From IMG/VR virus record IMGVR_UViG_3300037307_000721: a stretch of DNA of 64,000 nucleotides. The stretch is one strand, 5' to 3'. Each line of letters begins with the position of its first letter. Within the stretch, counting starts at the first letter, position 1. The stretch comes from a virus. A model generated the notes under the pieces. The model ran no database searches. It saw only the letters and a list, made by a program, of their open reading frames with translations, and was not told where the DNA came from. The translations under genes and the position numbers were made by a program. Shown here piece by piece: positions 1 through 64,000 of the stretch.

Positions 1-56
1 GCGTGGCCTGACCCTGCTCGCCGGGCACGTCAGCCGCGTCATCAAGGAGGCCTAGG

Positions 57-392
57 ATGGCACCGACCCTGATCGAGCAGGGCGCGAAGATGATGCTCAA
101 GAACCGGACGGAGCGCATGCTCCACCTGCTCGAGCTCGACGCGCCGGACCTCATCCTGTGCGAGGAGGCCGCCATGATCTTCAAGGCGGCCTGCTCGCTC
201 AGCCCGGAGCTTGCCGGCGCGGCCATGGCCAAGTCGCTGCGCGAGCGGCACGCCCGGGAGAAGCAGATCTGCCTGAACTGCTTCGACGCCCAGATCCACG
301 CGGACATGACCGAGATCTGCGACGAGTGCAACGAGCAGATCCGCGCCGAACAGGAAGAGAACGACGACGGCTACGGAGACGTCGACAACTAG
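57..392 (+). CDS. hypothetical protein with C-terminal CxxC...CxxC
   Basis: GC3-biased ORF after a GGAGG-like SD; CLNC/CDEC pair. Confidence 0.75.
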   Translation: MAPTLIEQGAKMMLKNRTERMLHLLELDAPDLILCEEAAMIFKAACSLSPELAGAAMAKSLRERHAREKQICLNCFDAQIHADMTEICDECNEQIRAEQEENDDGYGDVDN

Positions 393-393
393 C

Positions 394-666
394 ATGTTCG
401 TCTTCGAGACCACGTGCGTGCACTCGACCTACGAGCTCATCAGCTCGATGGTCGATGGCGCCAAACAAATCACGTACCGGACGATGCTCAAGCACTGTCC
501 GGACATGCTCGAGTTCGCCGATGGGCTTGGCTATCGCAGGCGCGCTCCGGAGCTCACGCTCAAGCGGGACTGGGCGGTGAGCTACTGGAAAAGCACCTAC
601 GGCGGCCGGCCCTGCTACTACTTCTGCTGGTCGGGCATCGAGCACATCTGGGTGAAAGCGGACTGA
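394..666 (+). CDS. hypothetical phage protein
   Basis: GC3-biased ORF packed between neighbours. Confidence 0.75.
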   Translation: MFVFETTCVHSTYELISSMVDGAKQITYRTMLKHCPDMLEFADGLGYRRRAPELTLKRDWAVSYWKSTYGGRPCYYFCWSGIEHIWVKAD

Positions 667-669
667 CCC

Positions 670-1248
670 ATGGCCACGATGTCCATCAAGCAGCTCAAGG
701 AGCGCGCGGTCGCGCTCTGGAGCAAGACCACGAAGGCCTTCTGCTGCACCCGGCCGCGCATCGACACCGACTACGACATCAGCCGGGACGAGATCATCGG
801 CACGTGCCGGAGCTGCCGGAAGCAGGTCTTTCGCCTGCGCTCCGAGGAGATCGTCGCGCAGACCCCGGAGTCCGCCCGCAGCGACAAGGAGCGTTCGCGG
901 GCTCGGCGCGGCGACCCGGTCGTGCGCGCTGCGCAGAAGCGCCTCGGCGTGCCCGCCGATGGCATCGTGGGACCGCAGACGCTCAAGAAGATCCAGGCCG
1001 AGGTGGCCGAGCGCGACCGCATCATTCGGGAGCGCGCTGAGAATCCCAAGCTCCAGAAGCGCTCGAAGCAGCTCGCCGAGATGGTGAGCACGGGCGTGCT
1101 CACGATGGACCAAGCCCGGGCGCTCTACGAGGACGAGGCCAAGAACGTGATGGGGCCACCTCGCGAGGAGCCCAAGAAGGCCAAAAAGCCGGACGCCGCG
1201 ACCACGGCGATCGACACCAACCGATTCGCCAACCTGGAGGATGACTGA
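670..1248 (+). CDS. Cys-containing protein with a short peptidoglycan-binding-like motif
   Basis: AAQKRLGVPADGIVGPQTLKKI matches the PG_binding_1-type xQxxLGxxxDGxxGPxT pattern. Confidence 0.6.
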   Translation: MATMSIKQLKERAVALWSKTTKAFCCTRPRIDTDYDISRDEIIGTCRSCRKQVFRLRSEEIVAQTPESARSDKERSRARRGDPVVRAAQKRLGVPADGIVGPQTLKKIQAEVAERDRIIRERAENPKLQKRSKQLAEMVSTGVLTMDQARALYEDEAKNVMGPPREEPKKAKKPDAATTAIDTNRFANLEDD

Positions 1249-1477
1249 CATGGACGAGCTCTGGGAGCGCAACGACATCCAGTTCGTCCGGTTGCTGGCC
1301 GAGATCCGAGCCGTCGGGCTGACCAGCGAGCAGCTCAAGGACCTGCGAGCCAGCATGGACTGCACCACGGACGAGATCTGCGACATCCTCGAAAGAGCCG
1401 AGGACATCTTCGAGGGCGTCAAGGAGCACGCGCCGGAGGTGCTCCCGACCTGCTACGTCTGCGGAGGTGGGCGATGA
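1241..1477 (+). CDS. hypothetical phage protein
   Basis: coupled ORF, GC3 bias. Confidence 0.7.
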   Translation: MTDMDELWERNDIQFVRLLAEIRAVGLTSEQLKDLRASMDCTTDEICDILERAEDIFEGVKEHAPEVLPTCYVCGGGR

Positions 1478-1788
1478 AGGACGAGCATCCGATGGTGACC
1501 TTCACCAAGAGCCTGGAGGCCCTGGCCGAGAACACCGTGGAGATCATGGTGCGCAAGGTGGGCGAGGCCGAGCTGCGCAACCTGCAGCGTGAGGAGCACG
1601 ATGCCTGGCGCAAGCTCTGCTTCATGCTCAAGACCCGCGGCGTCGTCACCGAGGTGGACCTGAACTCTCCGGTCGGACAGTGCCTGAGCCCCAGGTCGCC
1701 CGGCCAGGACCTGCTGAACGCCATCCGTGGCTGGTGCGAGCTCCGCGTGGACCTCGAGAAGGCCGCGCTCGGAAGGGTGCGCAAGTGA
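1474..1788 (+). CDS. hypothetical protein
   Basis: ATGA overlap with the previous gene. Confidence 0.7.
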   Translation: MKDEHPMVTFTKSLEALAENTVEIMVRKVGEAELRNLQREEHDAWRKLCFMLKTRGVVTEVDLNSPVGQCLSPRSPGQDLLNAIRGWCELRVDLEKAALGRVRK

Positions 1789-2261
1789 AGGACAAGCTCA
1801 ACCACAACGTGCGGCCGCGCTACACCTGCGGCTCGCCCGCTGCAGTCAGCCAGTTCGTGGCCGACACCGTGGCAATCGAGGAGAAGCGCGGCTACGAGCG
1901 CGCGCTCACCGGCATTTTCGGCGAGGACGAGCAGCGCAAGGCCAAGCGCCTGGGCCTTCGGGGCATCGTCGAGAAGGTGCTCGGCGAGAAGAAGCGCGAC
2001 AAGCGACCCGGTCTGATGGTCTATGACCTCCTGACCGGCGAGACCTACTGGCGTCCGCTTCGGGACGGCCGCGGCAATCCGCGCGAACCGGACCCGGACG
2101 TGCACCACGACCACCACATCGACGAGGACACGATCCGCTTCACGACCTCCGGGGCCGGCGCGGACTACGTGCGCATCCTCGCCGAGTGCATCAAGTGCGG
2201 AGCGACCGGCAAGTCCGCACCGATCCAGCTCCACTTCGAGGAAGAGGAGTGCGACGGATGA
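1785..2261 (+). CDS. hypothetical protein with C-terminal CxKCG module
   Basis: GTGA overlap start at 1785; GC3 bias. Confidence 0.7.
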   Translation: MKDKLNHNVRPRYTCGSPAAVSQFVADTVAIEEKRGYERALTGIFGEDEQRKAKRLGLRGIVEKVLGEKKRDKRPGLMVYDLLTGETYWRPLRDGRGNPREPDPDVHHDHHIDEDTIRFTTSGAGADYVRILAECIKCGATGKSAPIQLHFEEEECDG

Positions 2262-2461
2262 AGGTTCGCATCGAGATCGACATGGAGAACGACGCCTTTC
2301 GGCCACCCGGTCGGATGCGCGAGCTGAAGCGCGTCATGGACACGGCGCGCGAGCACGTGGCCGAGCTCTGGCTGCAGGTCAAGGGCCGGAAGGTCGGAGC
2401 CGACAAGAAGCTCATGGACATCAACGGCAACTCCGTGGGCTTCGTGTCGGTCGAGCCATGA
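2258..2461 (+). CDS. small hypothetical phage protein (ENDAF...DINGNSVG)
   Basis: ATGA overlaps at both ends. Confidence 0.7.
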   Translation: MKVRIEIDMENDAFRPPGRMRELKRVMDTAREHVAELWLQVKGRKVGADKKLMDINGNSVGFVSVEP

Positions 2462-2667
2462 ACCTCTACCTGGAAGCGCGGCCGGGCGAGTACGAGCGCA
2501 AGCTCAAGCCCGGCGAGCTCGTCCGAGCCGGCGACGTCATGGTCTACAACCACGGGCAGAGCCGTGTCCTGGTTCGTCGCTGCAAGTACGACCCGGGCTG
2601 CTGCGTGGACCACGTCGTCACGTCGAGCGAGGACTTCCGGAGAATCGAAAAGGATCCGCAACCATGA
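2458..2667 (+). CDS. hypothetical protein
   Basis: ATGA coupling. Confidence 0.65.
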   Translation: MNLYLEARPGEYERKLKPGELVRAGDVMVYNHGQSRVLVRRCKYDPGCCVDHVVTSSEDFRRIEKDPQP

Positions 2668-2939
2668 AGCGTTGGAAGACGTCGCTGCTCATGCCCGCGC
2701 GCCGCGTGCCGGAGGTCGCAAGGTGTCTCGCCGCCCGCGCGGAAGACATCGCGTGCAAGTACCAACAGGCGCACTCACAGGACTTCGAGATTGAGATCGT
2801 GCAAGTGGTGCGCCGTCCACGCAGCGTGCTCGTCGCCGTCGAGAGCCAGCAGGACATCGCGGTGAACCTGGTGTCAGACGCCATCATGGCGTGCCTGCCG
2901 GACGACTGCCACGACGTGAAGGTCCCCTACTGGAGCTGA
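2664..2939 (+). CDS. hypothetical protein
   Basis: ATGA coupling. Confidence 0.65.
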   Translation: MKRWKTSLLMPARRVPEVARCLAARAEDIACKYQQAHSQDFEIEIVQVVRRPRSVLVAVESQQDIAVNLVSDAIMACLPDDCHDVKVPYWS

Positions 2940-2941
2940 CC

Positions 2942-3175
2942 ATGAGTCTGCCACTCGAGATCGTCCAGTCGCAGATCGAGAAGCACGCGGTCACGACCGT
3001 GACGCTGAACTACTACCCGGGCGCGCACTGGGACATCGAGGTCAAGACCATCGACGGGAAGGTCGTGCGCCTCGAGCCGGAGCGCCACTGGGGCCTGCTC
3101 TTCTCGCGAGCGCTCAACGCTCTCGACACGATGCCCAGTCCGAACCTGGAGAACCTGAGAGCGCCCAAGCCATGA
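2942..3175 (+). CDS. hypothetical protein
   Basis: ATG 2 nt after the previous stop; GC3 bias. Confidence 0.65.
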   Translation: MSLPLEIVQSQIEKHAVTTVTLNYYPGAHWDIEVKTIDGKVVRLEPERHWGLLFSRALNALDTMPSPNLENLRAPKP

Positions 3176-3540
3176 ACGGACTCGACCCCGAGCTCGCCGC
3201 CTTCCTGCGCTTCGAGCACTATCAGAAGTACGAGGCGCTCGCCCAGAAGCTGGGCATCGAGAAGCTCAAGACCGCGGTCATGTTCGCCCTGGGCCTGTGC
3301 TGCCACGCCGACCCAGTGGCGTACTTGCGCGAGCAGCTGCGCCTGGACCGTGCGCTCAACCGCATTCCGCTCCGCCAGTGGGACGCGCAGGAACCCAGGG
3401 TGCGAGCGCTTCTCCGCCGTGCCGGCGGGGGAGTCATGTCGTCCTGCGAATCCGTCTGCGTGCTCAAGCACGTGGCCACGCATCACGTCGTCGGAGAGTC
3501 GGCCCCGGAGCCGGCGCCCGACCCAAGGAGAAAACCATGA
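3172..3540 (+). CDS. hypothetical protein
   Basis: ATGA coupling. Confidence 0.7.
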   Translation: MNGLDPELAAFLRFEHYQKYEALAQKLGIEKLKTAVMFALGLCCHADPVAYLREQLRLDRALNRIPLRQWDAQEPRVRALLRRAGGGVMSSCESVCVLKHVATHHVVGESAPEPAPDPRRKP

Positions 3541-3785
3541 AGACGCCCGAGGAACTCAGCCGCGAGGAGCTCGTCCAGATCGTCGGCGGTGTCCAGCAGG
3601 TGCTGTGGCTGGACCACGTCGAGGGCCAGGGGTTCTGCTTCGTCCCCGACAAGGAGTGGGAGTCCGACACCATCGAGCACGTCGCTCAAGTGCTGGCCGA
3701 CCACGACCTGCGGCCGAGCGGCACCACGCCGTTCGAGAACCAGCCCGAGGCCGACCGCGAGGTCGACCCCTCGGATGTGGGCTGA
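3537..3785 (+). CDS. hypothetical acidic protein
   Basis: AGGAG SD and ATGA overlap. Confidence 0.7.
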   Translation: MKTPEELSREELVQIVGGVQQVLWLDHVEGQGFCFVPDKEWESDTIEHVAQVLADHDLRPSGTTPFENQPEADREVDPSDVG

Positions 3786-3897
3786 CCTCCTCGCGCTGCT
3801 CGTCGCCTGCGTCGTCTTCGCCTGCTACGCGACGGTGATCGAGATGTACGCCGACTGGTGGCGCGAGAAGCACCCGAAGAAGGAGCGAGAACCATGA
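3775..3897 (+). CDS. small single-pass membrane protein
   Basis: MWADLLALLVACVVFACYATVIEM hydrophobic helix, then a basic tail. Confidence 0.55.
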   Translation: MWADLLALLVACVVFACYATVIEMYADWWREKHPKKEREP

Positions 3898-4274
3898 TCG
3901 TCGTCGTGGCCGTGATGGGCGAGTGCTGCACCCGTCCACACCTCAAGGTCGTCGAAGTGCCGAACAGCGGCCCGGACCGCGCCGTCACCATCGCCAAGCG
4001 CTACCTCGAGTTCGCCGACGAGGGCTGGGAGCCGAACGATGCCATCGTCGTCCCGGATGGCGAGATGGAACCGCCCGACTACACCGTCCCCGAGAACGAG
4101 CTCATCGGCTGGGGTCTGGAGCCGGGCGACGAGGTGAAGTGGAACGACCCGGACGAGGGCCGATGCAGCCGCATCCTCAAGGTCAAGAGCGTGGAATTTC
4201 TCGGCGAGAGCGCCATCAGCATCATGGAAGAGGATGGCTCGGTCGTCGAGTGCTACGCACGGGAGCTCGCATGA
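3894..4274 (+). CDS. hypothetical protein
   Basis: AAGGAG SD, ATGA overlap. Confidence 0.7.
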   Translation: MIVVVAVMGECCTRPHLKVVEVPNSGPDRAVTIAKRYLEFADEGWEPNDAIVVPDGEMEPPDYTVPENELIGWGLEPGDEVKWNDPDEGRCSRILKVKSVEFLGESAISIMEEDGSVVECYARELA

Positions 4275-4429
4275 AGGTCAAGTGCCAAAACTGCGGATGG
4301 ACTGGCCCGCAGGCCAAGTGCAAGGAGATCAAACATCTCACCCAGCGCGTGGCGGTGGGCGAGCCAATGCCCGCCGGTGAGTGCCCGAAGTGTGGCGCGC
4401 TCTGCCACCCGGTGGAGAAAGAGCGGTAA
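4271..4429 (+). CDS. small zinc-ribbon protein
   Basis: CQNCGW...GECPKCGALC. Confidence 0.7.
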   Translation: MKVKCQNCGWTGPQAKCKEIKHLTQRVAVGEPMPAGECPKCGALCHPVEKER

Positions 4430-4432
4430 GCC

Positions 4433-4963
4433 GTGAGCGTGAAGGTGTGGGCCCTCCTGGTGGGGCCCGAGGACGTGACGACGCGGGACGGCAAGACCGT
4501 GGGCAAGACGCCCGAGGTCGAGCGCGACATGGCGCACGCCGACATGGTCGTGTTCCTGGTGAACGACGACGTGGTCACCTGGGTCAAGAAGCCGAAGATG
4601 CCCAAGCCCGAGCCCGTTGCCAAGGCCGTGGCCACGCAACGCTTCGCCGAGCTCGAGACCACGATCGAAGAGGAGCCGAGGAAGGCACCCGCTCCGGTAC
4701 CGGTGACGCAGGCCAAGCCGGTCGTCACGCAGAGCCAGCCCGCGACCGCACCGACCTGGCGTCGCTTCGAGTGCGTCCGCGGGACCTCGAACAAGTTCTG
4801 GGAGATCACTCTCCAGGGCTCGAAGTACACAACGCGCTGGGGCCGCATCGGGACCGACGGCTCCGTCACGGTCAAGGAGTGGGGCTCGGACTACGAGGCC
4901 CGCTGCGAGTACCGGAAGATCATCGACTCCAAGCTGGCCAAGGGATACCGGGAGATCCGGTAG
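4433..4963 (+). CDS. WGR domain-containing protein
   Basis: C-terminal SNKFWEITLQG...TTRWGRIGTDG...KLAKGYRE is a textbook WGR signature, after a Pro/Ala linker. Confidence 0.85.
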   Translation: MSVKVWALLVGPEDVTTRDGKTVGKTPEVERDMAHADMVVFLVNDDVVTWVKKPKMPKPEPVAKAVATQRFAELETTIEEEPRKAPAPVPVTQAKPVVTQSQPATAPTWRRFECVRGTSNKFWEITLQGSKYTTRWGRIGTDGSVTVKEWGSDYEARCEYRKIIDSKLAKGYREIR

Positions 4964-4977
4964 AAAGGACAAGCACG

Positions 4978-5220
4978 ATGGACGAGACCGAGGGAACGCG
5001 CAGGGTCATGCAAGCCGTGGTCAACGCCGACGCCGAGGAGCGCAAGGCGACCGAGGAGAAGTACGGACAGGTCTGGGACACGCAGGAGCTCGGACGCGAC
5101 TTCGAGGTGCTCGGCTTCGCCGCGCCCTTCGTGGTGGTCAAGCGCAAGGCGGATGGGGTGAAGGGCTCGCTCATGTTCCAGCACAGCCCGCGCTACTACT
5201 TCAGCTTCACGCCGGCCTAG
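4978..5220 (+). CDS. conserved small hypothetical protein (GQVWDT...FQHSPRYYF)
   Basis: AAAGGA SD; GC3 bias. Confidence 0.75.
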   Translation: MDETEGTRRVMQAVVNADAEERKATEEKYGQVWDTQELGRDFEVLGFAAPFVVVKRKADGVKGSLMFQHSPRYYFSFTPA

Positions 5221-5222
5221 CC

Positions 5223-5462
5223 ATGGCCGGACGCGACAAGACCGCCGGCGAGAGCCGGCTCAAGAAGGTCCTTGCCCTGCTCAACGGCGCATTCGTCATC
5301 CTGGCTGAGCCGGCGAACGAAGAGGGCGAGGAGTGGATCGGGCTCAGCTTCATGCTCAAGACCGGCGAGGAAGTCTCCTTCGTCGTGGCACGCGACGATG
5401 AGAGCAACGGCCCGGGCGCGCTGCTCGGGCTGTGGGACTTCGCCAGAAAGCACGGGATCTGA
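5223..5462 (+). CDS. hypothetical protein
   Basis: packed ORF. Confidence 0.65.
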   Translation: MAGRDKTAGESRLKKVLALLNGAFVILAEPANEEGEEWIGLSFMLKTGEEVSFVVARDDESNGPGALLGLWDFARKHGI

Positions 5463-6247
5463 TGACGCAGCTCTGGGACCTGACCGGTGAGAAGAAGCTC
5501 ATCGGGGACTCGGACGAAGGCATCGAGCTCGTCGACGACGGGACCAAGGTGTCGGAGAACGGCTTCCCGCTCGACCTGTCCTCGCTCATCCAGCGCTTTC
5601 GCGACAAGGAGGACAAGCTCGAGGACGAGGTGCAGTTCTTCTCGCGAAACACCGAGCTCGTGGCCAGCCCGAAGGGCTTGGTCGAAGTCCCTCGGCGCCG
5701 GACCAAGCGCTACGAGAAGCTCGGTAGGGCACCGGTGGTCGGTCTGAAAGAGGGCGTCGACCTCGAGAAGATTCCGCACCGCGAGTGCACGCCGCGGGTC
5801 AAGGCCGAGAAGATGATGAGCCCGGAGAGCCGGCTCAAGCGAAGAGAGCAGGGACTCGAGCCTGGTCCGGAGCTCGAAGAGGACGGTCCCTACAACGCGC
5901 TGGGCGTGCCCTACGACATGCTCAAGGACCAGGACGAGCCGCCCTCGCCACCGCCCGAGCCAGAGTACGAGATCACCGCGGACTGCGGATGGCTCTCGCC
6001 GGACGGCAAGTTCTACCGCTGCGCCTACATGGAGCACATCTCGCTGGCCATCCGGCTGGGCATGGACGAGGTGCGCCTCGAGAAGCTCGGCTGGGTCAAG
6101 GTGCAAGAGAACAAGTTCTGGGGCGACCTACTCTGCGAGGGCGGCGAGCGCGCCAAGGTCACGCAGAAGCAGCGCGACCTGGTCTTCGACTATTGCACCA
6201 AGAATGGCCTCCAGCTCCCAAGCTGGATGGCTCCCGAGGAGGACTGA
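5462..6247 (+). CDS. hypothetical protein
   Basis: TGATG coupling; long GC3-biased ORF. Confidence 0.75.
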   Translation: MTQLWDLTGEKKLIGDSDEGIELVDDGTKVSENGFPLDLSSLIQRFRDKEDKLEDEVQFFSRNTELVASPKGLVEVPRRRTKRYEKLGRAPVVGLKEGVDLEKIPHRECTPRVKAEKMMSPESRLKRREQGLEPGPELEEDGPYNALGVPYDMLKDQDEPPSPPPEPEYEITADCGWLSPDGKFYRCAYMEHISLAIRLGMDEVRLEKLGWVKVQENKFWGDLLCEGGERAKVTQKQRDLVFDYCTKNGLQLPSWMAPEED

Positions 6248-6249
6248 TC

Positions 6250-6927
6250 ATGGGCGAGCGCTACAATCCACTGGCCGAGGGCCACGTCGAGCCCGCCGGC
6301 AAGGACGCGAAGGGCCGCCAGACCTGGACGCTGACGGTGGAAGGCCTTCGCCAGCAGGCCATGGTTGAGGACGAGCTCCGCAACCTGGGCTATGTGCAGA
6401 ACGAGGCCGGCCTGTGGGTGCACGACCCGCAAGCTCGCGAGGAGCTCGGCCTCGAGGCGCTTGCCATGGAGGAGTACGAGCGGCTGCTCGGCAAGACCGT
6501 GCGCGTGAACCAGTTGCTTGGCTACACGAACCGCGACTTCTCCGAGGAGAAATCCGGGGACTTCGTGGTGCGCATCGACGCAACGCCACGCAGCGACGTC
6601 TTGCGCTGGGTCGACGACTGGCTCGACCCGGTCTACAACGTGACCGTCCTCGAGGCCAACGGCCTGCCCGGCCGAAGCCCGCTGCGCAGCTGTTGGATCT
6701 ACGGCAAGTCGTACCACCGAGGCGTGGCGCACGAGACTCAGCCGGGGTCGATCGCGGAAGAGATCTGTCAGCACGAGCCGGACATCGACACGCTGGCTTT
6801 GCCGCACGACCTGCACCCCGAGACGCACGATGGGCGCATCGAGTTCGTCATCGACGTGGTGTGCTCGAAGTGCGGCACGTCCGGGTCCTTCGCGGTGACG
6901 GTGAGCCCCGAAGACATCAACTGGTGA
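6250..6927 (+). CDS. hypothetical multi-module protein with C-terminal CxH...CxKCG module
   Basis: GGAGG SD; CQHEPD...CSKCGTSG. Confidence 0.7.
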   Translation: MGERYNPLAEGHVEPAGKDAKGRQTWTLTVEGLRQQAMVEDELRNLGYVQNEAGLWVHDPQAREELGLEALAMEEYERLLGKTVRVNQLLGYTNRDFSEEKSGDFVVRIDATPRSDVLRWVDDWLDPVYNVTVLEANGLPGRSPLRSCWIYGKSYHRGVAHETQPGSIAEEICQHEPDIDTLALPHDLHPETHDGRIEFVIDVVCSKCGTSGSFAVTVSPEDINW

Positions 6928-6940
6928 GGTTTCCTCACAC

Positions 6941-7315
6941 GTGACGAAGATCTCAACCACCCAAGAGAAGCGCGTCGGCCAGCTGCGCAAGTCCTTCCTC
7001 GAGTTCCATCGGGCGAACCCGTGGGTCTACGAGCGGCTCGTCGAGCTCTGCTTTGAGCTCAAGAGCAAGGGCTTCAAGAAGTACTCGATGCGGACACTGG
7101 TCGCGGTGCTTCGCTTCGAATGGGACCTCAAGACCGGTGGCCAGACCGTGATCCTGGCGAGCGGCGAGCCCCGTCGCGTGAAGCTGAACGACCACCACAC
7201 GGCCTACTATGCCCGCTACTTCGTGGCGCAGTACCCGGAGTTCCGGGACTTCTTCGAGTTCCGGACTGCCGAAGGAGATGAGGACTTCTCCTTCATGAAT
7301 GAGATGGAGCCATGA
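6941..7315 (+). CDS. conserved phage protein (FxxFHxxNPxVY...KLNDHHTAYYAR)
   Basis: motif pattern recalled from a widespread phage family of unknown function. Confidence 0.7.
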   Translation: MTKISTTQEKRVGQLRKSFLEFHRANPWVYERLVELCFELKSKGFKKYSMRTLVAVLRFEWDLKTGGQTVILASGEPRRVKLNDHHTAYYARYFVAQYPEFRDFFEFRTAEGDEDFSFMNEMEP

Positions 7316-7836
7316 CCAAGCTGCTCAAGCACTTCATCCTCCGCGTCTGGACCGACGGCGGAGAGCACTACCAGGCGCCCGACTACTTCCGGGTGTCGCT
7401 GTCCGCCGAGGACCTCGAGCGGTACCTCGGCATCTACGGCATCGTCCTCGAGCTCGAGGAGCGCATGAAGGGCGAGCCCAGGGACAAGCTGCTCGACTTC
7501 CACTTCCTCGCCTGCTGGGACTACCGGGCAAGCTTCTTCGGCCGGCCCGACGTGAACGAGCAGGACCAGGAGCGGCTCGAGGCCCTGCTCGACCACGCCG
7601 ACAACGAGGAGTGCGTGGAGATCTCCGGCGACGACGCGCTCTTCATCGACAGCCTGATGGAGGACCACGAGGGCTTCGAGGAGGGCGGCTTCCAGCGCAT
7701 GGACTACGTCTACGCTCGCTTCGACAAGGACGGTCTGCACTGGGAGGGATGCGTCAAGCACTGCGACTACCAGGTCTCGACGGCCCGCCTGCCCTGGAAG
7801 GCACTCGGTGTCGAGGGAGAGCCGGTGAAGGAATGA
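7312..7836 (+). CDS. hypothetical acidic protein
   Basis: ATGA coupling. Confidence 0.75.
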   Translation: MTKLLKHFILRVWTDGGEHYQAPDYFRVSLSAEDLERYLGIYGIVLELEERMKGEPRDKLLDFHFLACWDYRASFFGRPDVNEQDQERLEALLDHADNEECVEISGDDALFIDSLMEDHEGFEEGGFQRMDYVYARFDKDGLHWEGCVKHCDYQVSTARLPWKALGVEGEPVKE

Positions 7837-8138
7837 AGACCGTCGTCCAGCTCGAGGCCTCGACGTCCTACTACGAAGGCGACGACGGCACCTTCGATCG
7901 CCCGGCGGCGCTCTTCGAGTGGCCCGAGCCGCTCGACTATCCACCGCTCCAGCCGCGAATGACCCTGCGGCTCGGCGGCGAGGCGAGCTACCACGCGGCC
8001 AAGGCCATCGTCGAGCCCGACGGCTCGCAGAGCATCCTGTGCCGGTGCAATCTGGGGTACAACCGGTACCGGTCGGTGGCCATCCCGGCCATGCAGAAGA
8101 AGGGGTGGAAGCTCATCCGCGAGTACGAGGAACGATGA
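7833..8138 (+). CDS. hypothetical protein
   Basis: ATGA coupling. Confidence 0.7.
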   Translation: MKTVVQLEASTSYYEGDDGTFDRPAALFEWPEPLDYPPLQPRMTLRLGGEASYHAAKAIVEPDGSQSILCRCNLGYNRYRSVAIPAMQKKGWKLIREYEER

Positions 8139-8455
8139 ACGACCTGCTCGACAACCGACCGCGTCGGATCGTCAAGCTCGCAGCCGGCCTGGTCAAGTCC
8201 AACGTGCCCAAGTACTGGCTCGAGTGGGACGAGAAGGGCATCTGGGAGCTCAAGGCCAAGGAGCTCCTCGAGGACACCGCCGAGGCAGTGCGAGAGAAGG
8301 GCCTGACGCCGGAGCAGGTGGACAAAGAGCTCGCCGAGTACCTGGGCTACCTGGCGCTCACAGCTGCCCTCGCCGTGGCGAAGAAGGAGAAGGCCAATGC
8401 ACTGGCCGCGCGTCAAGTACGAGCTGACCGACGAGGACGTCGAGCTCGCCGATGA
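8135..8455 (+). CDS. hypothetical protein
   Basis: ATGA coupling. Confidence 0.65.
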   Translation: MNDLLDNRPRRIVKLAAGLVKSNVPKYWLEWDEKGIWELKAKELLEDTAEAVREKGLTPEQVDKELAEYLGYLALTAALAVAKKEKANALAARQVRADRRGRRARR

Positions 8456-8819
8456 CATCGCCCACGAGGCACGCAGCCTGTACGAGGTCATCGTGCAGGT
8501 GCTCGCCAAGTGCGGCTGGCATCAGGACTTCGCCACCCAGGAGTGGCGCGTCGAGCAGCGCCGCGAGGGCGAGTTCGGCGAGGAGCTCCGACGGCCGATC
8601 GCGATCTCGCACCATGCCCTCGAGTACATGGGCAGAGGTCCGGTGGACCGGGTGTGCGAGCAACTGAGCAACATCCGCGCCGGGCGCGAGGCGGCCATCG
8701 TCGGCCACGCCTGGCTGCTTCTGCCAAGCATCATCAAGGAAGGCAAGTCGAGATCGGCATGGGACATGGCCCTCGAGATCTCGCGGCTTCTGAACACACC
8801 GAGGAGAAATCGACCATGA
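8397..8819 (+). CDS. hypothetical protein
   Basis: AAGGAG SD before ATG 8397. Confidence 0.7.
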   Translation: MHWPRVKYELTDEDVELADDIAHEARSLYEVIVQVLAKCGWHQDFATQEWRVEQRREGEFGEELRRPIAISHHALEYMGRGPVDRVCEQLSNIRAGREAAIVGHAWLLLPSIIKEGKSRSAWDMALEISRLLNTPRRNRP

Positions 8820-9487
8820 TCGACCTGTCCTGCCCGCTCTGCGGAGCCGAACCGGGCAAGGCCCAGCTCGCCTGCCCCTGTTGCAAGCGCCCGCTGGACC
8901 CCGAGTGGGAACCGGATCTCGCCATGCTCAGCGTGGAGAAGGTCCACTGCCAGGCATGCCGGGCCACGTTCCCGAGCTACCTCATGGGCTCCGAGGAGCG
9001 CGCCATCGTCGAGGGCGTGCGCAAGGCGCTCAAGGACCAGGACGAGGGACGGAACGCGGGCTGCTGGCCGCTCGTGTCGTTCGGCTGGAAGGATGCTGAC
9101 CTGGATGCCGAGGGCTGCACGGGGATCAAGGCCATCATTGGCGCCAAGGAGGACCGACTCATCCTGGCCATCGGCGGGCACAAGACCTTCGTCGCCTCGG
9201 ACTGCCTCGATACCGACGACGAGGAGAAGCGTGCGGCCTTCGACGAGGCCATGAGAGAGATCGTCTGCTCGACGGGCTACCCCTCGGAGTGGACCGGCGA
9301 CGACTGGTGCTCGTCCTGGTCCGGCTTCGTGGCGCTGCCCATCGTCATGAAGGACGGCAAGCCGGACTTCGAGGCCACCGCGACGCGCATCATCTCCGAC
9401 TCCGAGCAAGCCTGCCGGGCCTTCGAGGAGGCCATGGCGCACGCCAGCGAGGCGGCGAATGAGCTCTACGAGGAGATGAGCAAGTAG
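8816..9487 (+). CDS. hypothetical protein with N-terminal Cys clusters
   Basis: CPLC, CPCC and CQAC motifs; GAGGAG SD. Confidence 0.75.
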   Translation: MIDLSCPLCGAEPGKAQLACPCCKRPLDPEWEPDLAMLSVEKVHCQACRATFPSYLMGSEERAIVEGVRKALKDQDEGRNAGCWPLVSFGWKDADLDAEGCTGIKAIIGAKEDRLILAIGGHKTFVASDCLDTDDEEKRAAFDEAMREIVCSTGYPSEWTGDDWCSSWSGFVALPIVMKDGKPDFEATATRIISDSEQACRAFEEAMAHASEAANELYEEMSK

Positions 9488-9516
9488 TATGATCGGCCTC
9501 GACAAGGAGGCTCATC

Positions 9517-9912
9517 ATGCTTTGGTGGCTCATCGGACTCGCGGTGGTTGGCGCACCGCTGACCCTGATACTGCACGAGCTGGCGCACTGCATCACCGTG
9601 TGGATGGCGCACGGGTGGATCACGAGCTTCAAGCCGTGGCCGCACAAGGTCGATGGACGATTCTACTTCGGCCGAATGACCTACTCGGGCTGCGCGCCCA
9701 ACGAGCGGGCGTTCACGATCGCACCGCTTCTCAAGGCGATCTCGCTGGCCGGCCTATGGACGATTCTGGGCCTGATCTTCTGGCCCCTGTTCGTCCTGAC
9801 CGGCTGGGAGCTCACGGACATCATCAACTGGGTGCAGGGCTACATCCGTAGCAGCCCCAACGACGGCGGGCGCTTCCGCCGCGCAGGAGCTGCCAGCCCT
9901 CGGATTGCATGA
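9517..9912 (+). CDS. membrane metalloprotease, M50-like
   Basis: hydrophobic helices, HELAH (HExxH) and a distal PNDG third-ligand motif; AAGGAGG SD. Confidence 0.6.
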   Translation: MLWWLIGLAVVGAPLTLILHELAHCITVWMAHGWITSFKPWPHKVDGRFYFGRMTYSGCAPNERAFTIAPLLKAISLAGLWTILGLIFWPLFVLTGWELTDIINWVQGYIRSSPNDGGRFRRAGAASPRIA

Positions 9913-11126
9913 CCAAGACACCGATCATCAAGCTCATCAAGATCCCAGAGCTCAGCTACCCATGGACGGGCGAAAGCTTGCGCCTCATCCGGTTCCCGGA
10001 TGCGCGCCCACTCCGAGAGAAGCCGCTCGACCGCTTCTTCCGGCTGCAAGGCTTCCTCATGTGGGCGGCGAACAAGGCCGACGACCCGCGCGACCGCTCG
10101 GTCTACAGCCAGCTCTGGAGCCTGGCCCGGGACGCTCGCATCTTCGAGATCCCGTCCGAGCTCTACATGGCCCTCTACACGCAGGCCGAACGGCACACGT
10201 GCCGGCTGTTCTGCGGGCAGCCTGATCTGCCGGACAAGTCCTCTCGCGAGGACATCCAGATGTACAGCGACAAGCTGGCCTCGCTCTCGATGGGCATGAA
10301 CCTGCCGGAGCAGCTGCCATTCCAGATCTTCTACTTCGGCTACACCGTGCCCATGGTCGTGCCGCAGGCACTCGAGATGGTCTACCACCTCGACACGGCC
10401 GAGCGAAAGCCGTACACTCGCGAGAATGACGAGCCCGCACTTCTGTGCGGCCACCTCTTCATCCCGGGCGGCGAGGTCTGGGGCCTGTTCGTCTCGATCA
10501 AGCTGAAGGACCTCGAGGACAAGGGCAGCTACTCGGTCACGCCGCAGCTCATGAACCATCGCTGGTACCACCCGGTGTCCATGCAACCCTGGGTGTTGCC
10601 AGCCCTCGTCGAGTGGATCAACGAACACAAGACCGTGGTCGAGGAGGTGCGTGGACGATTCAGCCACCGGCGAACGACACAGAAGTTTGCCAAGCAGATG
10701 AAGGTGCCCAAGCTGGCGCCGCCTCCGTACTACGCGGTCTACCTGAAGAACCTGGTCATCGAGGAGACGGCGAAGCAGGCCATGGCCTCGGCGGTCAGGA
10801 AACACATCGACTGGCAACACCGGTGGACGGTGCGAGGGCACTTCATGGTTCGCGTCAAGCGCGGCCCACTGCCACTCGATCCGAAACTCGAGGCCGAGCT
10901 GCGCAAGCGCAAGTACCGCATCTACACCCTGGAGAAGCTCGACGCCGAGACCTCGGCAATGCTCCAGTCACGCGGCGTCAAGAACAAGTCGCTCACCGAG
11001 TGGATGGCCGTGCTCGTGTCCTGGCGCAAGGATCACGTCAAGGGACCCGAGGACAAGCCGCTCATCCCCTCGGTGCGAAAGGTCAAGGAAGGCGAATGCA
11101 CCGGACCAAGAATGGACGAGCCGTAG
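9909..11126 (+). CDS. conserved phage protein with C-terminal HRWxVRGH motif
   Basis: 405-aa GC3-biased ORF; DWQHRWTVRGHF. Confidence 0.75.
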   Translation: MTKTPIIKLIKIPELSYPWTGESLRLIRFPDARPLREKPLDRFFRLQGFLMWAANKADDPRDRSVYSQLWSLARDARIFEIPSELYMALYTQAERHTCRLFCGQPDLPDKSSREDIQMYSDKLASLSMGMNLPEQLPFQIFYFGYTVPMVVPQALEMVYHLDTAERKPYTRENDEPALLCGHLFIPGGEVWGLFVSIKLKDLEDKGSYSVTPQLMNHRWYHPVSMQPWVLPALVEWINEHKTVVEEVRGRFSHRRTTQKFAKQMKVPKLAPPPYYAVYLKNLVIEETAKQAMASAVRKHIDWQHRWTVRGHFMVRVKRGPLPLDPKLEAELRKRKYRIYTLEKLDAETSAMLQSRGVKNKSLTEWMAVLVSWRKDHVKGPEDKPLIPSVRKVKEGECTGPRMDEP

Positions 11127-11671
11127 TCCGCATCCAGGGCCACGGGCGCATGCAGGCAACTCCCTACCTGCGCAAGTGGTTCCCAAGACTGCCGCAGGTG
11201 GAGCCCGACCTGCGCCTGGCGGTGGACCTCGGCTGCGGCAACGGGCGCAACTCGGAGTACCTCAGAGCGCGCGGCTACGACGTGCACTCCTACGACCTGG
11301 AGCCGGACTACGCCCACGCGCAGCCCTGGAGGGCCGGCCAGCGCCTGCCCTACTCGAACGAGTTCGTGAGCCTGGTCCTCTGCCAGTACGTGCTCATGTT
11401 CCTCACGGATGTTGAGATCGCCTGCACGCTGAACGAGCTCAATCGCATCGTGCGCCCCGAGGGGCACATCATCATCGAGCTCCAGAGCGGTGTCTGCGCG
11501 AGTAGGACCGTCAACCTCGACCGAGTGCTGGGCTACCTCGCCGGCGCCGGGGCATGGAATCAGAACGGGTGCGAGTGGGCCACGGTGCACTTCGCGAAGG
11601 AGTGCTGCATCCTCGAAAAAAGGAGCCTGATTCAAGACGGGATAGACTTGATCGTGTCCGATCGCGTATAA
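11096..11671 (+). CDS. class I SAM-dependent methyltransferase (small-molecule type)
   Basis: VDLGCGNGRN motif I, later LCQYVLMFL and RIVRPEG; AAGGAAGG SD before ATG 11096. Confidence 0.85.
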   Translation: MHRTKNGRAVVRIQGHGRMQATPYLRKWFPRLPQVEPDLRLAVDLGCGNGRNSEYLRARGYDVHSYDLEPDYAHAQPWRAGQRLPYSNEFVSLVLCQYVLMFLTDVEIACTLNELNRIVRPEGHIIIELQSGVCASRTVNLDRVLGYLAGAGAWNQNGCEWATVHFAKECCILEKRSLIQDGIDLIVSDRV

Positions 11672-11672
11672 T
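11643..11672 (+). promoter_or_regulatory. sigma70-type promoter
   Basis: TAGACT-N18-TATAAT, then a GGGAGG SD before ATG 11693. Confidence 0.65.
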
Positions 11673-11692
11673 CAGCTCCGGGAGGTACTTCC

Positions 11693-12085
11693 ATGGCCCA
11701 CACCGAAGTGACCGTCACCGAGCTGACCTACAACGGTCGGACGATTGGTGTTGCAACTACCACGATCAGCCGTCTGGGGCAAGATTCACCGGACGAAGAC
11801 GACCAGGTTGCCGTGCAGGTCGAGCTGGCTCTACCGGAGGCGAGCGAGAACGCGCCGCAGACGCTGCACCCCGAGCTCCAGTTCGGGGAGCGCGTCGAGG
11901 TGTTCGGCAGCGACTTGACCGCGAACTGGAGCTCCATCTCCGGGCGCGTGGCGCGCACCCAGGACTACAAGGGCACGGACTACACCACGCTCTTCGCGAC
12001 GGCGTCGGCCTACGCCAGCACGGAGCTCGCCAAGCTCACGGATGCGCTCGCCGCACGGGAGGCCGCCCTTGTTGCAGCAGGTTGA
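11693..12085 (+). CDS. hypothetical protein with its own promoter and terminator
   Basis: SD; ORF flanked by promoter and hairpin. Confidence 0.75.
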   Translation: MAHTEVTVTELTYNGRTIGVATTTISRLGQDSPDEDDQVAVQVELALPEASENAPQTLHPELQFGERVEVFGSDLTANWSSISGRVARTQDYKGTDYTTLFATASAYASTELAKLTDALAAREAALVAAG

Positions 12086-12086
12086 C

Positions 12087-12365
12087 ATGGCCGGGGAGCG
12101 CCCCGGCCTCTTCCTGCTCTACGATGGATTCTGGGATCCGGGGGAGGCCGTCAAGCATCGCAATCTGGGGTGCCCGCTCTACGACGAGTGCCTGAACGCT
12201 GCATTGGCCGCCAGCAAGGAAGCGGCCGGCAAGCGGCGGAGCCGGCACTCGTGGAAACTGGAGAACTCGGGACGGACCTGGATATGCGACCCGAAGTGCC
12301 CGCACCGCGGAGCGCGTGATAACTACGCAATCGAGATCCTGAAGAGCTCGCATCGCGACGAGTAG
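12087..12365 (+). CDS. small Cys-rich protein
   Basis: CPLYDECL...WICDPKCP. Confidence 0.6.
   Translation: MAGERPGLFLLYDGFWDPGEAVKHRNLGCPLYDECLNAALAASKEAAGKRRSRHSWKLENSGRTWICDPKCPHRGARDNYAIEILKSSHRDE
12089..12115 (+). terminator. putative intrinsic terminator
   Basis: perfect 8-bp stem GGCCGGGG-AGCG-CCCCGGCC, then TCTTCCT. Confidence 0.5.
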
Positions 12366-12378
12366 GAAGGGAGCTGGT

Positions 12379-12906
12379 ATGCCGAAGGTCGTGCTGCCAG
12401 AGCGGCAGCGCCTGGCACTGCTCTACCTGCTCGAGCACCCCGACGATGACGTGCTCATCGACGACATCGCTCGAGTCATTCGGGACACCAAGCCGCTAGC
12501 GCGGACCGCCATGCGAGCCCTGGTCGAAAAAGGCCTGGCGCGCGAGACCAAGTTCAAGGGCATGGTGCACAGCTTCCATGCGCCGCACATGAGCCCGCAC
12601 AAGTCCTATCGCCCCACGGCGAAGGCGAAACGCAGTCAGATCGAGACGGCTGCGACCGTCTCGGGAAAGGAACGTACGATGCCAACGAAGGCTCCGCGGC
12701 ACAGGACCGCGGCGAGCAGAAACGCCGCGGTCGAGACCGCGCTCCTGGAGTTCGTGGATGCCATCGAATCCACGGGAGGCGTGATGCGCAACCCAACCTG
12801 GTCCGGACACTTCGTGCCCAAAGCCGACGAGGACTGGATCGACCTGGGCGAAGCGTACATGGGGGCCTGCAAGGCCCTCGACAGAAAGCCGAAGGTGGAA
12901 GCATGA
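12379..12906 (+). CDS. winged-helix protein fused to a second module
   Basis: N-terminal wHTH-like pattern (IDDIARVI...RALVEKGL); internal SD+ATG at 12679. Confidence 0.65.
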   Translation: MPKVVLPERQRLALLYLLEHPDDDVLIDDIARVIRDTKPLARTAMRALVEKGLARETKFKGMVHSFHAPHMSPHKSYRPTAKAKRSQIETAATVSGKERTMPTKAPRHRTAASRNAAVETALLEFVDAIESTGGVMRNPTWSGHFVPKADEDWIDLGEAYMGACKALDRKPKVEA

Positions 12907-13301
12907 AGTTCGAAGTCACCTGGAAACGAGACATCGTGGCGGAGTACGCCGCGGACGCAGCGGCGCAGGCGGTGCAGCGCCTGAACGGCGAGGACCCCGA
13001 GGACTTCGTGTTCCTCGTCAAGCCGAAGAAGCAGGGCGCGCACCGGGTCAAGGTCACGGTGGACCCGAAGCGCAAGACCGAGCAGGCGAAAGCCGACGTC
13101 GAGCCCGACAAGATCCTCGAGGACATCTTCCAGGCGGCCAAGGCGCACGGCGAGGAGAGTGAGCCCGAGCACGAGGTGGGCGACCTCCAGGAGGCGCTGT
13201 CGATCGCCTGGGCCAAGCTGAGCCCCGAGGCCAAGCGCGAGGTCCACGCGGAACTCGCCAACGGAACGATCTTCACCTGGATGGAGATCGACGAGGAGTA
13301 G
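12903..13301 (+). CDS. hypothetical protein
   Basis: ATGA coupling. Confidence 0.7.
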   Translation: MKFEVTWKRDIVAEYAADAAAQAVQRLNGEDPEDFVFLVKPKKQGAHRVKVTVDPKRKTEQAKADVEPDKILEDIFQAAKAHGEESEPEHEVGDLQEALSIAWAKLSPEAKREVHAELANGTIFTWMEIDEE

Positions 13302-13655
13302 ATGGCCAAGGACAAGGGACCCATCAAGGCCGTGCCATCGTTCGGCTTCCTGCCGCGCGATGGGCACGAGAAACTATACAAGCTCGAGGAGCGCGCGCAC
13401 GAGATGCTCTCGGCGGTGGCCACGCATCGCAAGGACGCCTACGCCGAGGACTATTGGAACTGCGCCGTCCCCGAGGTCCTTCACAACGTGCTGGACATGT
13501 ACCAACCGAGCTCGGTGAAGCCGGCCGTCCTGCAGTGGATCCGGCGCGAGCTCGACCCCATACTCCAGCGCTTCTCCGAGCACCCCGATTGGGAGCTGCT
13601 CGACGAGCTCAAGATGATCGTCGCCGACATCGAGAGTCGGTTCGAAAGGAAGTAG
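13302..13655 (+). CDS. hypothetical protein
   Basis: GAGGAG SD; abuts the previous stop. Confidence 0.7.
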   Translation: MAKDKGPIKAVPSFGFLPRDGHEKLYKLEERAHEMLSAVATHRKDAYAEDYWNCAVPEVLHNVLDMYQPSSVKPAVLQWIRRELDPILQRFSEHPDWELLDELKMIVADIESRFERK

Positions 13656-13657
13656 CC

Positions 13658-14032
13658 ATGTCGCTCAACTACGACCTGACCAAGATCAAGGACTTCAAGC
13701 AGCTCTACGTCTGCGAGGAGAACGAGCAGGAGGAGACCCAGCTCGACTCCACGACCGAGCGCATCATCTTCCTCGCCATGGAAGTCGACCTCGGGGAGAT
13801 CACCGAGAAGAACGTGGACGAGTGGCTCGTGCGCCTCGAGATGATGCGCATGGTGGGCTGGGCACCCAGGACGCCCATCACCCGCGCCGACATCGAGCGC
13901 CACATCGGGCTGCGCACCAACGTCGCGCCGAAGTCGCGCTCTCAGTACAAGACCAAGCTCGCCAAGCACATCGAGCGCGAGGCCGAGGACGCGGTGAAGC
14001 GTGCCAAGCGAAACACCGCCCAAGCCGCCTAG
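13658..14032 (+). CDS. hypothetical phage protein
   Basis: AAGGAAG SD; GC3 bias. Confidence 0.75.
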   Translation: MSLNYDLTKIKDFKQLYVCEENEQEETQLDSTTERIIFLAMEVDLGEITEKNVDEWLVRLEMMRMVGWAPRTPITRADIERHIGLRTNVAPKSRSQYKTKLAKHIEREAEDAVKRAKRNTAQAA

Positions 14033-14387
14033 CTTCACCTGCCCGCGCTGCGGCACGGTCTCGTACCACCCGAAAGACGTCATCTACGGCTACTGTGGCG
14101 CGTGCCACGACTTCACGCGGATGCAGATCGTCGACTATCTGGACATCGAAACGTCGCAACTCGGCTTCCGCCGACGTGAGGACTGGCCGGAGCTGCGCAA
14201 GTCGATGGAGGAAATCTCCGAGATCATCCGCCAGTCGGGAGCTATCGTCATGCTCCACGGGCACAACCTGTTTCGCTCGGTGCACGGCTACGAACCGCCG
14301 GCGGACCACCGCTTCTCGCTCGCCGAAATCGACGAGCTCTGCAAGCGATACCTCGAGATGCACAAGGACAAGAAGGAGAAGCCATGA
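14001..14387 (+). CDS. hypothetical protein with N-terminal zinc ribbon
   Basis: CPRCG...YCGACH; start uncertain. Confidence 0.6.
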   Translation: MPSETPPKPPSFTCPRCGTVSYHPKDVIYGYCGACHDFTRMQIVDYLDIETSQLGFRRREDWPELRKSMEEISEIIRQSGAIVMLHGHNLFRSVHGYEPPADHRFSLAEIDELCKRYLEMHKDKKEKP

Positions 14388-14815
14388 GCGGTGAGAACAT
14401 GAACGTGGCGGAGCTCTATCGCCAGCTCTGCCTCGCCGCGAACGAGTACAGCTCGTTCCGCTGCAACATGGTGAGCTCGCCTGTGGTGACCCCACAGCAG
14501 ATCGAGCTCGCCATCAAGAAGGCCGACCGCGTGGTCGCCTTCCTGCGCATGCTCCAGGCCCGGCAGAAGCTCGAGGCCGCCAGCGTGCCCGAGGTCGCGG
14601 CGCCGCCCCAGCCCGCGCCGCCCGCGCCGCCGCCGGTCGCTCCGGTCTACCCGGACGGCACGGTGCTCGGCATTGGCAAGGACGGCCTGCCTCCGGGCGC
14701 GCCGCCCTGCTCGGCCTGGGAGTGCTCCGGCTGCCACGAGATCCTCTGGGTCATCGGCGCCACGCGCCCGGTGCGCTGCCCCTGCTGCGGGGTGGCCTTC
14801 CAGTTCCCAGGCTGA
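14384..14815 (+). CDS. hypothetical protein with Pro linker and C-terminal zinc ribbon
   Basis: CSGC...CPCCG. Confidence 0.7.
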   Translation: MSGENMNVAELYRQLCLAANEYSSFRCNMVSSPVVTPQQIELAIKKADRVVAFLRMLQARQKLEAASVPEVAAPPQPAPPAPPPVAPVYPDGTVLGIGKDGLPPGAPPCSAWECSGCHEILWVIGATRPVRCPCCGVAFQFPG

Positions 14816-14818
14816 ACC

Positions 14819-15178
14819 ATGCACCAGATCAAGGTGCCGGCCACCTGGACCGACGACTGCCAGGGCAAGAAGGACTACGACGGGGAGCTCATCGCCATCT
14901 CCACCAGGTACTGGCCGCGGGGCGGAGGCTACTCGATGTTCGACTCGAGCAGCCGTGCCTGGGAGGAGAACGAGGACAGGCCCGGGATCGGCCCACACGC
15001 GCACACCGCCATCCTGGTCCGTGGTCCCGAGGACGAGTACTACGAGCTCGTCTCGGCCGAGTTCCACGGCGAGACCTTCGAGGAGGTCGCAAAACAGGTG
15101 GAGGCCTGGGCGCAGAAGACGTACAACCGCATCATCAAGCTACTCGTCGGCGAGTTCGGCGAGCTGAAGGAGCCCTGA
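14819..15178 (+). CDS. conserved phage protein (WTDDCQGKKDYDG)
   Basis: GC3-biased ORF. Confidence 0.7.
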   Translation: MHQIKVPATWTDDCQGKKDYDGELIAISTRYWPRGGGYSMFDSSSRAWEENEDRPGIGPHAHTAILVRGPEDEYYELVSAEFHGETFEEVAKQVEAWAQKTYNRIIKLLVGEFGELKEP

Positions 15179-15573
15179 TGGACCCGATGAAGATGCTCCA
15201 GGCGATGGAGGCGAAGACGGCCGAGCGCCTGAAGGCCGAGTGCCAGCTGCCCGCCTTCATCCTCGCGTTCCTGCGCGTGCTCGAGGACAAGGGCGTGCTG
15301 ACCGGCGGCGACATCACGCGCATCTACAGCCTGTCCGAGACGGGCGCTGGGATGTTCTTCACCCTGTTCGAGTCGAGCATCCTCGCCGCCGATCTCACGG
15401 AGGGCGACCCCGAGGACGAGGCCAAGGGCAAGATGCTTGCGCTCAAGATCCTCGAGTCAGGGCGCTGGTTGCTCAAGCAGCCCATCGACCCGCGCATGCG
15501 GACTCAGCTCGAGGAGGCCCTGCGCGAGAGCGAGCTCGCCGCCGAGGAAGCCGCGAAGAACGAGGACGGCTGA
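15178..15573 (+). CDS. hypothetical protein
   Basis: TGATG coupling. Confidence 0.7.
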   Translation: MDPMKMLQAMEAKTAERLKAECQLPAFILAFLRVLEDKGVLTGGDITRIYSLSETGAGMFFTLFESSILAADLTEGDPEDEAKGKMLALKILESGRWLLKQPIDPRMRTQLEEALRESELAAEEAAKNEDG

Positions 15574-15923
15574 TGCGCGGCTACCGAGGGCAGAAGGGCA
15601 CGAGCTTCAACTTCAACTCGGACTTCTCTGGCGACCTCATCCTCGAGACCAGAGAGGAACCGGAGCTGCACGAGCTCGTCATCCCGAGCTCGTGCGGCAC
15701 GCCGCAGTACCGCTACTGGCGGGTCAAGGTACCGGCGTCGGACGTCTGGGAGCTCGTGCTGACTCGTCTGGCGCATCGCGCCGTGAGCATGCTGGAGGAC
15801 GACCATGGGCTCGTCGAGATCATCGCCGAAGCCGCCATCCGGTTCCTCGACCACTCCGGAGGCAAGCTCCTCCGGCGGCTCCTTCTCGTCCCAGACCATG
15901 TCCCGGATGCTGGAGATCGCTGA
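15573..15923 (+). CDS. hypothetical protein
   Basis: TGATG coupling. Confidence 0.65.
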   Translation: MRGYRGQKGTSFNFNSDFSGDLILETREEPELHELVIPSSCGTPQYRYWRVKVPASDVWELVLTRLAHRAVSMLEDDHGLVEIIAEAAIRFLDHSGGKLLRRLLLVPDHVPDAGDR

Positions 15924-16053
15924 GGACCTCTACGACGAGGACCAGTGCTCGTTGGGCCTGCGCCACTGGAAGCGCGAGGAGCTCGAGGACTACGTGCGCC
16001 GAGCGGCCGAGCTCGCCGAGCTTGTCCTCGAGCACTACACTGGGCCAAAGTGA
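15898..16053 (+). CDS. small hypothetical protein
   Basis: GC3-biased short ORF. Confidence 0.55.
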   Translation: MSRMLEIAEDLYDEDQCSLGLRHWKREELEDYVRRAAELAELVLEHYTGPK

Positions 16054-16102
16054 CTGGACAAGCACATGCCGATCTGTCTACCTGGTAGCCATAGGAGATC
16101 AG

Positions 16103-16363
16103 ATGCAGACGGCTTGTCCAAACTGTCACGAACGCGGCGGACTCCGAGTCGATTCGATTCTGGAGGAGGGACCACAGGTCTATGACAAACCCTACGTCAG
16201 ATGCGAGCTCTGCCACTGGATCGGAACGCTCCGAGAGCTTGTCGCCGGACGCTTACTCCGATCCGGTGCGCGAGTTCGAAGAGCGCTTGCCCTCCAAGGC
16301 CATCAGGCTGGAGCTCCAGGCCATCGAAACGATCCTCCTGGCCCTGCTCCCACTCGATCCTGA
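16103..16363 (+). CDS. zinc-ribbon protein (overlaps the next ORF)
   Basis: AGGAG SD; CPNC...CELC. Confidence 0.45.
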   Translation: MQTACPNCHERGGLRVDSILEEGPQVYDKPYVRCELCHWIGTLRELVAGRLLRSGARVRRALALQGHQAGAPGHRNDPPGPAPTRS

Positions 16364-16454
16364 GCAGAGCCGGCGCGCCATCCAGTACGCCATCGACTAC
16401 TACCACCTCGACGAGCGGAAGAAACGCCCGCTGGAAGAGGCGGTTAGAAGATGA
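16182..16454 (+). CDS. hypothetical protein
   Basis: GC3-biased 3' half. Confidence 0.55.
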   Translation: MTNPTSDASSATGSERSESLSPDAYSDPVREFEERLPSKAIRLELQAIETILLALLPLDPEQSRRAIQYAIDYYHLDERKKRPLEEAVRR

Positions 16455-16457
16455 TTC

Positions 16458-16523
16458 TTGACGAGCCCTCCGCACCCACGTAGCCTGGATGGCGGGTGGG
16501 CGGGACGAACAGATTGGTATGCT
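16458..16523 (+). promoter_or_regulatory. G-tract promoter element, copy A
   Basis: TTGACG-N17-TAGCCT-GGATGGC-GGGTGGGCGGG-...ATTGGTATGCT-ATG. Confidence 0.75.
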
Positions 16524-16784
16524 ATGCCCTCTGAGCCGCTGAAGCAGATCTACCTGGCCGAGCTGCGTCGGGGCAGAAGCGACCGCGCCGTCCTGGCGAA
16601 GGGCGCCTTCGACACCGCGATAGGGCTCGGCCATGAAGTCCTGTGCATCGTGTGCGGAGGCCTGATTCGCTCGCTGGACGGGTCGTTCTTCCTGTTCCTC
16701 GAGCACCCCAAGAAGGGAGAGCTGGTGGCCATGGCCTGCAGCGACATCTGCCTGCGGCGGGCCAGGGCCCACGGCATCCCATGA
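16524..16784 (+). CDS. treble-clef-like zinc-finger protein
   Basis: CIVCGG...MACSDICLRRA; ATG directly after element A. Confidence 0.65.
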   Translation: MPSEPLKQIYLAELRRGRSDRAVLAKGAFDTAIGLGHEVLCIVCGGLIRSLDGSFFLFLEHPKKGELVAMACSDICLRRARAHGIP

Positions 16785-17287
16785 GGTACAGCATGAAGCG
16801 AAAGCCAAGCATGAACAGCCTGGGCGCCGCGCTCCAGGGCTTCGGCGACCCGGAGGTTCCGGGCTCCGAGGAGCTCCGGCAGCTCATCATGAATTGCGTC
16901 ACGGCCGCCAACGGAGGCGACGAGAACGACTACCGCGTGGCCGAGATCATCGAGGGCCTCCTCGAGTCCTACCTGGCAGCCTGCGCCATGGAGGATGACG
17001 AGGACGAGGACGAGCTCAACACCCTGGACTTCGCCGAGGCCGAGCGCCTGTTCCTCGCCAGCTACGCGACCGCCTACGCGCAGTCGACCGGCCAGCGTCC
17101 CGAACAGGTCGAGTCGGGCGGATGGCCCGAGTTCCTGCCCGAGAGCGGAAGGTACACCCGAGAGCTCGTCATCGACCTGGGGCGACTCGTGGGCTTCCTC
17201 GACGTGCAGCGCTTCCGTGCGCTGCAGAGCTTCTTCATCGACGAGGAGCGCCGCAAGGCCAGGATGCAGCAACTCAGCGCGGAGTGA
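16781..17287 (+). CDS. hypothetical acidic protein
   Basis: ATGA coupling. Confidence 0.7.
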   Translation: MRYSMKRKPSMNSLGAALQGFGDPEVPGSEELRQLIMNCVTAANGGDENDYRVAEIIEGLLESYLAACAMEDDEDEDELNTLDFAEAERLFLASYATAYAQSTGQRPEQVESGGWPEFLPESGRYTRELVIDLGRLVGFLDVQRFRALQSFFIDEERRKARMQQLSAE

Positions 17288-17293
17288 TCGAAG

Positions 17294-17593
17294 ATGGCCG
17301 AGCCAGAGCTCGCCGACGTCTACTACGTGGAGGAAGCCGGCGAGCTCAAGCTCGAACACTGCGACCTCTTTGTCTGCCTGCACTTCTCTCGCACGCTCAG
17401 CACCAAAGCCAAGGTCAAGCGCAGGTCGGACGACAAGCTCCTCGCCTACAGGATGAAGGACGCCCTGTCGACGAGCGAGCTCGAGGAAGAAAGCTTTGCC
17501 AAGCCTGGCCGAGGGCGACCGCCCAAGAACAAGGAAGCGGAGCTGGCGCTGGATTCTGATCCTGCCCCTGCTCTTCTGCTCGACGACCTGTAG
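17294..17593 (+). CDS. hypothetical protein with AT-hook-like motif
   Basis: KPGRGRPPK. Confidence 0.6.
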   Translation: MAEPELADVYYVEEAGELKLEHCDLFVCLHFSRTLSTKAKVKRRSDDKLLAYRMKDALSTSELEEESFAKPGRGRPPKNKEAELALDSDPAPALLLDDL

Positions 17594-17777
17594 CGAGTGC
17601 GGCGACGGCCGCTTCTGCTACCGCTACTGCCAAGAACAACTGGGACCGAGGGCCGATGTCCAGGAGGGCATCGAGATCAGCGGCGACGGCCAGCACTGCA
17701 TCTGCAAGGTGGCCGTGAAGCTGCCGGCCCAGCCCAAGGCAGAGGCCCCGGACCCCAAAGCGCAGGCGCCGAAGTAG
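17496..17777 (+). CDS. possible secreted Cys-rich protein (start uncertain)
   Basis: basic + hydrophobic segment RKRSWRWILILPLLFC, then several Cys; overlaps the previous ORF. Confidence 0.4.
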   Translation: MPSLAEGDRPRTRKRSWRWILILPLLFCSTTCSECGDGRFCYRYCQEQLGPRADVQEGIEISGDGQHCICKVAVKLPAQPKAEAPDPKAQAPK

Positions 17778-17801
17778 CTCCTGCGAGAGAGGTACAGAGC
17801 C

Positions 17802-18212
17802 ATGGCGAAAGTGAAACCCATCAGACCCCCGCTGACCTTCGTGAACTGGGAGGTCGGCGTGGACCTGCGGCATCTCGGTTGGAACCGCAGGGACCTCGAG
17901 AAGATCGCCCGCAAGTACAAGCTGCGCGACGGGCAGGCGGTCATCTTCTTCAACAACGCTCGCGACTTCGGCGGCTCGGGCTCGCACACGCCCAAGGCCC
18001 GGATCGTCTGGCAGTGCAACGGCCAGGTCCTCTCGCTCATCCCCGCGGTGGACGAGGGCGCGAAGCAGGTGAGCTACCAGCTGCTCCTGAACGAGTGGCT
18101 GCGCGCCACCTTCTCCTGCCCGGGCAACCTGGTCGAGGCCATGAACGGCTTCGACACGTCGCTCGAGCGCAGGCTCGCGGCTCGTCAGGCCGCGGTCAAG
18201 AGGGCCAGCTGA
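17802..18212 (+). CDS. IS66 accessory protein TnpB (Orf2)-like protein
   Basis: VDLR...GQAVIFFNNAR...KARIVWQCNGQVL...DEG parallels the IS66 Orf2 consensus DMRkG...GxlFvFxNrrr...KiLwwdgxG...LexG. Confidence 0.5.
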   Translation: MAKVKPIRPPLTFVNWEVGVDLRHLGWNRRDLEKIARKYKLRDGQAVIFFNNARDFGGSGSHTPKARIVWQCNGQVLSLIPAVDEGAKQVSYQLLLNEWLRATFSCPGNLVEAMNGFDTSLERRLAARQAAVKRAS

Positions 18213-18565
18213 TGGCCTGGAAGCGCGCCAAGGGCAACGGCCGGCTCTTCTCCGAGAAGCAGAAGGACCGCATGGTCCAGATGGTGCTCGACGGCAAGAG
18301 CAAGGCCGAGGTCATCAAGGAGGTCGGTTGCCACCGCTCGTGCCTGGACTACATCCTGGTCGAGCGGTTCGGCACGCCCACGGTCAAGCCGGGCATGAAG
18401 CCGAAGGGCGCCAAGAAGATCGACGTCGAGGAGACCGGGCCGGCGCTCGACGAGGGTGAGCGTGACTACCTGCTCTGGGCACTTCGAGGGGCGCTCAACA
18501 AGGTCGGGGGCGCGAGCTATGTCGACCGGCTCATCGCCGACATCCGGGATGGCCGACTGGATTGA
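18212..18565 (+). CDS. helix-turn-helix protein (HTH_Tnp_1-like)
   Basis: FSEKQKDRMVQMVLDGKSKAEVIKEVGCHRSCL; TGATG coupling. Confidence 0.65.
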   Translation: MAWKRAKGNGRLFSEKQKDRMVQMVLDGKSKAEVIKEVGCHRSCLDYILVERFGTPTVKPGMKPKGAKKIDVEETGPALDEGERDYLLWALRGALNKVGGASYVDRLIADIRDGRLD

Positions 18566-19352
18566 GCCTCCGCCGCGCCCCTGCGTGGGCTGCAGCTACT
18601 GCTGCAAGGTGGCGCCCTGCATCCCGGGCTTCCTGGTCTACGGGCCGGGCAAGCCCTGTGGGGCCCTGCGCTGGGACGCCCGGGGCGGGCGCTACCTCTG
18701 CGGCGTCGTGCTCGACGAGCCGGAGCGCACCCGAGACAAGCTGAAGGAGCAGATGGCCATCGGCGCCGGCTGCTCGTCGCCGCTCTTCAACGAGGAGCGA
18801 GAGAGGATGATTCAGATGACACGCGGCAAGATCAAGGACACGCACGCCGGGGTCAGGCTCGTGGAACGCCTCGACGGGGTCGTCTCGCTCGAGGAGCTGC
18901 GCAAGCGCCTCACGGACGGGGACGTCGAGTACCTGCGCCGCCAGTCGGTGACGCGCTCGCTCTGCCGAACCGCGGCCCCGGATGGCACCTGGGTCTACAT
19001 GGTGGTGAATCGCAAGACGAAGAGCATCATCACCATCCTGACTCAGGAGCTCGCCGAGGAGCTCTACAGGCAGATCGGCCGAGACCCACGGGAGCTCAAG
19101 CTCGTCCCGCCCGACCTCAAGCAATGCCAGGGTGAGAAGCGCGAGGGAGGCCCGTACTCCTTCATGACGCTCGGGCCAATCCCGCCCCTGAAGCGCTGCA
19201 CGAACGCGCCGACCGTCGTCGTGCGCGAGACCAAGCCGGCCGAGGACGGACTGCAGGGTTCGATGTCGCTCTGCGACGAGTGCCTCGAGGCCTTTCGGAA
19301 GCAGAACCCGCACGCCAGCTACAGCGTGAAGGAGATCAAGCGCGATGGGTAG
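18549..19352 (+). CDS. multi-domain protein: CxxCxxCC cluster + HAxxRxxER domain + Zn finger
   Basis: CVGCSYCC; THAGVRLVER...VVNRKTKSIITI; C...C...LCDEC. Confidence 0.6.
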   Translation: MADWIEPPPRPCVGCSYCCKVAPCIPGFLVYGPGKPCGALRWDARGGRYLCGVVLDEPERTRDKLKEQMAIGAGCSSPLFNEERERMIQMTRGKIKDTHAGVRLVERLDGVVSLEELRKRLTDGDVEYLRRQSVTRSLCRTAAPDGTWVYMVVNRKTKSIITILTQELAEELYRQIGRDPRELKLVPPDLKQCQGEKREGGPYSFMTLGPIPPLKRCTNAPTVVVRETKPAEDGLQGSMSLCDECLEAFRKQNPHASYSVKEIKRDG

Positions 19353-20130
19353 CATCCAGATCGAAGGCATCCTCATCAGCAAGAACCGCAAGACGGGCTG
19401 CTCCATCAACGTCGACCAGTGCACGCCCACCCCGTGGTGCCGGCCGCACTGCTACCGCTGTTTCCGCGACGAGGTCATCATCGCCGAGAAGGGCTGGGAC
19501 ACGACGCCGAACTCGGGGCCCATCACCTGGCGCACGCAGCGCGAGTCCTACAAGCGCAACGAGCGAGCCATCATGCTGGCCGGCCAGGAGGGCAGGCTCG
19601 ACACCGCGGCCGCGCTCATCGCATGTCGGCTGAAGGACCCGGACCCGCTGCGCGGCAACGGCACGGGCGACCTGTTCCCCGAGCTCTGCGAGCTCTACGC
19701 CCGCATCGCGTTCCACGGCAAGCCGGTGTTCCTCTTCTCGCGCCGGCCGGCCATGATCCGCGAGCTCCTCGACGTCTGCGATGGGTTGGAGCTCGATCCG
19801 GCGAAGCGGCCGTTCGTCCTGGGGTCCATCGACCCCTCGACCACGCTCTGCGAATGCCACCAGCTCGTCGAGGCCACGGCAGCGATCAACGGGCGCCCGG
19901 TGCTGGCCTACGCTACGGACAAGGGCGGAGGCATGGGCTGCGGCGAGGTTCGGGCGCATCGCTTCAGCCAGTACATCCAGGTGGTCTTCGGCTACCACAC
20001 GAACTTCATCAAGACCGTGATTCCGCATCCGCTGGCCTGCCCAGCAACCAACGGGCGGCCAATCCACTGCCGCGAATGCCGAAAATGTTTCGGACTTGAC
20101 CAGGACACTCCAACGGTTCGACAATGTTAG
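19345..20130 (+). CDS. Gp88-like putative Fe-S (radical-SAM-like) protein
   Basis: NRKTGCSIN..CTPTPWCRPHCY N-terminal Cys triad, C-terminal CPAT..CxxCxxC. Confidence 0.55.
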   Translation: MGSIQIEGILISKNRKTGCSINVDQCTPTPWCRPHCYRCFRDEVIIAEKGWDTTPNSGPITWRTQRESYKRNERAIMLAGQEGRLDTAAALIACRLKDPDPLRGNGTGDLFPELCELYARIAFHGKPVFLFSRRPAMIRELLDVCDGLELDPAKRPFVLGSIDPSTTLCECHQLVEATAAINGRPVLAYATDKGGGMGCGEVRAHRFSQYIQVVFGYHTNFIKTVIPHPLACPATNGRPIHCRECRKCFGLDQDTPTVRQC

Positions 20131-20140
20131 TATCGTTGTC

Positions 20141-20827
20141 ATGCCACAAGGAGTGCCCATGGGAAAGTACTCGGTGCGCTGCCGCGCGTGCGGCGCGCGA
20201 TTGGGTGCGATCACCGCCGCGCACGTTCGCGGACACGGAATGACTCTAGTCGCCTACATGCGCCGTTTCGGCGGCCCGCTAACCGCCGAGCTTGTGCGCC
20301 AGAGTCGAGGAAGAGCCAAGTCGCCGGAGCAGCGAAAATCGCTAGCCGAACGATTCTGGGAGAAGGTATCGCGTGGGGCTGAGGACGAGTGCTGGCTGTG
20401 GACCGGCGCCGGGGCTCGCACGAGCCGCTACGGCAACCTGATCCGCCCCGACGGCCAACACGCGCAGGCGCATCGCGTGGCGTGGGAGTTGGCGCATGGG
20501 CCCGTGCCTGACGGATTGCAGGTACTCCACACTTGCGATCATGGACTATGCGTCAATCCTGCTCACCTGTTTCTTGGAACGCAGCTCGACAACGTGTTGG
20601 ATATGGAACGCAAGGGCCGCCACGGGCGCGGCTACCAACTGGCACCTGGCTGCCGCCAAGGCGAGTGCAATGGCAATGCCAAGCTCACGGAGAAGCAGGT
20701 GCGACTGGCTAAGCAACTGGCGGCGCGTGGCATGCGCCCGTGCGACATACAAGAGCGGACAGGCATCAAGAAGAACACGCTGTTTCACATTCTGAGCGGA
20801 CGCCAGTGGACGCATGTCGAACCATGA
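20141..20827 (+). CDS. HNH homing endonuclease (HNH_3 type) with N-terminal Zn-finger-like domain
   Basis: CWLWTGA...AHRVAWELAHG...VLHTCDHGLCVNPAHLFLGTQLDN; more A/T-ending codons than neighbours; start among 20096/20141/20159. Confidence 0.9.
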   Translation: MPQGVPMGKYSVRCRACGARLGAITAAHVRGHGMTLVAYMRRFGGPLTAELVRQSRGRAKSPEQRKSLAERFWEKVSRGAEDECWLWTGAGARTSRYGNLIRPDGQHAQAHRVAWELAHGPVPDGLQVLHTCDHGLCVNPAHLFLGTQLDNVLDMERKGRHGRGYQLAPGCRQGECNGNAKLTEKQVRLAKQLAARGMRPCDIQERTGIKKNTLFHILSGRQWTHVEP

Positions 20828-20900
20828 GAAGGAGTGCCCCGCGACGGCCGGACAGCACGTCAAGTGCACCGAGTGCCGGCGCTGCTTCGGGCCGGAATGA
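20814..20900 (+). pseudogene. displaced original 3' end of the Gp88-like gene
   Basis: HEKECPATAGQHVKCTECRRCFG aligns with HPLACPATNGRPIHCRECRKCFG at 20026-20094. Confidence 0.7.
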
Positions 20901-20956
20901 GCTTGATCTATCCCATGCCCTAGCGGCAGAATGTCCTCGAGGTATAGGAGAAAGCC

Positions 20957-21262
20957 ATGAAGAAGATCGAGGGACTCAACAGCAAAGAGCAGGTGCTTCT
21001 CAACGTCTTCGCCGACGGGAAGGAGCACACCATCCGCGAGCTCAAGAAGCTCTTCCTCCACGAAGCGGCGGCCCGTCTGGCCGGGCACTACAAGGGCTGG
21101 GGCAAGAAGGATGTCGACGCCACGGCCCAGAGCTACGTGCGCAACTCCCTGCGCAAGCTCGTCGCGCAGGAGTGGATCGAGCTCGTCGGGCGCGGGACCT
21201 ACAAGCGCACCGACAAGGCCGCCGACCGGTTCCGCCGGCTGAAGCAGAAGAAGGCCGCCTGA
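20957..21262 (+). CDS. winged-helix DNA-binding protein
   Basis: LNSKEQVLLNVF...VRNSLRKLVAQEWIELVGRGTY; AGGAG SD. Confidence 0.7.
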   Translation: MKKIEGLNSKEQVLLNVFADGKEHTIRELKKLFLHEAAARLAGHYKGWGKKDVDATAQSYVRNSLRKLVAQEWIELVGRGTYKRTDKAADRFRRLKQKKAA

Positions 21263-21263
21263 C

Positions 21264-21588
21264 GTGCTGATCTACAAGTACGTCCTCGAGAAGAAGTACG
21301 GAGAGCAGACGATCGAGATGCCCTACATCTCGGTGCCCATCTCGTTCGGCCTGGACCCGCAGGGGCAGCTCTGCGTCTGGTGCCTGGTCGACACCTCGCA
21401 GCCCAAGACGCACGGGGGCGCGACGGACAACACTCGTCCACCGCTTCTTCGTGGGCCTGACGGGGCACGAGGGGCCGAGCCTCCCACTCGACGTCCTGCG
21501 CCGGGCGACGACATTCCTCGGCACGGTGAACGACGGCGGCTACATGCTGCACGGCTTCTACATGGGGTTCGAGCAGCCGAAGGCATAG
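21264..21588 (+). pseudogene. frameshifted small phage gene (DUF7352-like family, name from memory)
   Basis: IYKYVL...QTIEMP...QGQLCVWCLVD in one frame; RFFVGLTGHE...FLGTV...GGYMLHGF in the +1 frame; G5 run at 21414-21418. Confidence 0.6.
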
Positions 21589-21661
21589 GGCAAGAACGCA
21601 CCTCCCCCTTGCGCTGAAACCAGGTGGTTTGAGCGAGGGCCTGACCCTACACGAATTCAGC

Positions 21662-21690
21662 TCGACATGGCAAGCGAAAAAGTGTAGAGT
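21662..21690 (+). promoter_or_regulatory. sigma70-type promoter
   Basis: TCGACA-N17-TAGAGT, 9 nt upstream of ATG 21700 with no SD (near-leaderless). Confidence 0.5.
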
Positions 21691-21699
21691 GTTTTTCCC

Positions 21700-22029
21700 A
21701 TGGACCTCACCGTGAACCAGAGCAACATCTCGTTCCCCGAGACCGTGACGGTGGACGGCTTGCGCTGCTTCGTCCTGCAGTGGACACCCATCCTCGGCGA
21801 CGGCATGCCCTGGCCCATCTTCTGGGACGTGCGCGTCGAAGAGAACTTCGAGAAGCACCGGGTCTGGGTGTGCGGCGCCATCTCCATGCGCATGTGGGCC
21901 CAGTTGCGCGACTCGCTCGGCTGGGACGCGCAGGAGGTCAAGGAGCGCCTGCGCCAACACCTGCTCAACCGGATGCCTCTCGGCCTGGGCTGGGACGTGC
22001 AGATCATCGTCGCGGACCCGCCGGCATGA
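21700..22029 (+). CDS. hypothetical protein
   Basis: GC3-biased ORF. Confidence 0.7.
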   Translation: MDLTVNQSNISFPETVTVDGLRCFVLQWTPILGDGMPWPIFWDVRVEENFEKHRVWVCGAISMRMWAQLRDSLGWDAQEVKERLRQHLLNRMPLGLGWDVQIIVADPPA

Positions 22030-22235
22030 TGAGCCAGGACGAGCGGATGAACCGAGAGGCGAATGCGTTCGCCCGGGCGCTGCTCATGCCAGCGGACCTC
22101 CTGCGCAACGAGATCGCCAAGCGCGGCGGCAAGGTCACGTCGCAGATGCTCGTCGAGCTCGCCGAGCTGTTCTGCGTCGAAGAGCACCAGATGACCATTC
22201 GTCTCATCGAACTGGAGATGATCAAAGCACCATGA
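22026..22235 (+). CDS. ImmA/IrrE-like C-terminal fragment protein
   Basis: REANAFARALLMP...LAELFCV...IRL; no HExxH. Confidence 0.65.
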   Translation: MMSQDERMNREANAFARALLMPADLLRNEIAKRGGKVTSQMLVELAELFCVEEHQMTIRLIELEMIKAP

Positions 22236-22861
22236 CCATCGTCGAGAAAGGCATGAAGCTCGACGTCCAGGACGTCAAGAGCCACCAGGTGGAGAAGCTG
22301 CACTTCCGCTTTCGCGGCTTCGGGTGGATGAACGTCTTCCTCGACGACATGGGCAAGCACGGCACCTACAACGCCGGCGAGCTCGCCATCCATTCGGACT
22401 GGGGAAGCTGGGCCTACACCTGGACGGGCATCCCCGAGCACGAGACGCTGCGCCAGTTCTTGTGCACGGCCGGCAACGACTACCTCGCGCGCAAGCTGCT
22501 GGGCGGGCAGGACGTGGAGGAGTGGGACTCGGAGGCCACGAAGGAGGCGCTCCGCAAGTACATCAACGAGGAGTGCCCCGAGGAGGGCTATGAGCGCAGG
22601 ACCTTCTCCGGGCACACGAAGACCGTGCTCAAGAAGGCTCTGCTCGAGTTCCTCGAGGGCTGCGACTGGGACAACGGGCTCACGCTCTGGGTCGAGCGCA
22701 TGGATAGCGACCTATGCGACTTCCTCAACGGTGAGCCCTGGGAGCACGTCGTGCACAAGCCGACGACCACGTATCTCGTGCTGACCGAGGGCCTGCTCCC
22801 GGCGCTGAAGGACTACCTGAAGGAGCAGGAGGCCAAGCCCAAGCTGGAGTCGGTGCCATGA
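22232..22861 (+). CDS. conserved phage protein (GELAIHSDWGSWAY...DYLARKL)
   Basis: ATGA coupling; GC3 bias. Confidence 0.75.
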   Translation: MTIVEKGMKLDVQDVKSHQVEKLHFRFRGFGWMNVFLDDMGKHGTYNAGELAIHSDWGSWAYTWTGIPEHETLRQFLCTAGNDYLARKLLGGQDVEEWDSEATKEALRKYINEECPEEGYERRTFSGHTKTVLKKALLEFLEGCDWDNGLTLWVERMDSDLCDFLNGEPWEHVVHKPTTTYLVLTEGLLPALKDYLKEQEAKPKLESVP

Positions 22862-23118
22862 CCGCTCAGCGCGTCGAGGAGCACGTCGGTTGGGTCATGA
22901 CCCTGGACGAGACGGCCTGCGTCGATGGCGAGCCGTGTCGGCTCTACTTGACACCGGACGGTCTACTGACGCCCGACATTGAGCAGGCCGAGTTCATCCC
23001 GGACGTGACCGACCACCGCGGCCAGGCGTTCTTCTTTCCGAACGACCCGCGGAAGAGGTTCACCTGTCTCAAGGTCATGCGCGTTCTGACCATCACGCAG
23101 AAGACGGAGCTCCTCTGA
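22858..23118 (+). CDS. hypothetical protein
   Basis: ATGA coupling. Confidence 0.6.
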   Translation: MTAQRVEEHVGWVMTLDETACVDGEPCRLYLTPDGLLTPDIEQAEFIPDVTDHRGQAFFFPNDPRKRFTCLKVMRVLTITQKTELL

Positions 23119-23417
23119 TGGCCGAAGAGCACTTCGCCGAGACCTATCCGGTCTGCCCGCACTGCGGCCACGTCGACCGCGACTGGTGGGACGTGTCTCC
23201 GTCACGGCGCGTGGAGGAGGACGCCGAATGGGAGACCGAGTGCGGCACGTGCGAACAGACCTACATCGTGAGGGTGCGCGTGAGCATCTCGTTCGACACG
23301 TGCGTCCCGAAGAGCCCGAGCTGGGTCTGTGACGAGTGCGGCGAGCACGTGCTCGAGTCGGACGAGCACAAGTGCTGGCGGACAGGCCTGGTGATCAAGA
23401 GGCCAGGGCTGGAGTGA
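23118..23417 (+). CDS. multi-zinc-ribbon protein
   Basis: CPHCG, CGTC, CDECG..HKC. Confidence 0.7.
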   Translation: MAEEHFAETYPVCPHCGHVDRDWWDVSPSRRVEEDAEWETECGTCEQTYIVRVRVSISFDTCVPKSPSWVCDECGEHVLESDEHKCWRTGLVIKRPGLE

Positions 23418-23421
23418 TGCC

Positions 23422-24300
23422 TTGCGCCGAGGAACGATCATCGAGCTCACCAAGGCTGATCGCGACCTCGAGTGCGCCTACGTCGGTCAGAGAGCGAAGG
23501 TCTGGCGCGTCTATGAAGACGGGTCGCTGTATGTCGAGCTGAAGTGCGGGCACCCCTACAACATCCCCGCAGGAAACCCGAACGGACACTACAAGATCAT
23601 CTCGGAGCCGGCTGATGAGGAGACGATTCGGCCGACCAGAAAGGAAAAGAAGATGCCTCGCAAGACGCAACTGAAGGGAACCGCGAACGTGGCGCCGACG
23701 GCGGCCACCGAGCCGAAGCAGGCCGTGATCCCGGACAGCCGGGGAGTCATCCCCGTGCAGGGCTACGAGGAGCAGGTCAAGCAGTTCAAGACCAACCTCC
23801 GCTTCCACGAGCAGCTCGGCAAGACGGTCGAGGAGGGCAAGGGCTTCTTCCGGAACCTGACCAAGCAGGTGCTCGAGAGCGTCTCGGGCGACGTGCACCG
23901 GGTCGAGTTCCTCGCCGAGGACGGCTCCGCCGTTCCCGTGACGCTGCCCGACCTCTCGAAGGCCGGCAACCGCACGCTGCTCAAGCCCGACCTCTACGCC
24001 GCCGCGACCAAGCTCGGCGTGTCCGTCGAGGAGCTCGGCGTGACCGAGACCGAGACCTCCGTCGTGCTGACCGGCGCGATGGCGCAGTGGTTCATCGACT
24101 CGGTGCTCCAGCCGAACTACGTGGCCACCGGGCAGCCGATCCCCGAGGGCATCGAGCAGAAGACGGCGACGCGCCTCTCCGAGGCTGGCATCGAGAAGCT
24201 GCGCGAGATGGCCAAGTCGGCCAAGACCACGCAGGAGCGCGAGGCCGCGAAGCTCATCCTCGAGAACGGCAGCAAGGCCGCGCAGGTCACCGCGAAGTGA
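23422..24300 (+). CDS. hypothetical protein (possible internal start at 23653)
   Basis: long GC3-biased ORF. Confidence 0.7.
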   Translation: MRRGTIIELTKADRDLECAYVGQRAKVWRVYEDGSLYVELKCGHPYNIPAGNPNGHYKIISEPADEETIRPTRKEKKMPRKTQLKGTANVAPTAATEPKQAVIPDSRGVIPVQGYEEQVKQFKTNLRFHEQLGKTVEEGKGFFRNLTKQVLESVSGDVHRVEFLAEDGSAVPVTLPDLSKAGNRTLLKPDLYAAATKLGVSVEELGVTETETSVVLTGAMAQWFIDSVLQPNYVATGQPIPEGIEQKTATRLSEAGIEKLREMAKSAKTTQEREAAKLILENGSKAAQVTAK

Positions 24301-24734
24301 CCGAGTACCTGCTCCCCTTCGACTTCCGGAACGTCCGCGAGCCGGAGGAGCTGCCTTCGCACAAGGCAGCTCCTCCGCCGCCCTTTGAGCCCGGCGAGTA
24401 CCTGCTGCAGATCAAGATGGTACTGGTCCGCAAGCGAGAAGGCCGCGCGGACCTGGTGGACTTCATCAGCATGGTGATGGAGGGCCCGGGTCGCGGCATG
24501 AAGTTCGCCGGTCGAGAGATGCACGACGGCATCCAGGCCACCATGATGGGCGCGCCCTGGTTCCTGCAGCTCTTCTACGCCTGCTTCGGCCGGCGCTCGA
24601 CCAAGTGGCGCATGACCCACTATCGGGGCGTCTGGGACCCTTCGAAGTTGATCGGTCGCTTCTACCGTGCGACGGTGCGGATTCAGGATGGCTACGTCAT
24701 CGTCACCGACCGTCGAGGTGCCAAGGATGGATGA
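24297..24734 (+). CDS. DUF669-like (SSB-like) protein, paralogue of 38429..39097
   Basis: PGEYLLQI..VMEGPGRGMKFAGR..WDPSKLIGRFYRAT aligns with VGRYLLNI..VMGPGPGNVQFQGR..VDNEWLHGRQFCAT. Confidence 0.6.
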   Translation: MTEYLLPFDFRNVREPEELPSHKAAPPPPFEPGEYLLQIKMVLVRKREGRADLVDFISMVMEGPGRGMKFAGREMHDGIQATMMGAPWFLQLFYACFGRRSTKWRMTHYRGVWDPSKLIGRFYRATVRIQDGYVIVTDRRGAKDG

Positions 24735-25017
24735 GCCACTCGACAAGCTCACGCTGAGCGACTTGCTCAGCACGGCGCCGAGGCCTGAGATCGCCGCGGC
24801 GACTCTGCTGGGCGGCGCCGTGCGTGGACACCAGGGCGCGAAGTGCGCCATTTGCGGCACGGTCATGCGCGACCTCGGCGAGGACCGGCGCATGGGCGTG
24901 ACCGTCCTCTTCTTCGAGATGCCCGACGACCCCGAGAGCAGCTTCTTCTCCATCGCCTGTAGCGAGCTCTGTCGCGAGCGGGCAATGCGCGCCAGGGGCT
25001 GGAGTCACAAGCCATGA
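24727..25017 (+). CDS. treble-clef-like zinc-finger protein, paralogue of 16524..16784
   Basis: CAICG...IACSELCRERA. Confidence 0.65.
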   Translation: MDEPLDKLTLSDLLSTAPRPEIAAATLLGGAVRGHQGAKCAICGTVMRDLGEDRRMGVTVLFFEMPDDPESSFFSIACSELCRERAMRARGWSHKP

Positions 25018-25325
25018 CGTGGACCGGTGGCCCGCCGGGCTACTGGCTCACTCGAGGAGGTCCCGTGCTCATCACGCAGATGAGCAATGAGCACCTTCTC
25101 AACGCCGTGGCCCGCTGGGCGAGGAAGGCCCAGGAGCTGGGCACGACGGACGAGATGCTGCGTCACCCGAAGTGGCGGGAGCTCTGCGAGGAAGGCTTCA
25201 AGCGCGTCCTGCCCATGGGGCTCGTGGGCGCAGAGCCGACCAAGCCCGACCTCGACCCGGTCCAGGTTGACCGGTTCGGCAACCTGGAGACGGACGATGA
25301 TCAAGGCGATCCTGAGCAACGATGA
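25014..25325 (+). CDS. hypothetical protein
   Basis: ATGA coupling; ITQMSNEHLLNA motif. Confidence 0.7.
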   Translation: MTWTGGPPGYWLTRGGPVLITQMSNEHLLNAVARWARKAQELGTTDEMLRHPKWRELCEEGFKRVLPMGLVGAEPTKPDLDPVQVDRFGNLETDDDQGDPEQR

Positions 25326-25527
25326 CGGCAGCCAGATGTTGCTCCTCGGCCTGTCGAAGACGAACATGGACAAGCTGCTCGAAGGCCTACCCATCGCCGT
25401 CGACATCACGGTGAACGGCGCGCACCTGCGCATCGGCATCGTCGGCGGCGAGACCGAGGAAGCCATCATCGCTGAGCTGCGGCGGCACTTTCCGCAGCTG
25501 CACGGTCGCCCCGACCTGCTGCACTGA
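25297..25527 (+). CDS. small conserved phage protein (MIKA...LLGLSxxN)
   Basis: GGAG SD; GC3 bias. Confidence 0.65.
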   Translation: MIKAILSNDDGSQMLLLGLSKTNMDKLLEGLPIAVDITVNGAHLRIGIVGGETEEAIIAELRRHFPQLHGRPDLLH

Positions 25528-25531
25528 AACC

Positions 25532-25567
25532 CGATTCGGCCCGAATCGCATTTGTCGGATTTCGACA
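25532..25567 (+). terminator. two tandem short hairpins (terminator or operator)
   Basis: CGATTCG-GCC-CGAATCG and TGTCG-GATTT-CGACA just upstream of promoter copy B. Confidence 0.4.
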
Positions 25568-25579
25568 GGTAGATAATTC

Positions 25580-25650
25580 TTGACAACCGCGCATAGCAAC
25601 CTGTAGCCTGGACGGCAGGGCGGGTGGGCAGCAGATTGCTGTGCATTGCC
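25580..25650 (+). promoter_or_regulatory. G-tract promoter element, copy B
   Basis: TTGACA-N18-TAGCCT-GGACGGC-A-GGGCGGGTGGG-...ATTGCTGTGCATTG. Confidence 0.75.
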
Positions 25651-25663
25651 AGCTGGAGGATTC

Positions 25664-25918
25664 ATGATGCCCCTGTTCGACAAGAAAGAGCACGACAAGG
25701 ATCAGAAGAGCTACGAGGGCCGGCAGCACGCGCTCGAGCTCCTGCAGGACACCTGCGTAAAGGGCGGTGTCTGCGCCGCTTGCGGCGCCTCTGCGGGGAT
25801 GTACCTCTCGGGGCTCGCCACGCGCGGCCTGGGCTACGACAAGAAGCGCTTCCTCGAGCTCGCCGCCGAGGTGTGGGAGGACCTGGAGCGCCAGAACCGC
25901 GAGAACCCGGTCAACTGA
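25664..25918 (+). CDS. hypothetical protein
   Basis: GGAGG SD; CAACG. Confidence 0.7.
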   Translation: MMPLFDKKEHDKDQKSYEGRQHALELLQDTCVKGGVCAACGASAGMYLSGLATRGLGYDKKRFLELAAEVWEDLERQNRENPVN

Positions 25919-26277
25919 TGGCGCGCAAGAAGCATCCCTGGGGCAAGCTCGAGTTGGCGGACCTCGGCGGCCTCCTGCACACGGCGCTTCGCAAGGCCTG
26001 CGACAGCCGGACCTCTGGCCTCGCCTGGAACGCGATCGGCGCCATCGAGAAGGGCTGGACGCGCTACCTCGAGGACTGCTTGCCGCACGTGCAGAAGGCG
26101 CGGAACGGACTCGAGCTGCTGGATGCACTGCATCGGCACACCGACGTCAGCATCATGGCGGAGCTCAAGAAGCGCGAGCACCAGGACCTGCTCGTGCGCC
26201 TCGCGCTGGCCCAACTCTCGATGAGCGATTGGCTCGGCATCGTCTACTTCTTCGAGCACGTGGGGGGCCTGCGATGA
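25918..26277 (+). CDS. hypothetical protein
   Basis: TGATG coupling. Confidence 0.7.
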   Translation: MARKKHPWGKLELADLGGLLHTALRKACDSRTSGLAWNAIGAIEKGWTRYLEDCLPHVQKARNGLELLDALHRHTDVSIMAELKKREHQDLLVRLALAQLSMSDWLGIVYFFEHVGGLR

Positions 26278-26513
26278 GCAAGAAGCCGAACGAGTTCTAC
26301 GTCCAGTGCGAGCTGCGGCGGGTCAACGGGCAGATCGACATGGCCTGGATCCCGGAGCAGTACGCTCGCAAGGGCAAGTTCCTTCGCATCCGCAACCACG
26401 GCAAGTGGGAGAACGGATGGGAGGTCACCGCGGTCTACTCGCGCAAGCACGCGGACGAGGTGCTCGAGAACGAGCGCCTCTACCTCGTGCAGCGCGAGGC
26501 CTCCGACATCTGA
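26274..26513 (+). CDS. small conserved phage protein (YVQCEL...AWIP..YA..GK)
   Basis: ATGA coupling. Confidence 0.7.
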   Translation: MSKKPNEFYVQCELRRVNGQIDMAWIPEQYARKGKFLRIRNHGKWENGWEVTAVYSRKHADEVLENERLYLVQREASDI

Positions 26514-26524
26514 GGTCTTGAGCC

Positions 26525-27358
26525 ATGCGAATCGACGTCGAGACGGGCGCCTTCTGGGCGACCATCGTCGGCTCGGAGGGAGAGCTTGACCAGGTCGTCG
26601 GCAAGCTGCGCGAGTTCGCCGCCGAGCTCGCGCCGAGCGGCCAGGCCCGGTCCCTCTGCCTCCGCACGCCTGGGCACCTTCGGGTGCCCGCCGGCGCGGT
26701 GCTCCTGCTGGAGGACCGGCCCGGGGTCCTGAGCGCCCGGGGCTCGGAGCTGGCCGAAGCCGGAGCCAAGCACCTCGAGGCCGCGGGTCTCCTTCGGGAC
26801 TACCAGGCCCGCGCGGTCGGGGCTGCCCTGACCGCACCCCTGGGCCGCGCCACGGTGGACGTGGTGATGGGCGGCGGCAAGACCCGCATCGCGGCCGCCC
26901 TGGCCGCGGTGGCCCAGGCGGTGGGTGGCTTCGGGGCCTGGCTGTACCTGGTCCAGAACGGGGAGCTCGCGCGCCAGGCGGAGGCCGAGATCGCCGAGCT
27001 GCTGCCCATGATGGCCGCGCGCCTCGGCGGACCGCCGGCCCAGGTGACGGCCACCACCTACTCCGGCATCAAGAAGCTGCCGAGCAAGCACTTCGCCGGC
27101 GTCATCGTGGACGAGTGCCACCTGCTGCCGGCGCCAACTCGCTGCCTGCCCTTCGCGCTGGTCAAGGCGACCTGGCGCATCGGATTGTCTGGGACACTCC
27201 TGGACAGGACGGATACGAAGAACGCGCTAATCATTGCGCTGCTTGGCCCACGGGTGTGCGAGGTGAAGATTCCCGAGCTCGAAGAGCAGGAGCACCTCGC
27301 GCGCGGCCGCGTCCAGGTTCTTCGCTATGACCATCGGCTGAAGCGCCTTGTCTCGTAG
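26525..27358 (+). CDS. SF2 (SSL2/ResIII-like) helicase, N-terminal half (RecA1 domain)
   Basis: LRDYQ Q-motif, VMGGGKT motif I, DECH motif II, LSGT motif III; ends at TAG. Confidence 0.85.
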   Translation: MRIDVETGAFWATIVGSEGELDQVVGKLREFAAELAPSGQARSLCLRTPGHLRVPAGAVLLLEDRPGVLSARGSELAEAGAKHLEAAGLLRDYQARAVGAALTAPLGRATVDVVMGGGKTRIAAALAAVAQAVGGFGAWLYLVQNGELARQAEAEIAELLPMMAARLGGPPAQVTATTYSGIKKLPSKHFAGVIVDECHLLPAPTRCLPFALVKATWRIGLSGTLLDRTDTKNALIIALLGPRVCEVKIPELEEQEHLARGRVQVLRYDHRLKRLVS

Positions 27359-27421
27359 CTTCCAGCCGCGCTCCTCCAGGCACCCGACGAGTTTCGTGGA
27401 ACGTAAGGCTGTTTCCACCGA

Positions 27422-27450
27422 TTCGTCTAATGATGTGGAGGACGTATGAT
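27422..27450 (+). promoter_or_regulatory. internal promoter between the helicase halves
   Basis: TTCGTC-N17-TATGAT, then an AGGAGG SD before ATG 27467. Confidence 0.55.
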
Positions 27451-27466
27451 TAGGAGGTTACATTCC

Positions 27467-28228
27467 ATGCACGACCGAGCCGGCAGAACGAAATACGACC
27501 GGCTCGTCGTCGAGGACCCTTACCGTACTGACGCGCTGTGTCGATTCATCGCAGATCTGGAACGTAAGGGCGAGTGGCCGGGCATCGTCTTCGTCCGCAA
27601 GCGGCGCCACGCGGAGCTCTTCGCGAAGGCGCTCAGCGCGGTCCTGGGCAAGCAGATCCCGGCGGTGACCTCGGCGGCGACCTCGCGCCAGGAGCGCGAG
27701 GCGCTGGCTGACCGCATGCGCCGGCGCGACCCGAGCCTGCCCGCGGCGGTCGCGACCGCCGTCTGGTCGACCGGCCTGAACGTCCCGAGCCTGTCCTGGG
27801 TCATGATGGCGGGGGCCGGCCAGGCGCCCATCGGCCTGAAGCAAAGCGCCGGCCGCGCGACCAGGCTCGCGGAGGAGAAGGCCGGCTACACCATCTACGA
27901 CGTCCAGGACGTCGGCCCGGGGCTCGAGTGGGCTCAGGAGCAGGCCGCCCAGCGGATGCGGCACTACGCGGCGGCTGGCTTCGCGGTGGACGAGGTTCGA
28001 CCGCAGGGCGAGGAGCTGGACGACGAAGACGCGATGGCCCTGGCCGACCTGCTCGCCCTCGAGGACCAACTGCCAGCCGCATCGGGGGGCGCGCGCGCCC
28101 CGCCTGTGGACGACCGGACGCAGCGGGGCATGGAGATCGGCGGCAAGCTCGCTGGCTGGTTCTTGGCGCTCCTGGGCTTCGTCCTGTTCTTCATGCTCTA
28201 CGTGACCTGCGGACGCGCTTGCAAATAG
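27467..28228 (+). CDS. SF2 helicase, C-terminal half (RecA2 domain) with C-terminal hydrophobic helix
   Basis: GIVFV motif IV, ATAVWSTGLNVP motif V, QSAGRATR motif VI; tail LAGWFLALLGFVLFFMLYVTC. Confidence 0.8.
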   Translation: MHDRAGRTKYDRLVVEDPYRTDALCRFIADLERKGEWPGIVFVRKRRHAELFAKALSAVLGKQIPAVTSAATSRQEREALADRMRRRDPSLPAAVATAVWSTGLNVPSLSWVMMAGAGQAPIGLKQSAGRATRLAEEKAGYTIYDVQDVGPGLEWAQEQAAQRMRHYAAAGFAVDEVRPQGEELDDEDAMALADLLALEDQLPAASGGARAPPVDDRTQRGMEIGGKLAGWFLALLGFVLFFMLYVTCGRACK

Positions 28229-28247
28229 CGCGCACCCTCGCTATAAT
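28219..28247 (+). promoter_or_regulatory. strong sigma70-type promoter
   Basis: TTGCAA-N17-TATAAT; leader has a TCGAGCC/GGCTCGA inverted repeat. Confidence 0.75.
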
Positions 28248-28305
28248 CAAACCCTCTCGAGCCGGCCAGCAACTGGCTCGACACAACTCGGGAAGGAGCG
28301 GGCGC

Positions 28306-30348
28306 ATGGACAAGCTCTATGTGTACAGGGCCCCGTGCCGCAAATCTTTACGTGTCAAGCCAGATGGCGAAAGCTTTGCGCTCGCCGAGCCCTGCCTTCC
28401 CTGCAACGTCGCGGAGGGCTCCGCGCTTCAGTGCTTGATCGACGCTTGCAAATCGTGCACAGTGCCGTCTTGCACAGTGGAGGGACAACCCATGAATCCT
28501 AGTTCACCTTCGAGTGGAGGCAATGGCGCTCCGAGCACGCTTCCGCGAATCTTTACGCCGCCGCCAGGGGCGCCCCAGGTCGCTCCCCAGGTCGCTCCGA
28601 GCTCGGCGCCGTTGCCGACCCCGGTGCTGCCCACGGCTGAGCCCCCGGCCGCCGCGGCACCCGACCCGGAGCCAGCGCCAGCGGTGGTCGAGCCGGCGCC
28701 CCAGCCGGTCGTCGAGCCCATGCCGGCCAGGCAGGTGCAGATCGTGGTACCGGGCTCGCCGATGGCGGCTGTCGCGGCGGCCGAGCCACCGGGTCAGCCG
28801 GTCGCGATGGATATGTCGCAACCTGAGCCTAAGGCGCAACCTGGAACACCCGCCGCCGCGCTCCTCACAGGCCTGCTTCGGGGCATGAGCGGGGGCGAGG
28901 AGTCGGTCGACGTGGACAAGGTGCTGGCCTCCATCCCAGGCCTGGCCGGCGGACCATCGGAGGGCGGCTTCTCCTGGCACACGCTCGAGCCCTGCATGCA
29001 GTGCTGGCAGAAGGCCTACCTCACGCACGTCCTCGGGCTGACGCCCAAGCAGAAGAGCCACGCGCTCGGCTTCGGCTCGGTCTATCACGCCTGCTGGGAG
29101 GTCTGGTACACCTCCGGTGGGCAGCGTCGCTACGACGAGCCCTGCGACGCGCTTCGGCAGGCCGGAGCGCCGAAGCTCGCCGGCGACGTGCAGCGCCTGG
29201 TCTACACCGAGCTCATGAAGTACGCCCAGGAGGAGGCGACTCGCTGGGACATCCGCGCCGTCGAGCAGAACGCCATCTACTGGGGCGAGCCCGAGCGGAT
29301 CAACGGCAAGCTCGTCCACCTGCCCTTCAGCTGTCGGCACGACTTGCTCATCGGCAAGCGCGACGAGGGCGCGGCTGTCGCTCCTCCGGGCCCCTGCCCC
29401 TCGGGCGTCTGGGTCGTCGACCGCAAGACCGCCTCGGCGCTCACCTACGACCTGACCAAGGGCTACGCGATGGATGGGCAGTTCCTGATGAACGCCCTGA
29501 TCTACACGCGCTCCGACGAGGTCGAGCGGTTCGGGCCCTTCCAGGGCATGATCTTCTCGGTCGCCGTCAAGCACAAGGAGCCCTCGGCGGAGAAGTCCTA
29601 CTTCCGCGTCGAGACCACCGTCGACGAGCCGACCATCGAGGAGTTCTACCGCGACGAGGTCCGGCCCTACGCCATCGAGCTCTACCGCCGGCTGACCTCC
29701 GAGGAATACCGGGCGAACCCGCGACTCTGGCCGAAGAATCGCTCCTCGTGCGTCGGTCGCTACGGCTGCTGCTGGTTCTTTGACATCTGCGACATCGGGG
29801 GCGAGAGCCTGATCGACGTGATGTTCGACTCGGACCCGAAGCGGATCTTCGACGTCGAGCGCCTGGCCGAACCGCCCACCGAGGTGAAGCGCGCGGCGCG
29901 CGCTGGCGACCCGAGCAAGCAGGCGGCCGAGGACGCGCGCAAGACCAAGGCTGAGCACAAGAAGCAGCTCGCCAAGGGCCTCTGCACGAAGTTCCGCGCG
30001 GCTGCCTTGCAGATGGAGCACTTCGCCCGCGGGCGATACCTGGTGCCCAACCACACGCGCAAGACGGTTCTCGACCAGCTGCTGCTCACCCTGCAGGGCC
30101 TGTGGCCCAACGAGACCTCGTTCGCCCTCGGCCCAGACGCCGATGGCAACCTGGACCCGGACGGACTCAACTTCGAGGTCACCGTCACCGAGAAGGGCCT
30201 CGCCTGGGTGTGGATGCAGCCGCCCGTCGAAGGCAAGAAGAAGCCGACAGCCGTCAAGGGCGTTCTCAACTACAAGATCATCGCGGAGGCTATCTGCCAG
30301 GACTGGTGGGACCTCAAGCACCTCGACCCTCGAAGCCCGGCCAAGTAG
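28306..30348 (+). CDS. PD-(D/E)XK nuclease (AddB/Cas4-like, probable Fe-S) with long Pro/Ala-rich N-terminal region
   Basis: CMQCWQKAYL...FGSVYH...AVEQ...RHDLL...VVDRKT...Q...CVGRYGCCWFFDIC. Confidence 0.85.
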   Translation: MDKLYVYRAPCRKSLRVKPDGESFALAEPCLPCNVAEGSALQCLIDACKSCTVPSCTVEGQPMNPSSPSSGGNGAPSTLPRIFTPPPGAPQVAPQVAPSSAPLPTPVLPTAEPPAAAAPDPEPAPAVVEPAPQPVVEPMPARQVQIVVPGSPMAAVAAAEPPGQPVAMDMSQPEPKAQPGTPAAALLTGLLRGMSGGEESVDVDKVLASIPGLAGGPSEGGFSWHTLEPCMQCWQKAYLTHVLGLTPKQKSHALGFGSVYHACWEVWYTSGGQRRYDEPCDALRQAGAPKLAGDVQRLVYTELMKYAQEEATRWDIRAVEQNAIYWGEPERINGKLVHLPFSCRHDLLIGKRDEGAAVAPPGPCPSGVWVVDRKTASALTYDLTKGYAMDGQFLMNALIYTRSDEVERFGPFQGMIFSVAVKHKEPSAEKSYFRVETTVDEPTIEEFYRDEVRPYAIELYRRLTSEEYRANPRLWPKNRSSCVGRYGCCWFFDICDIGGESLIDVMFDSDPKRIFDVERLAEPPTEVKRAARAGDPSKQAAEDARKTKAEHKKQLAKGLCTKFRAAALQMEHFARGRYLVPNHTRKTVLDQLLLTLQGLWPNETSFALGPDADGNLDPDGLNFEVTVTEKGLAWVWMQPPVEGKKKPTAVKGVLNYKIIAEAICQDWWDLKHLDPRSPAK

Positions 30349-30356
30349 GTGACTCG

Positions 30357-32639
30357 ATGTCCTACAGTCCAGAGCTACAGCACCTTCTCGACGGCCTGAA
30401 CGAGTACCAGGTCGCCGCCGTGAACATCGGCGGCGGCCTGGCCTCACTCGTCGGTGTGCCGGGGAGCGGCAAGACCAGAACCATCGTGGCCAGGATGGCA
30501 CGCATGGCCGAAGATGGCCTCGACCCCGACTACGTTCTGGCCATGACCTTCACGCGCGCAGCCGCGTCCGAGATGACGAGCCGACTCGACGCCCTCGGCG
30601 TTCGCAGTGCCAGGGTCGGCACCATCCACTCGGTGTGTCGGCAGATCGCCGCCGCCGAGACCGACCTGTTCGACCACGGCCGACTGGACGAGCGCAACAA
30701 GATGCAGCTCGAGCTGAAGAAGCTCCTCGGCGAGTTTCGTCGCAAGGGCAGCATCGCCAACCTGGGCGTCGACTTCGAGGGCGTATCGCGCTACGTCGAG
30801 GCGTGCAAGGCTTCGGGGCTCTGCTACATCGACGGCGATCCGCTCGGAATGAACAGCCAGGCGGAGAACCACCACCTGGAGCTGGGCAAGAAGTGGGCGC
30901 GCTCAGCTGGCGTCCACTCCAAGATGCTCTCCACGATCTACGTCGAGCTCGAGCGCCGGCGCGGCTCATTGGGCGTCTACGACTTCGACGACATGCTGCT
31001 CTGGGCCTGGATGAAGCTCATCGCCGACCCAGAGGCGCGACTGCGCTGGCGCCAGCGCTGGTCGCTCGTCATCGTCGACGAGGCGCAGGATTCGAACCCC
31101 GTCCAGTGGGACATCGCACGCATGCTGGTGGGTCTCGAGTCCTGCATCGACGGCGTGAGTCACCTCGCCTGCGCACCGAAGCGGGACGCCGAGTTCCACA
31201 ACCTGATGGTTGCCGGCGACCCCAGCCAGTCGATCTACCGCTGGCGCTCGGCTGAGCCGAATCTCTTCGTCGAGTTCGCGACCTCCAAGGACGTCGAGAG
31301 CCTGGTGCTGCCGCTCAACTATCGCTCGAACCAGAGCATCTGCTCGGTGGCCACCGGGTTGGTGCGCGAGAAGAAGTGGCACCTCGGCGGCGAGATCACT
31401 TCGACGAGCGGTCTCCTGCCGCCGACGGCGGTCAGCACCAAGCGCTATGACTCCGTAGAGGAAGAGGCCGAGGACATCGTCAGGAAGTGCATGGAGCTCG
31501 CCGAGGACGGCCGCGGCCTGCGCTCCTGCGCCGTGCTCTCGCGACTGCGAGTCGGGCTGGACCTCGTCGAGATCTCTTGCATCCGGCACCGCATCCGCTA
31601 CATCAAGCAGGCCGCCGGTTCCTTCTTCGAGAGCAAGGAGGTTCGCGACGTGCTGGCCTACTTGCGCGTCGCCGCCAACCTCGATCCGGATGGGACCTGG
31701 GCGCGGCACATCATCAACCGCCCGTTCCGCTACCTGGGCGCCAGCTACATCGGCAAGGCAGCGGCCTGGGCCGAGGCGCGCGGCATGTCCATCCTCGACG
31801 GGCTCGAGGCCTGCTCGGACGACATCAACTACAAGCAGCGGCAGGCCGTGCGCGACCTCTACTCCCTGCTGCAGAAGCTGAACCAGATCGCCGTCAAGGC
31901 CGAGGCTCGCTACCAGCAAGCCGAGCGCGAGCTGGCCGAACGCAAGGCCCGCGGCGAGGCCGGGTTGCCCGACGATCCGCTGGCCCTGCTGCACAGGGCG
32001 AACGGCGCGCAGGAGGACGATGAGCTCGTCTCGGACGAGACTCCGCTCATTCTCGAGGGGCCGGCCGACATGATCGCCCTCGTCCTGCGCGAGACCGACT
32101 ACATCGAAGAGCTGCGACGAGAGGAGGGCCTCCTCGGGATGGACGAGTCGCGCATCGCGGCGCTGGCCGCCCTGCGGCGCATGGCCTTCATGTTCCCCAC
32201 CACGAACACCTTCCTCTCGTACGTGGACGCCCTGACGGTGGCCGTGGAGCAGGCCCGCAAGACCGGCTTGCGGCTCCAGGAGGGTGCGCGGGAGGACGCC
32301 CTGGTGCTCTCCACCATCCACCGGGCCAAGGGCCTCGAGTGGCGCCACGTCTTCCTGATGGATGTAGTACAAGGTAGGTTTCCGTGTGCCAAGTCGATGG
32401 ATGCGGACGAGGAACTGCGGCTCCTGTACGTGGCCCTGACTCGAGCCATGGACTCCTGCCAGGTCTCGTACGCCGGGCCGCCCGAGAGCGCCGGGGAGCG
32501 CAAGCCGGTCCGATCCTCCTATATCCTCCTGATCGAGCAGCAGCTACGCGAGCTGGCGCAGACAGTAAGAGCTGCCGCGAAATCAAAGGCGGATTTGAGC
32601 GAGCCAAAAAGTCATCACGCGGTTCGCGATGGAGCGTAA
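30357..32639 (+). CDS. uvrD: UvrD/PcrA-family SF1A DNA helicase
   Basis: LNEYQ, GVPGSGKT, DEAQD, GDPSQSIYRWR, LNYRS, STIHRAKGLEW, LYVALTRA. Confidence 0.95.
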   Translation: MSYSPELQHLLDGLNEYQVAAVNIGGGLASLVGVPGSGKTRTIVARMARMAEDGLDPDYVLAMTFTRAAASEMTSRLDALGVRSARVGTIHSVCRQIAAAETDLFDHGRLDERNKMQLELKKLLGEFRRKGSIANLGVDFEGVSRYVEACKASGLCYIDGDPLGMNSQAENHHLELGKKWARSAGVHSKMLSTIYVELERRRGSLGVYDFDDMLLWAWMKLIADPEARLRWRQRWSLVIVDEAQDSNPVQWDIARMLVGLESCIDGVSHLACAPKRDAEFHNLMVAGDPSQSIYRWRSAEPNLFVEFATSKDVESLVLPLNYRSNQSICSVATGLVREKKWHLGGEITSTSGLLPPTAVSTKRYDSVEEEAEDIVRKCMELAEDGRGLRSCAVLSRLRVGLDLVEISCIRHRIRYIKQAAGSFFESKEVRDVLAYLRVAANLDPDGTWARHIINRPFRYLGASYIGKAAAWAEARGMSILDGLEACSDDINYKQRQAVRDLYSLLQKLNQIAVKAEARYQQAERELAERKARGEAGLPDDPLALLHRANGAQEDDELVSDETPLILEGPADMIALVLRETDYIEELRREEGLLGMDESRIAALAALRRMAFMFPTTNTFLSYVDALTVAVEQARKTGLRLQEGAREDALVLSTIHRAKGLEWRHVFLMDVVQGRFPCAKSMDADEELRLLYVALTRAMDSCQVSYAGPPESAGERKPVRSSYILLIEQQLRELAQTVRAAAKSKADLSEPKSHHAVRDGA

Positions 32640-32723
32640 CAAGTGCCGAACATTGCAACAAAAATCGAGGGAAACAGGCTTACATTCCGTGAAGGACGTG
32701 TTTGCCTGTTAGAGGAAGAGCGC

Positions 32724-33197
32724 ATGGAGGTAAAAGAACACGCGCCGGCGGCGCCCGTGACCGCCAGCCCGCCGAAGATTGCGCTCGGTCCGGCGATCCA
32801 CTGCTGGGTGGCTCTCGTCCTGGCCGTGATGGAGCGCAGCAAGCTCTCGCATCATGACATCCTGCGTCATGCCGGGCGGTCCAGCAAGCGGCTCGCGGAC
32901 GCGCGCCGGTTGCTCATCTGGGCCTTCATGGAGGTGGCCGGCGTGGGCGAGGACCTGGCCATCGCCTGGCTCGAGCAGTGCCTGCAGCTCGGGCGCCGGA
33001 CCATCGTGGACGGGCTCCGGCTGGGCGCGCCGCCCGAAGGCCTCGCGGAGACCGTGGCGACCTACAGCCGGCTCGTCCGCGAGATGGGACCCGAGGACGT
33101 GTCCGAAGCTGTGACCGCGGGCATCGTGGGCGAGCGCAAGCCGCGCGCGACGCTCTGGCCCAAGGGCTTCTTCCAGAAGCTGGGGCTCGACCTATGA
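32724..33197 (+). CDS. putative DNA-binding protein, DnaA C-terminal-domain-like
   Basis: LSHHDILRHAGRSSKRLADARRLLIW...LGRRTIVDG weakly resembles the DnaA domain IV pattern; start 32643 or 32724. Confidence 0.45.
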   Translation: MEVKEHAPAAPVTASPPKIALGPAIHCWVALVLAVMERSKLSHHDILRHAGRSSKRLADARRLLIWAFMEVAGVGEDLAIAWLEQCLQLGRRTIVDGLRLGAPPEGLAETVATYSRLVREMGPEDVSEAVTAGIVGERKPRATLWPKGFFQKLGLDL

Positions 33198-33406
33198 AGG
33201 CGCGCAGGCTCACCAACCCGCAGCTGTGGTGGCTGCGCAAAGCCGTGGCCGAGGGCTACGTGCACGTCCATGGGTCGCCGAACACCCGAGTCGCCAGGAC
33301 CCTGGCAGGCCTCGAGCTCGCCGTGTTCAACGAGGACGACTGCGTCCTGCGACCGACTGGCAAGGGGCGCGAGATAGCTGAACGCGGTGGGAGGCTCGAG
33401 CCATGA
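33194..33406 (+). CDS. small winged-helix-like protein
   Basis: LTNPQLWWL...RTLAGLEL...PTGKGRE. Confidence 0.55.
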   Translation: MKARRLTNPQLWWLRKAVAEGYVHVHGSPNTRVARTLAGLELAVFNEDDCVLRPTGKGREIAERGGRLEP

Positions 33407-33948
33407 CCAGCCACGAGCTCTTCGAGGGCGACCTCGCCGCGCACGTCTTCGAGCCCGAGAAGCCCTCGCTGCTCCGCGCGTGCTACGAGGACGCGCCTGA
33501 GGGCTGGCTCGGCGATCCGGAATGGCCCTCGCTCTTCCTTGGCCCGAAGATGAACGAGGTCTACGTCTACTGCGAGCTCTTCGTCGACGAGTTCGAGGAA
33601 CTGGCCGTCGAGCTGCTCTCTGCGGTGCCCGACGTGGGCCGGCGCCAGGGCAAGATGACCTGGCTCGAGCACGAGCTCAACGTCGACTCCTTCGCCGTGA
33701 TGCTCGGGCTGGACCACGACGCCGCGGAGCAGTTCGCCCTCGAGAACGGACTGTGCCCCGACCAGTGGTTCGTGCTGAAGGTGATCCCACACTACTGGGA
33801 GGGGTGGTGCGGCGACTTCTACGAGTACGACTTCGAGGTCGACTTCGACCTCATCTCCGCGCAGCGCCTCTCGCCTGAAGAGCACGCGAAGCGCTGGTCC
33901 GACTACTGGACCGCGCGCGGGCTCGCTCCCGTCGCTCTGCTTCGCTAG
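33403..33948 (+). CDS. hypothetical acidic protein
   Basis: ATGA coupling; GC3 bias. Confidence 0.75.
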   Translation: MTSHELFEGDLAAHVFEPEKPSLLRACYEDAPEGWLGDPEWPSLFLGPKMNEVYVYCELFVDEFEELAVELLSAVPDVGRRQGKMTWLEHELNVDSFAVMLGLDHDAAEQFALENGLCPDQWFVLKVIPHYWEGWCGDFYEYDFEVDFDLISAQRLSPEEHAKRWSDYWTARGLAPVALLR

Positions 33949-34205
33949 TAGCTCCCCGCCGTAGCCGCCCGCCTCAGCCGCTGCCACTGCGGCTCGCTCG
34001 CCTGCAGGTTGTAGGCGTCGAGCAGGAACTTGGCGAGCGGCAGCCCCGGCGACATCTCCGTCGCCAAACACCCCTCAAGCTCTGCTGGAAGATTGGGAAG
34101 GGCCTGGCGAATGCCAGGCAGGCGCTCACTGCAGAACAGGCGAAACTCCGGGTCCCGCCGGAGCTCCATCCTCGCGTACTCCACTATCGTCTGCTGCGTC
34201 AACAA
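33945..34205 (-). CDS. hypothetical protein downstream of the RepA-like helicase
   Basis: stop codon overlaps the convergent gene's stop (CTAG); start uncertain. Confidence 0.5.
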   Translation of the reverse strand: MLTQQTIVEYARMELRRDPEFRLFCSERLPGIRQALPNLPAELEGCLATEMSPGLPLAKFLLDAYNLQASEPQWQRLRRAATAGSY

Positions 34206-35343
34206 GTTCCGCCGCCGCTGCTAGAGCCTCTGGGTCGCCTTGCTGCAACTCACTTTCCTCATCCTTTACCATAATTGCGGCCGCGTCAACCATCATGAGC
34301 GGAATCAACGCGCGCCAGGCGGCCACGACCCTGGTCCGGCTGCCTCCCACCCCGAACGCGCGCTCCACCCCGGCGTCCTTCTTGATGAGCCGTTCTGCCT
34401 CCAGGCTGTTCAAGGCCTCGACGATCTTCTCCTGCCGCACGCCCAGGGCGTCCGCGATCATCACGTTCGTCATGGGCTCGGGCGAGCTCCGCAGCGTCTT
34501 GTAGATCTGGTGCTTGTAGTACTCGAGCACGATGCCGGCGGAGTCCTTGCCGTCGTAGTAGACGAACGTCGTCTGCTGCAGCACCTCGTCGACCTGGGGC
34601 ACAGCTGAGAAGATGCGCCCTTTCTTCCCGTTGCGTTGTTTCAGGCTCTCGATGGTCAGAATCTCCGTCGGCTCGGCAAGCCCGAGCTTCTTCTTGGCGA
34701 CGGAGAAGTGCAGTACCGCATCCGCCCACCCGTACCAGGCCGAGCTCCCGCGCGGGGTCGGCTTCCCGCCTCCCTTTTCCTTTCCCCCCTGCCCGCCCTT
34801 CGTCTGGTGGTGAATCACGATGAAGGTGCACTTGTACTCGTCGATGAGCCGATCGATCTGACGGCGCAGCGCCTTGGTCTCCTTGGCACTGTTCTCGTCC
34901 CCGCTGAAGAAGCTGTCGAGCGGGTCGAGCACCACGAGAATGGGCTTCAGCCGCTTGATCTCCTTCTCCAGGTCCTCCACGTCCATCGCGTCGTCCAGGC
35001 AGAACGGCTGCTGGCAGAAGTAGAGCTGGGTGTCCATGGGGTTGGCGCCGTGCGCGCGCATGTGCGAGAGGAGCCGGTCCTTGTTGTCGAAGACCGAACC
35101 CTCCGTGGAGTTCAGCAGCACGGGGCCGTGGTGGAGTACGTCCAGCTGCCGCAACAGTTTTCCCTGGGAAGCAACTGCCACGCACAGGTCGAAGACGACC
35201 GTGCTCTTGTAGTTGCCGCCCTCGCCGAAAACCAGGATGCGGTTCGACTTCTGAATCATGCGCGGGACGATCCAACGGTTCGGGTCGTCCTGCAGGCTCA
35301 GAAGGTCGGTGACGGAGTAGATTTGATGGCGACGTTTCGACAT
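34126..35343 (-). CDS. RepA-like SF4 helicase (AAA_25) with C-terminal winged helix
   Basis: GEGGNYKS Walker A, VVLDPL Walker B, DENS, IHH..K...RGSSA; C-terminal HTH MTNVMIADALGV. Confidence 0.85.
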   Translation of the reverse strand: MSKRRHQIYSVTDLLSLQDDPNRWIVPRMIQKSNRILVFGEGGNYKSTVVFDLCVAVASQGKLLRQLDVLHHGPVLLNSTEGSVFDNKDRLLSHMRAHGANPMDTQLYFCQQPFCLDDAMDVEDLEKEIKRLKPILVVLDPLDSFFSGDENSAKETKALRRQIDRLIDEYKCTFIVIHHQTKGGQGGKEKGGGKPTPRGSSAWYGWADAVLHFSVAKKKLGLAEPTEILTIESLKQRNGKKGRIFSAVPQVDEVLQQTTFVYYDGKDSAGIVLEYYKHQIYKTLRSSPEPMTNVMIADALGVRQEKIVEALNSLEAERLIKKDAGVERAFGVGGSRTRVVAAWRALIPLMMVDAAAIMVKDEESELQQGDPEALAAAAELVDAADDSGVREDGAPAGPGVSPVLQ

Positions 35344-35356
35344 GGATGAGGTTGCC

Positions 35357-35386
35357 AAGCTAGGCCAGAGCGACGTACACTGTCAA
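35357..35386 (-). promoter_or_regulatory. promoter of the RepA-like gene
   Basis: minus-strand TTGACA-N18-TAGCTT, 13 nt upstream of ATG 35343. Confidence 0.6.
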
Positions 35387-35568
35387 GTCACTTTCTCACA
35401 ACACGCGGCAATCGCGACGCATTTCTGCAAGTCGCACATGATCAATTTGCTCGCGCAATTCGCATCACCGTTGTGCATGTGAAAATGAGGCGAGCAATCG
35501 GCATGTTACGATTTCTTCCACTTTCCTTCTTGACACTCGAATCGCTGAGCTGATAGGAAGGGCATTCG

Positions 35569-37377
35569 ATGCGCTCCGTCCTTCTCGATCCACTGGAAGG
35601 CTGTGTTCTGTCGTGTCCAACAAAATGGCACGGCCGCTGGAAGCTCGAGCACTGCCCGACGCAAGCCAGATTCGATCAGCTTGCCCAAATTCCAGGCGTC
35701 ACGCCGTGGGAGAATAAGAAGAAGCCCGAGGAGACCGGTTGGTATGTCCCCCAATCACTTCTCGACATGGGCATGTTCCCCGGCTCTCTCGACGAGTACG
35801 AACCGGAGTCGAACGACATCACGCCGTCGGGGATGAAGCTACGCATCTATGAAGCGCGCGCGGTCACGTGCTGCCGCCTTCTCACGCCGCAACGCGAGGG
35901 CATGATCGTCGCCGGCGACCCGGGCCTGGGCAAGACCGTCATCTCGCTTCACTCGCTCTGGCTCGATGGCTACCTTGAGCGCCCCGGTTTGATCATCGGA
36001 CCGAACATCGCGAAGGGTGTTTGGTGCGACGAGGACGCCGACGCCCGCGTTCACTATGGGCTCGAGGTCGTGCCCCTCGAGGGCGTCAAGAACATCGACG
36101 TCAACATCCTCTCGCAGCACAAGGTCTTCTTCTGCCACTACGAGCTGCTGCACGCCTGGCAGAGCTGGATCGTCGCGACGCTCAAGCCGAGCTACCTCAT
36201 CATCGACGAGAGCCACTTCCTCTCGCACCAGAAGGTCCAGCGCTCCACCGCCGGGCGACAGGTCACCTTGCTCTCCTCGATCGAGCGCCGCTACGGTCTG
36301 ACCGGCACGCCCATCCCGAACGAGCGGCTCGAGCTCTGGAACCAGCTCGCCATGGTCCAGCCACGCCAGTGGGGTTCGAACCACTTTCAGTTCGGTGTGC
36401 GCTACTGCGCGGGCCATCGGACCGAAATCGACGAGGGCGGTATCGGTGGGCACTGGGTGTTCGACGGCGAGTCGAATGACGTGGAGCTCAAGGCCCGGCT
36501 CGCCGGCACCTTCCTTCGCTTCACGACGGAGGAGGTGCAGAACGAACTGCCGCCGATGGAGCGCCACGTCGTCGAAGTCGGCAACGACCAGATCGACCAG
36601 GCGCTGCTCGACGACTACTCGCTGGCGCAGCGGGACATCGGCAAGTACCTCAAGCTGAAGCAGGACGTGCCGAAAGAAGTCGAGACCATCACCATCGGCA
36701 ACACCACAGTCAAGCTCACCAAGCAGGAGCACAAGCCGGGCGCGGTGCGATTGGTCTGCATCTCGACGCTCATCGGTCTGCTCTCCCAGATGAAGCAGCT
36801 CGCCGCCGTCAAAGTGATCGACGACATCATGCGCGAGCACGATCGTCTCGTCGTCTTCACGTGGCGCGTCGCTACCGCGCAGTGGATCTGCGAGCAGCTG
36901 GCCGATCGAATGGCACGCGGCGAGAAGGTCGGCGGCAAGAGCCCCGACCTCTTCGGCCCGGTGCACGGCGAGGTGCCGATGCCCATGCGCAAGGCGCTGG
37001 CCCGCGAGTTCGCCGCCTCGCCTTGCAGCCTCTACATCGCGACGATGGGCTCGGCGGGAACCTCCATCAACTCCCTGTCGGCCGCCTCGGCCGGCCTCAT
37101 CGTGGACCTGCACTGGAACACCGCGGGCCTGCGCCAGGCCGAGAAGCGCATTCACCGCGACGGTTCGCAAGCCGCCAAGGTCGACATCTACTATCTCTTC
37201 GTCCGCAATACCGTCGACGACATGTTCCTGGAGAAGCTCCGGGAGAAAGCACAACACGCCGCCGCGTTGGCACCGCATGACACGGCCGGCATCTCGCTCG
37301 TGAGGGACCTGTCACCGAGCAACTCGGGTGGGTTGGACTTGGACCTGCTCTGTGCCCGGCTGATGGACATGAGCTGA
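35569..37377 (+). CDS. SNF2-family (SMARCAL1/HARP-like) helicase
   Basis: GDPGLGKT, IIDESH, LTGTPIPN, VVFT, LHWNTAGLRQAEKRIHRDG. Confidence 0.9.
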   Translation: MRSVLLDPLEGCVLSCPTKWHGRWKLEHCPTQARFDQLAQIPGVTPWENKKKPEETGWYVPQSLLDMGMFPGSLDEYEPESNDITPSGMKLRIYEARAVTCCRLLTPQREGMIVAGDPGLGKTVISLHSLWLDGYLERPGLIIGPNIAKGVWCDEDADARVHYGLEVVPLEGVKNIDVNILSQHKVFFCHYELLHAWQSWIVATLKPSYLIIDESHFLSHQKVQRSTAGRQVTLLSSIERRYGLTGTPIPNERLELWNQLAMVQPRQWGSNHFQFGVRYCAGHRTEIDEGGIGGHWVFDGESNDVELKARLAGTFLRFTTEEVQNELPPMERHVVEVGNDQIDQALLDDYSLAQRDIGKYLKLKQDVPKEVETITIGNTTVKLTKQEHKPGAVRLVCISTLIGLLSQMKQLAAVKVIDDIMREHDRLVVFTWRVATAQWICEQLADRMARGEKVGGKSPDLFGPVHGEVPMPMRKALAREFAASPCSLYIATMGSAGTSINSLSAASAGLIVDLHWNTAGLRQAEKRIHRDGSQAAKVDIYYLFVRNTVDDMFLEKLREKAQHAAALAPHDTAGISLVRDLSPSNSGGLDLDLLCARLMDMS

Positions 37378-37465
37378 AAGGAGGCACGGTCATGCCGGGC
37401 ATACCGCGTGCGCCACCCTGACGTGGCTGAATCGTCGAAACGCATCACTTACCCTAGGAGCTGAC

Positions 37466-38368
37466 ATGACCCAAGGAACGATCGGCACTCCGGCAGCACC
37501 TGCCGCGCAGGTAGCGCAGCCGGCCAGCGTGCCTACCTACTACGACCCAGACCTGCACGTCGCGGGCGACGTCGTCCAGCAAGGCATCACCACCTTCCTG
37601 TTCGGCGCGGTCGGCACGTGGAAGACCACCTGGGCCGGGCAGTGGCCGAAGCCGATCTTCCTCAGCGTGGGCCCCGAGGGAGGTGACGACGCGCTGGTGC
37701 AACTTCCGACCCTGTACGGCGTGCAGATTCCACGGACCTACCACATCACCTCACCGAAGATGATGGTGGAGAAGGTGGAGCGCATCGCGCGGGACTACCG
37801 CGCGATGGACGTCAACACCGTGGTCATCGACTCGGTCACCTTCTACGTCGACCTCTGGATCGCTGAGCTGATGGAACTTCGGTACAACGACCCGAAGATC
37901 CGTGAGCGCATCGAGAAGGCGGGCGGCGAGGCGACCAACATGACGATGCGAGACTGGGGCCTCCTGGCGATGCACGTGCGTGACCTCGCCATGAAGCTGC
38001 ACAAGACTCCGCTCAACGTCATCTGGATCGCTCTCGAGAAGGAGATCAAGGAGAACGACGAACAGCGCGGCACCTCGCGGGTGGTGGCTGTCGAGCCCTA
38101 CGTCCGGGGAGAGACCTACGTCAAGCTCCCGGGCATGTGCAAGATGATCATCCACGCGAACAAGGAGTTGCGACCCGACCCGAACGTCATGGGACGGATG
38201 TTCACCCAGCCCATCTACTACACCTCCCCGAACTTCCTGACGAAGATCGTTCGGCACAAGTACGGGACAGCCTTCCCGGAGGGTCGGTTGATCGATCCGA
38301 CCCACGGGGACCTGCCCACCTTCAACGCAATCTGGAGTCGTATCGGCCGCTTCGTCTACTACACGTAG
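37466..38368 (+). CDS. AAA_24 / Sak4-like recombination ATPase
   Basis: LFGAVGTWKTT Walker A, VVIDSVT Walker B, DWG; followed by a DUF669-like gene as in Sak4 modules. Confidence 0.8.
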   Translation: MTQGTIGTPAAPAAQVAQPASVPTYYDPDLHVAGDVVQQGITTFLFGAVGTWKTTWAGQWPKPIFLSVGPEGGDDALVQLPTLYGVQIPRTYHITSPKMMVEKVERIARDYRAMDVNTVVIDSVTFYVDLWIAELMELRYNDPKIRERIEKAGGEATNMTMRDWGLLAMHVRDLAMKLHKTPLNVIWIALEKEIKENDEQRGTSRVVAVEPYVRGETYVKLPGMCKMIIHANKELRPDPNVMGRMFTQPIYYTSPNFLTKIVRHKYGTAFPEGRLIDPTHGDLPTFNAIWSRIGRFVYYT

Positions 38369-38428
38369 CGAGGCGGATTTCATTGGCAAGAGGGGAACAA
38401 GGAACCCCAACAACAGGAGGAACTGATC

Positions 38429-39097
38429 ATGGCATTTCTACCCGTCAACCTGCTCAACGTCCAGCCCGCCGTCGGTTTCGACTACCCCGTCGGCCGGTAC
38501 CTGCTCAACATCATCGGGACCGAGATCCGGACCAACACCAGCGGCGATGGCCAGCGGCTGGTCCTGAACCTCGAGATCGTGATGGGCCCCGGGCCGGGCA
38601 ACGTGCAGTTCCAGGGCCGGAAGACCTTCCACAGCTTCCAGCTCACCGAGAAGGGCCTGCCCTTCCTCAAGCGCTTCTTCAACGTCTGCGGCATCACCGA
38701 GGAGTTCATCAACCAGAACGGTGGCAACGTCGACAACGAGTGGCTGCACGGTCGCCAGTTCTGCGCGACGAGCGTGAAGAACGGCCAGTACGTCAACTGG
38801 ACCAACGAGAAGCCCGCGGCCGAGTGGAACCAGCAGCCCGCCCCGCAGGCTGCCAGGGCCGCGACGGCGGCCCCGCAGGCCGCGCCGCCCCCGGCGCTCC
38901 TGCAGCCCAGCCCGCAGGCCCAGGCTGCTCCGCAGCCCATGGCCTACGTCTCGCCGACCCCGCAGCCGCAGTACGCGCCGCCGCCGCAGCAGATGGCGCC
39001 GGCCGGTCTGCCCACCCCGCAGCTGCCGCAGCCGCAGGGCGGCATCCCCGTCGGCATTCCCGCCCCGGTTCCCCCTCCGGGCCGGGTCGGGCAGTAG
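38429..39097 (+). CDS. DUF669-like single-stranded DNA-binding protein with Pro/Gln-rich tail
   Basis: PVGRYLLNI...LVLNLEIVMGP...GRKTFHSF...LHGRQF; AGGAGG SD; synteny with the Sak4-like ATPase. Confidence 0.75.
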   Translation: MAFLPVNLLNVQPAVGFDYPVGRYLLNIIGTEIRTNTSGDGQRLVLNLEIVMGPGPGNVQFQGRKTFHSFQLTEKGLPFLKRFFNVCGITEEFINQNGGNVDNEWLHGRQFCATSVKNGQYVNWTNEKPAAEWNQQPAPQAARAATAAPQAAPPPALLQPSPQAQAAPQPMAYVSPTPQPQYAPPPQQMAPAGLPTPQLPQPQGGIPVGIPAPVPPPGRVGQ

Positions 39098-39114
39098 GCT
39101 GATGCACTGACGCC

Positions 39115-39192
39115 AACGGGCGGCCTGGGTGGATGCTCTCACACATAGGGGCGCATCACCCCAAGCCGCTCAGGCCGCCCGTTACTTTTTTT
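39115..39192 (+). terminator. extended stem-loop with U-tract (terminator, attenuator or RNase III site)
   Basis: perfect 13-bp arms AACGGGCGGCCTG (39115-39127) and CAGGCCGCCCGTT (39171-39183), inner GATGC/GCATC stem, T7 at 39186-39192. Confidence 0.7.
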
Positions 39193-39204
39193 CAAAGGTC
39201 AGCC

Positions 39205-39474
39205 ATGCCTGAAGTCACCGAAGACATCGAGATCACCTGCGAGTGCGGGAACAAGTTCTTCTTCACCGTCAAGGACGCCGAGTTCTACCGGCGCACCTTC
39301 GGCGAGAACTTCAGTATTCCCAAGCGCTGCAAGCCCTGTCGCGAAGCGCGCAAGGCGGCCAAGGAACGCGAGGCTGCCGAGGACTTCGGCCAGGGCACGC
39401 GCAGCGGTCGCTTCCCCTCCGACCATCCCAACCAGGGCAACAAGCCCAAGCGACAGCGGAACGGCAACAGGTGA
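39205..39474 (+). CDS. zinc-ribbon protein (zf-trcl-like)
   Basis: DIEITCECGNKFFFTVKDAEFY...PKRCKPCREARK. Confidence 0.8.
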   Translation: MPEVTEDIEITCECGNKFFFTVKDAEFYRRTFGENFSIPKRCKPCREARKAAKEREAAEDFGQGTRSGRFPSDHPNQGNKPKRQRNGNR

Positions 39475-40037
39475 GCTGGACGCCCGCATACGGTAGGGAC
39501 CGCGGTCCCTACTACCACGGGCTTCTGGCACAACCCGACTGTGAGAGCTGTCCCCTTCGCTACGACGTCAAGGTCTTCCCCGACGGCCCCGTCCCCGCGC
39601 GCATCGCCTTCATCGGCGAGGAGCCTGGGCAGACGGAGATCGCCGAGGGCCGCGGGTTCGTGGGCCAGTCGGGGCAACTCCTGTGGCACCTTGCTCGCGA
39701 CGTCGGCCTCGAGCGCGACGACATCTGGGTCTCGAACGCCGCGCTCTGCGCCGCCCGCAAGGTCAAGCTCAACACCGGCGCCAATCTTCCCCAGCTCGTC
39801 GTGAAGGCCATGGCGGCCAAGGCCTGCCGCCGGCGCCTTCTCGCCGAGCTCGTCACGGTGGACCCGATCGTCGTGGTGCCGCTCGGCAACTGGGCACTGT
39901 GGGCCACCTCGGACATCCCGAACGCGCGCATCTACGCCTACCGCGGCTCGCGGATCGAAGTCGACCTGGCCAAGCTCCTCGAGCTCGTGCAGCAGGGCCT
40001 GTCGCGCTCGCCGATGCGCACCGTCAAGGAGCAATGA
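39471..40037 (+). CDS. uracil-DNA glycosylase family 4-like domain, lacking the C-terminal HP motif
   Basis: CESCPL, FIGEEPG, FVGQSG, SNAALC, ACRRRL..E..VDP.VVVPLG. Confidence 0.85.
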   Translation: MSWTPAYGRDRGPYYHGLLAQPDCESCPLRYDVKVFPDGPVPARIAFIGEEPGQTEIAEGRGFVGQSGQLLWHLARDVGLERDDIWVSNAALCAARKVKLNTGANLPQLVVKAMAAKACRRRLLAELVTVDPIVVVPLGNWALWATSDIPNARIYAYRGSRIEVDLAKLLELVQQGLSRSPMRTVKEQ

Positions 40038-40038
40038 G

Positions 40039-40299
40039 ATGCAAGTCCGAACCCTGCACAAGCAGCTGGGTGAGCTCATCGCGAAAGGCTACGGGCACAA
40101 CGACGTCGTCATCAACAAGGACACGTTCCGGCATCCGCTCGAACCAGACGGTTGCGTGCTCCTGCCCGTGATCCGGGCCGAGGCCGGCTACTTTCGCGTG
40201 CTCGATGGCGATGGCGGCACCAAGTACAACAAGGACGGTTCCGAGCGCATGCGTTCGGGTGTCATTCTGCTCGGCGAGCACGCGCCTCTGGAGAGCTGA
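40039..40299 (+). CDS. small hypothetical protein between the UDG domain and the polymerase
   Basis: translationally coupled at both ends (TGAgATG, TGATG). Confidence 0.65.
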   Translation: MQVRTLHKQLGELIAKGYGHNDVVINKDTFRHPLEPDGCVLLPVIRAEAGYFRVLDGDGGTKYNKDGSERMRSGVILLGEHAPLES

Positions 40300-42332
40300 T
40301 GGCCTACCTGGTGCCCACCGTCCATCCGGCAGCGCTGCTTCGCGGCGGGCACCCGATTGCCGACGTCATTCGGATGGACCTCGCCAAGGCGCATCGGCTC
40401 ACCATGGAGCCACCGCGCCAGGTCGAGAACATCGTGGTCGTCCATCCGGCGAACCCCGCCGGCGTGACCGAGTCTGTGCGAATCGGGCTCGCCTGGCTCG
40501 AGCGATGGATTTCGCTCCGCTGTCCGGTCGCGGTCGACGTCGAGACCTCGAGCCTGAACTACTTCAACTGCAAGCTCTACTCCATCGCGCTCTCGGGCTG
40601 CGACGGCGAGAACACCGCTGTGGCCTTCACGCTGATGGACCTGCGGACTCTGCCCTGGGACGCCGAGCTTGCAATGCTGGACGCACTGCGCCGGCTGCTC
40701 GCGGACCCACAGATCGTCAAGCTCTTTCACAACGCGCCCTACGACTACGCGGTCCTGCATTGCAAGAACCTCCCGGTCCACGGCCCGATCGAAGACACGC
40801 AGGGCTTCGCGCACCTCTTCCAGCCGGATATTCCGAAGGACCTCGGCTTCATCGGCCACACCTGGCTCGACGTCGAGCCGTGGAAGCTCAACCACTCCGG
40901 CGAAAAGCAGGCCTACACCAAGGACGTGATCGAGCTCCTGGTCTACAACGCGAAGGACGCGCTCAACACGATGAAGCTCCGCGCCCCGTTGCTGGCTGCG
41001 CTCGCGGACAGATGCGGCTCGCCCGACGTGATCTTCTACCAGAACGCTTTCGCGCAGCTCGCCGCACGGATGGAGCTGGTCGGCCTACCCATGGACCTGG
41101 ACATTCGGCGCAAGGTGGGCGCCGAGCAGCTGGCCAGACTTGAGGAGCTCCGGTATCGCATGCGCGAGTACCTCAAGTGGCCCGACTTCAACCCGATGAA
41201 CAAGAACCACGCGGTCGCGGCGCTCTACGACAAGAAGTACGTCGGGCTGATGCCCACCGCCTGGACGCCCAAGACGAAGCAGCCCTCGACGAAGTACGAG
41301 CACATCATCGACCACATGGAGCACGTCTTCGTCAAGGACTTCGTCGAGTACGTGGAGTCGCACCACGCCTATGCGACCCAGTACCGCGAGGCTCCGGAGA
41401 AGTCGAGCGACCCCGGACCGGGCGCTTACACGCGCGCCATGCAGGAGGACGGCCGCCTGCACGCGAAGTGGAACCCGACCGGGCAGAAGGGCTCACGTTT
41501 CTCCAGCGAGCCCAACGTGCAGAACCAGCGCAAGAAGGATCGCGTCTTCTTTCGCGCACCCTATGGCCGCGTGTTCGTCGGGGCCGACAAGGACCAGCTC
41601 GAGCTTCGGCTGGCCGCCGTCCTCTCGGGCGTGCGTGAAATCCTCGATGAGGTCGCCAAGCCCGACGGCGACCCGCACCGTCTGGCCGCGATCAACATCT
41701 ACGGCAAGGGCTTTCTCGAGCGCTCGAAGGAAGAGCAGAAGCGCATGCGCGACGCGATCAAGACCACGGTCTATGCGTCGCTCTACCGCGCCGGCGTCAA
41801 GACGGTGCACAAGTCGATCCGGAAGAAGAAGTTCCTCGACCACGCACTGCGCGCCAGCCTGACCCTCGACGTCGTCGGCCACATCTACCACAGCTACTTC
41901 GGCAAGTACGTCGAGATCCCCGCGTGGCACGATCGGAACTACGACCTCGCCCAGACGCAGGGCTACCTGGAGATCCAGCCCCTCGGTCGACGCCGGTACT
42001 TTCCGGTCCAGCCGCCGCCCTACACCGAGGTGGCGAACTGGCCCATTCAGACCACGGGTTCGGACATCGTCGGCATGGAGATGGTGCTGGTGCAGGACGA
42101 GCTCGACCGCCGGTTCCACGGCGACGCGAGCATCGTCCTGCACGGCCATGACGCGCTCTACATCGAGTGCGCCGAGCGCCACGCCGAAGAAGTCTGCGGC
42201 ATCGTGAACCGGCTCTTCGGCGCGACGCGCGTCGAGGGCCCGGCTGGCCCGGTGCTGCTCACCGCCTCGGCCGAGATCTGCAAGGACCTCAAGTTCGACA
42301 AGAAGGATGTCTGGGTGCCAAAGGCAGCCTAG
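40299..42332 (+). CDS. polA: family A DNA polymerase with 3'-5' exonuclease and an N-terminal UDG remnant
   Basis: Exo I VDVET, Exo II FHNAPYD, Exo III YNAKDA; motif A DKDQLELR, motif B RDAIKTTVYASLY, motif C HGHDA. Confidence 0.92.
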   Translation: MAYLVPTVHPAALLRGGHPIADVIRMDLAKAHRLTMEPPRQVENIVVVHPANPAGVTESVRIGLAWLERWISLRCPVAVDVETSSLNYFNCKLYSIALSGCDGENTAVAFTLMDLRTLPWDAELAMLDALRRLLADPQIVKLFHNAPYDYAVLHCKNLPVHGPIEDTQGFAHLFQPDIPKDLGFIGHTWLDVEPWKLNHSGEKQAYTKDVIELLVYNAKDALNTMKLRAPLLAALADRCGSPDVIFYQNAFAQLAARMELVGLPMDLDIRRKVGAEQLARLEELRYRMREYLKWPDFNPMNKNHAVAALYDKKYVGLMPTAWTPKTKQPSTKYEHIIDHMEHVFVKDFVEYVESHHAYATQYREAPEKSSDPGPGAYTRAMQEDGRLHAKWNPTGQKGSRFSSEPNVQNQRKKDRVFFRAPYGRVFVGADKDQLELRLAAVLSGVREILDEVAKPDGDPHRLAAINIYGKGFLERSKEEQKRMRDAIKTTVYASLYRAGVKTVHKSIRKKKFLDHALRASLTLDVVGHIYHSYFGKYVEIPAWHDRNYDLAQTQGYLEIQPLGRRRYFPVQPPPYTEVANWPIQTTGSDIVGMEMVLVQDELDRRFHGDASIVLHGHDALYIECAERHAEEVCGIVNRLFGATRVEGPAGPVLLTASAEICKDLKFDKKDVWVPKAA

Positions 42333-42342
42333 GGAGAGCGAC

Positions 42343-42621
42343 ATGCCGAAGTTCCAGGTGGGGATTGGAATTGAGCAGACGCGCAGCACGGTGATAGTCG
42401 CCGAGGTCGAGGCGGACAACCAGGACGCTGCAGAGCACAAGGCTGTCGAGTACGTGCGCGCGCTCACGCACCTGCCCTACGGTGGCGAGCTCTCGGCCCT
42501 CGGGCGGCACGTGGAGTGGGACGACGGCTTCTTTTCGGTGACGGGCATAGATCGCGAGGAGCCTTGGGGTGACGGCGACTACAGCACGGACATCGAAGTG
42601 CCAAAGGACTTCCTGAAATGA
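42343..42621 (+). CDS. hypothetical protein
   Basis: GGGAG SD; acidic ORF. Confidence 0.65.
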   Translation: MPKFQVGIGIEQTRSTVIVAEVEADNQDAAEHKAVEYVRALTHLPYGGELSALGRHVEWDDGFFSVTGIDREEPWGDGDYSTDIEVPKDFLK

Positions 42622-43322
42622 AGATCACGATGAAAAGACTGGAGGCCAAGGCCGAGCTTCGGCTCGGGCTCGTGGCCATCACCGAGGACGAGAAGCGCAT
42701 GCCCGTCGAGCAGTGGGTTGTGGGTGGCATGCTCACGCTGCCGAACGAGGGCGTTCTCAAGGGGCCGCCGGACACCCTGCGCTGGGAGGTGCGGCGACTG
42801 CTCCAACAGGTGCTCAAGGAGTTCGAGCGCCAGCTGCCCGAGCACAAGATGCAAGAGCTTGCCGTCGCACTCTTCACCGAACTGGCCCAGACAGGTATGG
42901 TATCCGTCCGGCCCTACCTGGGCTTGCAGGAGGTCTGCCAGCGTCTGTCGCACCTGCAGCCGTTTGCCCGCGCGGTCTCCGTGCCGGTGCAGGAAGCGCT
43001 GACCGCCATGCGAAAGCTGGGCACCGACCCCGACGCCTTGCAACTCGGCGAGCATGAGGCGCACGCCTGGATGCTCTTCAATCAGGCCTACGAGCCCCAG
43101 GCCGCGGCCCTCATGGGCCCGACGCACGATCGCGAGCAGCCACCCAGGTGGCTGCTTTGCGTTCTCGAGGACGAGCCCGACACCGTGCATGGCGTCTGCC
43201 TGCTCTGCGGCGCCGTCTTCGCGCGCGAGCTGAACGTCCTCGGCACGAAGGCCTGGAATCTACCCGAGCACAAGCGGCTGGACGAGGACGTCCCGTGCGA
43301 GGCTTCGGAGATCGCACGGTGA
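42618..43322 (+). CDS. hypothetical protein
   Basis: ATGA coupling. Confidence 0.7.
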   Translation: MKITMKRLEAKAELRLGLVAITEDEKRMPVEQWVVGGMLTLPNEGVLKGPPDTLRWEVRRLLQQVLKEFERQLPEHKMQELAVALFTELAQTGMVSVRPYLGLQEVCQRLSHLQPFARAVSVPVQEALTAMRKLGTDPDALQLGEHEAHAWMLFNQAYEPQAAALMGPTHDREQPPRWLLCVLEDEPDTVHGVCLLCGAVFARELNVLGTKAWNLPEHKRLDEDVPCEASEIAR

Positions 43323-43531
43323 ACAGCTTCCCACCAACGTGCGACTGGTGCGGTCGACCGCTCGAAACCTCGAGTGGCGTCTGCTTCGACTGCGGCACGC
43401 AGATGGTCTACATCTCGCCCAGCTGGACGTACGACAAGCACGGCAATGTGAAGAAAGACCCGGGTTGGTACGGTCCCGCCAAGTTCATGCCGGCCCGCTA
43501 CAGAACGAAGGAGAACCCATGTCTGGTTTGA
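43319..43531 (+). CDS. small zinc-ribbon protein
   Basis: CDWCG...CFDCG; GTGA overlap. Confidence 0.6.
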   Translation: MNSFPPTCDWCGRPLETSSGVCFDCGTQMVYISPSWTYDKHGNVKKDPGWYGPAKFMPARYRTKENPCLV

Positions 43532-44289
43532 TCATCAACGGGAAGACGGTCCAGGTCCCGGGACTGGAGATCGTCAACTACTACGACCATCCGGAGCTCA
43601 AGCTCCGCGCCGGCGAGGACATGCGCGAGCGGCACACGCGCTGGATCCGTTCGGTCTGCTGGCACAACACGAAGAACATTCCGACGGCGCTCAAGCCCGG
43701 CTGCGGCCCGAACACCGACCTCGAGCACCGCATCACGCGCTGGTGGTCGAAAGACGGCACGCACGCCGGCGCGCATCTCTGCGTGGACTGGGATCAGACG
43801 ATCGGTTGCATGGCCGACCTCCTCCAGGACGCGACCTACCACGCGAGCTCGCTCAACGAGGTGTCCATCGGCGGCGAGCTCTACGAGGACAGCAAGGGCG
43901 TCATCTACCAGGCGCAGATCTCGGCCGCGGTGCGCGCAACCATCTGGATGTGCCAACGCTTTGGCATCCAGAGGCAGATCCCCGCTCCGGGGCACAACGA
44001 TGTGATCGATCGGGTTCGGGAGGGAGGAGAGGACTGCGTCGGCGTGTTCGGCCACTGCCATCAGTACAGCGGCAAGCCCAACGACCCGGGCGTGCACATC
44101 TTCCAAGCCCTGGAGAAGGCTGGTTTCCGGGTATTCGACTTCCGCGCCGACGAGGACAAGGACTACTGGCGCGACCTTCAGCGCAAGCTCGGGCTCAAGC
44201 CGGATGGCATCCCAGGGCCCAAGACGCGCGACGCGCTCCAGGCCCGCGGCTTCGCCTACGGCTTGTACGACTGGCAAACGGCGCTCTGA
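43519..44289 (+). CDS. endolysin: N-acetylmuramoyl-L-alanine amidase (Amidase_2) + PG-binding domain
   Basis: VCWHNT, GAHLCVD, HA..NEVSIGGE, VFGH..KPNDPG; C-terminal LQRKLGLKPDGIPGPKT. Confidence 0.85.
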   Translation: MSGLIINGKTVQVPGLEIVNYYDHPELKLRAGEDMRERHTRWIRSVCWHNTKNIPTALKPGCGPNTDLEHRITRWWSKDGTHAGAHLCVDWDQTIGCMADLLQDATYHASSLNEVSIGGELYEDSKGVIYQAQISAAVRATIWMCQRFGIQRQIPAPGHNDVIDRVREGGEDCVGVFGHCHQYSGKPNDPGVHIFQALEKAGFRVFDFRADEDKDYWRDLQRKLGLKPDGIPGPKTRDALQARGFAYGLYDWQTAL

Positions 44290-44510
44290 TGCGATTCGAG
44301 TTGATCGGCATGCACCTGAATCGACAGCCCATCGCTTTCGACGAAGGCGGTATGCCGTGCTGGTCTGCCTGGACTGAATGGCTCACGCGGCACCGGTCGA
44401 AGTTGACCCTGCTCGTGGCGGGGGCCAATGAGGTCACGCTCGATCATATCAACGTCACCGTGACCCTGGAGACGCCCAAAATACTGGGAAAAACTAGGCA
44501 TCCGCGCTAG
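44289..44510 (+). CDS. hypothetical protein
   Basis: TGATG coupling; weaker codon bias. Confidence 0.5.
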   Translation: MRFELIGMHLNRQPIAFDEGGMPCWSAWTEWLTRHRSKLTLLVAGANEVTLDHINVTVTLETPKILGKTRHPR

Positions 44511-44535
44511 ACTGCGGCCGGACGGAGGTGCCACC

Positions 44536-45186
44536 ATGGCCATCAAAGATTGGTCGACCAATTACCCAACCGAGCAGGACGTGCTGGCCACGGTGCAGCC
44601 CGACCTGCAAGACGACGTCGACAACACGCGCGTCACGCACATTCACACCGTGCGCAACAAGGTGCAGCAGGTCGCGCTCCAGGTTGGCGATGAGAACGAC
44701 CTGCCGGCCGGCTGCCTGCGCGAGCGCGTGCAGGCGCTCGAAGACGCCGGCGGTGGGGGCAGCGACCGCTACCTGGTCTGGCATGAGGACACGCACTACT
44801 TCGAGGCCGGCATCAGCTTCGTCACGCAGCTGACCAGGCGCATCGTCCGCGATTCCAACAAGCCCCCGCTCCTCTGGCGGATCGTCATCGGCCTGTGGAA
44901 CGAAGGCTCCTACGGTGGTCGCGCCCAAGCTCTCCTGAAGATCGGAGACCTCGGCGAGACGCCGCACTACGACTCGGTCGTCATCTACTCGGACCTGAGC
45001 TTCAGCGAGGCCGTCTACTCGACGACGCTGCTGCCGACCGATCCGGACAACGAGCCCCAGGACACGGTGCTCGACATCGCCATCGACTTGCGCTGCGACA
45101 CCTCGGGCGACACGGCCCACATGCAGTACATGGACCTCTACGCCCTGACCGCTTTGCCGCCGACACCCCCGCCGGGACCCGGCTAG
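44536..45186 (+). CDS. hypothetical protein, possibly virion-associated
   Basis: GGAGG SD; N-terminal TNYP..D...H..TVRNKVQQVALQVG resembles tail-fibre N-termini; Pro-rich tail. Confidence 0.6.
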   Translation: MAIKDWSTNYPTEQDVLATVQPDLQDDVDNTRVTHIHTVRNKVQQVALQVGDENDLPAGCLRERVQALEDAGGGGSDRYLVWHEDTHYFEAGISFVTQLTRRIVRDSNKPPLLWRIVIGLWNEGSYGGRAQALLKIGDLGETPHYDSVVIYSDLSFSEAVYSTTLLPTDPDNEPQDTVLDIAIDLRCDTSGDTAHMQYMDLYALTALPPTPPPGPG

Positions 45187-45196
45187 GAGCAGCCCC

Positions 45197-46036
45197 GTGG
45201 ACGTCGCCACCCTCTTCGATCGCAACCACCTCGTCGAGGGCTTGGTCTGCGTCGAGGCAGCGCTTCGACAGGGCGCCGAGCTCGTGCACGTGCTCTGCCT
45301 CGACGCCACGACCGAGGGCAAGCTGTTCGAGGTTGGCCTCGACCAGCTTCTTCTCATCCCACTCAAGGACGTCGAGAACTTCTTTCCCCGGCTTTCGCCG
45401 CTGCGCAACGAACGCGACTGGCCGAGCTACACCGACACCCTCAAGCCATTCTTCGCTGGCTACCTCCTCGAGTTCTTCGGGGCCGAGAGCGTGACTATGG
45501 TGGACTCCGACGTGTACTTCTGGGGTCCGGTCGAGGAGATCGGTTTCGTCATGCGCGATCAGCGCGCCAACCTGCTCGTGATCGACCGCGAGTACGAGCC
45601 CCCACTTCCAGCCGGCTACTACAACAACGGCTTCGTGGCGATGAACGAGGGCGGGTTGCCTTTCCTCCACTGGTGGCAGGAGCGCTGCATGGAGCGCTGC
45701 GAGTGGATGACCAAGGGCCCCAACGGCGAGTTCGGCGGCGAGGGCTACCTGGACGCCATCCGCGCCGGTACATTCAGCGGAGCCCGCGGTGTCAAGCACC
45801 CCGGGCTCAACCTGGGACCCTGGAACGCGCGCTTCCACGAGGTGACGGCCAGCGGTACCGGGCTCCTCGTCGATGGCCAGAATCCTCTCATCTGCTACCA
45901 CTACCGCGGTTTTCAGGACCATGATCAACCCTTCGACGAACAGGCGCCAGGGCCAGCCTGGGCGAAGGAGCTCCTGCATCGGCCCTACTACGAGAAGCTT
46001 CGCCACGCGGCGGAGCGTTTGGAGCGACGGCCGTGA
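45197..46036 (+). CDS. GT-A-fold glycosyltransferase (nucleotide-diphospho-sugar transferase / GT8-like)
   Basis: TLFDRNH, VDSDVYF (DxD), GYYNNGF, WWQERC, YLD, HPGLNLGPWN, CYHY. Confidence 0.8.
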   Translation: MDVATLFDRNHLVEGLVCVEAALRQGAELVHVLCLDATTEGKLFEVGLDQLLLIPLKDVENFFPRLSPLRNERDWPSYTDTLKPFFAGYLLEFFGAESVTMVDSDVYFWGPVEEIGFVMRDQRANLLVIDREYEPPLPAGYYNNGFVAMNEGGLPFLHWWQERCMERCEWMTKGPNGEFGGEGYLDAIRAGTFSGARGVKHPGLNLGPWNARFHEVTASGTGLLVDGQNPLICYHYRGFQDHDQPFDEQAPGPAWAKELLHRPYYEKLRHAAERLERRP

Positions 46037-46058
46037 GCCGCCTCCCGAGGTATAGAGC

Positions 46059-46682
46059 ATGCACGTCCCCGGTCGAAAGGACCTGTTCGAACGCGCCAGG
46101 TCGGCGTTCGGCGCAACAGTCACAGCGATAGAGACGTACCGGCAGGCGCAGGCTGGGGTGCTCCAGAACCCAGGCTTGCCAGTGAACGACGCCACGCTGC
46201 AGGCGTTCTACGAGAGCTACGTCGGCTACCGCCAGGACGTGTTCGTCGCCCTGCAGACCGACATCGCCGCTGTCGACCAGCTGTTCGCCGAGATCGTGCA
46301 GGCCATCCAGGCGACGCACGGCCAGCAACCGCCGCCCCCTGGGGAGGCCTTGCAGATCCCCGTCTCCACGCCCGAGAAGACCTACGTGCTGCGCACGTCG
46401 CACCCAACGCCGGAGAAGGAGAAGAAGCGAAGGGCCGCGCCCACACCGGCCGAAACCACTGGCAGCGGAGACTGGGAGCAGGCGCTGCAGACCATCGCCG
46501 ACACGCTGGAGCTGCTGGACCAGCTCCCCGAGGAGGCCGAGGACTTCACCTCCAGCGTGACCGAGAAGCTCACCAACATGCGGTCCTGGATCGAATCCAG
46601 GGGGCGCGTGACACCCAAGATGGAGTCAGCCATCGAGAACATGCACCGCGGCGCGCTCAAGTGGCTCGAGCGTGACGACTGA
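46059..46682 (+). CDS. hypothetical protein
   Basis: GAGG SD; GC3 bias. Confidence 0.7.
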   Translation: MHVPGRKDLFERARSAFGATVTAIETYRQAQAGVLQNPGLPVNDATLQAFYESYVGYRQDVFVALQTDIAAVDQLFAEIVQAIQATHGQQPPPPGEALQIPVSTPEKTYVLRTSHPTPEKEKKRRAAPTPAETTGSGDWEQALQTIADTLELLDQLPEEAEDFTSSVTEKLTNMRSWIESRGRVTPKMESAIENMHRGALKWLERDD

Positions 46683-46685
46683 AGA

Positions 46686-46702
46686 CGCCCCGGCGCGGGG
46701 CG
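46686..46702 (+). terminator. 7-bp GC hairpin between genes
   Basis: CGCCCCG-GCG-CGGGGCG; no U-tract. Confidence 0.3.
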
Positions 46703-46715
46703 CACGGAGGTACAG

Positions 46716-47585
46716 ATGAGTCGAGTCTATTTCCACAGCCCGTCCGGCGAGGCGGAGCTCCGCGGCGCGGAGCGACACCACATGGCCTGGTTCAGCACCC
46801 ACCTCACCTGGCCTATCATCGAGCGCTTCGCGGAGAATCGCTGGGGCGAACGCGGCACGCCGCCGCACCTGCTCAAGATCATCCCGCGCGAGAGCTACCT
46901 GCACGGGACAGAGCCGGAAGCACTCAGTCGCCTGGATGCCTTCCGCACCTGGTTCAACGTCTCGATGGACGAGAAGAACGATCACTTTCTCATCGACGGC
47001 AAGAAGCTGCGCCTGTTCCCCCTGCAGCTCAACACGCTCTACAAGATGGGCGACGACCCGCTCAAGCTCGCCGCGCGTCTTCACGCCCAGTGCGAAATTC
47101 ACACCTGGGTCGACGGACCGAATCGCGAATGGCTCGCGGAGATCATCGAGTACGGCCTGCAGACCAACATCTTCCGCCCAGGCATGGATTGGGACGAGGT
47201 GGTGGCACTCCTGCGCTCGCGGGCCGACGAACCCGTCGTCACCTCCTACTCGGTCTGTGAGCGGTTCCCTAACGCGCGCGTGGCGGGCTGGATGCAACGC
47301 CCCGAGATCCAGGCTCGACTCAAGCAGGAGCCGGACGACGACAACGAGGACATGCTCTACGAGGAGTGGTACTCCGTCCCCGACGAACAGCGCTGGGAGA
47401 TGGCCATGGCTCGCCTTCGTACCGGCGAGGCTGGAGCCGGCCTCGAGCTCAAGCCGGACGACTGGGATGAGTACTACTTCAACGAGGGGTTGACTCTCTT
47501 CGACGTGGCTGCGCATCTCGACAAGCTGGTCGACGCGGAGCGCGAGGCGAAGAAGGGCCCACAGGAGCTTGCTGCCCATGTCTGA
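46716..47585 (+). CDS. hypothetical protein
   Basis: GGAGG SD; 289-aa GC3-biased ORF. Confidence 0.8.
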   Translation: MSRVYFHSPSGEAELRGAERHHMAWFSTHLTWPIIERFAENRWGERGTPPHLLKIIPRESYLHGTEPEALSRLDAFRTWFNVSMDEKNDHFLIDGKKLRLFPLQLNTLYKMGDDPLKLAARLHAQCEIHTWVDGPNREWLAEIIEYGLQTNIFRPGMDWDEVVALLRSRADEPVVTSYSVCERFPNARVAGWMQRPEIQARLKQEPDDDNEDMLYEEWYSVPDEQRWEMAMARLRTGEAGAGLELKPDDWDEYYFNEGLTLFDVAAHLDKLVDAEREAKKGPQELAAHV

Positions 47586-49623
47586 CCACTACATCGACCA
47601 GGTCTTCGCCGACGGGGGCCTATTCGCCAAGGCGCTCGAGGGCTATGAGCAGCGGCCCGAGCAGATCCAGCTCGCGCACGTCATCGACGAGGGCTTCTGC
47701 GCAGGCAAGCACGTCCTTGCCGAAGCACCATGCGGGACCGGGAAGTCGCTGGCCTACGGCGTTCCGGCCATCGCACACGCCTGCCACAACCAGAAGCGCT
47801 GCGTGATCACGACCGCCAACATCCAGCTCCAGGAGCAGCTCTTCTACAAGGACTTCCCATTCCTCCAACGTGTGCTGCCGTTCAAGTTCTCCTTCGCCCT
47901 GATGAAGGGCAAGAACAACTACCTCTGCCTGGACCGCATCTCCGAGGGCGAGCTCGACGGCTCGTTCAACCGACTGCGGGCCAAGCCGTATCTGCGAAAG
48001 CAGATGAGCCAGCTCCTCGAATGGGCGCGAGAGACCGAGACCGGAGACAAGACCGAGCTGACGCCCGCCCCGGCTGACGAAGTCTGGCGGGCCTTCTCGG
48101 TCACCGCCGAGGACTGCAAGGCCGAGCAGTGCACGCGCAAGGACGAGTGCTGGGCGAAGCTCGCTCGCGCTATCGCGATGGACGCGCACGTCGTCATCAC
48201 CAACTACCACTTGTTGTTCGCCCACCTGGCGGTCCGCCGGCAGACGGGTGTGGACCTGGTCCTTCCGCCCTTCGAGCACCTGGTGATGGACGAGGCACAC
48301 GAGGCCGCGGAGATCGCTCGCAGCTTCATGGGCTTCAGCCTGAGCAAGTTCGTCATCGCCAAGCTCGTGCGATGGCTGCGTGGTCTCGGGGACAACTACG
48401 CCAAGCTGCGCTCGGAGCTCGACACCGAGGCCGAAGCCTTCTTCTCGATGGCCAAGGCGGTGCACGACGACAAGCTCTACAACATCCGCCTGCGCTCTCC
48501 GGGCTGGGACAAGGGCCTGCACGGCAAACTGTTGCCGCTACTCGACCAGTGCACCGATGCCGCCGCGGCCATCCTTCGCCAGGCGCGCCGGGAGGTGCCC
48601 AAGTCGGACAAGGAAGGCGACAGCGTGGCGCGCAAGATCCAGGAGGCCGCGCACGCTAGCAGCGTGGCGGCATCCGTGCGTGCCCGACTCCTGAACGTGG
48701 TGAACCTGGCCGACCAGAACCTGGTCTACTGGATCGAGCTCACCTCAGCCAAGAACGCCATCATCAAGACCAAGCCGATCGACGTCAGTGCCATGCTGCA
48801 CGAGGAGCTGTTCAAGAAGACCAGGTCCAGCATCATGACGTCGGCCACGCTCAGCACCGGCGGTCACTTCGAGTTCCTGCGCACGGAGCTCGGCGTGCCC
48901 GACAACACGTTGCAGACCATCGTGTCGAGCCCCTTCAACTTCACCGAGCAGTCTCTGCTCGTCGTGCCCCAGGACACGCCCGACACCAAGGACGAGTTCC
49001 GGTTCCAGCAGGCGGTGGCTGATGCCATCGCGCAGGTCGCTCAGGCCTGCGGCGGTCGCACGCTCTGCCTCTTCACCTCGATCAAGAACATGAAGGCGGT
49101 GCACGAGCTGGTCCGCAAGCGCCGGCTGCCCTATCGCCTGCTCCTCCAGGGGGCCGAGATGCAGCGCATGGAGCTCTACCGCGCCTTTCGCGAGGACGAG
49201 AGCTCGCTCCTCTTCGGTGTTGCCTCCTTCTGGACAGGCGTGGACGTTCCCGGCGAGGCGCTCATCGGGCTGGTCATCGACAAGCTGCCCTTCCCGAACA
49301 TGAGCGACCCCTTCAATGACGCGATCAAGACCAAGTGGAAGGACTCGTTCAAGCGCTACTCGCTGCCTCGGGCCATCATCACCCTGAAGCAGGGCATCGG
49401 GCGACTCATCCGGCGCAAGGACGACTACGGCGTCGTGGTGGTCGCCGATCGCCGGGCCGTCGAAAGCTCCTCCTACAGCCGACAGTTCCTGCTCTCGCTG
49501 CCGCCGATGTCGAGCTCTCGAAGCCTCGCCGACATCCCGATCTTCCTCAAGCCGCATCAGGAGCGCGCGGTGGCGAAACGCGCCGAAGGCGCCAAGGCGC
49601 GAGTCGAGAAGGAGATTGCCTAG
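47578..49623 (+). CDS. dinG: DinG/YoaA-family Fe-S helicase
   Basis: RPEQ, EAPCGTGKSLAY, NYLC + three further Cys, DEAHE, TSATL, FWTGVDVPG, IDKLPF, LKQGIGRLIR. Confidence 0.95.
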   Translation: MSDHYIDQVFADGGLFAKALEGYEQRPEQIQLAHVIDEGFCAGKHVLAEAPCGTGKSLAYGVPAIAHACHNQKRCVITTANIQLQEQLFYKDFPFLQRVLPFKFSFALMKGKNNYLCLDRISEGELDGSFNRLRAKPYLRKQMSQLLEWARETETGDKTELTPAPADEVWRAFSVTAEDCKAEQCTRKDECWAKLARAIAMDAHVVITNYHLLFAHLAVRRQTGVDLVLPPFEHLVMDEAHEAAEIARSFMGFSLSKFVIAKLVRWLRGLGDNYAKLRSELDTEAEAFFSMAKAVHDDKLYNIRLRSPGWDKGLHGKLLPLLDQCTDAAAAILRQARREVPKSDKEGDSVARKIQEAAHASSVAASVRARLLNVVNLADQNLVYWIELTSAKNAIIKTKPIDVSAMLHEELFKKTRSSIMTSATLSTGGHFEFLRTELGVPDNTLQTIVSSPFNFTEQSLLVVPQDTPDTKDEFRFQQAVADAIAQVAQACGGRTLCLFTSIKNMKAVHELVRKRRLPYRLLLQGAEMQRMELYRAFREDESSLLFGVASFWTGVDVPGEALIGLVIDKLPFPNMSDPFNDAIKTKWKDSFKRYSLPRAIITLKQGIGRLIRRKDDYGVVVVADRRAVESSSYSRQFLLSLPPMSSSRSLADIPIFLKPHQERAVAKRAEGAKARVEKEIA

Positions 49624-49650
49624 GAGCGCGAGGACCGCGCGCAGGAGTGG

Positions 49651-49875
49651 TTGGTCTACCTCCGGGTGGTCGCCTTGACCTATGACGAGGACACCGTGGA
49701 GACCCTGCGCCGGGACATGGCCGACGCCATCCATCGCGAGCCACCAGGATTCCTGGACCCGGTGCTGGCCAAGATCGGCGTCGAGTTCCCCGCCGAGCAG
49801 CCCCGATTCGCCAAGCTCTACGCGGAGGCGCAGGAGCTGGCGAAAGTTGTTGACGAGCCCCTCGCCAATCTATAA
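49651..49875 (+). CDS. small hypothetical protein
   Basis: GC3-biased; its stop is part of the -10 box of element C; start uncertain. Confidence 0.5.
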   Translation: MVYLRVVALTYDEDTVETLRRDMADAIHREPPGFLDPVLAKIGVEFPAEQPRFAKLYAEAQELAKVVDEPLANL

Positions 49876-49920
49876 GCTGGACGCCGGGTGGGAGGGCCGG
49901 TGATGATTGTATGCTATACA
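49850..49920 (+). promoter_or_regulatory. G-tract promoter element, copy C
   Basis: TTGACG-N17-TAAGCT-GGACGCC-GGGTGGGAGGG-...ATTGTATGCTATAC. Confidence 0.75.
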
Positions 49921-49936
49921 GCGATAGGCATCGACC

Positions 49937-50299
49937 ATGGACCTGAATGAGACCGTGAACAAGCTCGCGAGCGAGGACGTCGCCGCGACGGCCCCTCGAG
50001 AGGGCCTGCTCTTCTACGCCCTGGCCATCGCGCTCGAGCCCTGGCGCTTCGATGAGGACGCGATCGACGCAGTGCTGCTACCCTTGCTCGAGGAGCGAGG
50101 TTGCATCGGCTGTGGCATCGAGCCGGTGGATGACGACCTGGTCATCAAGACCCAGGTGTACCTGGACCGACCGCCGGCCGAGGAGCACCAGGCGCTGGCC
50201 TCCGATCTTCAGGAGGTCCTGCCGGGCGACTACAAGGTGACGACGAGCTGGGCGAAGGTCGCGAAGTACGACGAGGAGCACACGAGTGAGATCGTTTGA
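49937..50299 (+). CDS. hypothetical acidic protein
   Basis: ORF downstream of element C. Confidence 0.7.
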   Translation: MDLNETVNKLASEDVAATAPREGLLFYALAIALEPWRFDEDAIDAVLLPLLEERGCIGCGIEPVDDDLVIKTQVYLDRPPAEEHQALASDLQEVLPGDYKVTTSWAKVAKYDEEHTSEIV

Positions 50300-50345
50300 C
50301 CGCGGCCGTTGGGCCGTGGCACACTACCAGACTGCGAGGTGAGCT

Positions 50346-50597
50346 ATGCCAGACACGATCACGTTGCCCAAGGTGGACGGAGACCCCGTCGCCTTCATCT
50401 TCCGAGGCGGCAAGCGGACGCGCCCGAGCGAGTGGGACCAGGACGCCAACGGGTTCTACATCAAGGGCTACGGGACCGAGCTCCTGCCCGACGACACCCC
50501 CACGGTCCTCCTGAAGGTCACGGGCTCCGGCCTCACGCCCAAGGCCAAGCGCTACGTCACGGACGCCTGGGTGGACCTGCCCGTGCCCCCGACCTAG
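50346..50597 (+). CDS. hypothetical protein
   Basis: GAGGTGAG SD; GC3 bias. Confidence 0.7.
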   Translation: MPDTITLPKVDGDPVAFIFRGGKRTRPSEWDQDANGFYIKGYGTELLPDDTPTVLLKVTGSGLTPKAKRYVTDAWVDLPVPPT

Positions 50598-50757
50598 GGT
50601 CGTTCTCTCCCTCCCTGTTCCATTCTCCTCGCCTGACGACCAACCAGTAGCCCTCGCGCCGTTCCATCCGGCGGCCGCACTTCTCGCACTGCCGCGTGCC
50701 TTCGTCGAGGTCGTCTAGCGACCAGCCGCATGGGCATGGACTGCCGAGGAAGCTCAT
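50557..50757 (-). CDS. small zinc-ribbon protein
   Basis: CPCGW...CEKCG; ATG directly after element D. Confidence 0.55.
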   Translation of the reverse strand: MSFLGSPCPCGWSLDDLDEGTRQCEKCGRRMERREGYWLVVRRGEWNREGENDPRSGARAGPPRRP

Positions 50758-50829
50758 AGCACAGCATACAGCAGCTGCCGCCCTCCCTCCCAGCCATCCA
50801 GGTTATATGATATAAGTCGCATCTGTCAA
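50758..50829 (-). promoter_or_regulatory. G-tract promoter element, copy D
   Basis: minus strand TTGACA-N18-TAACCT-GGATGGC-T-GGGAGGGAGGG-...CTGTATGCTGTGCT-ATG. Confidence 0.75.
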
Positions 50830-51080
50830 CTGCTTTCGTCCCAGCCCTCGAGCTTCATGAAGACGTGAAAGGCGCAGGGCGGGTACGGGCACACGACCGA
50901 CGGCGAAACCCGGCCATCCGTGGCGATGCGATGCTCGGCGAGGCAGAAGACGCGGCCGCAGGATGGGCATCGCAGCGCCGCCGTCACGCGGCCGGGCAGG
51001 TAGAGCCAGCGAATCCAGGTCCCGGCCAGTGCGGAGCTCTCGGAGAAGCAACGCGACGGGTCGCGGCGCAGGAGGATCAT
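50826..51080 (-). CDS. small zinc-binding protein
   Basis: CPSCG...H.I..DG.VSPSVVCP..CAFH. Confidence 0.7.
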   Translation of the reverse strand: MILLRRDPSRCFSESSALAGTWIRWLYLPGRVTAALRCPSCGRVFCLAEHRIATDGRVSPSVVCPYPPCAFHVFMKLEGWDESS

Positions 51081-51316
51081 CAGGGCTCGTCGGGCTGCAG
51101 CGGGCTACCCGGATCGACCCAGCGAAGGCTGGTGAGCCCGTGGTGCAGGTGGATGGTCTTGATGGCCGCGATGCCGGTGTACACGTTCGTGCTGGGGTTG
51201 GCTGAGAGCCAGCGCAGGACGCACGTGCCGTCCGAGAACATCACGCCCTCAGCGACGATGCCTATGCCAGAGACACCTGAGACGTCCTGCTCTCGAACCA
51301 GAGTGAAGCGGCGCAT
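51080..51316 (-). CDS. conserved small phage protein (DVSGVSGIGIVAEGVMFSDG)
   Basis: motif recalled from a widespread phage family; TGATG coupling. Confidence 0.75.
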   Translation of the reverse strand: MRRFTLVREQDVSGVSGIGIVAEGVMFSDGTCVLRWLSANPSTNVYTGIAAIKTIHLHHGLTSLRWVDPGSPLQPDEP

Positions 51317-51319
51317 GCG

Positions 51320-51781
51320 TCATCGAACCTGGCACGAGGGACAGTGGTGGGTGTCTGGTTCGACGAAGCTCCAGCCCTCGGGGAACGCGGGCAGTACGAG
51401 CTGCGAGGTCTTCTTGCCGCAGCCGTCGCAGGTGTAGGAGACGAGCTCCTCGACCTTGAGGTTCGACGGGTGCAGCAGGCGGTCGACCTTGTCCTCGAGG
51501 TCCCGGAAGCCCTGGAGGATGGCCGCGGCCTTGAGCTTGACCCAGATCTTGAACTTCGGATGCGCGACAAGACGCTCGAGCGCACGCTTCCGGTTCGTGT
51601 GCTGGTAGCGCTCCTCGCGGCACTCGCCCACGGCGCCCGACTCGGGGTGCGTGATGCGACAGGCCGAGCTCGTCTTGTTCTGCTTCTGCCCACCCTTGCC
51701 GCCGGCGCGAAAGAACTCCAGACGAAGGTCCTTGCGCGTGACGGTGAACAGCAGCCTCTTGGCTTTCTCGGTGATGTCCAT
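51320..51781 (-). CDS. peptide chain release factor-like protein (GGQ; ArfB/PrfH-like) with C-terminal zinc ribbon
   Basis: FFRAGGKGGQKQNKTSSACRITH..SG...REERYQHTNRKRAL; CDGC...HCPSC. Confidence 0.88.
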   Translation of the reverse strand: MDITEKAKRLLFTVTRKDLRLEFFRAGGKGGQKQNKTSSACRITHPESGAVGECREERYQHTNRKRALERLVAHPKFKIWVKLKAAAILQGFRDLEDKVDRLLHPSNLKVEELVSYTCDGCGKKTSQLVLPAFPEGWSFVEPDTHHCPSCQVR

Positions 51782-51794
51782 GGCCGTTGCTCCT

Positions 51795-53330
51795 TCAACC
51801 GATGATGGACAGCCTGGTGGTCATGCCCTCGCCGTCGTTCCACTCCTCATCTTCCTCCTCGCCGCGGACCGAGCGCAAGGCCCGCACCGCGTAGGCGAAG
51901 GAGTCGCCAAGGTCCTTGTCGGCCGCGGCCGCGAAGGCAATGAGCTGTCCGATGAGGTCTCCACGGCGGGCCACGTCCGGATTGGTCTGCGGGTCGAGGT
52001 CCGGGTTGAAGTAGATGCGTTCGGCCTCGAACATGGGCAAGGTCTCCATGAGCCGGAGCTCCTTGCTCTTGTTGCCCGGGCGAACCGGGTAGATGGGTAG
52101 CGGGGTCTCGGCGCTCTCGAACAGGTACTCCCGGAGGGCTTGCTGGTAGCCGGTTTCCTCGATGACGATCATGTCGGGGCGCCACTTGCGCGCCTCGTTC
52201 TTGAGCGCGTCCGCTTGCTCGGTGAAGCCCAGCCTGAAGTGCCAGGCATCGGCGACGAAGACAAGGTTGCGCTCGCGGCTGTAGAGCACGGTGACACAGG
52301 CGAAGTAGGAGCTCTGCCGCTTCTCGGTGATCGCGAGGTCGTAGGCCTGCACGCAGAAGAGCGTGCGTGGGTCGCCGAGCATGTTCGCGTCGTAGAAGCG
52401 AATGTGCTCCGGTTTGACGATGGTGATCGCGTTCGAGAGGGTCTTGCACCGGTAGGCCCGGTCGTACTCGAGGGGACCGACCTCGCGCCGCAGGCGCATG
52501 AGCGCCTTGCGCCCCCAGCGGGACGGCCAGAGCGGAACGAAGGGGTCCTCATCGGTGCCGACCGCGAAGACGACGGCCTTCCACTCGGGGTTCTTGCGCA
52601 ACGAGGAGACGACGTCGCCCTCGTGGTGCGGCGTCGCGATGGAGATGGCGCTGCCGTCCTCCTCGAGCATCGGGAGGATTTCGGCATAGACCTTCTTCTT
52701 GATCGACTCGCGGTGCTGCGGGTAGATGAGCGCGGTACGGAAGTCGGAGATGTCGTCGAGGATGACCAAGTCGGCGCGACCGCCCTCGACCGAGCCCATG
52801 ATGCCAGAGGCCTCGAGGCTCGGGTCCTTGGAGGGCACCTCGCGATCGATCTGGATGGCCGACTTGTGCCACACGCCCTTGGGCGCAGGGTGCAAGTTCG
52901 GGAAGACGAGCTGGACCAGCTTGTTCGTCTTGATCATGTCGGAGATGAGGGTCAGGCGCTCTCTGGCCTTCTCGTCCGACTGGGTGAAGAGCTTGATGCG
53001 TACATTCGGATCGGTGCCCAGCCGCCAGAGCAGGTAGCCGAGCACGATGGTCGTCTTGCCGTGAGACTTCGCGGCTTCAATCTGGACGCGCCGGCTGTTC
53101 TGCATGAGCTCGAGCCACTCGCGGTGGAAGGGCTCGAGCTTGACCTTGGTGCCCTTGGGCGTGCGCCAGACGAACTCGATGAAGGCGGCGGGGTCGGCGC
53201 GCGCCTCCAGGATCTGCTGCTTCAGCCGGGCGGCCGCGGCCAGCATGAGCCGGCTTCGACGGGCCTCCACCTCCTTGGGGGCGAGGTCCTTTCGGCCGTC
53301 AGGTCGCGGTTCGGACTCGGTCATCTCCAC
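51795..53330 (-). CDS. terL: terminase large subunit
   Basis: AAKSHGKT Walker A, LVILDD Walker B, IATPHH, PLWP.RW, nuclease QAYDLA...VIE...DLGDSFAYA. Confidence 0.9.
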   Translation of the reverse strand: MEMTESEPRPDGRKDLAPKEVEARRSRLMLAAAARLKQQILEARADPAAFIEFVWRTPKGTKVKLEPFHREWLELMQNSRRVQIEAAKSHGKTTIVLGYLLWRLGTDPNVRIKLFTQSDEKARERLTLISDMIKTNKLVQLVFPNLHPAPKGVWHKSAIQIDREVPSKDPSLEASGIMGSVEGGRADLVILDDISDFRTALIYPQHRESIKKKVYAEILPMLEEDGSAISIATPHHEGDVVSSLRKNPEWKAVVFAVGTDEDPFVPLWPSRWGRKALMRLRREVGPLEYDRAYRCKTLSNAITIVKPEHIRFYDANMLGDPRTLFCVQAYDLAITEKRQSSYFACVTVLYSRERNLVFVADAWHFRLGFTEQADALKNEARKWRPDMIVIEETGYQQALREYLFESAETPLPIYPVRPGNKSKELRLMETLPMFEAERIYFNPDLDPQTNPDVARRGDLIGQLIAFAAAADKDLGDSFAYAVRALRSVRGEEEDEEWNDGEGMTTRLSIIG

Positions 53331-53333
53331 GGC

Positions 53334-54182
53334 TCATGCTCCCAGGCCGGCCAGGGCCGGGAGGAGCCGTCCCTCCGGCTCCTCCAGGCCCTCCACGTCG
53401 TCCGAGTCCTCCGGGTCCTCCTCGTAGCCTTCGGCCTCGTCCTGGCCGTCCTGGGCGTCCTGGGGGGCTTCCAGCACGTCCTCCGTGCCGGCGCTCAGCA
53501 GCGCACGCTGCTCGGCCTTCGACTCCTCCGAGACGGCCTCGATGACCCGCTTGCGCTGGTCCAGGATGCGGCTCGGCAGCTCTCCAGTGGTTACAACCAC
53601 TTCGAGCTCGGAGTCGTTACAGCGCTCGAGCAGGATACCGATCTGGATGCCCAGGACCTGCTCGGGCTTGCCCATCTGCATTTGCTCGATCTTCATGGCC
53701 TTTTCGAGCGTGGCGTTCGACGACTCCATGGTGCGCACCAGCTGGTAGACGAGCTTCGGAGTCACGTCTTCCACCGAGAGCTCGACGTTGTTCAGCAGGC
53801 CTAGAACTTTCTCCGCGTACTGGTGCGCGAGCTGGGCGGACTGGATGGCTGACTTCATGGCCAGGCGGGCCGCCATGGCCTCCTCCGCGGCCTGGCGCGC
53901 GGCCTCGCCCTTGGTGATGGCGGCCTCTTCCCAGCTCTCGCGCAGGACGGCCATCTCCTTGTGCACGGTCGTGCCCGAGCTCATGAGCTCGATGAAGGGG
54001 GGCAGGCTCAGGTCGGGCCAGCCCTCCATCACCGCGCGGCGGGCGATGCGCTTGCCGACGCCGCCGGCGGCCATGACGCTCTTGATGGTCGGGCGCTCAC
54101 GGTAGGCCGCCAGCATCTTGTCCCACTGGCTGCGCGTTACCGAGTAGTTCCGGAGGTTCGGAGAGGATCGCCTTGAGCCCAT
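53334..54182 (-). CDS. probable terminase small subunit
   Basis: directly upstream of terL; N-terminal HTH-like region, central coiled coil, acidic tail. Confidence 0.6.
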   Translation of the reverse strand: MGSRRSSPNLRNYSVTRSQWDKMLAAYRERPTIKSVMAAGGVGKRIARRAVMEGWPDLSLPPFIELMSSGTTVHKEMAVLRESWEEAAITKGEAARQAAEEAMAARLAMKSAIQSAQLAHQYAEKVLGLLNNVELSVEDVTPKLVYQLVRTMESSNATLEKAMKIEQMQMGKPEQVLGIQIGILLERCNDSELEVVVTTGELPSRILDQRKRVIEAVSEESKAEQRALLSAGTEDVLEAPQDAQDGQDEAEGYEEDPEDSDDVEGLEEPEGRLLPALAGLGA

Positions 54183-54203
54183 CTCGGTCCCTTCTTGCGC
54201 TCG

Positions 54204-54232
54204 AGAATAGCAGGACTAGCAACTACTTACAA
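54204..54232 (-). promoter_or_regulatory. promoter for the terminase genes
   Basis: minus-strand TTGTAA-N17-TATTCT; AAGGGA SD before ATG 54182. Confidence 0.6.
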
Positions 54233-54276
54233 GTGGTCAGTGCAAAATAGCTCGCGCGCCTGGGACATGTTAGGTC

Positions 54277-54305
54277 TTGCAAACTAAGTGCACAAGTGTT
54301 AGATC
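54277..54305 (+). promoter_or_regulatory. possible divergent promoter
   Basis: TTGCAA-N17-TAGATC in an AT-rich intergenic region. Confidence 0.35.
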
Positions 54306-54326
54306 TTACTCCTAGGATACCGAACC

Positions 54327-54656
54327 ATGCAGACGCTGCAGATTGCCAAGATGCCGATTTCACTACGATCACCGAATAGTCCACGGCGCCGGGCGCGGTC
54401 GGAGTCCAAGCTCACCCGCTCCATGCGCGAGAAGGGCTACTTGCTCTGCACCGAGGTCGCCCAGCGGGTGGGCATTCACAAGGCCACCGTCTACCGCTGG
54501 GTGCGCGACGGGCGCGTACGCGCCAAGGACTTCAGCGGGGCCTACTACGTCGAGTGGGCCTCCGTGGTCGAGCACCTCGGAGAGGTGGCCAACGTCCTGG
54601 GCTTCACCAAGGAGGTCCCCGATGGAGGGGATGCGACAGAGCCACAGCCTGACTAA
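54327..54656 (+). CDS. HTH_17/excisionase-like DNA-binding protein
   Basis: LLCTEVAQRVGIHKATVYRWVRDGRVRA. Confidence 0.8.
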   Translation: MQTLQIAKMPISLRSPNSPRRRARSESKLTRSMREKGYLLCTEVAQRVGIHKATVYRWVRDGRVRAKDFSGAYYVEWASVVEHLGEVANVLGFTKEVPDGGDATEPQPD

Positions 54657-54891
54657 CCGGGTCTGGGGACTCGTGCGCTTCCTGCTCTCGTTGATGGTCA
54701 GCTTGCTGGCGCTCGGGCTCCTGGTGTTCGCCCTGGCAACGCTCAGCTGGCCTTTCGCCCGGTACGCCCTGGGCGAGAAGCTCACCTTCGCCCAGGTCGC
54801 CGCGGGCATCCTGGTGCTGTTGATCGCCCAGTCGCCCCTCTTCGTGCTCGTCGTCACCAGATTGCCTCGGACAAGCGGGAGGCTGCCGTGA
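54622..54891 (+). CDS. two-TM membrane protein, holin candidate
   Basis: AAGGAGG SD; two hydrophobic helices, basic N- and C-termini, tandem Met (54622, 54631). Confidence 0.5.
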   Translation: MEGMRQSHSLTNRVWGLVRFLLSLMVSLLALGLLVFALATLSWPFARYALGEKLTFAQVAAGILVLLIAQSPLFVLVVTRLPRTSGRLP

Positions 54892-55235
54892 GCGACGACT
54901 ACGGCGCCTACCTCGAGGGCATCGTCAACGACATGCGGCAGACCCGGGACGCGCGGCGGATGGCGGCCACCATGCTCAAGCAGTGGAACGCCGGGCTCGT
55001 GCCCATGCCGCAGCGCCTGGCCGAGCTCCGCAAGCTGCTCGATCGGAGCAACATCTGCGGGCGGCTGCGCGACGACGGCACGTGCCCCTGGCTGCGCAAG
55101 TTCGCGCACCTCGAGGGCCTGCCGCTGCCCGACCCGGGCGGCAAGATGTACTGCCACCGAAAGCTGGACGGTACGGACGTCGAGCGCTACGATGCCTGCA
55201 CCGGCTACGTCCGAAAGAAGGACTACATCGCATGA
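54888..55235 (+). CDS. hypothetical Cys-containing protein
   Basis: GTGA coupling. Confidence 0.65.
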   Translation: MSDDYGAYLEGIVNDMRQTRDARRMAATMLKQWNAGLVPMPQRLAELRKLLDRSNICGRLRDDGTCPWLRKFAHLEGLPLPDPGGKMYCHRKLDGTDVERYDACTGYVRKKDYIA

Positions 55236-55504
55236 AGACCTTCGAGCTCGAGATCTACGTGGTCGATGAAGCCGGCCAGCCACATAAGCAGGCCGGGACC
55301 ATCAGCATCACCGCCTCGGACGTCGAGGCCGCGGGGCTCAAGGCGCGCACGAAGATCGCCGAGAAGAACTTGCCGTCCCTGCGCTCGCTCAACTTCACCC
55401 CAGACAACAAGATCGTTGCCTACTGCGGCGAGAAGCGGCAGCGGCCGGCGGACGCACGCGAGCGTCGGGTTTGGCGACGTCCGGCGGGCGTCAAGAAGCT
55501 ATAG
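55232..55504 (+). CDS. hypothetical protein
   Basis: ATGA coupling. Confidence 0.65.
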   Translation: MKTFELEIYVVDEAGQPHKQAGTISITASDVEAAGLKARTKIAEKNLPSLRSLNFTPDNKIVAYCGEKRQRPADARERRVWRRPAGVKKL

Positions 55505-55507
55505 ACC

Positions 55508-55912
55508 ATGAGCAGCGCTTCGCTTCTGCAGACACTCTTGCAAAACTACGCAGATCAGTCTGGCGATCTGGACCTGCGCACTTTCATCGGCACGCCCGGC
55601 TACCGGATCGAGGTGCGCAACGAGACGGTAGACACCGGCCAGGGCTACACCGAGCCGGCTTTCGTCCCGGGTCTGCTCCAGTCAATCGGTAGCATGCTCG
55701 ATCGCGTCCGACAGGACGAGTTCGACGTCACCAACCCACTCGGGCAAAGCGCGTTCACCCTGACCTATGCACCGCGCGGCGCTTCGCACCTCCTCGTGTT
55801 TCAGGACGGAGCGCTGCTTCGAAAGACGGCCTGGTCTCTGGCGGGAACGTCGCTGACCCTGGCGACGGCCGCCCCTATGGGCGCTTGGCTGCTTGCCTGC
55901 TACTGGTACTAA
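55508..55912 (+). CDS. protein with a virion-type beta-repeat module
   Basis: FTLTYAP...LLVFQDGALL...WSLAGTSLTL..A...G..L.A.Y, a pattern seen in tail and structural proteins. Confidence 0.5.
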   Translation: MSSASLLQTLLQNYADQSGDLDLRTFIGTPGYRIEVRNETVDTGQGYTEPAFVPGLLQSIGSMLDRVRQDEFDVTNPLGQSAFTLTYAPRGASHLLVFQDGALLRKTAWSLAGTSLTLATAAPMGAWLLACYWY

Positions 55913-55918
55913 GATGGC

Positions 55919-58117
55919 CTACGGCAGGCTCCAAGCCGTGCCGCGCGCGCTCCAGTTGAGCAGCGCCACGGACTTGCTGCTGGCGCCGGCGTTGACGATG
56001 TGCGCATAGAGCCGGAAGCCGTCCGAGTGTGACTTGCCCGACGCCGGGGCCCAGGTCTGCCAGCTCCCGCTCTTCCACCAGTACAGATTGGTGTCGCCGT
56101 CCCAGTAGATGTAGAAGGTGGACGTGGAGCCGGTTGTGACGGCAATGCCCGTATTGAGCTCGGCGTGCCCGGCCGCCTTGTCCGAGATGACGATGTGCCA
56201 GTTGGCGCCCAACGAGGGCGTGAACGAGATGCCGATGAAGTCGTCGAAGCCTGGCTGGAAGCTTGGCAGCAGGGAGTCTGCCTCGCCAGTGACGCCCACG
56301 AAGAGGGTCGTGTCGGTGAGATTGTACGGGATGACCGAAACCATGAGCATCAGCGGCTCAAGCGGTCCGATGTTGCCCGGTCCGCCGAGGTACGCGGTGT
56401 CGCCGTAGACGCCGCCCGTGAGCAGCACGAGGCCTTCGAAGGGGTACTTGGATCTGTAGATCTGCGCTCCGGAGCCGACGTAGGCCTGGTTCGGGATGCC
56501 GCCGGTGGTGAGCAGGTTTGCGTTGCGGCGGAAGCCCTGGAAGTTGTCGCTGAAACCTCTCTCCCAGACGACTCCGAACGCATCGAGGCGCTGGACTTCG
56601 ACGCCGTAGCCTCCGTTCCTCTGGCCTGTCAGTGTCCACAGCTCGCGGTTGGGGGTCTCGAGTTTGGACCCGTCCAGCTCGAATGGCTTGTGCCAACCCG
56701 CGTACATCGCCGGCTGGAAGGACGCGCCGTTCTTCAACGTCAGGTACCCATCGTTGGCCATGTTGGCGCACCCGGTCGGGTACGTGGCGCTGATCCCCCA
56801 GATCTGAATCCCGGCGACATCCACCGTGACCGGAGGCGTGACTGTACCCCCGCCACCAACTGCCAGGCTGTTTTTCGCCAGCGTGTTGAAAGAGTTGACG
56901 TCTCCGCCGTGGATCTCGCCCCAGCGCAGGGAGGCGCTGCCCAGGTCGTAGAACATATCCGTGCCGGGCATGAGGTTGCTTTTCAGCGCCCCCTTGGCCT
57001 TGAAGTCGCGCAGGTATGCGTCCCACGAGTACGAGTCGTCGCCGAGCGCCGTGCCGTCCGTGGCAGGCTTCAATGCTCCGCCGATGCCGCTATCGCCCCC
57101 GCGGAAGATGCGTCCATTGAGCGCCGTCAGGATGGCCGTCAGCTGGGACTCCAGCGTGCCTGCGCTGAGGGAAAGCGCCGCCATGGCTGGTATGGCCAGC
57201 GAGCCGGTCTGCGCCTTGGCCCCGATGCGTTTGGCGCCAGCGACTTCGGTGGTGGGCGTCAGGTCGTCGATGATGCCGTCGATCCCCGCCTGCACCGTGG
57301 TCGCGGCTCCCGCGAAGCCACCGGTGCCGTCCGCCCACAGCTTGCCGCCCGAGTAGGTCAGGTCGGCCGCCGGGTGCTGGTCCGCGGTCCCACCCACGTG
57401 GTCGTTGTAGAGTTGCAACATGCTCTTGAGCACGTCGCGGACGGTCTCGCCGGTGATCTGCTTCCCGGGCGAGCCGGAGGCTGTCACGTTGAAGAAGATC
57501 TCGCGCCGTGTGGAGCTGTGCGAGACGTAGGTCACGACACCGCCGACGTTCTTGATCCGAACGTCGGTCACCAGGAGCTTGCCGTCCTGGCGAGCCGGCT
57601 TGTCCGAGTCGAGCAGGTTGCCGATGGTCTTCTCGGCGCCCATGCTGACCTCGTAGTGGAAGGACTCCGTGCGATTGAAGTACACGAGCACGTTGTAGCC
57701 GTCGTAGCGCGGGTCGGAGAGCAAGCGGTCGTAGACGATGAAGATGGTGACCCAGCGCTCGTACCCGTCGCTCGGACTCGTGCTGGTACCTCCGGTGGGC
57801 GTGCCACCGGCGCCGACGGAGGTGGAACCCGTGGCTGACGGCGTGACGATGAGGTAGCCCGCGCCGGCGCCCTGGGCGACGCGGCGCCCTTCGCCGTCGT
57901 AGCCAGCGCCGTTGTCAACCTTCATGTCGAGTCCGGACAGGTGGCTGGCTGCCAGACCCCAGAAGATGCCGCCGAACTCCGCCTCGTTGCTGTCGTCCCG
58001 GCACAGGCCGGTGTCGGAGATGATGGCCCGATCCGCCACCTCGAGCGCGTCGAAAGCGTTATCGAGCTCGTCCTCGAGGACCAGCTGCTCGTAGTACCAA
58101 TCGTAGCGAGTCGCCAT
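55919..58117 (-). CDS. tail fibre / baseplate-distal structural protein
   Basis: 732 aa, Gly/Ser/Thr-rich, follows the tail-protein-I-like gene; AGGAG SD. Confidence 0.7.
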   Translation of the reverse strand: MATRYDWYYEQLVLEDELDNAFDALEVADRAIISDTGLCRDDSNEAEFGGIFWGLAASHLSGLDMKVDNGAGYDGEGRRVAQGAGAGYLIVTPSATGSTSVGAGGTPTGGTSTSPSDGYERWVTIFIVYDRLLSDPRYDGYNVLVYFNRTESFHYEVSMGAEKTIGNLLDSDKPARQDGKLLVTDVRIKNVGGVVTYVSHSSTRREIFFNVTASGSPGKQITGETVRDVLKSMLQLYNDHVGGTADQHPAADLTYSGGKLWADGTGGFAGAATTVQAGIDGIIDDLTPTTEVAGAKRIGAKAQTGSLAIPAMAALSLSAGTLESQLTAILTALNGRIFRGGDSGIGGALKPATDGTALGDDSYSWDAYLRDFKAKGALKSNLMPGTDMFYDLGSASLRWGEIHGGDVNSFNTLAKNSLAVGGGGTVTPPVTVDVAGIQIWGISATYPTGCANMANDGYLTLKNGASFQPAMYAGWHKPFELDGSKLETPNRELWTLTGQRNGGYGVEVQRLDAFGVVWERGFSDNFQGFRRNANLLTTGGIPNQAYVGSGAQIYRSKYPFEGLVLLTGGVYGDTAYLGGPGNIGPLEPLMLMVSVIPYNLTDTTLFVGVTGEADSLLPSFQPGFDDFIGISFTPSLGANWHIVISDKAAGHAELNTGIAVTTGSTSTFYIYWDGDTNLYWWKSGSWQTWAPASGKSHSDGFRLYAHIVNAGASSKSVALLNWSARGTAWSLP

Positions 58118-58126
58118 CTGTAGCTC

Positions 58127-61100
58127 CTATGACACCAGCCGGAATCCGATGAAGTGAGTGTGCGCCGGCCGCATGAATTCGACAATCTGCGTGATGACGT
58201 CCTGCTCGCTCGTGCTCAGGCTCGCCGTGTGGTCGAGGTAGAACGAGTAGCGGACGAACGAGCGAGACGGTCCGATGTACGTGTCCATGCCGAGATAGGA
58301 CCGTCCGAGCTTCCAGGTGTCCGCAGGGATCTCCCAGGGCGTCACGGTCACGCTCTTGGTGGTGAAGAATTCGACCGCGTCCTCGATGCCCTTGGCCGTG
58401 CCGCGCTTCTTGTACATCGGAACCAGGAGCGGGATGAGGTCGCGCTTCTTCTGCACCGTGAGCCCGGCCACGAAGGCGAGCGGATTGCCCAGGTGCTTGA
58501 GTAGCACGTCCACCACGGTCTCTGGCGTGGACACCGGGTCGAGGATGAGTCCGAAGCGATCCACATCGGCGAGCATCACCGTGGACGCCTCGTCGAAGCA
58601 GCGGATGAACTTCTCCAGGTCGCGCGACGAGTCGGCGTCGCGGTTCACCAGCGGCAGCATCTCCCACAGGTCCCATTGGCGCCCGGGGAACGTGGCTGGC
58701 ACCCAGGACGTGAACGGGTACGTGGAGCTGATCTCGTTGCCTCGCTCGTCCTGCACCTTCACGATCTCGAACAGGTAGTTTGCCGAGGGCGTGAGGTCGT
58801 CGTCGAACTTCACGATGAGGAATCGCTTGTCGTTCTCGTACGGAGGAATCGTGAGCGGGTCGGCCTCTTCTGCCGAGACCACGATGGGGCAGAAGATGGG
58901 CTTGATGGTCGGCAGGCTCGGAGCGACGCCGGTGATGCGGAACGGGCTGACGACCAGCGTGGGCTGGATCTCGGTCTGCGGGTCCGCGGGGCTCTCGTCC
59001 ACCAGCGTGCTGTCCACGCGGACCAGGCTGTTGGAGATTCGCTCGAGGATGACAAAGGCGCCGTTGTTGAGCGCGTTGCGCGCGCCCCGCGAGCCGATGA
59101 ACATGCCCACCTCGTCGCGGACGAAGCTCGCGACCGGGGCCTCGATGACGTTGTCCTTCCAGATCGGCGAGGACTCGGTGCCGATGTTGTAGCGCCGGTA
59201 GTAGGCCACGCGGCCCGACACATCGCGCGTGTAGAGCACAGAGGTCGGACTCGTGTCGTCCTGCTCCATGGGCTCGGAGAACTCGAGTCGCAGCGTCTTG
59301 GGCGCCCAGGGGATGATCTCCTCGACGTGCGGCCGCAGGTAGTCCTCGACGAAGAACTCGTGCTTGGCCTCCGTCTCGATGGCTCCGCTCTGGCGAGTGG
59401 CGACGATGCGACAGCGCATTCGCGCGTCGGACACGAAGTCGGTCGTGTGCTCGAGCAGGACCTGCCACACATCCGGGTTCGGCGCTCCTGGGGAGGCGAT
59501 GATGGACTGCGTGACCGACCAGCCAGTTGCCAGGTACGAGGTCACGCCGTTGAAGGCCTGGAAGATCAGCGTCTCGACGCCCTGGAGCCAGAGGTAGACG
59601 AAGAGGTCCGAGAAGTCGGGGTCGTCGGCACTGCTGATGACGTGGAACTCAATGGGCTGGAGGCGCTCGGCCTCGTCGTAGTTGGTGGAAGCCAGCGCCG
59701 TGGAGAAGCCCAGCGCGGTCAGCGTGTCCGAGTGCACTCGGATGTCGGGTGCGGCGAACTGGGTCAGCCCTCCGTCGGACACGTTGACGGGCTCCAGCCT
59801 GACCTGCCGCCCGTCGATCGTGATGCGAGCGTGCAGGTACGCGAAGCCTTCGGCGTTGATCAGGTCCACGAGCTCCTGCGCGGACACGTTGTTCATGTCC
59901 GGGAAGTCGCCCGCTTCGAACTCGATCTCGTAGACTGTGTCCTCGTAGATCCCGCCCCACCAGTCCCCCATGAAGTTCGCTGGGCCTTCGTCGGCGGCCG
60001 GCTCCTGGCCGACCAACACGTCCTGCGGCCCGATGTAGGACTCGATGGTGTAGTCGCGGTTGTTGGCGCCGTTCGTGCAGCCCGGGATGCGAAGCGTGCG
60101 GCCTTCGTCGGCGCTGGTGAATGCGCCATTCTCCAGGTGCACGATCCGGGTGGCCTTCGTGATCGTGTCGTTGCTGGTGCCGGTGATGATTCGCTGCGGA
60201 ACGAGCGAGACCTCGACCTTCAATAGGGAGCCAACCGGGATGTGGAACGGCTGCTGGGCCGATTCGACACCGCCAGGCACCGACGGCGCGGGCGTGCGGT
60301 TGCAGATGTAGGGGTCCGGATCGGTGCCGCCAACGGCGGGGATCTCGACTCGGTCGATGTACATTGCGCCGAGCGGACAGCGAACCTCCACCTCCTGCTC
60401 GGCGGTGTAGAAGATGTAGCTCGTGTCGAGCACGCCCGGAGGCGACGATAGGTCCTCGGCGTAGACCTCGATCTCCACCGGCGACCAGTCGGGCAGGATG
60501 CCGAGTGGGTCGATGACGTAGCGGAACCCGTCGGAGAGGACGGTCCGCGTGACGTTGAACGGGCCCTGCTCGGTGTCGTACTGCCAGCAGGTGATGCCGA
60601 GCACCTTGAGGATGACGGAGTTCGCATTCACCCCGTTGCCCGAGTCCTTGATCTCGAGCACGATCGAAGTGCTGGGCGAGACGTCGGTCTGGCCGGGGTA
60701 CGGGTTCTGGTTCCAGACGTAGGGCGGGGTGACCAGCGTGTGGAAGGCCCAGCTGTCCGACAGCGTGTTCTGGATCGTGGCCTGGTCCTTGACCACGTAG
60801 CCGACAGTGACGTCGACGCCCTCCGGGAACTTGGCGTCCCGGTTGAAGGTGTACTTGTAGGCGTAGGGTGCGCCCGGCGGGTCGACAACCTCGACCCCGC
60901 CGGTCCATCCGGGCTGGATGGACTCACCTGACCAGACGAGCTCGCCGTAGATGGTGATCTCGACGGAGCTCAGGTCGATGCCCGTGTAGTCGTCGCGGAA
61001 GTCGAACCAGATCGTGGGCTCGATCGGTATGTTGATCTGCGCCGGGTGCGGATAGGAGTCGTCCAGGTACGGGGGATCGACGTCCGGGAGGAAGCCCTCC

Positions 61101-61537
61101 TCGGTGACGTACTGGATGCCGCTGGGCGTGCCGAAGTAGGAGTACATCACCGTCTGGCTCGTCTGGTAGCCAGGCGAGACGCCCGTGAAGTACTCGAGGT
61201 TGGTCCCGATCAGAACACCGTAGGACGACCGGACTCGCTGGAGAATCTCGAGTGCGTAGGTCAGCGACTCCTGCTGCGACGTGGTCAGGTCTACTTGCGT
61301 CGCGGAGACGATGTCGACGCGAAGCACGGCCAGCGTGACGGCGCCCGAGGTGATGACGTAGTTCGCCGTGTCGCCGAGCTCGGTGTCGACCAGCATGTCC
61401 CGGTCGAAGGTGACTCGCACCTTGCCGGAATCCAGGGCGAGAACGGAGAGGACAGTCGGCGCCCCACTACCGTCTCCGGAGCCGATGTCTTCTGCGTTCA
61501 CGCCCCAGCCGAAGCCGGAGTAGATCTTGAGGGCCAT
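58127..61537 (-). CDS. baseplate / tail protein I-like protein with multiple N-terminal Ig-like domains
   Basis: repeated Ig starts (PTVLSV..VRVTFD, PYVWNQNPYPG..VSPST, PHVEEI..LRLEFSEPM); C-terminal LILDP..VDVLLKHLG..KRDLI..MYKKRGT..GI (P2 gpI-like). Confidence 0.75.
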   Translation of the reverse strand: MALKIYSGFGWGVNAEDIGSGDGSGAPTVLSVLALDSGKVRVTFDRDMLVDTELGDTANYVITSGAVTLAVLRVDIVSATQVDLTTSQQESLTYALEILQRVRSSYGVLIGTNLEYFTGVSPGYQTSQTVMYSYFGTPSGIQYVTEEGFLPDVDPPYLDDSYPHPAQINIPIEPTIWFDFRDDYTGIDLSSVEITIYGELVWSGESIQPGWTGGVEVVDPPGAPYAYKYTFNRDAKFPEGVDVTVGYVVKDQATIQNTLSDSWAFHTLVTPPYVWNQNPYPGQTDVSPSTSIVLEIKDSGNGVNANSVILKVLGITCWQYDTEQGPFNVTRTVLSDGFRYVIDPLGILPDWSPVEIEVYAEDLSSPPGVLDTSYIFYTAEQEVEVRCPLGAMYIDRVEIPAVGGTDPDPYICNRTPAPSVPGGVESAQQPFHIPVGSLLKVEVSLVPQRIITGTSNDTITKATRIVHLENGAFTSADEGRTLRIPGCTNGANNRDYTIESYIGPQDVLVGQEPAADEGPANFMGDWWGGIYEDTVYEIEFEAGDFPDMNNVSAQELVDLINAEGFAYLHARITIDGRQVRLEPVNVSDGGLTQFAAPDIRVHSDTLTALGFSTALASTNYDEAERLQPIEFHVISSADDPDFSDLFVYLWLQGVETLIFQAFNGVTSYLATGWSVTQSIIASPGAPNPDVWQVLLEHTTDFVSDARMRCRIVATRQSGAIETEAKHEFFVEDYLRPHVEEIIPWAPKTLRLEFSEPMEQDDTSPTSVLYTRDVSGRVAYYRRYNIGTESSPIWKDNVIEAPVASFVRDEVGMFIGSRGARNALNNGAFVILERISNSLVRVDSTLVDESPADPQTEIQPTLVVSPFRITGVAPSLPTIKPIFCPIVVSAEEADPLTIPPYENDKRFLIVKFDDDLTPSANYLFEIVKVQDERGNEISSTYPFTSWVPATFPGRQWDLWEMLPLVNRDADSSRDLEKFIRCFDEASTVMLADVDRFGLILDPVSTPETVVDVLLKHLGNPLAFVAGLTVQKKRDLIPLLVPMYKKRGTAKGIEDAVEFFTTKSVTVTPWEIPADTWKLGRSYLGMDTYIGPSRSFVRYSFYLDHTASLSTSEQDVITQIVEFMRPAHTHFIGFRLVS

Positions 61538-61538
61538 G

Positions 61539-64000
61539 TCAGAGCACCATTGCCAGGCTTTCGGTGCCGAGCTTCAACGGCGCGCGGCCGTAGATCGTCC
61601 CGATGGTGTTGTCGATGAGCAGCACTTGCCCAGAGGCACCGAGCCGCACGGCGAGCACGTCCACTGCGGTGATGCCGTCCACGCCCGTGCCGACTGCCAG
61701 CACCCCGACCGTGTCGTACGGTAGGTTCTCCCAGGTCGCCCCGGAGCCGACGGGTCCGTAGACCTTCGTGATCGTGCCGGTGCCCGGGTCGATGGAGTAC
61801 ACGCTGTCTTCCCGCGCGAACAGGCACAAGCCACTCGGTCGTCTCGCGAACGGGATCTGCGCCAGGTGCGACGGGAACGCTGGAAGTGCCCAGGCGTGGT
61901 CGGCGGTCCAGCTGCCGCCGCCAACCGTCACGCCGGCCTTCCACGTGGCCTCGTGGGCCACGTAGAGGTAGCTCCCATCCGAGTAGAGCAGGTCCTTGGT
62001 GTCCTCGTCGAAGGCGAGCCACAGTATGGGCACCGTCTCGGTGGACACGCCGCGCTTCGGCATGGTGCGCGCCTTGCCGACGTCCGGGCTGTCAAGCCAC
62101 CAGCGCCGCCACTGGTACGCCGAGACCCCACCGTGCGTGGCGACCGCCCAGAACTGCTCGTCGCCGTCGAACAGGATGCCGGAGAAGTAGGAGCGGTACG
62201 TCTGCTGCTGCCAGCGCGTGTGGTCTCCGATGTAGCCGTTTGCCTGGTGCCGGTGGTAGATGTTGCCCAGCGACCAGTCGCGAGGCCAGGACTCGTCTGT
62301 CGAATCCGGGCGCTTGTAGCCACCGGTGATGCTGCTTGCGTCCATGCGATGGATCTGAATCCAGTCCATCGTGAAGTCGACCATGACGTTCCAGCCCTCG
62401 TCGCTCTGACTGGGGTCTGTGCCGGCCGAAATGATGAGCACGCCGTCCTTCATGAAGGCCGAGCGCGGCTCCGCGTGGTTCGGGCTGCCGATGCCGAGCA
62501 GAGCGTAGTTCGAGGCTACGAGGAAGCTCATCCAGAGCTTGTTGCTGGCCGCGTCGATGATGTCGACGGAGCTCTTGGTGCAAGCGATGAGCGCTGTCTC
62601 GGGGAAGTCCGAGCGGCTGCCTCGATAGCTCCCCGCCGCCTCGACTGCCCAACCCGGACGGTTGGAGAACGAGCCCTCGGTGATGGTCAAGTTCGTGAAC
62701 GTGCAGGTCGAGCTGATCACGTCGTTGTTGAACCAGTGCCCGAGCGTCACCCACATGCGCCGCGACCCATAGGTCATGGTGTAGTTGCCGCCGATTTGGG
62801 CCCAGGCTGAGCCGGTCCAGTACCACGCGGATACCGTGGAACCGACGCGCTTCAAACGCAGCTTCCCGGATGCTCCGGTGTACGCCACGCTGGCGTAGCT
62901 CACATAGCTTCCGTTGTTCTTGACGTCCTTGTCGATCAACTGCGTTCCAGCGCATTTGCGTCGGATGTAGACGTAGTTGTCGTTGTCGAGGTAGAGCTCC
63001 ATGAAGTAGCCGCCGTCGGTGACCGCTCCGGTCGGATTGACCAGGTTCATGAAGTCGACGTCGATGGTGAAGTCTCCGTCAAGATACCAGCGCTGGTTGG
63101 AACCGGTTCGCTGCCAGGCCCCGCCCGCCGTTGCGGCGATGTTGAACCTGAGCTGATTCGTCGATGGGAAGTCGATCGTGCATCCGGCTGTCGGGTAACC
63201 GGAGTTGAGCTTGTCGTTGAACCAGCCGAAGCAGCGCTGGTTGAGCCCGTTCGTCGGATCGCCGAGCGAACCTCCGGTGTAGGAGGGTGGCCCGCACTCC
63301 TCGCCATCCCAGTAGTACTTGCCGTTGCGCCCCGCGCCGAAGTGGCCACTTCCGTGCGCGTGCCACGGGTCCTCGGAGGCCTTGTAGAGGAAGAGTGCGC
63401 GCACATCGGGGCCGTTGAAGGGGTACCGACCCTCGATGTCCTGCACGCCCTGCTTGAGGGTGGCCGGTGGGTCCAGGAGCTGGTTTAGCCCGTCGTAGGC
63501 GCCCGCAAGAGCGTGCACGCTGCCCGCGACGTAGAGCGAGCCGCCGGCGGCCGGGTCCACGAGCGGATCGTCGAGCCAGAGGTAGTATTGATACGGCCGT
63601 CCGGAGTAGGTCTGCAGTGGGAAGTGCAGCCTGTTCGGCCCGCCGATGACCACATCGTCAGCGATGCCCACGCGACGGTGCGAGGGCGGAAGCAGGCCCT
63701 CATCGCTCCACACGTTCAACGTGCCGCCTGCAGCCGAGCTGACAGCGGGACTGCCCTCCAGCCACAGCTGGTGATAGGGCATCGGGCTCACGTTCTGCGC
63801 GGGATGCGGATTCAGCACGTTGAGCGAGCTGTGCCCGGAGTCCTCCCAGGTGGCTGGCGCCGACGGAGACCTGTTCTGGGTGATCAGCCCGACACCGCCC
63901 ATCGTGGGCTCGCCGGAGCCGCCTGCCAGGTATGGACTGCGGTCGCCACCCATCGGGTAGCGGATCTGGTCGGCCACGCCGGCCGTCTTCACCGTGGTGA
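61539..64000 (-). CDS. large structural protein with a ConA/LamG-like beta-sandwich (5' end outside the window)
   Basis: ORF open to the window edge; GDFTIDVDF...KLRLKRVGSTVSAWYW. Confidence 0.7.
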   Translation of the reverse strand, partial: TTVKTAGVADQIRYPMGGDRSPYLAGGSGEPTMGGVGLITQNRSPSAPATWEDSGHSSLNVLNPHPAQNVSPMPYHQLWLEGSPAVSSAAGGTLNVWSDEGLLPPSHRRVGIADDVVIGGPNRLHFPLQTYSGRPYQYYLWLDDPLVDPAAGGSLYVAGSVHALAGAYDGLNQLLDPPATLKQGVQDIEGRYPFNGPDVRALFLYKASEDPWHAHGSGHFGAGRNGKYYWDGEECGPPSYTGGSLGDPTNGLNQRCFGWFNDKLNSGYPTAGCTIDFPSTNQLRFNIAATAGGAWQRTGSNQRWYLDGDFTIDVDFMNLVNPTGAVTDGGYFMELYLDNDNYVYIRRKCAGTQLIDKDVKNNGSYVSYASVAYTGASGKLRLKRVGSTVSAWYWTGSAWAQIGGNYTMTYGSRRMWVTLGHWFNNDVISSTCTFTNLTITEGSFSNRPGWAVEAAGSYRGSRSDFPETALIACTKSSVDIIDAASNKLWMSFLVASNYALLGIGSPNHAEPRSAFMKDGVLIISAGTDPSQSDEGWNVMVDFTMDWIQIHRMDASSITGGYKRPDSTDESWPRDWSLGNIYHRHQANGYIGDHTRWQQQTYRSYFSGILFDGDEQFWAVATHGGVSAYQWRRWWLDSPDVGKARTMPKRGVSTETVPILWLAFDEDTKDLLYSDGSYLYVAHEATWKAGVTVGGGSWTADHAWALPAFPSHLAQIPFARRPSGLCLFAREDSVYSIDPGTGTITKVYGPVGSGATWENLPYDTVGVLAVGTGVDGITAVDVLAVRLGASGQVLLIDNTIGTIYGRAPLKLGTESLAMVL

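Follow-up and report, generated by a model that had tools for sequence, protein, structure and literature searches.

A promoter-plus-leader cassette with three GGG runs recurs in a clade of large uncultured phages

In Bacillus subtilis, pyrG transcripts start with GGG, and the attenuator of this gene relies on a fixed fourth base, C, and on pairing of the added G-run with the 5' pyrimidine arm of a terminator further downstream. In cluster K mycobacteriophages, G-rich start-associated sequences stand independently of promoters, 3-8 nt ahead of start codons. A promoter followed by a G-cluster and then by an AT-richer box is the arrangement at T4 oriF and oriG, at the T7 primary origin and at mitochondrial CSB II. 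The evidence for DNA:RNA hybrid quadruplexes comes from eukaryotic cells and from T7 or mitochondrial polymerase, with tracts located tens to hundreds of nt from the start. T4-like phages carry PeSL cassettes, short composite units repeated through a large lytic phage genome in which a terminator stem-loop is joined to an early promoter; these precede small variable orphan genes, and their position relative to orthologues shifts between relatives (PMC2839356, PMC4122927). In T5 N25 and related early promoters, which use host sigma-70, the first 10-20 transcribed bases are functional and the non-template strand is purine-rich, being A/G-rich with no fixed pattern (PMC5961368). Changes in the initial transcribed sequence can alter the strength of a promoter by a factor of more than 10, productive yield correlates with purine content, and initial pausing at (T/C)G steps delays escape (PMC5961368).

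The sites described here, most of which lie in a 64,000-nt stretch (the window) of the 111,280-bp virus record IMGVR_UViG_3300037307_000721, are copies of one 85-bp cassette, a promoter plus leader confined to a clade of large uncultured phages. They resemble the PeSLs in being composite, repeated, placed before small variable orphan genes and variable in position with respect to orthologues. However, their conserved extra part lies 3' of the -10 box, and hairpins directly upstream are found only at copy B; at copies A, C and D the cassette adjoins the preceding coding sequence or runs into it. As in the T5 promoters, the start of the transcribed region is purine-rich on the non-template strand, but here a strict three-GGG array and a second box are maintained clade-wide. 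In contrast to the hybrid-quadruplex systems, the G block adjoins the predicted start site, and the polymerase at +1 would be a bacterial holoenzyme. The cluster K motifs share with the cassettes the property of being clade-specific G-rich leader motifs before many genes, although the G block is tied to the -10 box and not to the start codon. Cassette transcripts are predicted to start with GGG, as at pyrG, but T, C or A can occupy the fourth position, and just 20-75 nt separate the cassette from the first start codon. No terminator-like site was found on the way from cassette C or D to its first gene, and the leaders of the class do not exceed random windows in complementarity to the block. 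The initial annotation had considered pyrG-like reiterative control, against which the lack of a pyrG-style attenuator downstream argues. VIPR guide RNAs (vrRNAs) carry a tandem array of 9-16 YNNGG repeats with a period of 5 and, behind it, a conserved 3' tail (bioRxiv 10.64898/2026.04.26.720920). The cassettes do not show this pattern, as they lack a repeat array and have only three G-runs, which recur every 4-6 nt.

Four copies are located in the window, and their positions, hexamers, spacers, discriminators, G blocks and downstream boxes are all as initially annotated. Cassette A (16446..16530, plus strand) has a T-rich stretch upstream, a -35 box at 16458-16463, a 17-bp spacer, a -10 box at 16481-16486, a discriminator at 16487-16493, a G block at 16494-16504 and a downstream box at 16518-16528, inside which falls the start codon of the first gene (16524). 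Cassette B (25568..25652, plus strand) combines a -35 box at 25580-25585, an 18-bp spacer, a -10 box at 25604-25609 and a G block at 25618-25628 with a diverged downstream box from 25640, and two hairpins lie immediately 5' of it (25533-25568). In cassette C (49838..49922, plus strand; -35 at 49850-49855, 17-bp spacer, -10 at 49873-49878, G block at 49886-49896, box at 49910-49920), the -10 box contains the stop codon of an upstream 74-codon ORF; this copy begins 227 nt past the stop of a DinG-like gene (47569-49623), confirming the proximity to dinG reported before. Cassette D (50755..50841, minus strand; -35 at 50829-50824, 18-bp spacer, -10 at 50805-50800, G block at 50791-50781, box at 50768-50755) faces cassette C and has the stop codon of its upstream gene within the -35 box. 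A fifth, diverged copy, cassette E, was found outside the window by profile and scan of the record (genome position 5743, plus strand); its -10 box is TATCAT, one of its loops is 2 nt long and its downstream box begins TAGGCT.

The profile built from the copies gives five matches with E < 1e-19 in the genome, the next best having E=8.6. The string GGG-N-GGG-N-GGG occurs four times in the window, always at cassettes A-D, against 1.44 in dinucleotide shuffles, and no further match exists in the whole record. The six other promoters named in the initial annotation lack the G block on re-scan. Two subtypes can be distinguished: A, C and E have TTGACG, a 17-bp spacer and a 7-nt discriminator, and B and D have TTGACA, an 18-bp spacer and an 8-nt discriminator. 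The spacers are not wholly unrelated: the start of the spacer is common to A and C, and most of the spacer is common to B and E, which indicates that the copies arose by old duplications, after which the spacer decayed but the boxes did not.

Across 25 copies from this phage and its relatives, the elements follow in the order T-rich stretch, -35 box, spacer, -10 box, discriminator, three GGG runs, short linker and TATRC-TATRC box. The -35 box reads TTGACN in every copy (A in 13, T in six, G in five and C in one; an additional L051 copy, outside the 25, has TGGACT), the spacer measures 18 bp in 16 copies and 17 bp in nine, and the -10 box is always TAnnnT, mostly TAnnCT. As the latter agrees with TATAAT at only 3-5 of six positions, a consensus promoter scan misses the cassettes. 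The G block begins 7-8 nt past the -10 box in 21 copies, 6 nt past it in one and 2 nt past it in three, all from one phage (L036/L150) in which the block sits 5 nt further upstream. The preceding base is C (16), A (5) or T (4), which is consistent with a start of the pyrimidine(-1)/G(+1) type at a predicted +1. The block itself, 11-16 nt long and on the non-template strand without exception, contains two to three G3 tracts in each copy. It is followed by a flexible linker of 7-16 nt and by the box, which ends 0-75 nt ahead of the first start codon. No Rfam 15 match was obtained at E up to 1 for the cassettes in L001-L003 and L029, and no conserved RNA fold was found across copies.

Conservation in relatives, the absence of which had been named beforehand as one refuting outcome, was borne out. 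The cassette is present in at least 10 related uncultured phages with terminase identities of 55-72% and GC contents of 0.49-0.66; no cultured relative of this phage was found. Ten loci chosen by terminase homology alone, blind to the motif, contain 14 copies, against 0.02 in shuffles. Such recurrence supports the initial proposal of a distinct promoter class kept by selection, and the cassette is very probably just that.

The upstream half is best read as an ordinary promoter for the main sigma factor of the host with a weak TAnnCT -10 box: the -35 box is near TTGACA, the spacer is 17 +/- 1 bp, TAnnnT is present and the orientation agrees with that of the genes, as expected for sigma-70/sigma-A promoters. 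No phage sigma factor, NusG, single-subunit RNA polymerase or Q family protein was found in 111 kb (67% of the genome), which is consistent with use of the host polymerase. As the record covers this fraction, genes for such factors could be missed. The association of the discriminator with ppGpp and DksA that had been put forward does not follow, since in E. coli it is the rRNA type that is linked to these regulators, whereas discriminators starting GG(A), as here, contact sigma and give stable open complexes.

Taken as a whole, the cassettes are best explained as early promoters read by the host polymerase in which the G block acts at initiation and escape, a reading to which we assign a probability of about 45%. 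The predicted start site is the first base of the G block, so that the downstream half would be transcribed. The polymerase would be forced to begin with GTP and then to write a G-rich, C-poor stretch of 11-16 nt, the size of the abortive or escape window, and the pyrimidine-G steps at the loops would correspond to known initial-pause signals. By these means the block would act in cis to set the ease of leaving a tightly bound promoter and the GTP supply that is needed. This role of the block, considered separately, is put forward tentatively. Initial transcribed sequences usually act in a degenerate manner, and three exact G3 runs retained over such divergence, together with a downstream box, are not obviously required for this. 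In the three L036/L150 copies, the upstream shift of the block would leave part of it untranscribed, which favours a role of the non-template DNA over one of the RNA 5' end.

The loops within the block vary in length (1-3 nt) and in base, with T preferred over A and A over C (26, 14 and eight of the single-base loops, respectively), while the GGG runs are fixed. Fixed runs with free loops fit the pattern expected of a G-structure, unlike that of a double-strand protein site or a Shine-Dalgarno sequence. The non-template G3 tracts might accordingly combine with the nascent RNA or with the GG of the discriminator into a co-transcriptional DNA:RNA hybrid quadruplex, an R-loop or a G-vacancy quadruplex that throttles or switches the promoter, perhaps responding to guanine nucleotides or being cleared by helicases. 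When the discriminator is included, the non-template DNA of 23/25 copies contains four or more runs of two or more G separated by loops of up to 3 nt, and the three upstream-shifted copies retain four DNA tracts. In complementarity to the block, the leader does not stand out from random windows (median rank 0.65), which would leave the block free to fold. Hybrid quadruplexes require just two non-template G-tracts 3' of the start, an arrangement found in 25/25 copies, and inhibition in reporter assays was strongest with three tracts (PMC3664831). However, those experiments used T7 polymerase and human cells and not the bacterial holoenzyme (PMC3664831). Moreover, the canonical motif of four G3 tracts with loops of 1-7 nt occurs in 0/25 copies, so that a classical G-quadruplex is not encoded and only hybrid, two-tetrad or vacancy forms would be available; a fourth tract lies in the predicted RNA of 10/25. 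G4Hunter scores of the cassettes (1.25-2.25) are not exceptional either, as about 20 other windows of the genome score 1.75 or more, and a built-in brake on early promoters lacks an obvious rationale. The postulated release by DinG or UvrD is likewise unsupported, because DinG-like and UvrD-like helicases are also encoded in the relatives L041 and L052, where no cassette was found within 21 kb. On balance, we consider gating by a G-structure unlikely.

About equally unlikely is a factor loading site, to which a phage or host protein would bind by reading the G-runs and the box in the nascent RNA or in single-stranded non-template DNA. Conceivable factors are those of elongation or antitermination (cf. 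ops, nut, put) and a feedback repressor of early mRNAs, and one of the small Cys-rich proteins encoded just behind the cassettes is a possible binder. The presence of two separate conserved elements in the transcribed part is in keeping with such a site, as are the small CxxC-type proteins encoded by the first genes at many copies, and the flexible spacing of block and box and the variable loops suit recognition of a single strand better than that of a duplex operator. A -10-like TAnnnT is also found at +14 to +31 in 20/25 copies, against 12.7 in shuffles, with TTGAYA just 5' of it in several relatives, recalling sigma-dependent promoter-proximal pause modules. However, the -35-like word is missing from all five copies of this phage, and the pause hexamer of lambda and phage 82 is nearer to the start than the hexamer is here. 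Furthermore, the NusG/RfaH, Q (PF03589) and sigma families were not found in the 111 kb searched, and the cassettes show neither an Rfam match nor a conserved fold.

The cassette could also act after transcription, with a G-rich, C-poor 5' end shielding early mRNAs from 5'-end-dependent nucleases and Rho and with the AU-rich box serving as a ribosome landing or start region for genes without a Shine-Dalgarno sequence. The composition from predicted +1 to +35 (42% G, 11% C) suits this role, and no Shine-Dalgarno sequence precedes the start codon behind A, D, L042, L043 and L035, which is located inside the box or at most 3 nt from it. We nevertheless regard it as doubtful: further copies do carry an ordinary Shine-Dalgarno sequence, 20-35 nt 3' of the box, the leaders, at 20-75 nt, are short for loading Rho, the block forms no 5' stem, and in three copies it lies partly 5' of the predicted start. 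It is highly improbable that the block instead serves as the ribosome-binding site of a tiny leader ORF whose translation controls or couples the first gene. An ATG, GTG or TTG does follow 0-9 nt past the block in most copies, and several mini-ORFs stop at or over the start codon of the first gene (B, C, L035). However, these ORFs show no conservation of start codon type or reading frame, nor of length, which ranges from 1 to more than 100 codons; E yields three codons, the L038-17381 copy has no start, and the block mostly lacks complementarity to the anti-Shine-Dalgarno sequence, since its loops are T or C more often than A.

Just as improbable are transcription-primed replication origins modelled on T4 oriF/oriG, the T7 primary origin and CSB II, where a promoter would cooperate with a readily melting box and with a G-cluster at which an R-loop begins. 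The elements do follow in the same order (for CSB II, PMC4176368), and the phage encodes a family A DNA polymerase together with DinG-, UvrD- and SNF2-type helicases. However, at least five copies exist, each heading a gene in the direction of that gene, the box is just about 12 bp long and in this phage only about 50% A+T, and the turns in GC skew match the change of coding strand and not clearly the copies.

The genes behind the cassettes fit the preferred reading of early promoters used by the host polymerase. Cassettes are located at gene ends or in gaps and point towards a same-strand gene about 20-115 nt ahead, which is found for 5/5 copies of this phage and, in public gene calls, for at least 11/16 copies in relatives. 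Behind A, the first gene (16524..16784, plus strand) encodes an 86-aa Cys-containing orphan without a Shine-Dalgarno sequence, and behind B an 84-aa orphan (25664..25918, plus strand) is preceded by the Shine-Dalgarno sequence GGAGG. Cassette C is followed by two orphans on the plus strand of 120 aa (49937-50299) and 83 aa (50346-50597), together spanning 49937..50597. Behind D lies a possible Cys-rich ORF of 66 codons (50557..50757, minus strand) with a weak coding signal (GC3 0.75), which is absent from public gene calls and shares 41 nt with the convergent 83-aa gene at the 3' end of the latter. Matches to the downstream genes in sequence data came from long DNA contigs only.

In the related loci L042, L043 and L051, a homologue of the Acb5 family (anti-CBASS) stands directly behind the cassette, unlike in this phage, whose own cassettes are not placed before Acb5. 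This family has been described as a viral binder of immune signals (bioRxiv 10.1101/2025.07.12.664507). Acb5-family genes are expected to be early, and the cassettes probably mark early transcription units. The host polymerase would read units carrying small host-takeover or anti-defence genes, and every transcript of the class would share one G-rich 5' end.

The four intergenic sites that the initial annotation had grouped into one promoter class (A at 16458, B at 25580 and C at 49850 on the + strand, and D at 50829 on the - strand) read in sequence exactly as it described them. They are copies of a single cassette. Their similarity sets in about 12 nt ahead of the -35 box, extends through a box downstream of the predicted transcription start and then ends, covering about 85 nt. 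The pattern GGG-N-GGG-N-GGG matches four times in the window, only in the G blocks of these cassettes (1.44 matches in shuffles), and was found nowhere else in the 111-kb record. A diverged fifth copy, E, was spotted outside the window, at position 5743 (+) of the genome, among other TTGAC-type promoters, and a profile of the five copies run against the genome returns exactly those five (E < 1e-19; next best 8.6). The downstream box never occurs in this genome without a G block, and was rejected as an independent promoter on this ground. We are confident that the cassette represents a promoter class of host type, confined to this clade and kept by selection, in which a transcribed extension is also conserved.

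The window corresponds to bases 27201-91200 of a 111,280-bp IMG/VR virus record, from which it differs by one base; CheckV places the completeness of the record at 67%, and public assemblies contain this phage genome in a version of 161,996 bp. The genome has a GC content of 65-66%, switches its coding strand from + to - at about 50,600, and has phage gene content including a family A DNA polymerase, a terminase, tail proteins and DinG-, UvrD- and SNF2-type helicases. No close relative was found in the cultured-phage collection by DNA, nor by polymerase or terminase protein.

Differing spacers had been taken as a sign of selection rather than simple duplication. The spacers are indeed mostly unlike, but residual similarity persists between A and C and between B and E, and the lengths of spacer and discriminator are correlated and define two subtypes (17 bp with 7 nt, and 18 bp with 8 nt). 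This indicates that the copies are old duplicates whose unconstrained positions have decayed. Genes and signals are packed very tightly, as the TAA stop of the upstream gene lies within the -10 box of C (49873-49875) and the TGA stop of the upstream gene lies within the -35 box of D (50828-50826). Between the stop of the gene upstream of B (25527) and the cassette there are two short hairpins with 6-bp and 5-bp stems (25533-25568, +), which together with B look like a terminator-plus-promoter cassette, an arrangement not seen at the other copies.

The exact core pattern gave 18 IMG/VR loci beyond the phage's own copies; these were rejected as chance matches because all are coding-like G-rich sequence lacking promoter context. 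A looser promoter-plus-block pattern had no matches in IMG/VR, and probing for relatives with the DinG protein found none. Among metagenome contigs the promoter-plus-block pattern matched 13 loci, against a rough chance expectation of about 8. Two of these contigs, L023 and L035, encode homologues of this phage's proteins, including a terminase at 55% identity, and L029, which shares its source sample with L023, has a near-identical cassette; the three together hold five cassettes, including parts that the search pattern did not demand. At L029 a tRNA gene (49.8 bits; 1291-1365, -) on the opposite strand abuts the cassette leader. To remove the ascertainment bias of the motif search, terminase homologues (83-43% identity) were gathered and their surrounding DNA was fetched. 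The ten loci so obtained (about 195 kb) contain 14 promoter-plus-block matches, compared with 0.02 in shuffles, and the cassette is thus conserved in related phages, where the initial annotation had proposed to look for it. A profile search and a whole-record scan added two further copies. Altogether there are 27, from at least ten phages with GC contents of 0.49-0.66. In L041, L047 and L052, three relatives that are more distant or more diverged, no cassette lies within 12-21 kb of the terminase.

A search of bacterial and archaeal genomes with the terminase profile gave no relative, and in these genomes the promoter-plus-block pattern matched 96 scattered loci in many phyla, none of which match the full cassette. 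The best of them reaches E 3e-4 and covers only the part forced by the pattern, and the 96 give no clue to the host. Several relatives have terminases of 700-890 aa, LAGLIDADG/intein Pfam marks being present on the homologues P0018 and P0032, and the clade also has an intein-bearing UvrD and a UDG gene with a LAGLIDADG domain. Homing or self-splicing elements are common in this phage clade, with signs of them in the terminase homologues P0012, P0016, P0018, P0021 and P0032 and in the related loci L052 (1-3297) and L043 (16825-18300).

The anatomy of the cassette was counted over 25 aligned copies out of the 27. All 25 have a -35 box of the form TTGACN, preceded by a T-rich stretch, and a -10 box of the form TAnnnT, ending in CT in 20; the spacer is 17 bp in nine and 18 bp in 16. 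The discriminator, typically GGAYGGC, measures 7 nt in 15 copies and 8 nt in six. The G block that follows usually consists of three runs of exactly three G with loops of 1-3 nt (single-base loops are T in 26 cases, A in 14 and C in eight), and the base preceding it is C in 16/25. If transcription starts 7 nt after the -10 box, as is usual, the predicted start is the block's first G. One phage has three copies in which the block is displaced 5 nt further upstream, and there the predicted start still falls within a G-run. The block is followed by a short linker with TGA and TTG words and, 7-16 nt from the block, by the box, made of two TATRC-like pentamers. From +1 to +35 the composition is 42% G and 11% C.

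The genes downstream of the cassettes are small orphans belonging to no Pfam or PHROG family, and several are Cys-rich. At A, D and the related loci L042, L043 and L035 the start codon lies in or directly after the box with no Shine-Dalgarno sequence, and further copies have a normal Shine-Dalgarno and a start 20-35 nt further on. The coding signal of the ORF behind D is weak, and public gene calls lack this ORF. Many small proteins at or next to cassettes contain CxxC-type cysteine pairs (16524-16784, 25664-25918, 49937-50299 and 50826-51080), for which reason they may be zinc ribbons; no family was found for them. In L042, L043 and L051 an Acb5-family gene stands immediately behind a cassette. 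The phage's own homologue, of 78 aa (51080-51316, -), is 53-54% identical to the Pfam-marked Acb5 of these three loci, matches phrog_7499 and is probably an anti-CBASS signal binder. This gene has no cassette of its own and comes after a gene for a 153-aa protein with an RF-1 (release-factor GGQ) domain (51320-51781, -), cassette D lying two genes further on. The RF-1-domain gene directly follows the terminase gene and may encode a phage ribosome-rescue or release factor; RF-1 or PCRF+RF-1 genes occupy the same place in relatives, and as a host clue the protein matched only viral clusters. Since Acb5 is headed by a cassette in the three relatives but not here, the position of the cassette shifts relative to orthologous genes, as does that of the PeSL cassettes of T4-like phages (PMC2839356, PMC4122927). 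This shifting position suggests that the cassette travels with genes that are probably early or serve anti-defence or host takeover. Cassettes C and D are convergent and 980 bp apart (49850-50829), with transcription units overlapping at their 3' ends (50557-50597), and a convergent pair adjoining the terminase is also found in L023, L036, L042 and L043.

We infer that the cassettes are the phage's early promoters: their signals are of host type, the genes behind them are orphan and anti-defence genes, and the available sequence shows no polymerase or sigma factor of the phage's own. Sigma, NusG, T7-type polymerase and lambda-type Q families were not found in the 111 kb of the record, which is 67% complete, and the T7-type blank has little weight because the same model was also blank in 14 control genomes. 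A search for transcript-derived contigs with the gene behind C returned only contigs longer than 50 kb.

Several roles for the transcribed part were considered at the RNA level. The leader has no convincing consensus fold, no Rfam family matched, and the 34 nt after the block fold no more stably than shuffles (z-scores around 0 in the 18 copies scored). At the box, A, C, D, L029, L042 and L051 allow small AU-rich hairpins with changes that look compensatory, but these are too weak to score. A leader mini-ORF was rejected as its start, frame and length are not conserved, and an attenuator as there is neither a terminator nor a complementary arm; complementarity between the G block and its own leader is no greater than to random windows. 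A VIPR guide RNA, which needs 9-16 YNNGG repeats, was discarded because the repeat architecture of the cassette differs. For a second promoter or pause, TAnnnT hexamers occur at +14 to +31 in 20 of the 25 copies (12.7 expected), in several relatives with a TTGAYA word just upstream; that word is absent from this phage's own copies.

Action of the G block on initiation and escape is the favoured reading. The block would start at +1 and span the 11-16 nt over which the polymerase is still promoter-bound, would impose GTP as the initiating and subsequent nucleotides, and its loops would create pyrimidine-G steps. Such steps have been shown to pause initial transcription, and purine-rich initial sequences favour productive yield (PMC5961368). 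This reading leaves the regularity of the runs and the box unexplained. Two rivals remain serious, namely a G-structure of the non-template strand and a factor that binds a single strand, because the runs are regular, the loops free, short and T-rich, the strand bias strict and some copies shifted upstream. In hybrid-quadruplex work, inhibition was strongest with three tracts (PMC3664831). A classical quadruplex of four G3 tracts is available in none of the 25 copies. Counting the discriminator GG, four tracts of at least two G are present in the non-template DNA of 23/25 copies but in the RNA of only 10/25, and about 20 other windows of the genome outscore the cassettes in G4Hunter.

A further proposal is that the block is a natural co-transcriptional bacterial switch in which a hybrid or G-vacancy quadruplex, or an R-loop, gates early promoters. 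Three non-template G3 tracts at +1 would be completed by the nascent RNA or the discriminator GG, and the state of the gate would depend on helicase activity or on the supply of guanine nucleotides. We regard this switch as unlikely. Release by the phage's own DinG or UvrD finds no support, both helicases being present in relatives with no nearby cassettes. The initial annotation had linked GC-rich discriminators to ppGpp sensitivity; that of the cassette starts with GG, which in E. coli stabilises open complexes and is not the ppGpp-sensitive type. The sites proposed at the outset are confirmed and extended, and their interpretation is supported in part.

Phage-specific promoter classes are already well known. 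What is unusual here is that conservation is strongest in a regular array of G-runs that sits right at the predicted start site and persists in genomes of 49% to 66% GC. The cassette is moderately interesting as a natural system for the effect of G-runs at +1 on a bacterial polymerase. With it one could cleanly test, on natural sequence, whether escape kinetics, GTP sensing or hybrid quadruplexes and R-loops mediate an effect of G-rich non-template DNA at this position. It is also a practical marker: in an uncultured clade it points to genes, an Acb5 homologue among them, that probably act early, against host defences or in host takeover.

Follow-up and report, generated by a model that had tools for sequence, protein, structure and literature searches.

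Characterised relatives and precedents

Helicase motors work through the opening and closing of a cleft between two RecA lobes that are joined by a hinge. In XPB/Rad25/Ssl2 (PDB 5tnu, 6p4f, 2fwr and 7o4k), an N-terminal domain and two RecA lobes on a flexible hinge are carried by a single chain that has no membrane anchor; a RED motif follows motif III, and a thumb (ThM) insert lies in the second lobe. The phage-encoded counterparts T4 UvsW and T5 D10 (phrog_16; PDB 2oca) are likewise single polypeptides, have no hydrophobic tail, and are found among recombination and replication genes. XPB and UvsW are the closest characterised homologues of D10, a branch-migration helicase (PMC5180179). For a phage enzyme cut into two genes within its catalytic core, the described case is NrdA of Aeromonas phage Aeh1, in which non-covalent assembly of the pieces NrdA-a and NrdA-b restores the cut enzyme (Crona et al. 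2010, PMC3045599). Between the Aeh1 pieces, the endonuclease gene mobE is retained, and insertion-derived tails on the pieces are required.

The locus described here reprises features of both types of system. Its two adjacent open reading frames are very likely the two subunits of one SF2 helicase of the XPB/UvsW/T5-D10 type, whose gene suffered a single ancient cut at the hinge of the two RecA-like domains and has since been inherited in pieces by a large clade of uncultured phages. Like XPB, the split helicase has an N-terminal domain and two RecA lobes; like UvsW and D10, it is encoded by a phage among genes for recombination and replication; and as in genes in pieces of the Aeh1 type, both pieces are intact, conserved and under selection.

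A helicase encoded by two adjacent genes

The window, by which we mean the whole 64,000-nt stretch of DNA analysed, comes from an IMG/VR virus contig of 111 kb whose completeness is estimated at 67%. The same helicase proteins also occur on a 193.6-kb contig. All features of the window discussed below are on the + strand. The first ORF, referred to from this point on as the N-half, spans 26525-27358 and encodes 277 aa, ending in a TAG stop. The second, the C-half, spans 27467-28228 and encodes 253 aa from an ATG at 27467, which is also the start in the database gene call (P0001, 253 aa); a second possible ATG is located at 27446. The two ORFs occupy an identical reading frame and are separated by a spacer of 108 nt (27359-27466), whose G+C content of 0.49-0.56 lies below that of the flanks. 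Beyond the TAG of the N-half, the spacer holds an in-frame TAA, TAA and TGA, for a total of four in-frame stops, and a Shine-Dalgarno sequence, AGGAGG (27452-27457), 9 nt ahead of the C-half ATG. The halves would be made as separate proteins, with the C-half initiated from its own AGGAGG-ATG.

The N-half, which comprises the N-terminal domain and RecA1, matches Pfam ResIII (E 6e-8) and positions 273-455 of phrog_16, 'DNA helicase' (E 4.2e-19). The C-half, which comprises RecA2, an acidic linker and a C-terminal hydrophobic helix, matches Pfam Helicase_C (E 1.6e-10) and the adjacent positions 470-600 of phrog_16 (E 8.3e-15). Both Pfam matches are above the cut-off. Given this division of ResIII and Helicase_C, and of the phrog_16 profile, between the two ORFs, the break falls in the linker between the RecA-like lobes. 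Motifs Q, I, Ia, II and III are located in RecA1 of the N-half (RDYQ, GGGKT, DECH and SGT) and motifs IV, V and VI in RecA2 of the C-half (IVFVR, WSTGLNVP and QSAGRATR), and the SF2 core motifs of both halves are invariant or near-invariant in alignments A1 and A2. The original prediction, which had placed motifs Q to III and IV to VI in separate same-frame ORFs with all catalytic motifs intact, and had described a 108-bp spacer with three further in-frame stops and an AGGAGG Shine-Dalgarno sequence, is confirmed on each of these points. The two RecA lobes are not carried on one polypeptide, as evidenced by the four in-frame stops and the separate start codons. When the window is aligned with fused relatives, no part, and no catalytic motif, is missing; rather, about 40 codon-equivalents are added at the RecA1/RecA2 linker. 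The junction has no extra domain: the last aligned strand is followed by about 8 residues of the N-half, and a conserved YDR is preceded by about 8 residues of the C-half. By docking non-covalently, the two proteins would reconstitute the ATP site, to which the N-half would contribute Walker A and B and the C-half the motif VI arginine finger.

A profile built from 24 N-halves (A2) has archaeal XPB (5tnu/6p4f) as its best match (E 5.4e-17), with eukaryotic XPB and T4 UvsW scoring lower, while the C-half profile matches generic helicase C-domains, UvsW and XPB among them. For fold prediction, the region from N-half to C-half was translated with stops read as residues, which turns the spacer into a junk linker, and the alignment supplied with it comprised both fused forms and halves. 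The resulting AlphaFold read-through single-chain model (pLDDT 87.1, pTM 0.80) has an XPB-like core, with disorder confined to the spacer-encoded residues 285-315 and an acidic stretch at residues 492-539. A single-chain model forces the halves close together, so their proximity in it is imposed. In a Foldseek search with the model, XPB/Ssl2 was the top match (E 1.6e-17) and UvsW scored E 6.7e-15, such that XPB is both the best N-half profile match and the best fold match, despite an identity to the split helicase of only 13-23%. At the position after motif III where XPB has RED, the split helicases read DRTD, DRQD or DRGD, conforming to D/E-R-x-D. By profile and predicted fold, then, the split helicase is XPB/UvsW/D10-like; strict XPB membership is not claimed, as RED reads DRTD in the window.

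Conservation and origin of the split

A search with the C-half recovered nine other stand-alone homologues of 237-275 aa, at 44-89% identity. A ResIII-only N-half of about 250-290 aa lies just upstream of the C-half in L043, L044, L046/47/49, L050, L051, L052 and L053, and also in L055, L058, L059, L060, L065 and L094. The two-gene state is kept in every closer relative examined (12 distinct loci), within a conserved gene order of small ORF, N-half, C-half, exonuclease-like gene and UvrD. The gap between the halves differs among lineages. In L060 there is no spacer, and the halves overlap by ATGA. L051 and L052 have a gap of 75 nt, L053 one of 87 nt, and L044, the window, L043 and L094 one of 107-109 nt; the gap widens to 135 nt in L050, to 166 nt in the L047 group and to about 470 AT-rich nt in L059. 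Most loci are in the range of 0-166 nt. The frame offset between N-half and C-half is 0, 1 or 2 among relatives, and every C-half has its own start codon at a conserved position. The varying frames, together with spacers of 0 to about 470 nt and one case in which the halves are unlinked, imply that the halves are independent translation units.

Fused forms are found only among distant relatives. Those in IMG/VR are single ORFs of 480-508 codons with about 30% identity, colinear with both halves across the junction. When 1.84 billion cluster representatives were searched with the N-half by phmmer, the approximately 115 top matches were almost all 200-320 aa in length, and fused forms of 440-540 aa appeared only from E ~1e-16 onward. 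Three long N-half matches (583-684 aa) align in two stretches and carry Hint/intein signatures at DECH. Intein-like insertions at this site of some N-halves fit a protein that must function. In a maximum-likelihood tree whose rows are 50%-cluster representatives, 88 of the 90 half-length rows fall on one side of a branch with an SH-aLRT of 99, and all fused rows fall on the other; for most of the 88, the status 'split' was judged by length alone. The two stray short rows may be fragments. As far as sequence comparison goes, the tree fits a single origin of the split. No close homologue was found in cultured phages (a collection of 50,697 records) or in 185,579 species genomes, and literature searches on split helicase in phage and on split XPB returned no description of this split XPB/UvsW-type phage helicase.

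The original cut is probably the work of a mobile element since lost. This suggestion is drawn by analogy only, because no endonuclease gene is left in any gap examined: unlike in Aeh1, where mobE remains in place, the 14 spacers read, those of relatives as well as that of the window, contain no homing endonuclease gene and no ORF of that size. L046/L049 has a GIY-YIG gene, but it precedes the N-half by about 600 nt and lies outside the gap. The helicase pieces further differ from those of Aeh1 NrdA in having few extra terminal residues, where Aeh1 requires insertion-derived tails, and in that the helicase split is far older and clade-wide.

Transcription of the two halves

The most serious alternative to a simple two-gene unit is that the C-half has a promoter of its own in the spacer, so that the helicase would be active only when two promoters under independent regulation are both on, as had been proposed from the window sequence. 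The candidate, TTCGTC (27422-27427)-N17-TATGAT (27445-27450), spanning 27422-27450, is indeed present. Its TATGAT is a good -10-like hexamer at a 17-nt spacing, and the G+C content of the spacer is low. TTCGTC, however, matches the -35 consensus TTGACA at just 2 of 6 positions, and a promoter scan called neither this site nor any other in the spacers of the window, L051, L047 and L044. The hexamers are not kept in L043, a relative with 85-89% identity, or in L094, and the ATGA overlap in L060 leaves no room for a promoter between the halves. No terminator was called after the N-half in the window.

Other observations can be read in favour of a spacer promoter. The spacer of L051/L052 opens with a hairpin of 10-11 bp followed by GTTTT, and the C-half of L048 keeps the conserved upstream motif described below although it stands behind a different gene. 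That motif also resembles an ECF-type GGAAC -35 element, with CGAT/CGTT located 16-17 nt on in the window, L043 and L044, but this spacing is not kept in L094, L047, L050 or clade B. A non-sigma-70 promoter in the spacer is possible; dependence of the helicase on two separate promoters is unlikely.

The only promoter-like site called within 25000-31000 is a sigma-70-like TTGCAA-N17-TATAAT just after the C-half (28219-28247), with 10 of 12 matches. Equivalent sites follow the C-half in L047 (4820-4848) and L044 (4738-4766), which makes three of the four loci scanned. With no promoter called in the spacer and a conserved site after the C-half, the halves are probably co-transcribed. Those of the window are probably the last two genes of one transcription unit, with a new unit beginning after them.

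A conserved element in the spacer

The spacers cannot otherwise be aligned among lineages, but nearly all of them share a motif that lies some 60-70 nt ahead of the start of the C-half. In the window, this motif is TTCGTGGAACGTAAGG (27393-27408), and it recurs upstream of the C-half across lineages. It takes the form TTC(G/A)TGGAA(C/G)GTAAG(G/A) in the wider group to which the window belongs and ATTGTAAGG in L051-L053 and L048, the last of these showing that the motif stays with the C-half when the upstream gene differs. Every spacer-bearing lineage has the motif, or its core GTAAGG, ahead of the C-half, except L059 and L065, whose variants read ATAAGG. A second copy of GGAACGTAAGG is located within the coding sequence of the C-half (27559-27569), 161 nt past the first, where it supplies codons for LERKG. 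The pair recurs at a spacing of 161-162 nt in L043, L047 and L049. In the 111-kb contig, GGAACGTAAGG occurs twice, compared with 0.03 copies expected per strand, and both copies are at the helicase locus; a role as a genome-wide promoter or repeat was rejected on this count. A search with TTCRTGGAACGTAAGG gave 24 IMG/VR matches without a helicase nearby, a number near a rough, unchecked chance estimate, and these matches were set aside.

Several features of the spacer RNA were considered. A hairpin, GTGGAA/TTCCAC, is located at 27396-27418, with TTCGTGGAACGTAAGG supplying its 5' arm, and the spacer RNA as a whole folds at -44.4 kcal/mol, which is more structured than shuffled sequences (z = -2.86). 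No known RNA family was detected in 27000-27800 (Rfam, E up to 1). The duplex that the motif can form with the start region of the C-half outscores shuffled sequences in the window, L043, L094 and L044 only (0.02-0.10). The duplex is no better than shuffles in L047, L050, L051, L053 and L048, and an anti-start-site RNA in all lineages was therefore rejected. The motif may also mark a micro-ORF, a weakly supported candidate that in the window begins at GTG 27396, reads MERKAVS… and stops at 27447-27449. The MERK… frame is open in seven clade-A loci, in six of which it ends no more than 17 nt from the start of the C-half or has a 4-nt overlap with it. Its conservation is limited to the first 4-7 codons, and an open stretch of 17-26 codons is expected by chance at 65% G+C. 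The spacer was also considered as a replication origin and rejected, as the cumulative GC skew shows no clear turn there.

Probably one enzyme in two pieces

A less probable alternative than a second promoter is that the halves have separate jobs and form no joint motor, the N-half being a soluble factor that binds nucleotide or DNA and the C-half an adaptor anchored in the membrane. L048/L064 offers some encouragement for this reading: there, the C-half lies behind an unrelated small gene, and an N-half was found neither in the 1.6 kb upstream nor elsewhere on the contig of 52.5 kb. In this lineage the two might act apart, with the caveat that the contig is only about 50% complete. In L047 and L049, moreover, the N-half is identical while the C-halves are just 69% identical, from which it follows that the halves have been exchanged independently. 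These cases have to be set against the residues that a joint motor would need, since K, D and E of motifs I and II (A2) and QxxGR of motif VI (A1) are invariant or nearly so, and against the adjacency of the halves, which is kept in all 12 other distinct loci. The dN/dS ratios (Nei-Gojobori) are also similar, at 0.13-0.36 for N-halves and 0.21-0.37 for C-halves. Judged by these ratios, both halves are under purifying selection. Separate jobs are accordingly improbable, and the original prediction of a true two-gene helicase is borne out by the clade-wide conservation of the split and the selection on both of its parts.

Rejoining of the pieces into one chain is highly improbable, be it through an intron or protein splicing or through stop-codon readthrough, frameshifting or bypassing by the ribosome. 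The halves do share a frame in the window, the N-half stop is TAG in six of eight lineages, and the spacer RNA is more structured than its shuffles. Any such mechanism would nevertheless have to deal with four in-frame stops in the window, with frame offsets of 0, 1 or 2 and spacers from an overlap to about 470 nt among relatives, and with a C-half that has its own conserved start codon in every case. In addition to the lack of an Rfam match at E up to 1, no group I or group II intron fold was found, and the junction holds no Hint or intein sequence that would make it a split intein. The frame offsets and variable gaps rule out readthrough, and make bypassing or splicing very unlikely, in agreement with the earlier view that neither readthrough nor a single-base error accounts for the break. 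That an insertion broke the helicase and left its pieces to decay, or that the break is an assembly artefact, might be entertained for a metagenome assembly known from the contig alone, with a spacer unlike its flanks in composition, but is excluded for practical purposes by dN/dS well below 1 in both halves, by motifs that are all intact, and by a monophyletic clade of 88 representatives with the same architecture in independent samples and assemblies at 39-89% identity.

As two subunits of one helicase, the halves extend the few listed cases of phage 'genes in pieces' by an enzyme of the XPB/UvsW type. They also provide a large natural clade that has long been without a covalent hinge, and thus a system in which to ask what share the linker has in coupling ATP hydrolysis to translocation. 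For annotation, about 100 clusters at 50% identity of 'ResIII-only' or 'Helicase_C-only' proteins should be read as pairs, not as fragments.

A predicted tail anchor

The last 26 residues of the window C-half hold a hydrophobic run of 19 aa (Kyte-Doolittle 19-aa window score 2.36). This run, residues 228-246 (28148-28204), is predicted to be a tail-anchor transmembrane helix and is followed by TCGRACK. AlphaFold likewise places a terminal helix at model residues 542-566, behind the disordered acidic linker at 492-539. A hydrophobic tail is present at the extreme C-terminal end of all 13 C-halves (Kyte-Doolittle 19-aa maximum 1.4-2.8). This is the pattern of a tail anchor, in which one hydrophobic stretch, some 19-23 aa long, falls in about the last 30 residues and the rest of the protein has no transmembrane segment. 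The tail residues themselves are not conserved in sequence among C-halves; membrane anchors typically lack sequence conservation. From its hydrophobicity, then, the C-half tail is predicted to be a membrane anchor, and it would hold the C-half at the inner membrane via an acidic disordered tether of about 45 residues.

A comparable tail is found in 6 of 32 fused relatives, and 5 of these 6 branch basally among the fused rows of the tree. This distribution suggests that the anchor is probably older than the split and not its consequence. The tail originally proposed as a membrane anchor is thus retained throughout the C-halves examined, but it is not specific to the split form. The associated idea that the enzyme assembles at a site of DNA injection or replication is speculation. 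Conservation of the predicted anchor in split and some fused forms points to membrane-tethered recombination or repair, and no description of membrane tethering for this helicase family was found in the literature searched.

A more ambitious reading is that the split is used and not merely tolerated. The membrane-tethered RecA2 half would be inert until the soluble RecA1 half docks, which would confine ATPase and helicase activity to a membrane site of replication or recombination, and the spacer element TTCrTGGAAsGTAAGG, which in the subgroup of the window complements the start region of the C-half, would be an RNA switch that couples translation of the C-half to that of the N-half to give 1:1 subunits. 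We regard this as doubtful.

Neighbouring genes

Upstream of the two-piece helicase, a small ORF of 79 aa (26274-26513) ends 11 nt before the N-half start. An ORF of 79-85 aa occupies the same position directly upstream of the N-half in L094, L044, L046, L050, L051 and L052; the 79-aa product has no Pfam or PHROG match. Downstream of the C-half are a 680-aa exonuclease-like protein (28306-30348), which matches phrog_1218 'exonuclease' with E 2.5e-13, and a UvrD-like SF1 helicase (30357-32639). The former appears to be of the PD-(D/E)XK type in relatives, in that Pfam PDDEXK_1 gives faint or weak matches to the orthologues in L046 and L051. The latter is assigned by the UvrD Pfam families found on its orthologues in L043, L044, L046, L048 and L051, and is syntenic wherever the flank suffices. 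The split helicase would work with these two neighbours, the exonuclease-like protein and UvrD, in recombination-dependent replication or repair. In L106, a fused form with a hydrophobic tail, the gene that follows the helicase was considered as a nuclease homologue and rejected; it carries instead a UvrD-like motif of the QSIYRWRG type, which suggests a link with a UvrD-type helicase there as well.

Junction between the helicase halves

Immediately 3' of the N-half stop codon, the window carries an anti-Shine-Dalgarno-like stretch (27359-27377; CTTCC…CTCCTCC), which in the minimum-energy fold pairs with the GGAGG and AGGAGG sequences upstream of the C-half start. On this predicted structure, ribosomes that finish translating the N-half could open up the ribosome site of the C-half. 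A split that lacks a spacer altogether is found in the related locus L060, where the N-half stop and the C-half start share an ATGA overlap (L060:337-346; relatives' coordinates are local to each locus), an arrangement typical of translational coupling. In L059, another relative, the halves are separated by an AT-rich gap of roughly 470 nt (L059:3028-3500), dense in the short repeats tattag and aataggtt, in which there is no ORF of any size.

The spacer also holds one member of a repeated 11-mer, GGAACGTAAGG, that occurs just twice across the whole 111-kb contig, first within the spacer (window 27398-27408) and again 161 nt downstream within the C-half (window 27559-27569), where it encodes LERKG. 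The C-half copy is written with GAA and CGT codons, which would be expected to be rare at a G+C content of 65%. The pair is also present in L043 (969 and 1130) and L047 (3958 and 4120), and it is retained among relatives with a C-half identity of only about 51%. A possible micro-ORF (window 27396-27449; GTG start, MERKAVSTDSSNDVEDV, TGA stop) begins at the conserved spacer motif. Its counterparts in L043, L094, L044, L047 and L055 end no more than 17 nt from the C-half ATG or share an ATGA overlap with it, and conservation across them is limited to the first four to seven codons.

Variation among relatives

L047 and L049 are 100% identical over about 3.2 kb, ending one base past the coding copy of the GGAACGTAAGG motif, and then diverge to about 40% identity over the remaining C-half, tail and intergenic promoter region (L047:4131-4893), with identity resuming about 30 nt inside the gene that follows. 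Either the C-half has been exchanged as a cassette, or the pattern is an assembly mosaic at the strain level. In a further phage, represented by L048:1-1612 (identical with L064, IMGVR_UViG_3300009514_000035), a small Cys-rich ORF precedes the C-half; because no N-half is present within 1.6 kb upstream or on the entire 52.5-kb contig, the halves may be unlinked.

In some split-clade N-halves, an extra segment of about 1050 nt that bears Hint/intein signatures is inserted in frame at the DECH motif (L055:1990-3044, L056:361-1415, and the database proteins P0035, P0077 and P0118). Faint intein matches are also seen for UvrD in L044 and L046.

Directly 3' of the C-half lies a strong sigma-70-like promoter, TTGCAA-17-TATAAT (window 28219-28247), with a second TTGCAA within the start of the following gene (window 28445-28480). 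Promoter-like sites occupy the equivalent place, directly 3' of the C-half, in L047 and L044.

Follow-up and report, generated by a model that had tools for sequence, protein, structure and literature searches.

A uracil-DNA glycosylase domain divided within its fold between a separate gene and the N-terminus of PolA in a virus and its uncultivated relatives

The window analysed here is a 64,000-nt stretch of virus DNA from IMG/VR virus record IMGVR_UViG_3300037307_000721, the whole record being 111 kb long and ~67% complete. It contains a gene cluster in which a treble-clef zinc-finger gene (zf_Tbcl), a short gene for a uracil-DNA glycosylase's N-terminal part (UDG-N), an 86-aa open reading frame (ORF) and a polymerase gene (PolA) follow one another (table 1). 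The GTG start of UDG-N overlaps the TGA stop of zf_Tbcl (GTGA), AAGGAG (40026-40031) lies 7 nt ahead of the ATG of the 86-aa ORF and the ATG of PolA overlaps the TGA of the 86-aa ORF (TGATG); by means of these overlapping or abutting stop and start codons, the four genes would be translationally coupled. The zf_Tbcl gene is also found 5' of UDG-N in loci L001, L002 and L004, its place as upstream neighbour being conserved in several relatives. UDG-N and PolA share one frame, both starts being at positions divisible by 3, and the 86-aa ORF is in the +1 frame. An earlier note on this DNA had described two coding pieces in the same frame, with a coupled 86-aa gene and a further in-frame stop between them, and this is indeed the layout of the locus, with TGA at 40035 and at 40071.

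Table 1. Features of the UDG-N/PolA locus (positions in the 64,000-nt window).
Feature	Position	Strand	Basis
zf_Tbcl, 113-aa treble-clef zinc-finger gene	39133..39474	+	Pfam PF13451, E 7.5e-9
UDG-N, 188 aa, truncated UDG	39471..40037	+	Pfam UDG PF03167, E 7e-16
Two in-frame TGA stops between the UDG-N and PolA frames	40035-40037, 40071-40073	+	translation
86-aa ORF filling the gap	40039..40299	+	coding-type GC pattern, own Shine-Dalgarno
PolA residues 1-38, missing UDG C-terminal piece	40299..40412	+	alignment to fused UDG domains
PolA	40299..42332	+	Pfam PF01612 and PF00476

The match of PF03167 to UDG-N covers only positions 1-97 of the 141 of the profile, and the family-4 UDGs of the PDB align only to UDG-N residues 20-165. 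The protein carries four Fe-S Cys (CxxC, LC, AC), GEEPG (motif A), FVGQSG and SN, the last three being kept or nearly kept in relatives. The Cys residues (C24, C27, C93 and C119 in the numbering of alignment A3), which are the ligand set of a putative [4Fe-4S] cluster, are invariant in 21 split-type sequences. Motif B, HP(S/A), is not on UDG-N and is found as H9-P10-A11 of PolA. Thus, the motif content that the earlier note had read from 39471..40037 was confirmed throughout, and so was its central claim, namely a UDG in two polypeptides with the catalytic His on the polymerase. At its C-terminus, UDG-N has a beta-hairpin strand, RGSRIEVDL, followed by a 22-aa variable tail; in relatives, what follows RGSRxEVDL is 0-25 aa long and variable, only xDL being conserved, and UDG-N of L007 stops exactly at VVDL. 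The predicted structure of UDG-N has a pLDDT of ~96 across residues 20-180, and is without one core strand and the last helix of the fold. The DLAK near its end, which had been taken as a helix of UDG-N's own, is present and predicted to be helical (residues 166-174, AlphaFold), but it does not repeat the C-terminal helix: a duplicated helix and a recoded gene end introduced with a mobile cassette were both rejected, because the tail is variable and aligns to a loop insertion in the fused sisters.

PolA opens with MAYLVPTVHPAALLRGG...DLAKAHRL, and its residues 1-38, which are among the best-conserved stretches of the protein, comprise a beta-strand (YLVPT), the His-Pro of motif B (H9-P10) and the last helix (DLAKAHRL). 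In a colinear alignment with fused UDG-PolA proteins, residues ~7-153 of the latter correspond to UDG-N, and those from ~166 onward to PolA from residue 1-4. That the start of PolA is the missing family-4 C-terminus, as had been proposed, is supported by this alignment with the fused UDG C-terminus and by its superposition on the end of the T. maritima enzyme (see below). The PolA model has a Klenow-like fold (Z 32). The entries that Foldseek listed for the 953-residue model were all Klenow-type polymerases, without aligned ranges.

The two pieces were modelled with AlphaFold as a single chain obtained by reading through the TGA codons, with an artificial 88-residue linker. In this model (pLDDT 89, pTM 0.87) the linker is disordered, and 185 of the 191 residues of T. 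maritima UDG (1L9G) have aligned counterparts within model residues 10..314 (Z 21.8). A control was modelled from an alignment that contained no fused homologues, and its residues 18..314 align to residues 11..191 of the 1L9G chain (177 aligned, Z 20.1, rmsd 2.4 Å). Both models superpose PolA residues 1-38 on the C-terminal residues of 1L9G (to 191), and place them in the UDG fold, not on the exonuclease domain, so that the complete alpha/beta fold of the UDG superfamily is predicted only for the composite of UDG-N and PolA residues 1-38. AlphaFold may simply recall the UDG fold in these single-chain models. With the motifs split and the fold rebuilt in two models, the predictions back the earlier suggestion of an enzyme that would be whole only on the polymerase.

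The split is common to a clade of about 100 uncultivated relatives. PolA relatives form 96 clusters (37-78% identity), ~83 of which begin at the same residue; 82 match the motif regex and one further cluster has a variant motif. The His is at about residue 9 in most of the regex-matched proteins, and HP(A/S) is present in 79 of the 82, HLA or HTA being found in a few. An upstream UDG-N ending at RGSRxEVDL was found in 13 distinct loci, PolA starts with xYxIPTxHPA in all 11 UDG-N loci that also show it, and every sampled relative in which both pieces are seen has the identical breakpoint. In the PolA tree, the split proteins form one clade (SH-aLRT 100) nested among fused UDG-PolA proteins, which are successive outgroups (the trees were obtained by quick search with SH-aLRT support only, and with ~35 UDG C-terminal columns retained). 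In an exhaustive protein search, the best ~30 matches are short UDG-N proteins of the split type, some of them lengthened by inteins, and fused forms rank next. The monophyly of the split clade inside the fused proteins indicates a fused UDG-PolA ancestor and one old, clade-wide gene fission. The ancestral fusion put forward in the earlier note is, therefore, borne out by the nesting and by the common breakpoint, but the event is old and clade-wide rather than a feature of this genome. The main split clade yielded no fused allele (96 PolA clusters, 13 distinct loci), L017 being ambiguous.

Both pieces are under purifying selection. The dN/dS values are 0.21-0.30 for UDG-N versus 0.20 for PolA, and the identity of UDG-N follows that of PolA in seven loci, the UDG-N/PolA values being 71/78, 60/67, 56/56, 49/47, 45/45, 52/50 and 55/55%. 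Decay of the UDG piece, an outcome that had been set against the proposal from the start, was not seen, as the dN/dS of UDG-N is in this range and its core residues are invariant. Inteins are found in UDG-N of P0119, P0122 and P0123, at the GEEPG/C junction and just ahead of the third Fe-S Cys. A nucleotide search of a phage collection with 39471-42332 returned no match, and the protein search with PolA only two weak partial matches (32% over 39%); there is no deposited phage with this polymerase type.

The gap between the two pieces ranges in relatives from 3 nt (L006) to >3.4 kb (L014) and holds an unrelated single ORF, several ORFs, >3.4 kb of DNA or nothing, contents that are mostly unrelated to one another. 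The 86-aa ORF has a coding-type GC content by codon position (0.70/0.37/0.81), and is not at the split site in any sampled relative; its two homologues (54% identity) are both on other contigs and in unrelated contexts. It has no Pfam or PHROG family, the sole Pfam trace being a sub-threshold FlgE match (E 0.037), and its nearest atlas clusters are viral hypothetical-protein families. Seven gap ORFs from relatives likewise have no Pfam or PHROG match, and no homing endonuclease family was detected with Pfam/PHROG in these or in the 86-aa ORF, searches that small divergent endonucleases could escape. The gap is a variable slot, and the 86-aa gene is one recent occupant of it and not the cause of the split. 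Its insertion had been proposed as the splitting event; this was rejected because it is missing there in relatives, which have unrelated ORFs or 3 nt at the site, and because it occurs elsewhere on other contigs. As for the role of the cargo genes at the split site, we infer that the gap left by the fission became a site of turnover for small accessory genes, which in this virus is now occupied by the 86-aa gene.

A rival explanation is that a single protein is still made, by intron or intein splicing, ribosomal bypass, read-through or a code in which TGA is Trp. The common frame of UDG-N and PolA and the fact that both intervening stops are TGA would fit such a product, as would L006, where only TAG and one codon separate the two, and the agreement of frames in 6 of the 11 distinct split loci showing PolA, versus the one third expected by chance. 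We regard it, however, as very improbable. Rfam gave no match up to E 1 over 39000-41000, so no group I or II intron is indicated, and a gap of 3 nt beyond the stop in L006 also argues against an intron, as do the mostly unrelated gap contents of relatives; splicing out of the insert, the alternative allowed for in the earlier note, is improbable on these grounds. The gap is occupied by a coding-type ORF in another frame, and those of relatives, from 3 nt to >3.4 kb, have unrelated contents, other frames and TAA stops. TGA is a normal stop in this window, where it ends 8 of 17 checked genes (SNF2, TerL and six others) at normal lengths, and the linker made by read-through is Arg-rich and disordered (pLDDT <50), which led to rejection of TGA=Trp recoding. 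Intein blocks are absent, the UDG-N tail being 0-25 aa and PolA beginning directly with the UDG strand, and a split intein was rejected since there is no HN-C/S/T junction, the tail is variable and no intein halves are found at the new termini. Two in-frame stops and a separate gene stand between the parts of what, in fused enzymes, is one chain of UDG, exonuclease and polymerase.

An old and fixed fission of a UDG-PolA replicase, with docking of UDG-N on PolA rebuilding a composite UDG, is the explanation that we consider likely. The cut falls in the turn of the beta-hairpin preceding the last core strand of the UDG. UDG-N would supply the Fe-S cluster together with motif A and, for the uracil pocket, Phe and Asn, whereas the ~38 residues with which the polymerase begins hold the last strand, the loop with the catalytic His-Pro and the final helix. 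UDG-N may then dock onto the PolA N-terminus through strand complementation, which would yield a single UDG domain whose active site is composite and which sits on the polymerase in the manner of fused UDG-PolAs. From there, the rebuilt UDG could check the template for uracil before it is copied, a check that has been shown for fused SP15-like enzymes (PMC13697223). With fold and active site divided between two proteins, the enzyme is probably whole only upon docking of UDG-N and PolA, and the motifs suggest that the pair may be competent as a glycosylase. The replacement of HPA by HLA or HTA in a few relatives implies that activity may not be needed everywhere, and the distance between the halves in L014 weakens the idea of tight co-translation. 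To a two-protein glycosylase in which excision occurs only at the replisome, as would follow from the presence of the uracil pocket on the 188-aa subunit and of the His-Pro loop on the polymerase, and in which the gene seam is a clade-wide landing pad for accessory genes, we give a little less than an even chance.

The reassembled UDG might, instead, be catalytically dead, and serve the polymerase only in a structural or processivity role, as has been suggested for N4-like UDG-PolAs. In the latter, the domain is kept but its catalytic residues are not, and it can be purely structural (PMC10201439); the 111-kb record shows no thymidylate synthase or dUTPase, an absence that is weak evidence given its ~67% completeness, and no sign of a T-modified genome. 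The split clade, unlike N4-like enzymes, keeps motif A, Phe, Asn, His-Pro and the four Cys, and we think a dead UDG unlikely. No second UDG was found in the same incomplete record, which speaks for the main explanation. A lower probability still is given to pieces that no longer cooperate, UDG-N acting alone (e.g. as a uracil or DNA binder, or in a new role) or decaying, and the PolA N-terminus being a leftover with a structural role, packed on the exonuclease domain. Absence of motif B from UDG-N, the >3.4 kb between the halves in L014 and loss of the Pro of HP in some relatives are in its favour. On the other hand, UDG-N is conserved at the rate of PolA in spite of the missing core strand and last helix, residues 1-38 of PolA are highly conserved, with the HP(A/S) counts given above, and are placed in the UDG fold and not on the exonuclease domain by both models, and the inteins target UDG-N motifs.

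Fused UDG-PolA replicases have been described in SPO1-like, SP15-like and N4-like (cluster 17) phages (Czernecki et al. 2023, PMC10201439; Missoury et al. 2026, PMC13697223), SP15-like examples being YerA41 and phiLo (PDB 9QLH and 9QHS). As in these fusions, among which the PolA of the window nests, a family-4 UDG fold is predicted N-terminal of exonuclease and polymerase, and 671 residues of the model superpose on the polymerase of YerA41 (Z 15.7, rmsd 6.4 Å); the catalytic motifs kept in SPO1-like and SP15-like enzymes are also kept in the split clade. The differences are that the UDG is here cut inside its fold into two genes, that the large inserts of SP15-like enzymes are absent and that PolA shares only ~30% identity with its nearest fused counterparts. 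Free-standing family-4 UDGs (TM0511, 1L9G; T. thermophilus UDGA, 1UI0; M. smegmatis UdgX, 6AIL) show 30-34% identity, with Z 19-22 against the composite model, and have the same four-Cys Fe-S cluster, GExPG, FxGxxG, Asn and HP(S/A), but they are single chains of ~190-210 aa, whereas the last ~38 residues are here on another protein. The PolA of S-SBP1-like T7-like cyanophages is also split at the gene level with new termini at a loop, and its exonuclease and polymerase fission products are predicted by AlphaFold to reassemble (PMC10201439). There, however, the cut is between domains, with no gene between the parts, whereas here it is intradomain, the active site is divided and the cargo in the gap changes.

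Genes in pieces are known from T4-like phages, as with Aeh1 nrdA, split by mobE, and T4 gp39/gp60. 'Fractured genes' with split inteins are described by Dassa et al. (2009, PMC2677866). The likeness is that the cut runs through a domain of an essential enzyme of replication or nucleotide metabolism, that an ORF lies between the halves and that these are expected to reassemble, and the difference is that neither a homing endonuclease family (Pfam, PHROG) nor split-intein halves were detected here, and that gap content varies between lineages. Literature searches turned up no published description of a UDG that is split or truncated alongside PolA, and Yutin et al. (2024) do not mention UDG.

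It was recently shown that UDG-PolA fusions link replication to the removal of uracil in front of the fork, and the present clade cuts the same UDG domain through its fold, with both halves long under selection. If the halves reassemble, they would form a natural split enzyme whose glycosylase activity is conditional on polymerase binding, and would provide a natural model of fragment complementation, a clean way of asking whether the UDG can work only when seated on the polymerase, and an example of gene fission creating a stable slot for accessory genes. In annotation, these polymerases would read as plain PolA, and the gene upstream as a truncated or partial UDG.

In the window, a truncated uracil-DNA glycosylase that belongs to family 4 (UDG-N) and the DNA polymerase PolA belong to a chain of four genes linked via overlapping or abutting stop and start codons (see table). 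UDG-N covers only positions 1-97 of the 141 of the Pfam UDG profile, and solved family-4 UDGs align to its residues 20-165 only; it carries a CxxC plus two more Cys, motif A (GEEPG), FVGQSG and SN, and ends with the strand RGSRIEVDL followed by a 22-residue tail. PolA begins with MAYLVPTVHPAALLRGG...DLAKAHRL, which includes motif B (H9-P10), and is in the frame of UDG-N, with two in-frame TGA stops, at 40035 and 40071, lying between them. By its GC content at the three codon positions, the 86-aa ORF in the gap looks like a real gene of this genome, which has 65% GC. What the earlier note had observed is accurate in all details; it had proposed that insertion of the 86-aa gene split an ancestral UDG-PolA fusion. 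No second UDG was found in the 111-kb IMG/VR record, judged 67% complete, of which the window is part.

Genes of the window, contents of the gap between UDG-N and PolA at related loci (L001-L018), and ORFs of the GGS[FY]-motif family
Locus	Feature	Position (strand)	GGS[FY] ORF	Remarks
Window	treble-clef zinc-finger gene	39133-39474 (+)		Pfam zf_Tbcl
Window	UDG-N, 188-aa ORF	39471-40037 (+)		Pfam UDG, E 7e-16
Window	gap: 86-aa ORF	40039-40299 (+)		own AAGGAG
Window	PolA, 677 aa	40299-42332 (+)		family-A DNA polymerase
L001	gap: 116-aa ORF
L003	gap: 96-aa and 85-aa ORFs		3453-3743
L005	gap: 121-aa ORF
L006	gap: nothing			TAG, one codon, GTG
L007	gap: 298-aa ORF
L008	gap: 103-aa ORF		756-1067
L009	gap: 113-aa ORF		3340-3681
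L013	gap: 806 nt
L014	gap: >3.4 kb, including a 905-aa ORF	4127-6844 (905-aa ORF)	4042-4269	no PolA within 3.4 kb downstream
L015			4629-4886
L018	gap: 1176 nt, three ORFs

The arrangement goes back to an ancient fission of a fused UDG-PolA and is shared by a whole clade. A PolA search gave 96 related clusters (37-78% identity), nearly all of about 670 aa; judging by their pattern of length and coverage, the longer ones (P0003, P0006, P0015, P0018 and others, 980-1090 aa) probably contain inteins. The search motif of the PolA N-terminus was matched in 82 of the 96, with the His near residue 9 in most and HP(A/S) in 79 of the 82; one more cluster has a variant, and in the remainder the start was called elsewhere or a contig end truncates the sequence. 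Polymerases of this type were absent from deposited phage genomes in a protein search of a phage collection. The neighbourhoods of seven PolA relatives, together with a scan of IMG/VR with the UDG-N alignment, provided 13 distinct loci with the recurrent order SNF2 helicase, AAA_24, unknown, (zinc finger), UDG-N, gap and PolA. The UDG-N end is constant in all 13, ...YRGSRxE(V/I)D(L) followed by 0-25 variable residues, and PolA, where within reach, always begins with the next strand. In the window, the ORF that separates AAA_24 from the zinc-finger gene (38429-39097, +; 222 aa) has a Pro/Gln/Ala-rich tail and no match in Pfam or PHROG; a single-strand-binding protein would be a guess from its position.

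Every locus with a UDG-N at least 39% identical to that of the window is split, and all more distant ones encode a single fused ORF. In an exhaustive UDG-N search the best ~30 representatives are short and split-type, some lengthened by inteins, and fused UDG-PolAs of 750-930 aa come next; the fused proteins are colinear, with the UDG-N match followed by PolA from its first residues and a hairpin turn alone in between. In a PolA tree with bacterial Pol I as root, the 32 split proteins group together in a single clade (SH-aLRT 100), with an eight-member fused clade, P0177, and then P0097 with other fused proteins as successive outgroups; in a second tree the distant split locus L018 falls inside the split clade and L017 at its base without firm placement, both trees being quick searches that kept in ~35 UDG C-terminal columns. 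The comparison with relatives proposed in the earlier note places the split clade among fused proteins, and a single fission in a fused ancestor is the simplest reading of these sequences. At L017, a more distant relative, the UDG ORF (3170-3901) and the PolA frame (3478-5907) overlap by more than 400 nt, with the HP motif 36 nt past the UDG stop; a genuine split that uses a start codon other than ATG, a site of frameshifting and an error in the sequence are all possible explanations.

The gap itself is a variable slot, the ORFs of which are mostly unrelated to one another and match nothing in Pfam or PHROGs. Only two homologues of the 86-aa protein turned up (54% identity), each amid unrelated small genes of another contig, so that its gene is a recent passenger, incidental cargo rather than the cause of the split; the earlier interpretation stands as to the fission and not as to the agent. 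At L010 the 86-aa gene has one of its homologues beside an ORF of 144 aa (1080-1514) whose Cys/His motifs are HNH-like; members of this small-gene family may move together with homing endonucleases. A family of GGS[FY]-motif ORFs (~75-113 aa), absent from the window and without Pfam or PHROG match, is found at five loci immediately 3' of UDG-N, often overlapping its end. Since these loci belong to different subclades of the split clade, the family may be the oldest gap occupant, or it may encode a partner protein.

Both in-frame stops being TGA, 39471-42329 could be read with translation table 4, as a modelling device only, to give a single chain of 953 residues, 88 of which are a junk linker. 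The AlphaFold2 model of this chain, for which relatives of the split, paired and fused kinds were aligned, had a mean pLDDT of 89 (UDG-N ~96, linker <50, PolA N-terminus ~90-95) and a pTM of 0.87. On comparison with 48,161 solved chains, Thermotoga maritima UDG (1L9G) placed 185 of 191 residues on model residues 10..314, i.e. UDG-N and PolA 1-38 (Z 21.8); UdgX scored Z 20.9, and the fused polymerase of YerA41 could be matched across 671 residues (Z 15.7, rmsd 6.4 Å). As fused homologues might have dictated this result, a second model of 516 residues was built with all fused proteins left out of the alignment; its result was alike (pLDDT 86), with 1L9G residues 11..191 matching model 18..314 (177 residues, Z 20.1, rmsd 2.4 Å). 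The two models, which as single-chain predictions are no proof of binding, agree that PolA residues 1-38 would complete the core with its last strand and contribute the His-Pro loop as well as the final helix.

That UDG-N and the PolA N-terminus are independent or decaying pieces fits poorly with their conservation. UDG-N identity tracks PolA identity across loci (UDG-N/PolA, % identity to the window: 71/78, 60/67, 56/56, 49/47, 45/45, 52/50, 55/55), and UDG-N has a dN/dS of 0.21-0.30, PolA one of 0.20, with dS close to saturation. Among 21 UDG-N sequences there is no variation in the four Cys or in several residues of the core, and hardly any in GExPG, Phe and Asn; both halves are thus maintained by selection. 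Production of one fused protein by splicing or recoding is very unlikely: no Rfam intron family matched 39000-41000 at E up to 1, and a coding ORF fills the gap in a different frame, contrary to the splicing-out considered earlier; the gaps of relatives are not alike in their length, their frame or their stop codons, TGA serves as a normal stop in the window, and no intein halves were found. That the domain reassembles but is catalytically dead, as in N4-like enzymes (PMC10201439), may be the case, though the intact motifs make it less likely. The fission has probably yielded an enzyme of two subunits that together form a composite glycosylase site.

UDG-PolA fusions, and their excision of template uracil ahead of the fork, have been published (PMC10201439, PMC13697223), as has, for T7-like cyanophages, a gene fission between exo and pol (PMC10201439). 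No account of a UDG cut within its fold, with motifs A and B on different proteins and changing cargo at the seam, was found in these two papers, in Yutin et al. 2024 or in full-text literature searches.

Inteins occur in four UDG-N relatives (P0119, P0121, P0122 and P0123), two of the inteins having LAGLIDADG domains; that of P0119 lies at GEEPG|C...HN|S and those of P0122 and P0123 immediately ahead of the third cluster Cys, typical sites within functionally constrained motifs. HLA replaces HPA in some split-clade polymerases, namely that of L018 (2138-4375), with an additional insertion following the motif, and P0080, which hints that such lineages may have abandoned glycosylase chemistry. 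The same phage holds a second split enzyme, a helicase with its halves on adjacent + strand ORFs, ResIII/ATPase (26525-27358; Pfam E 6e-8) and Helicase_C (27446-28228; E 2e-10).
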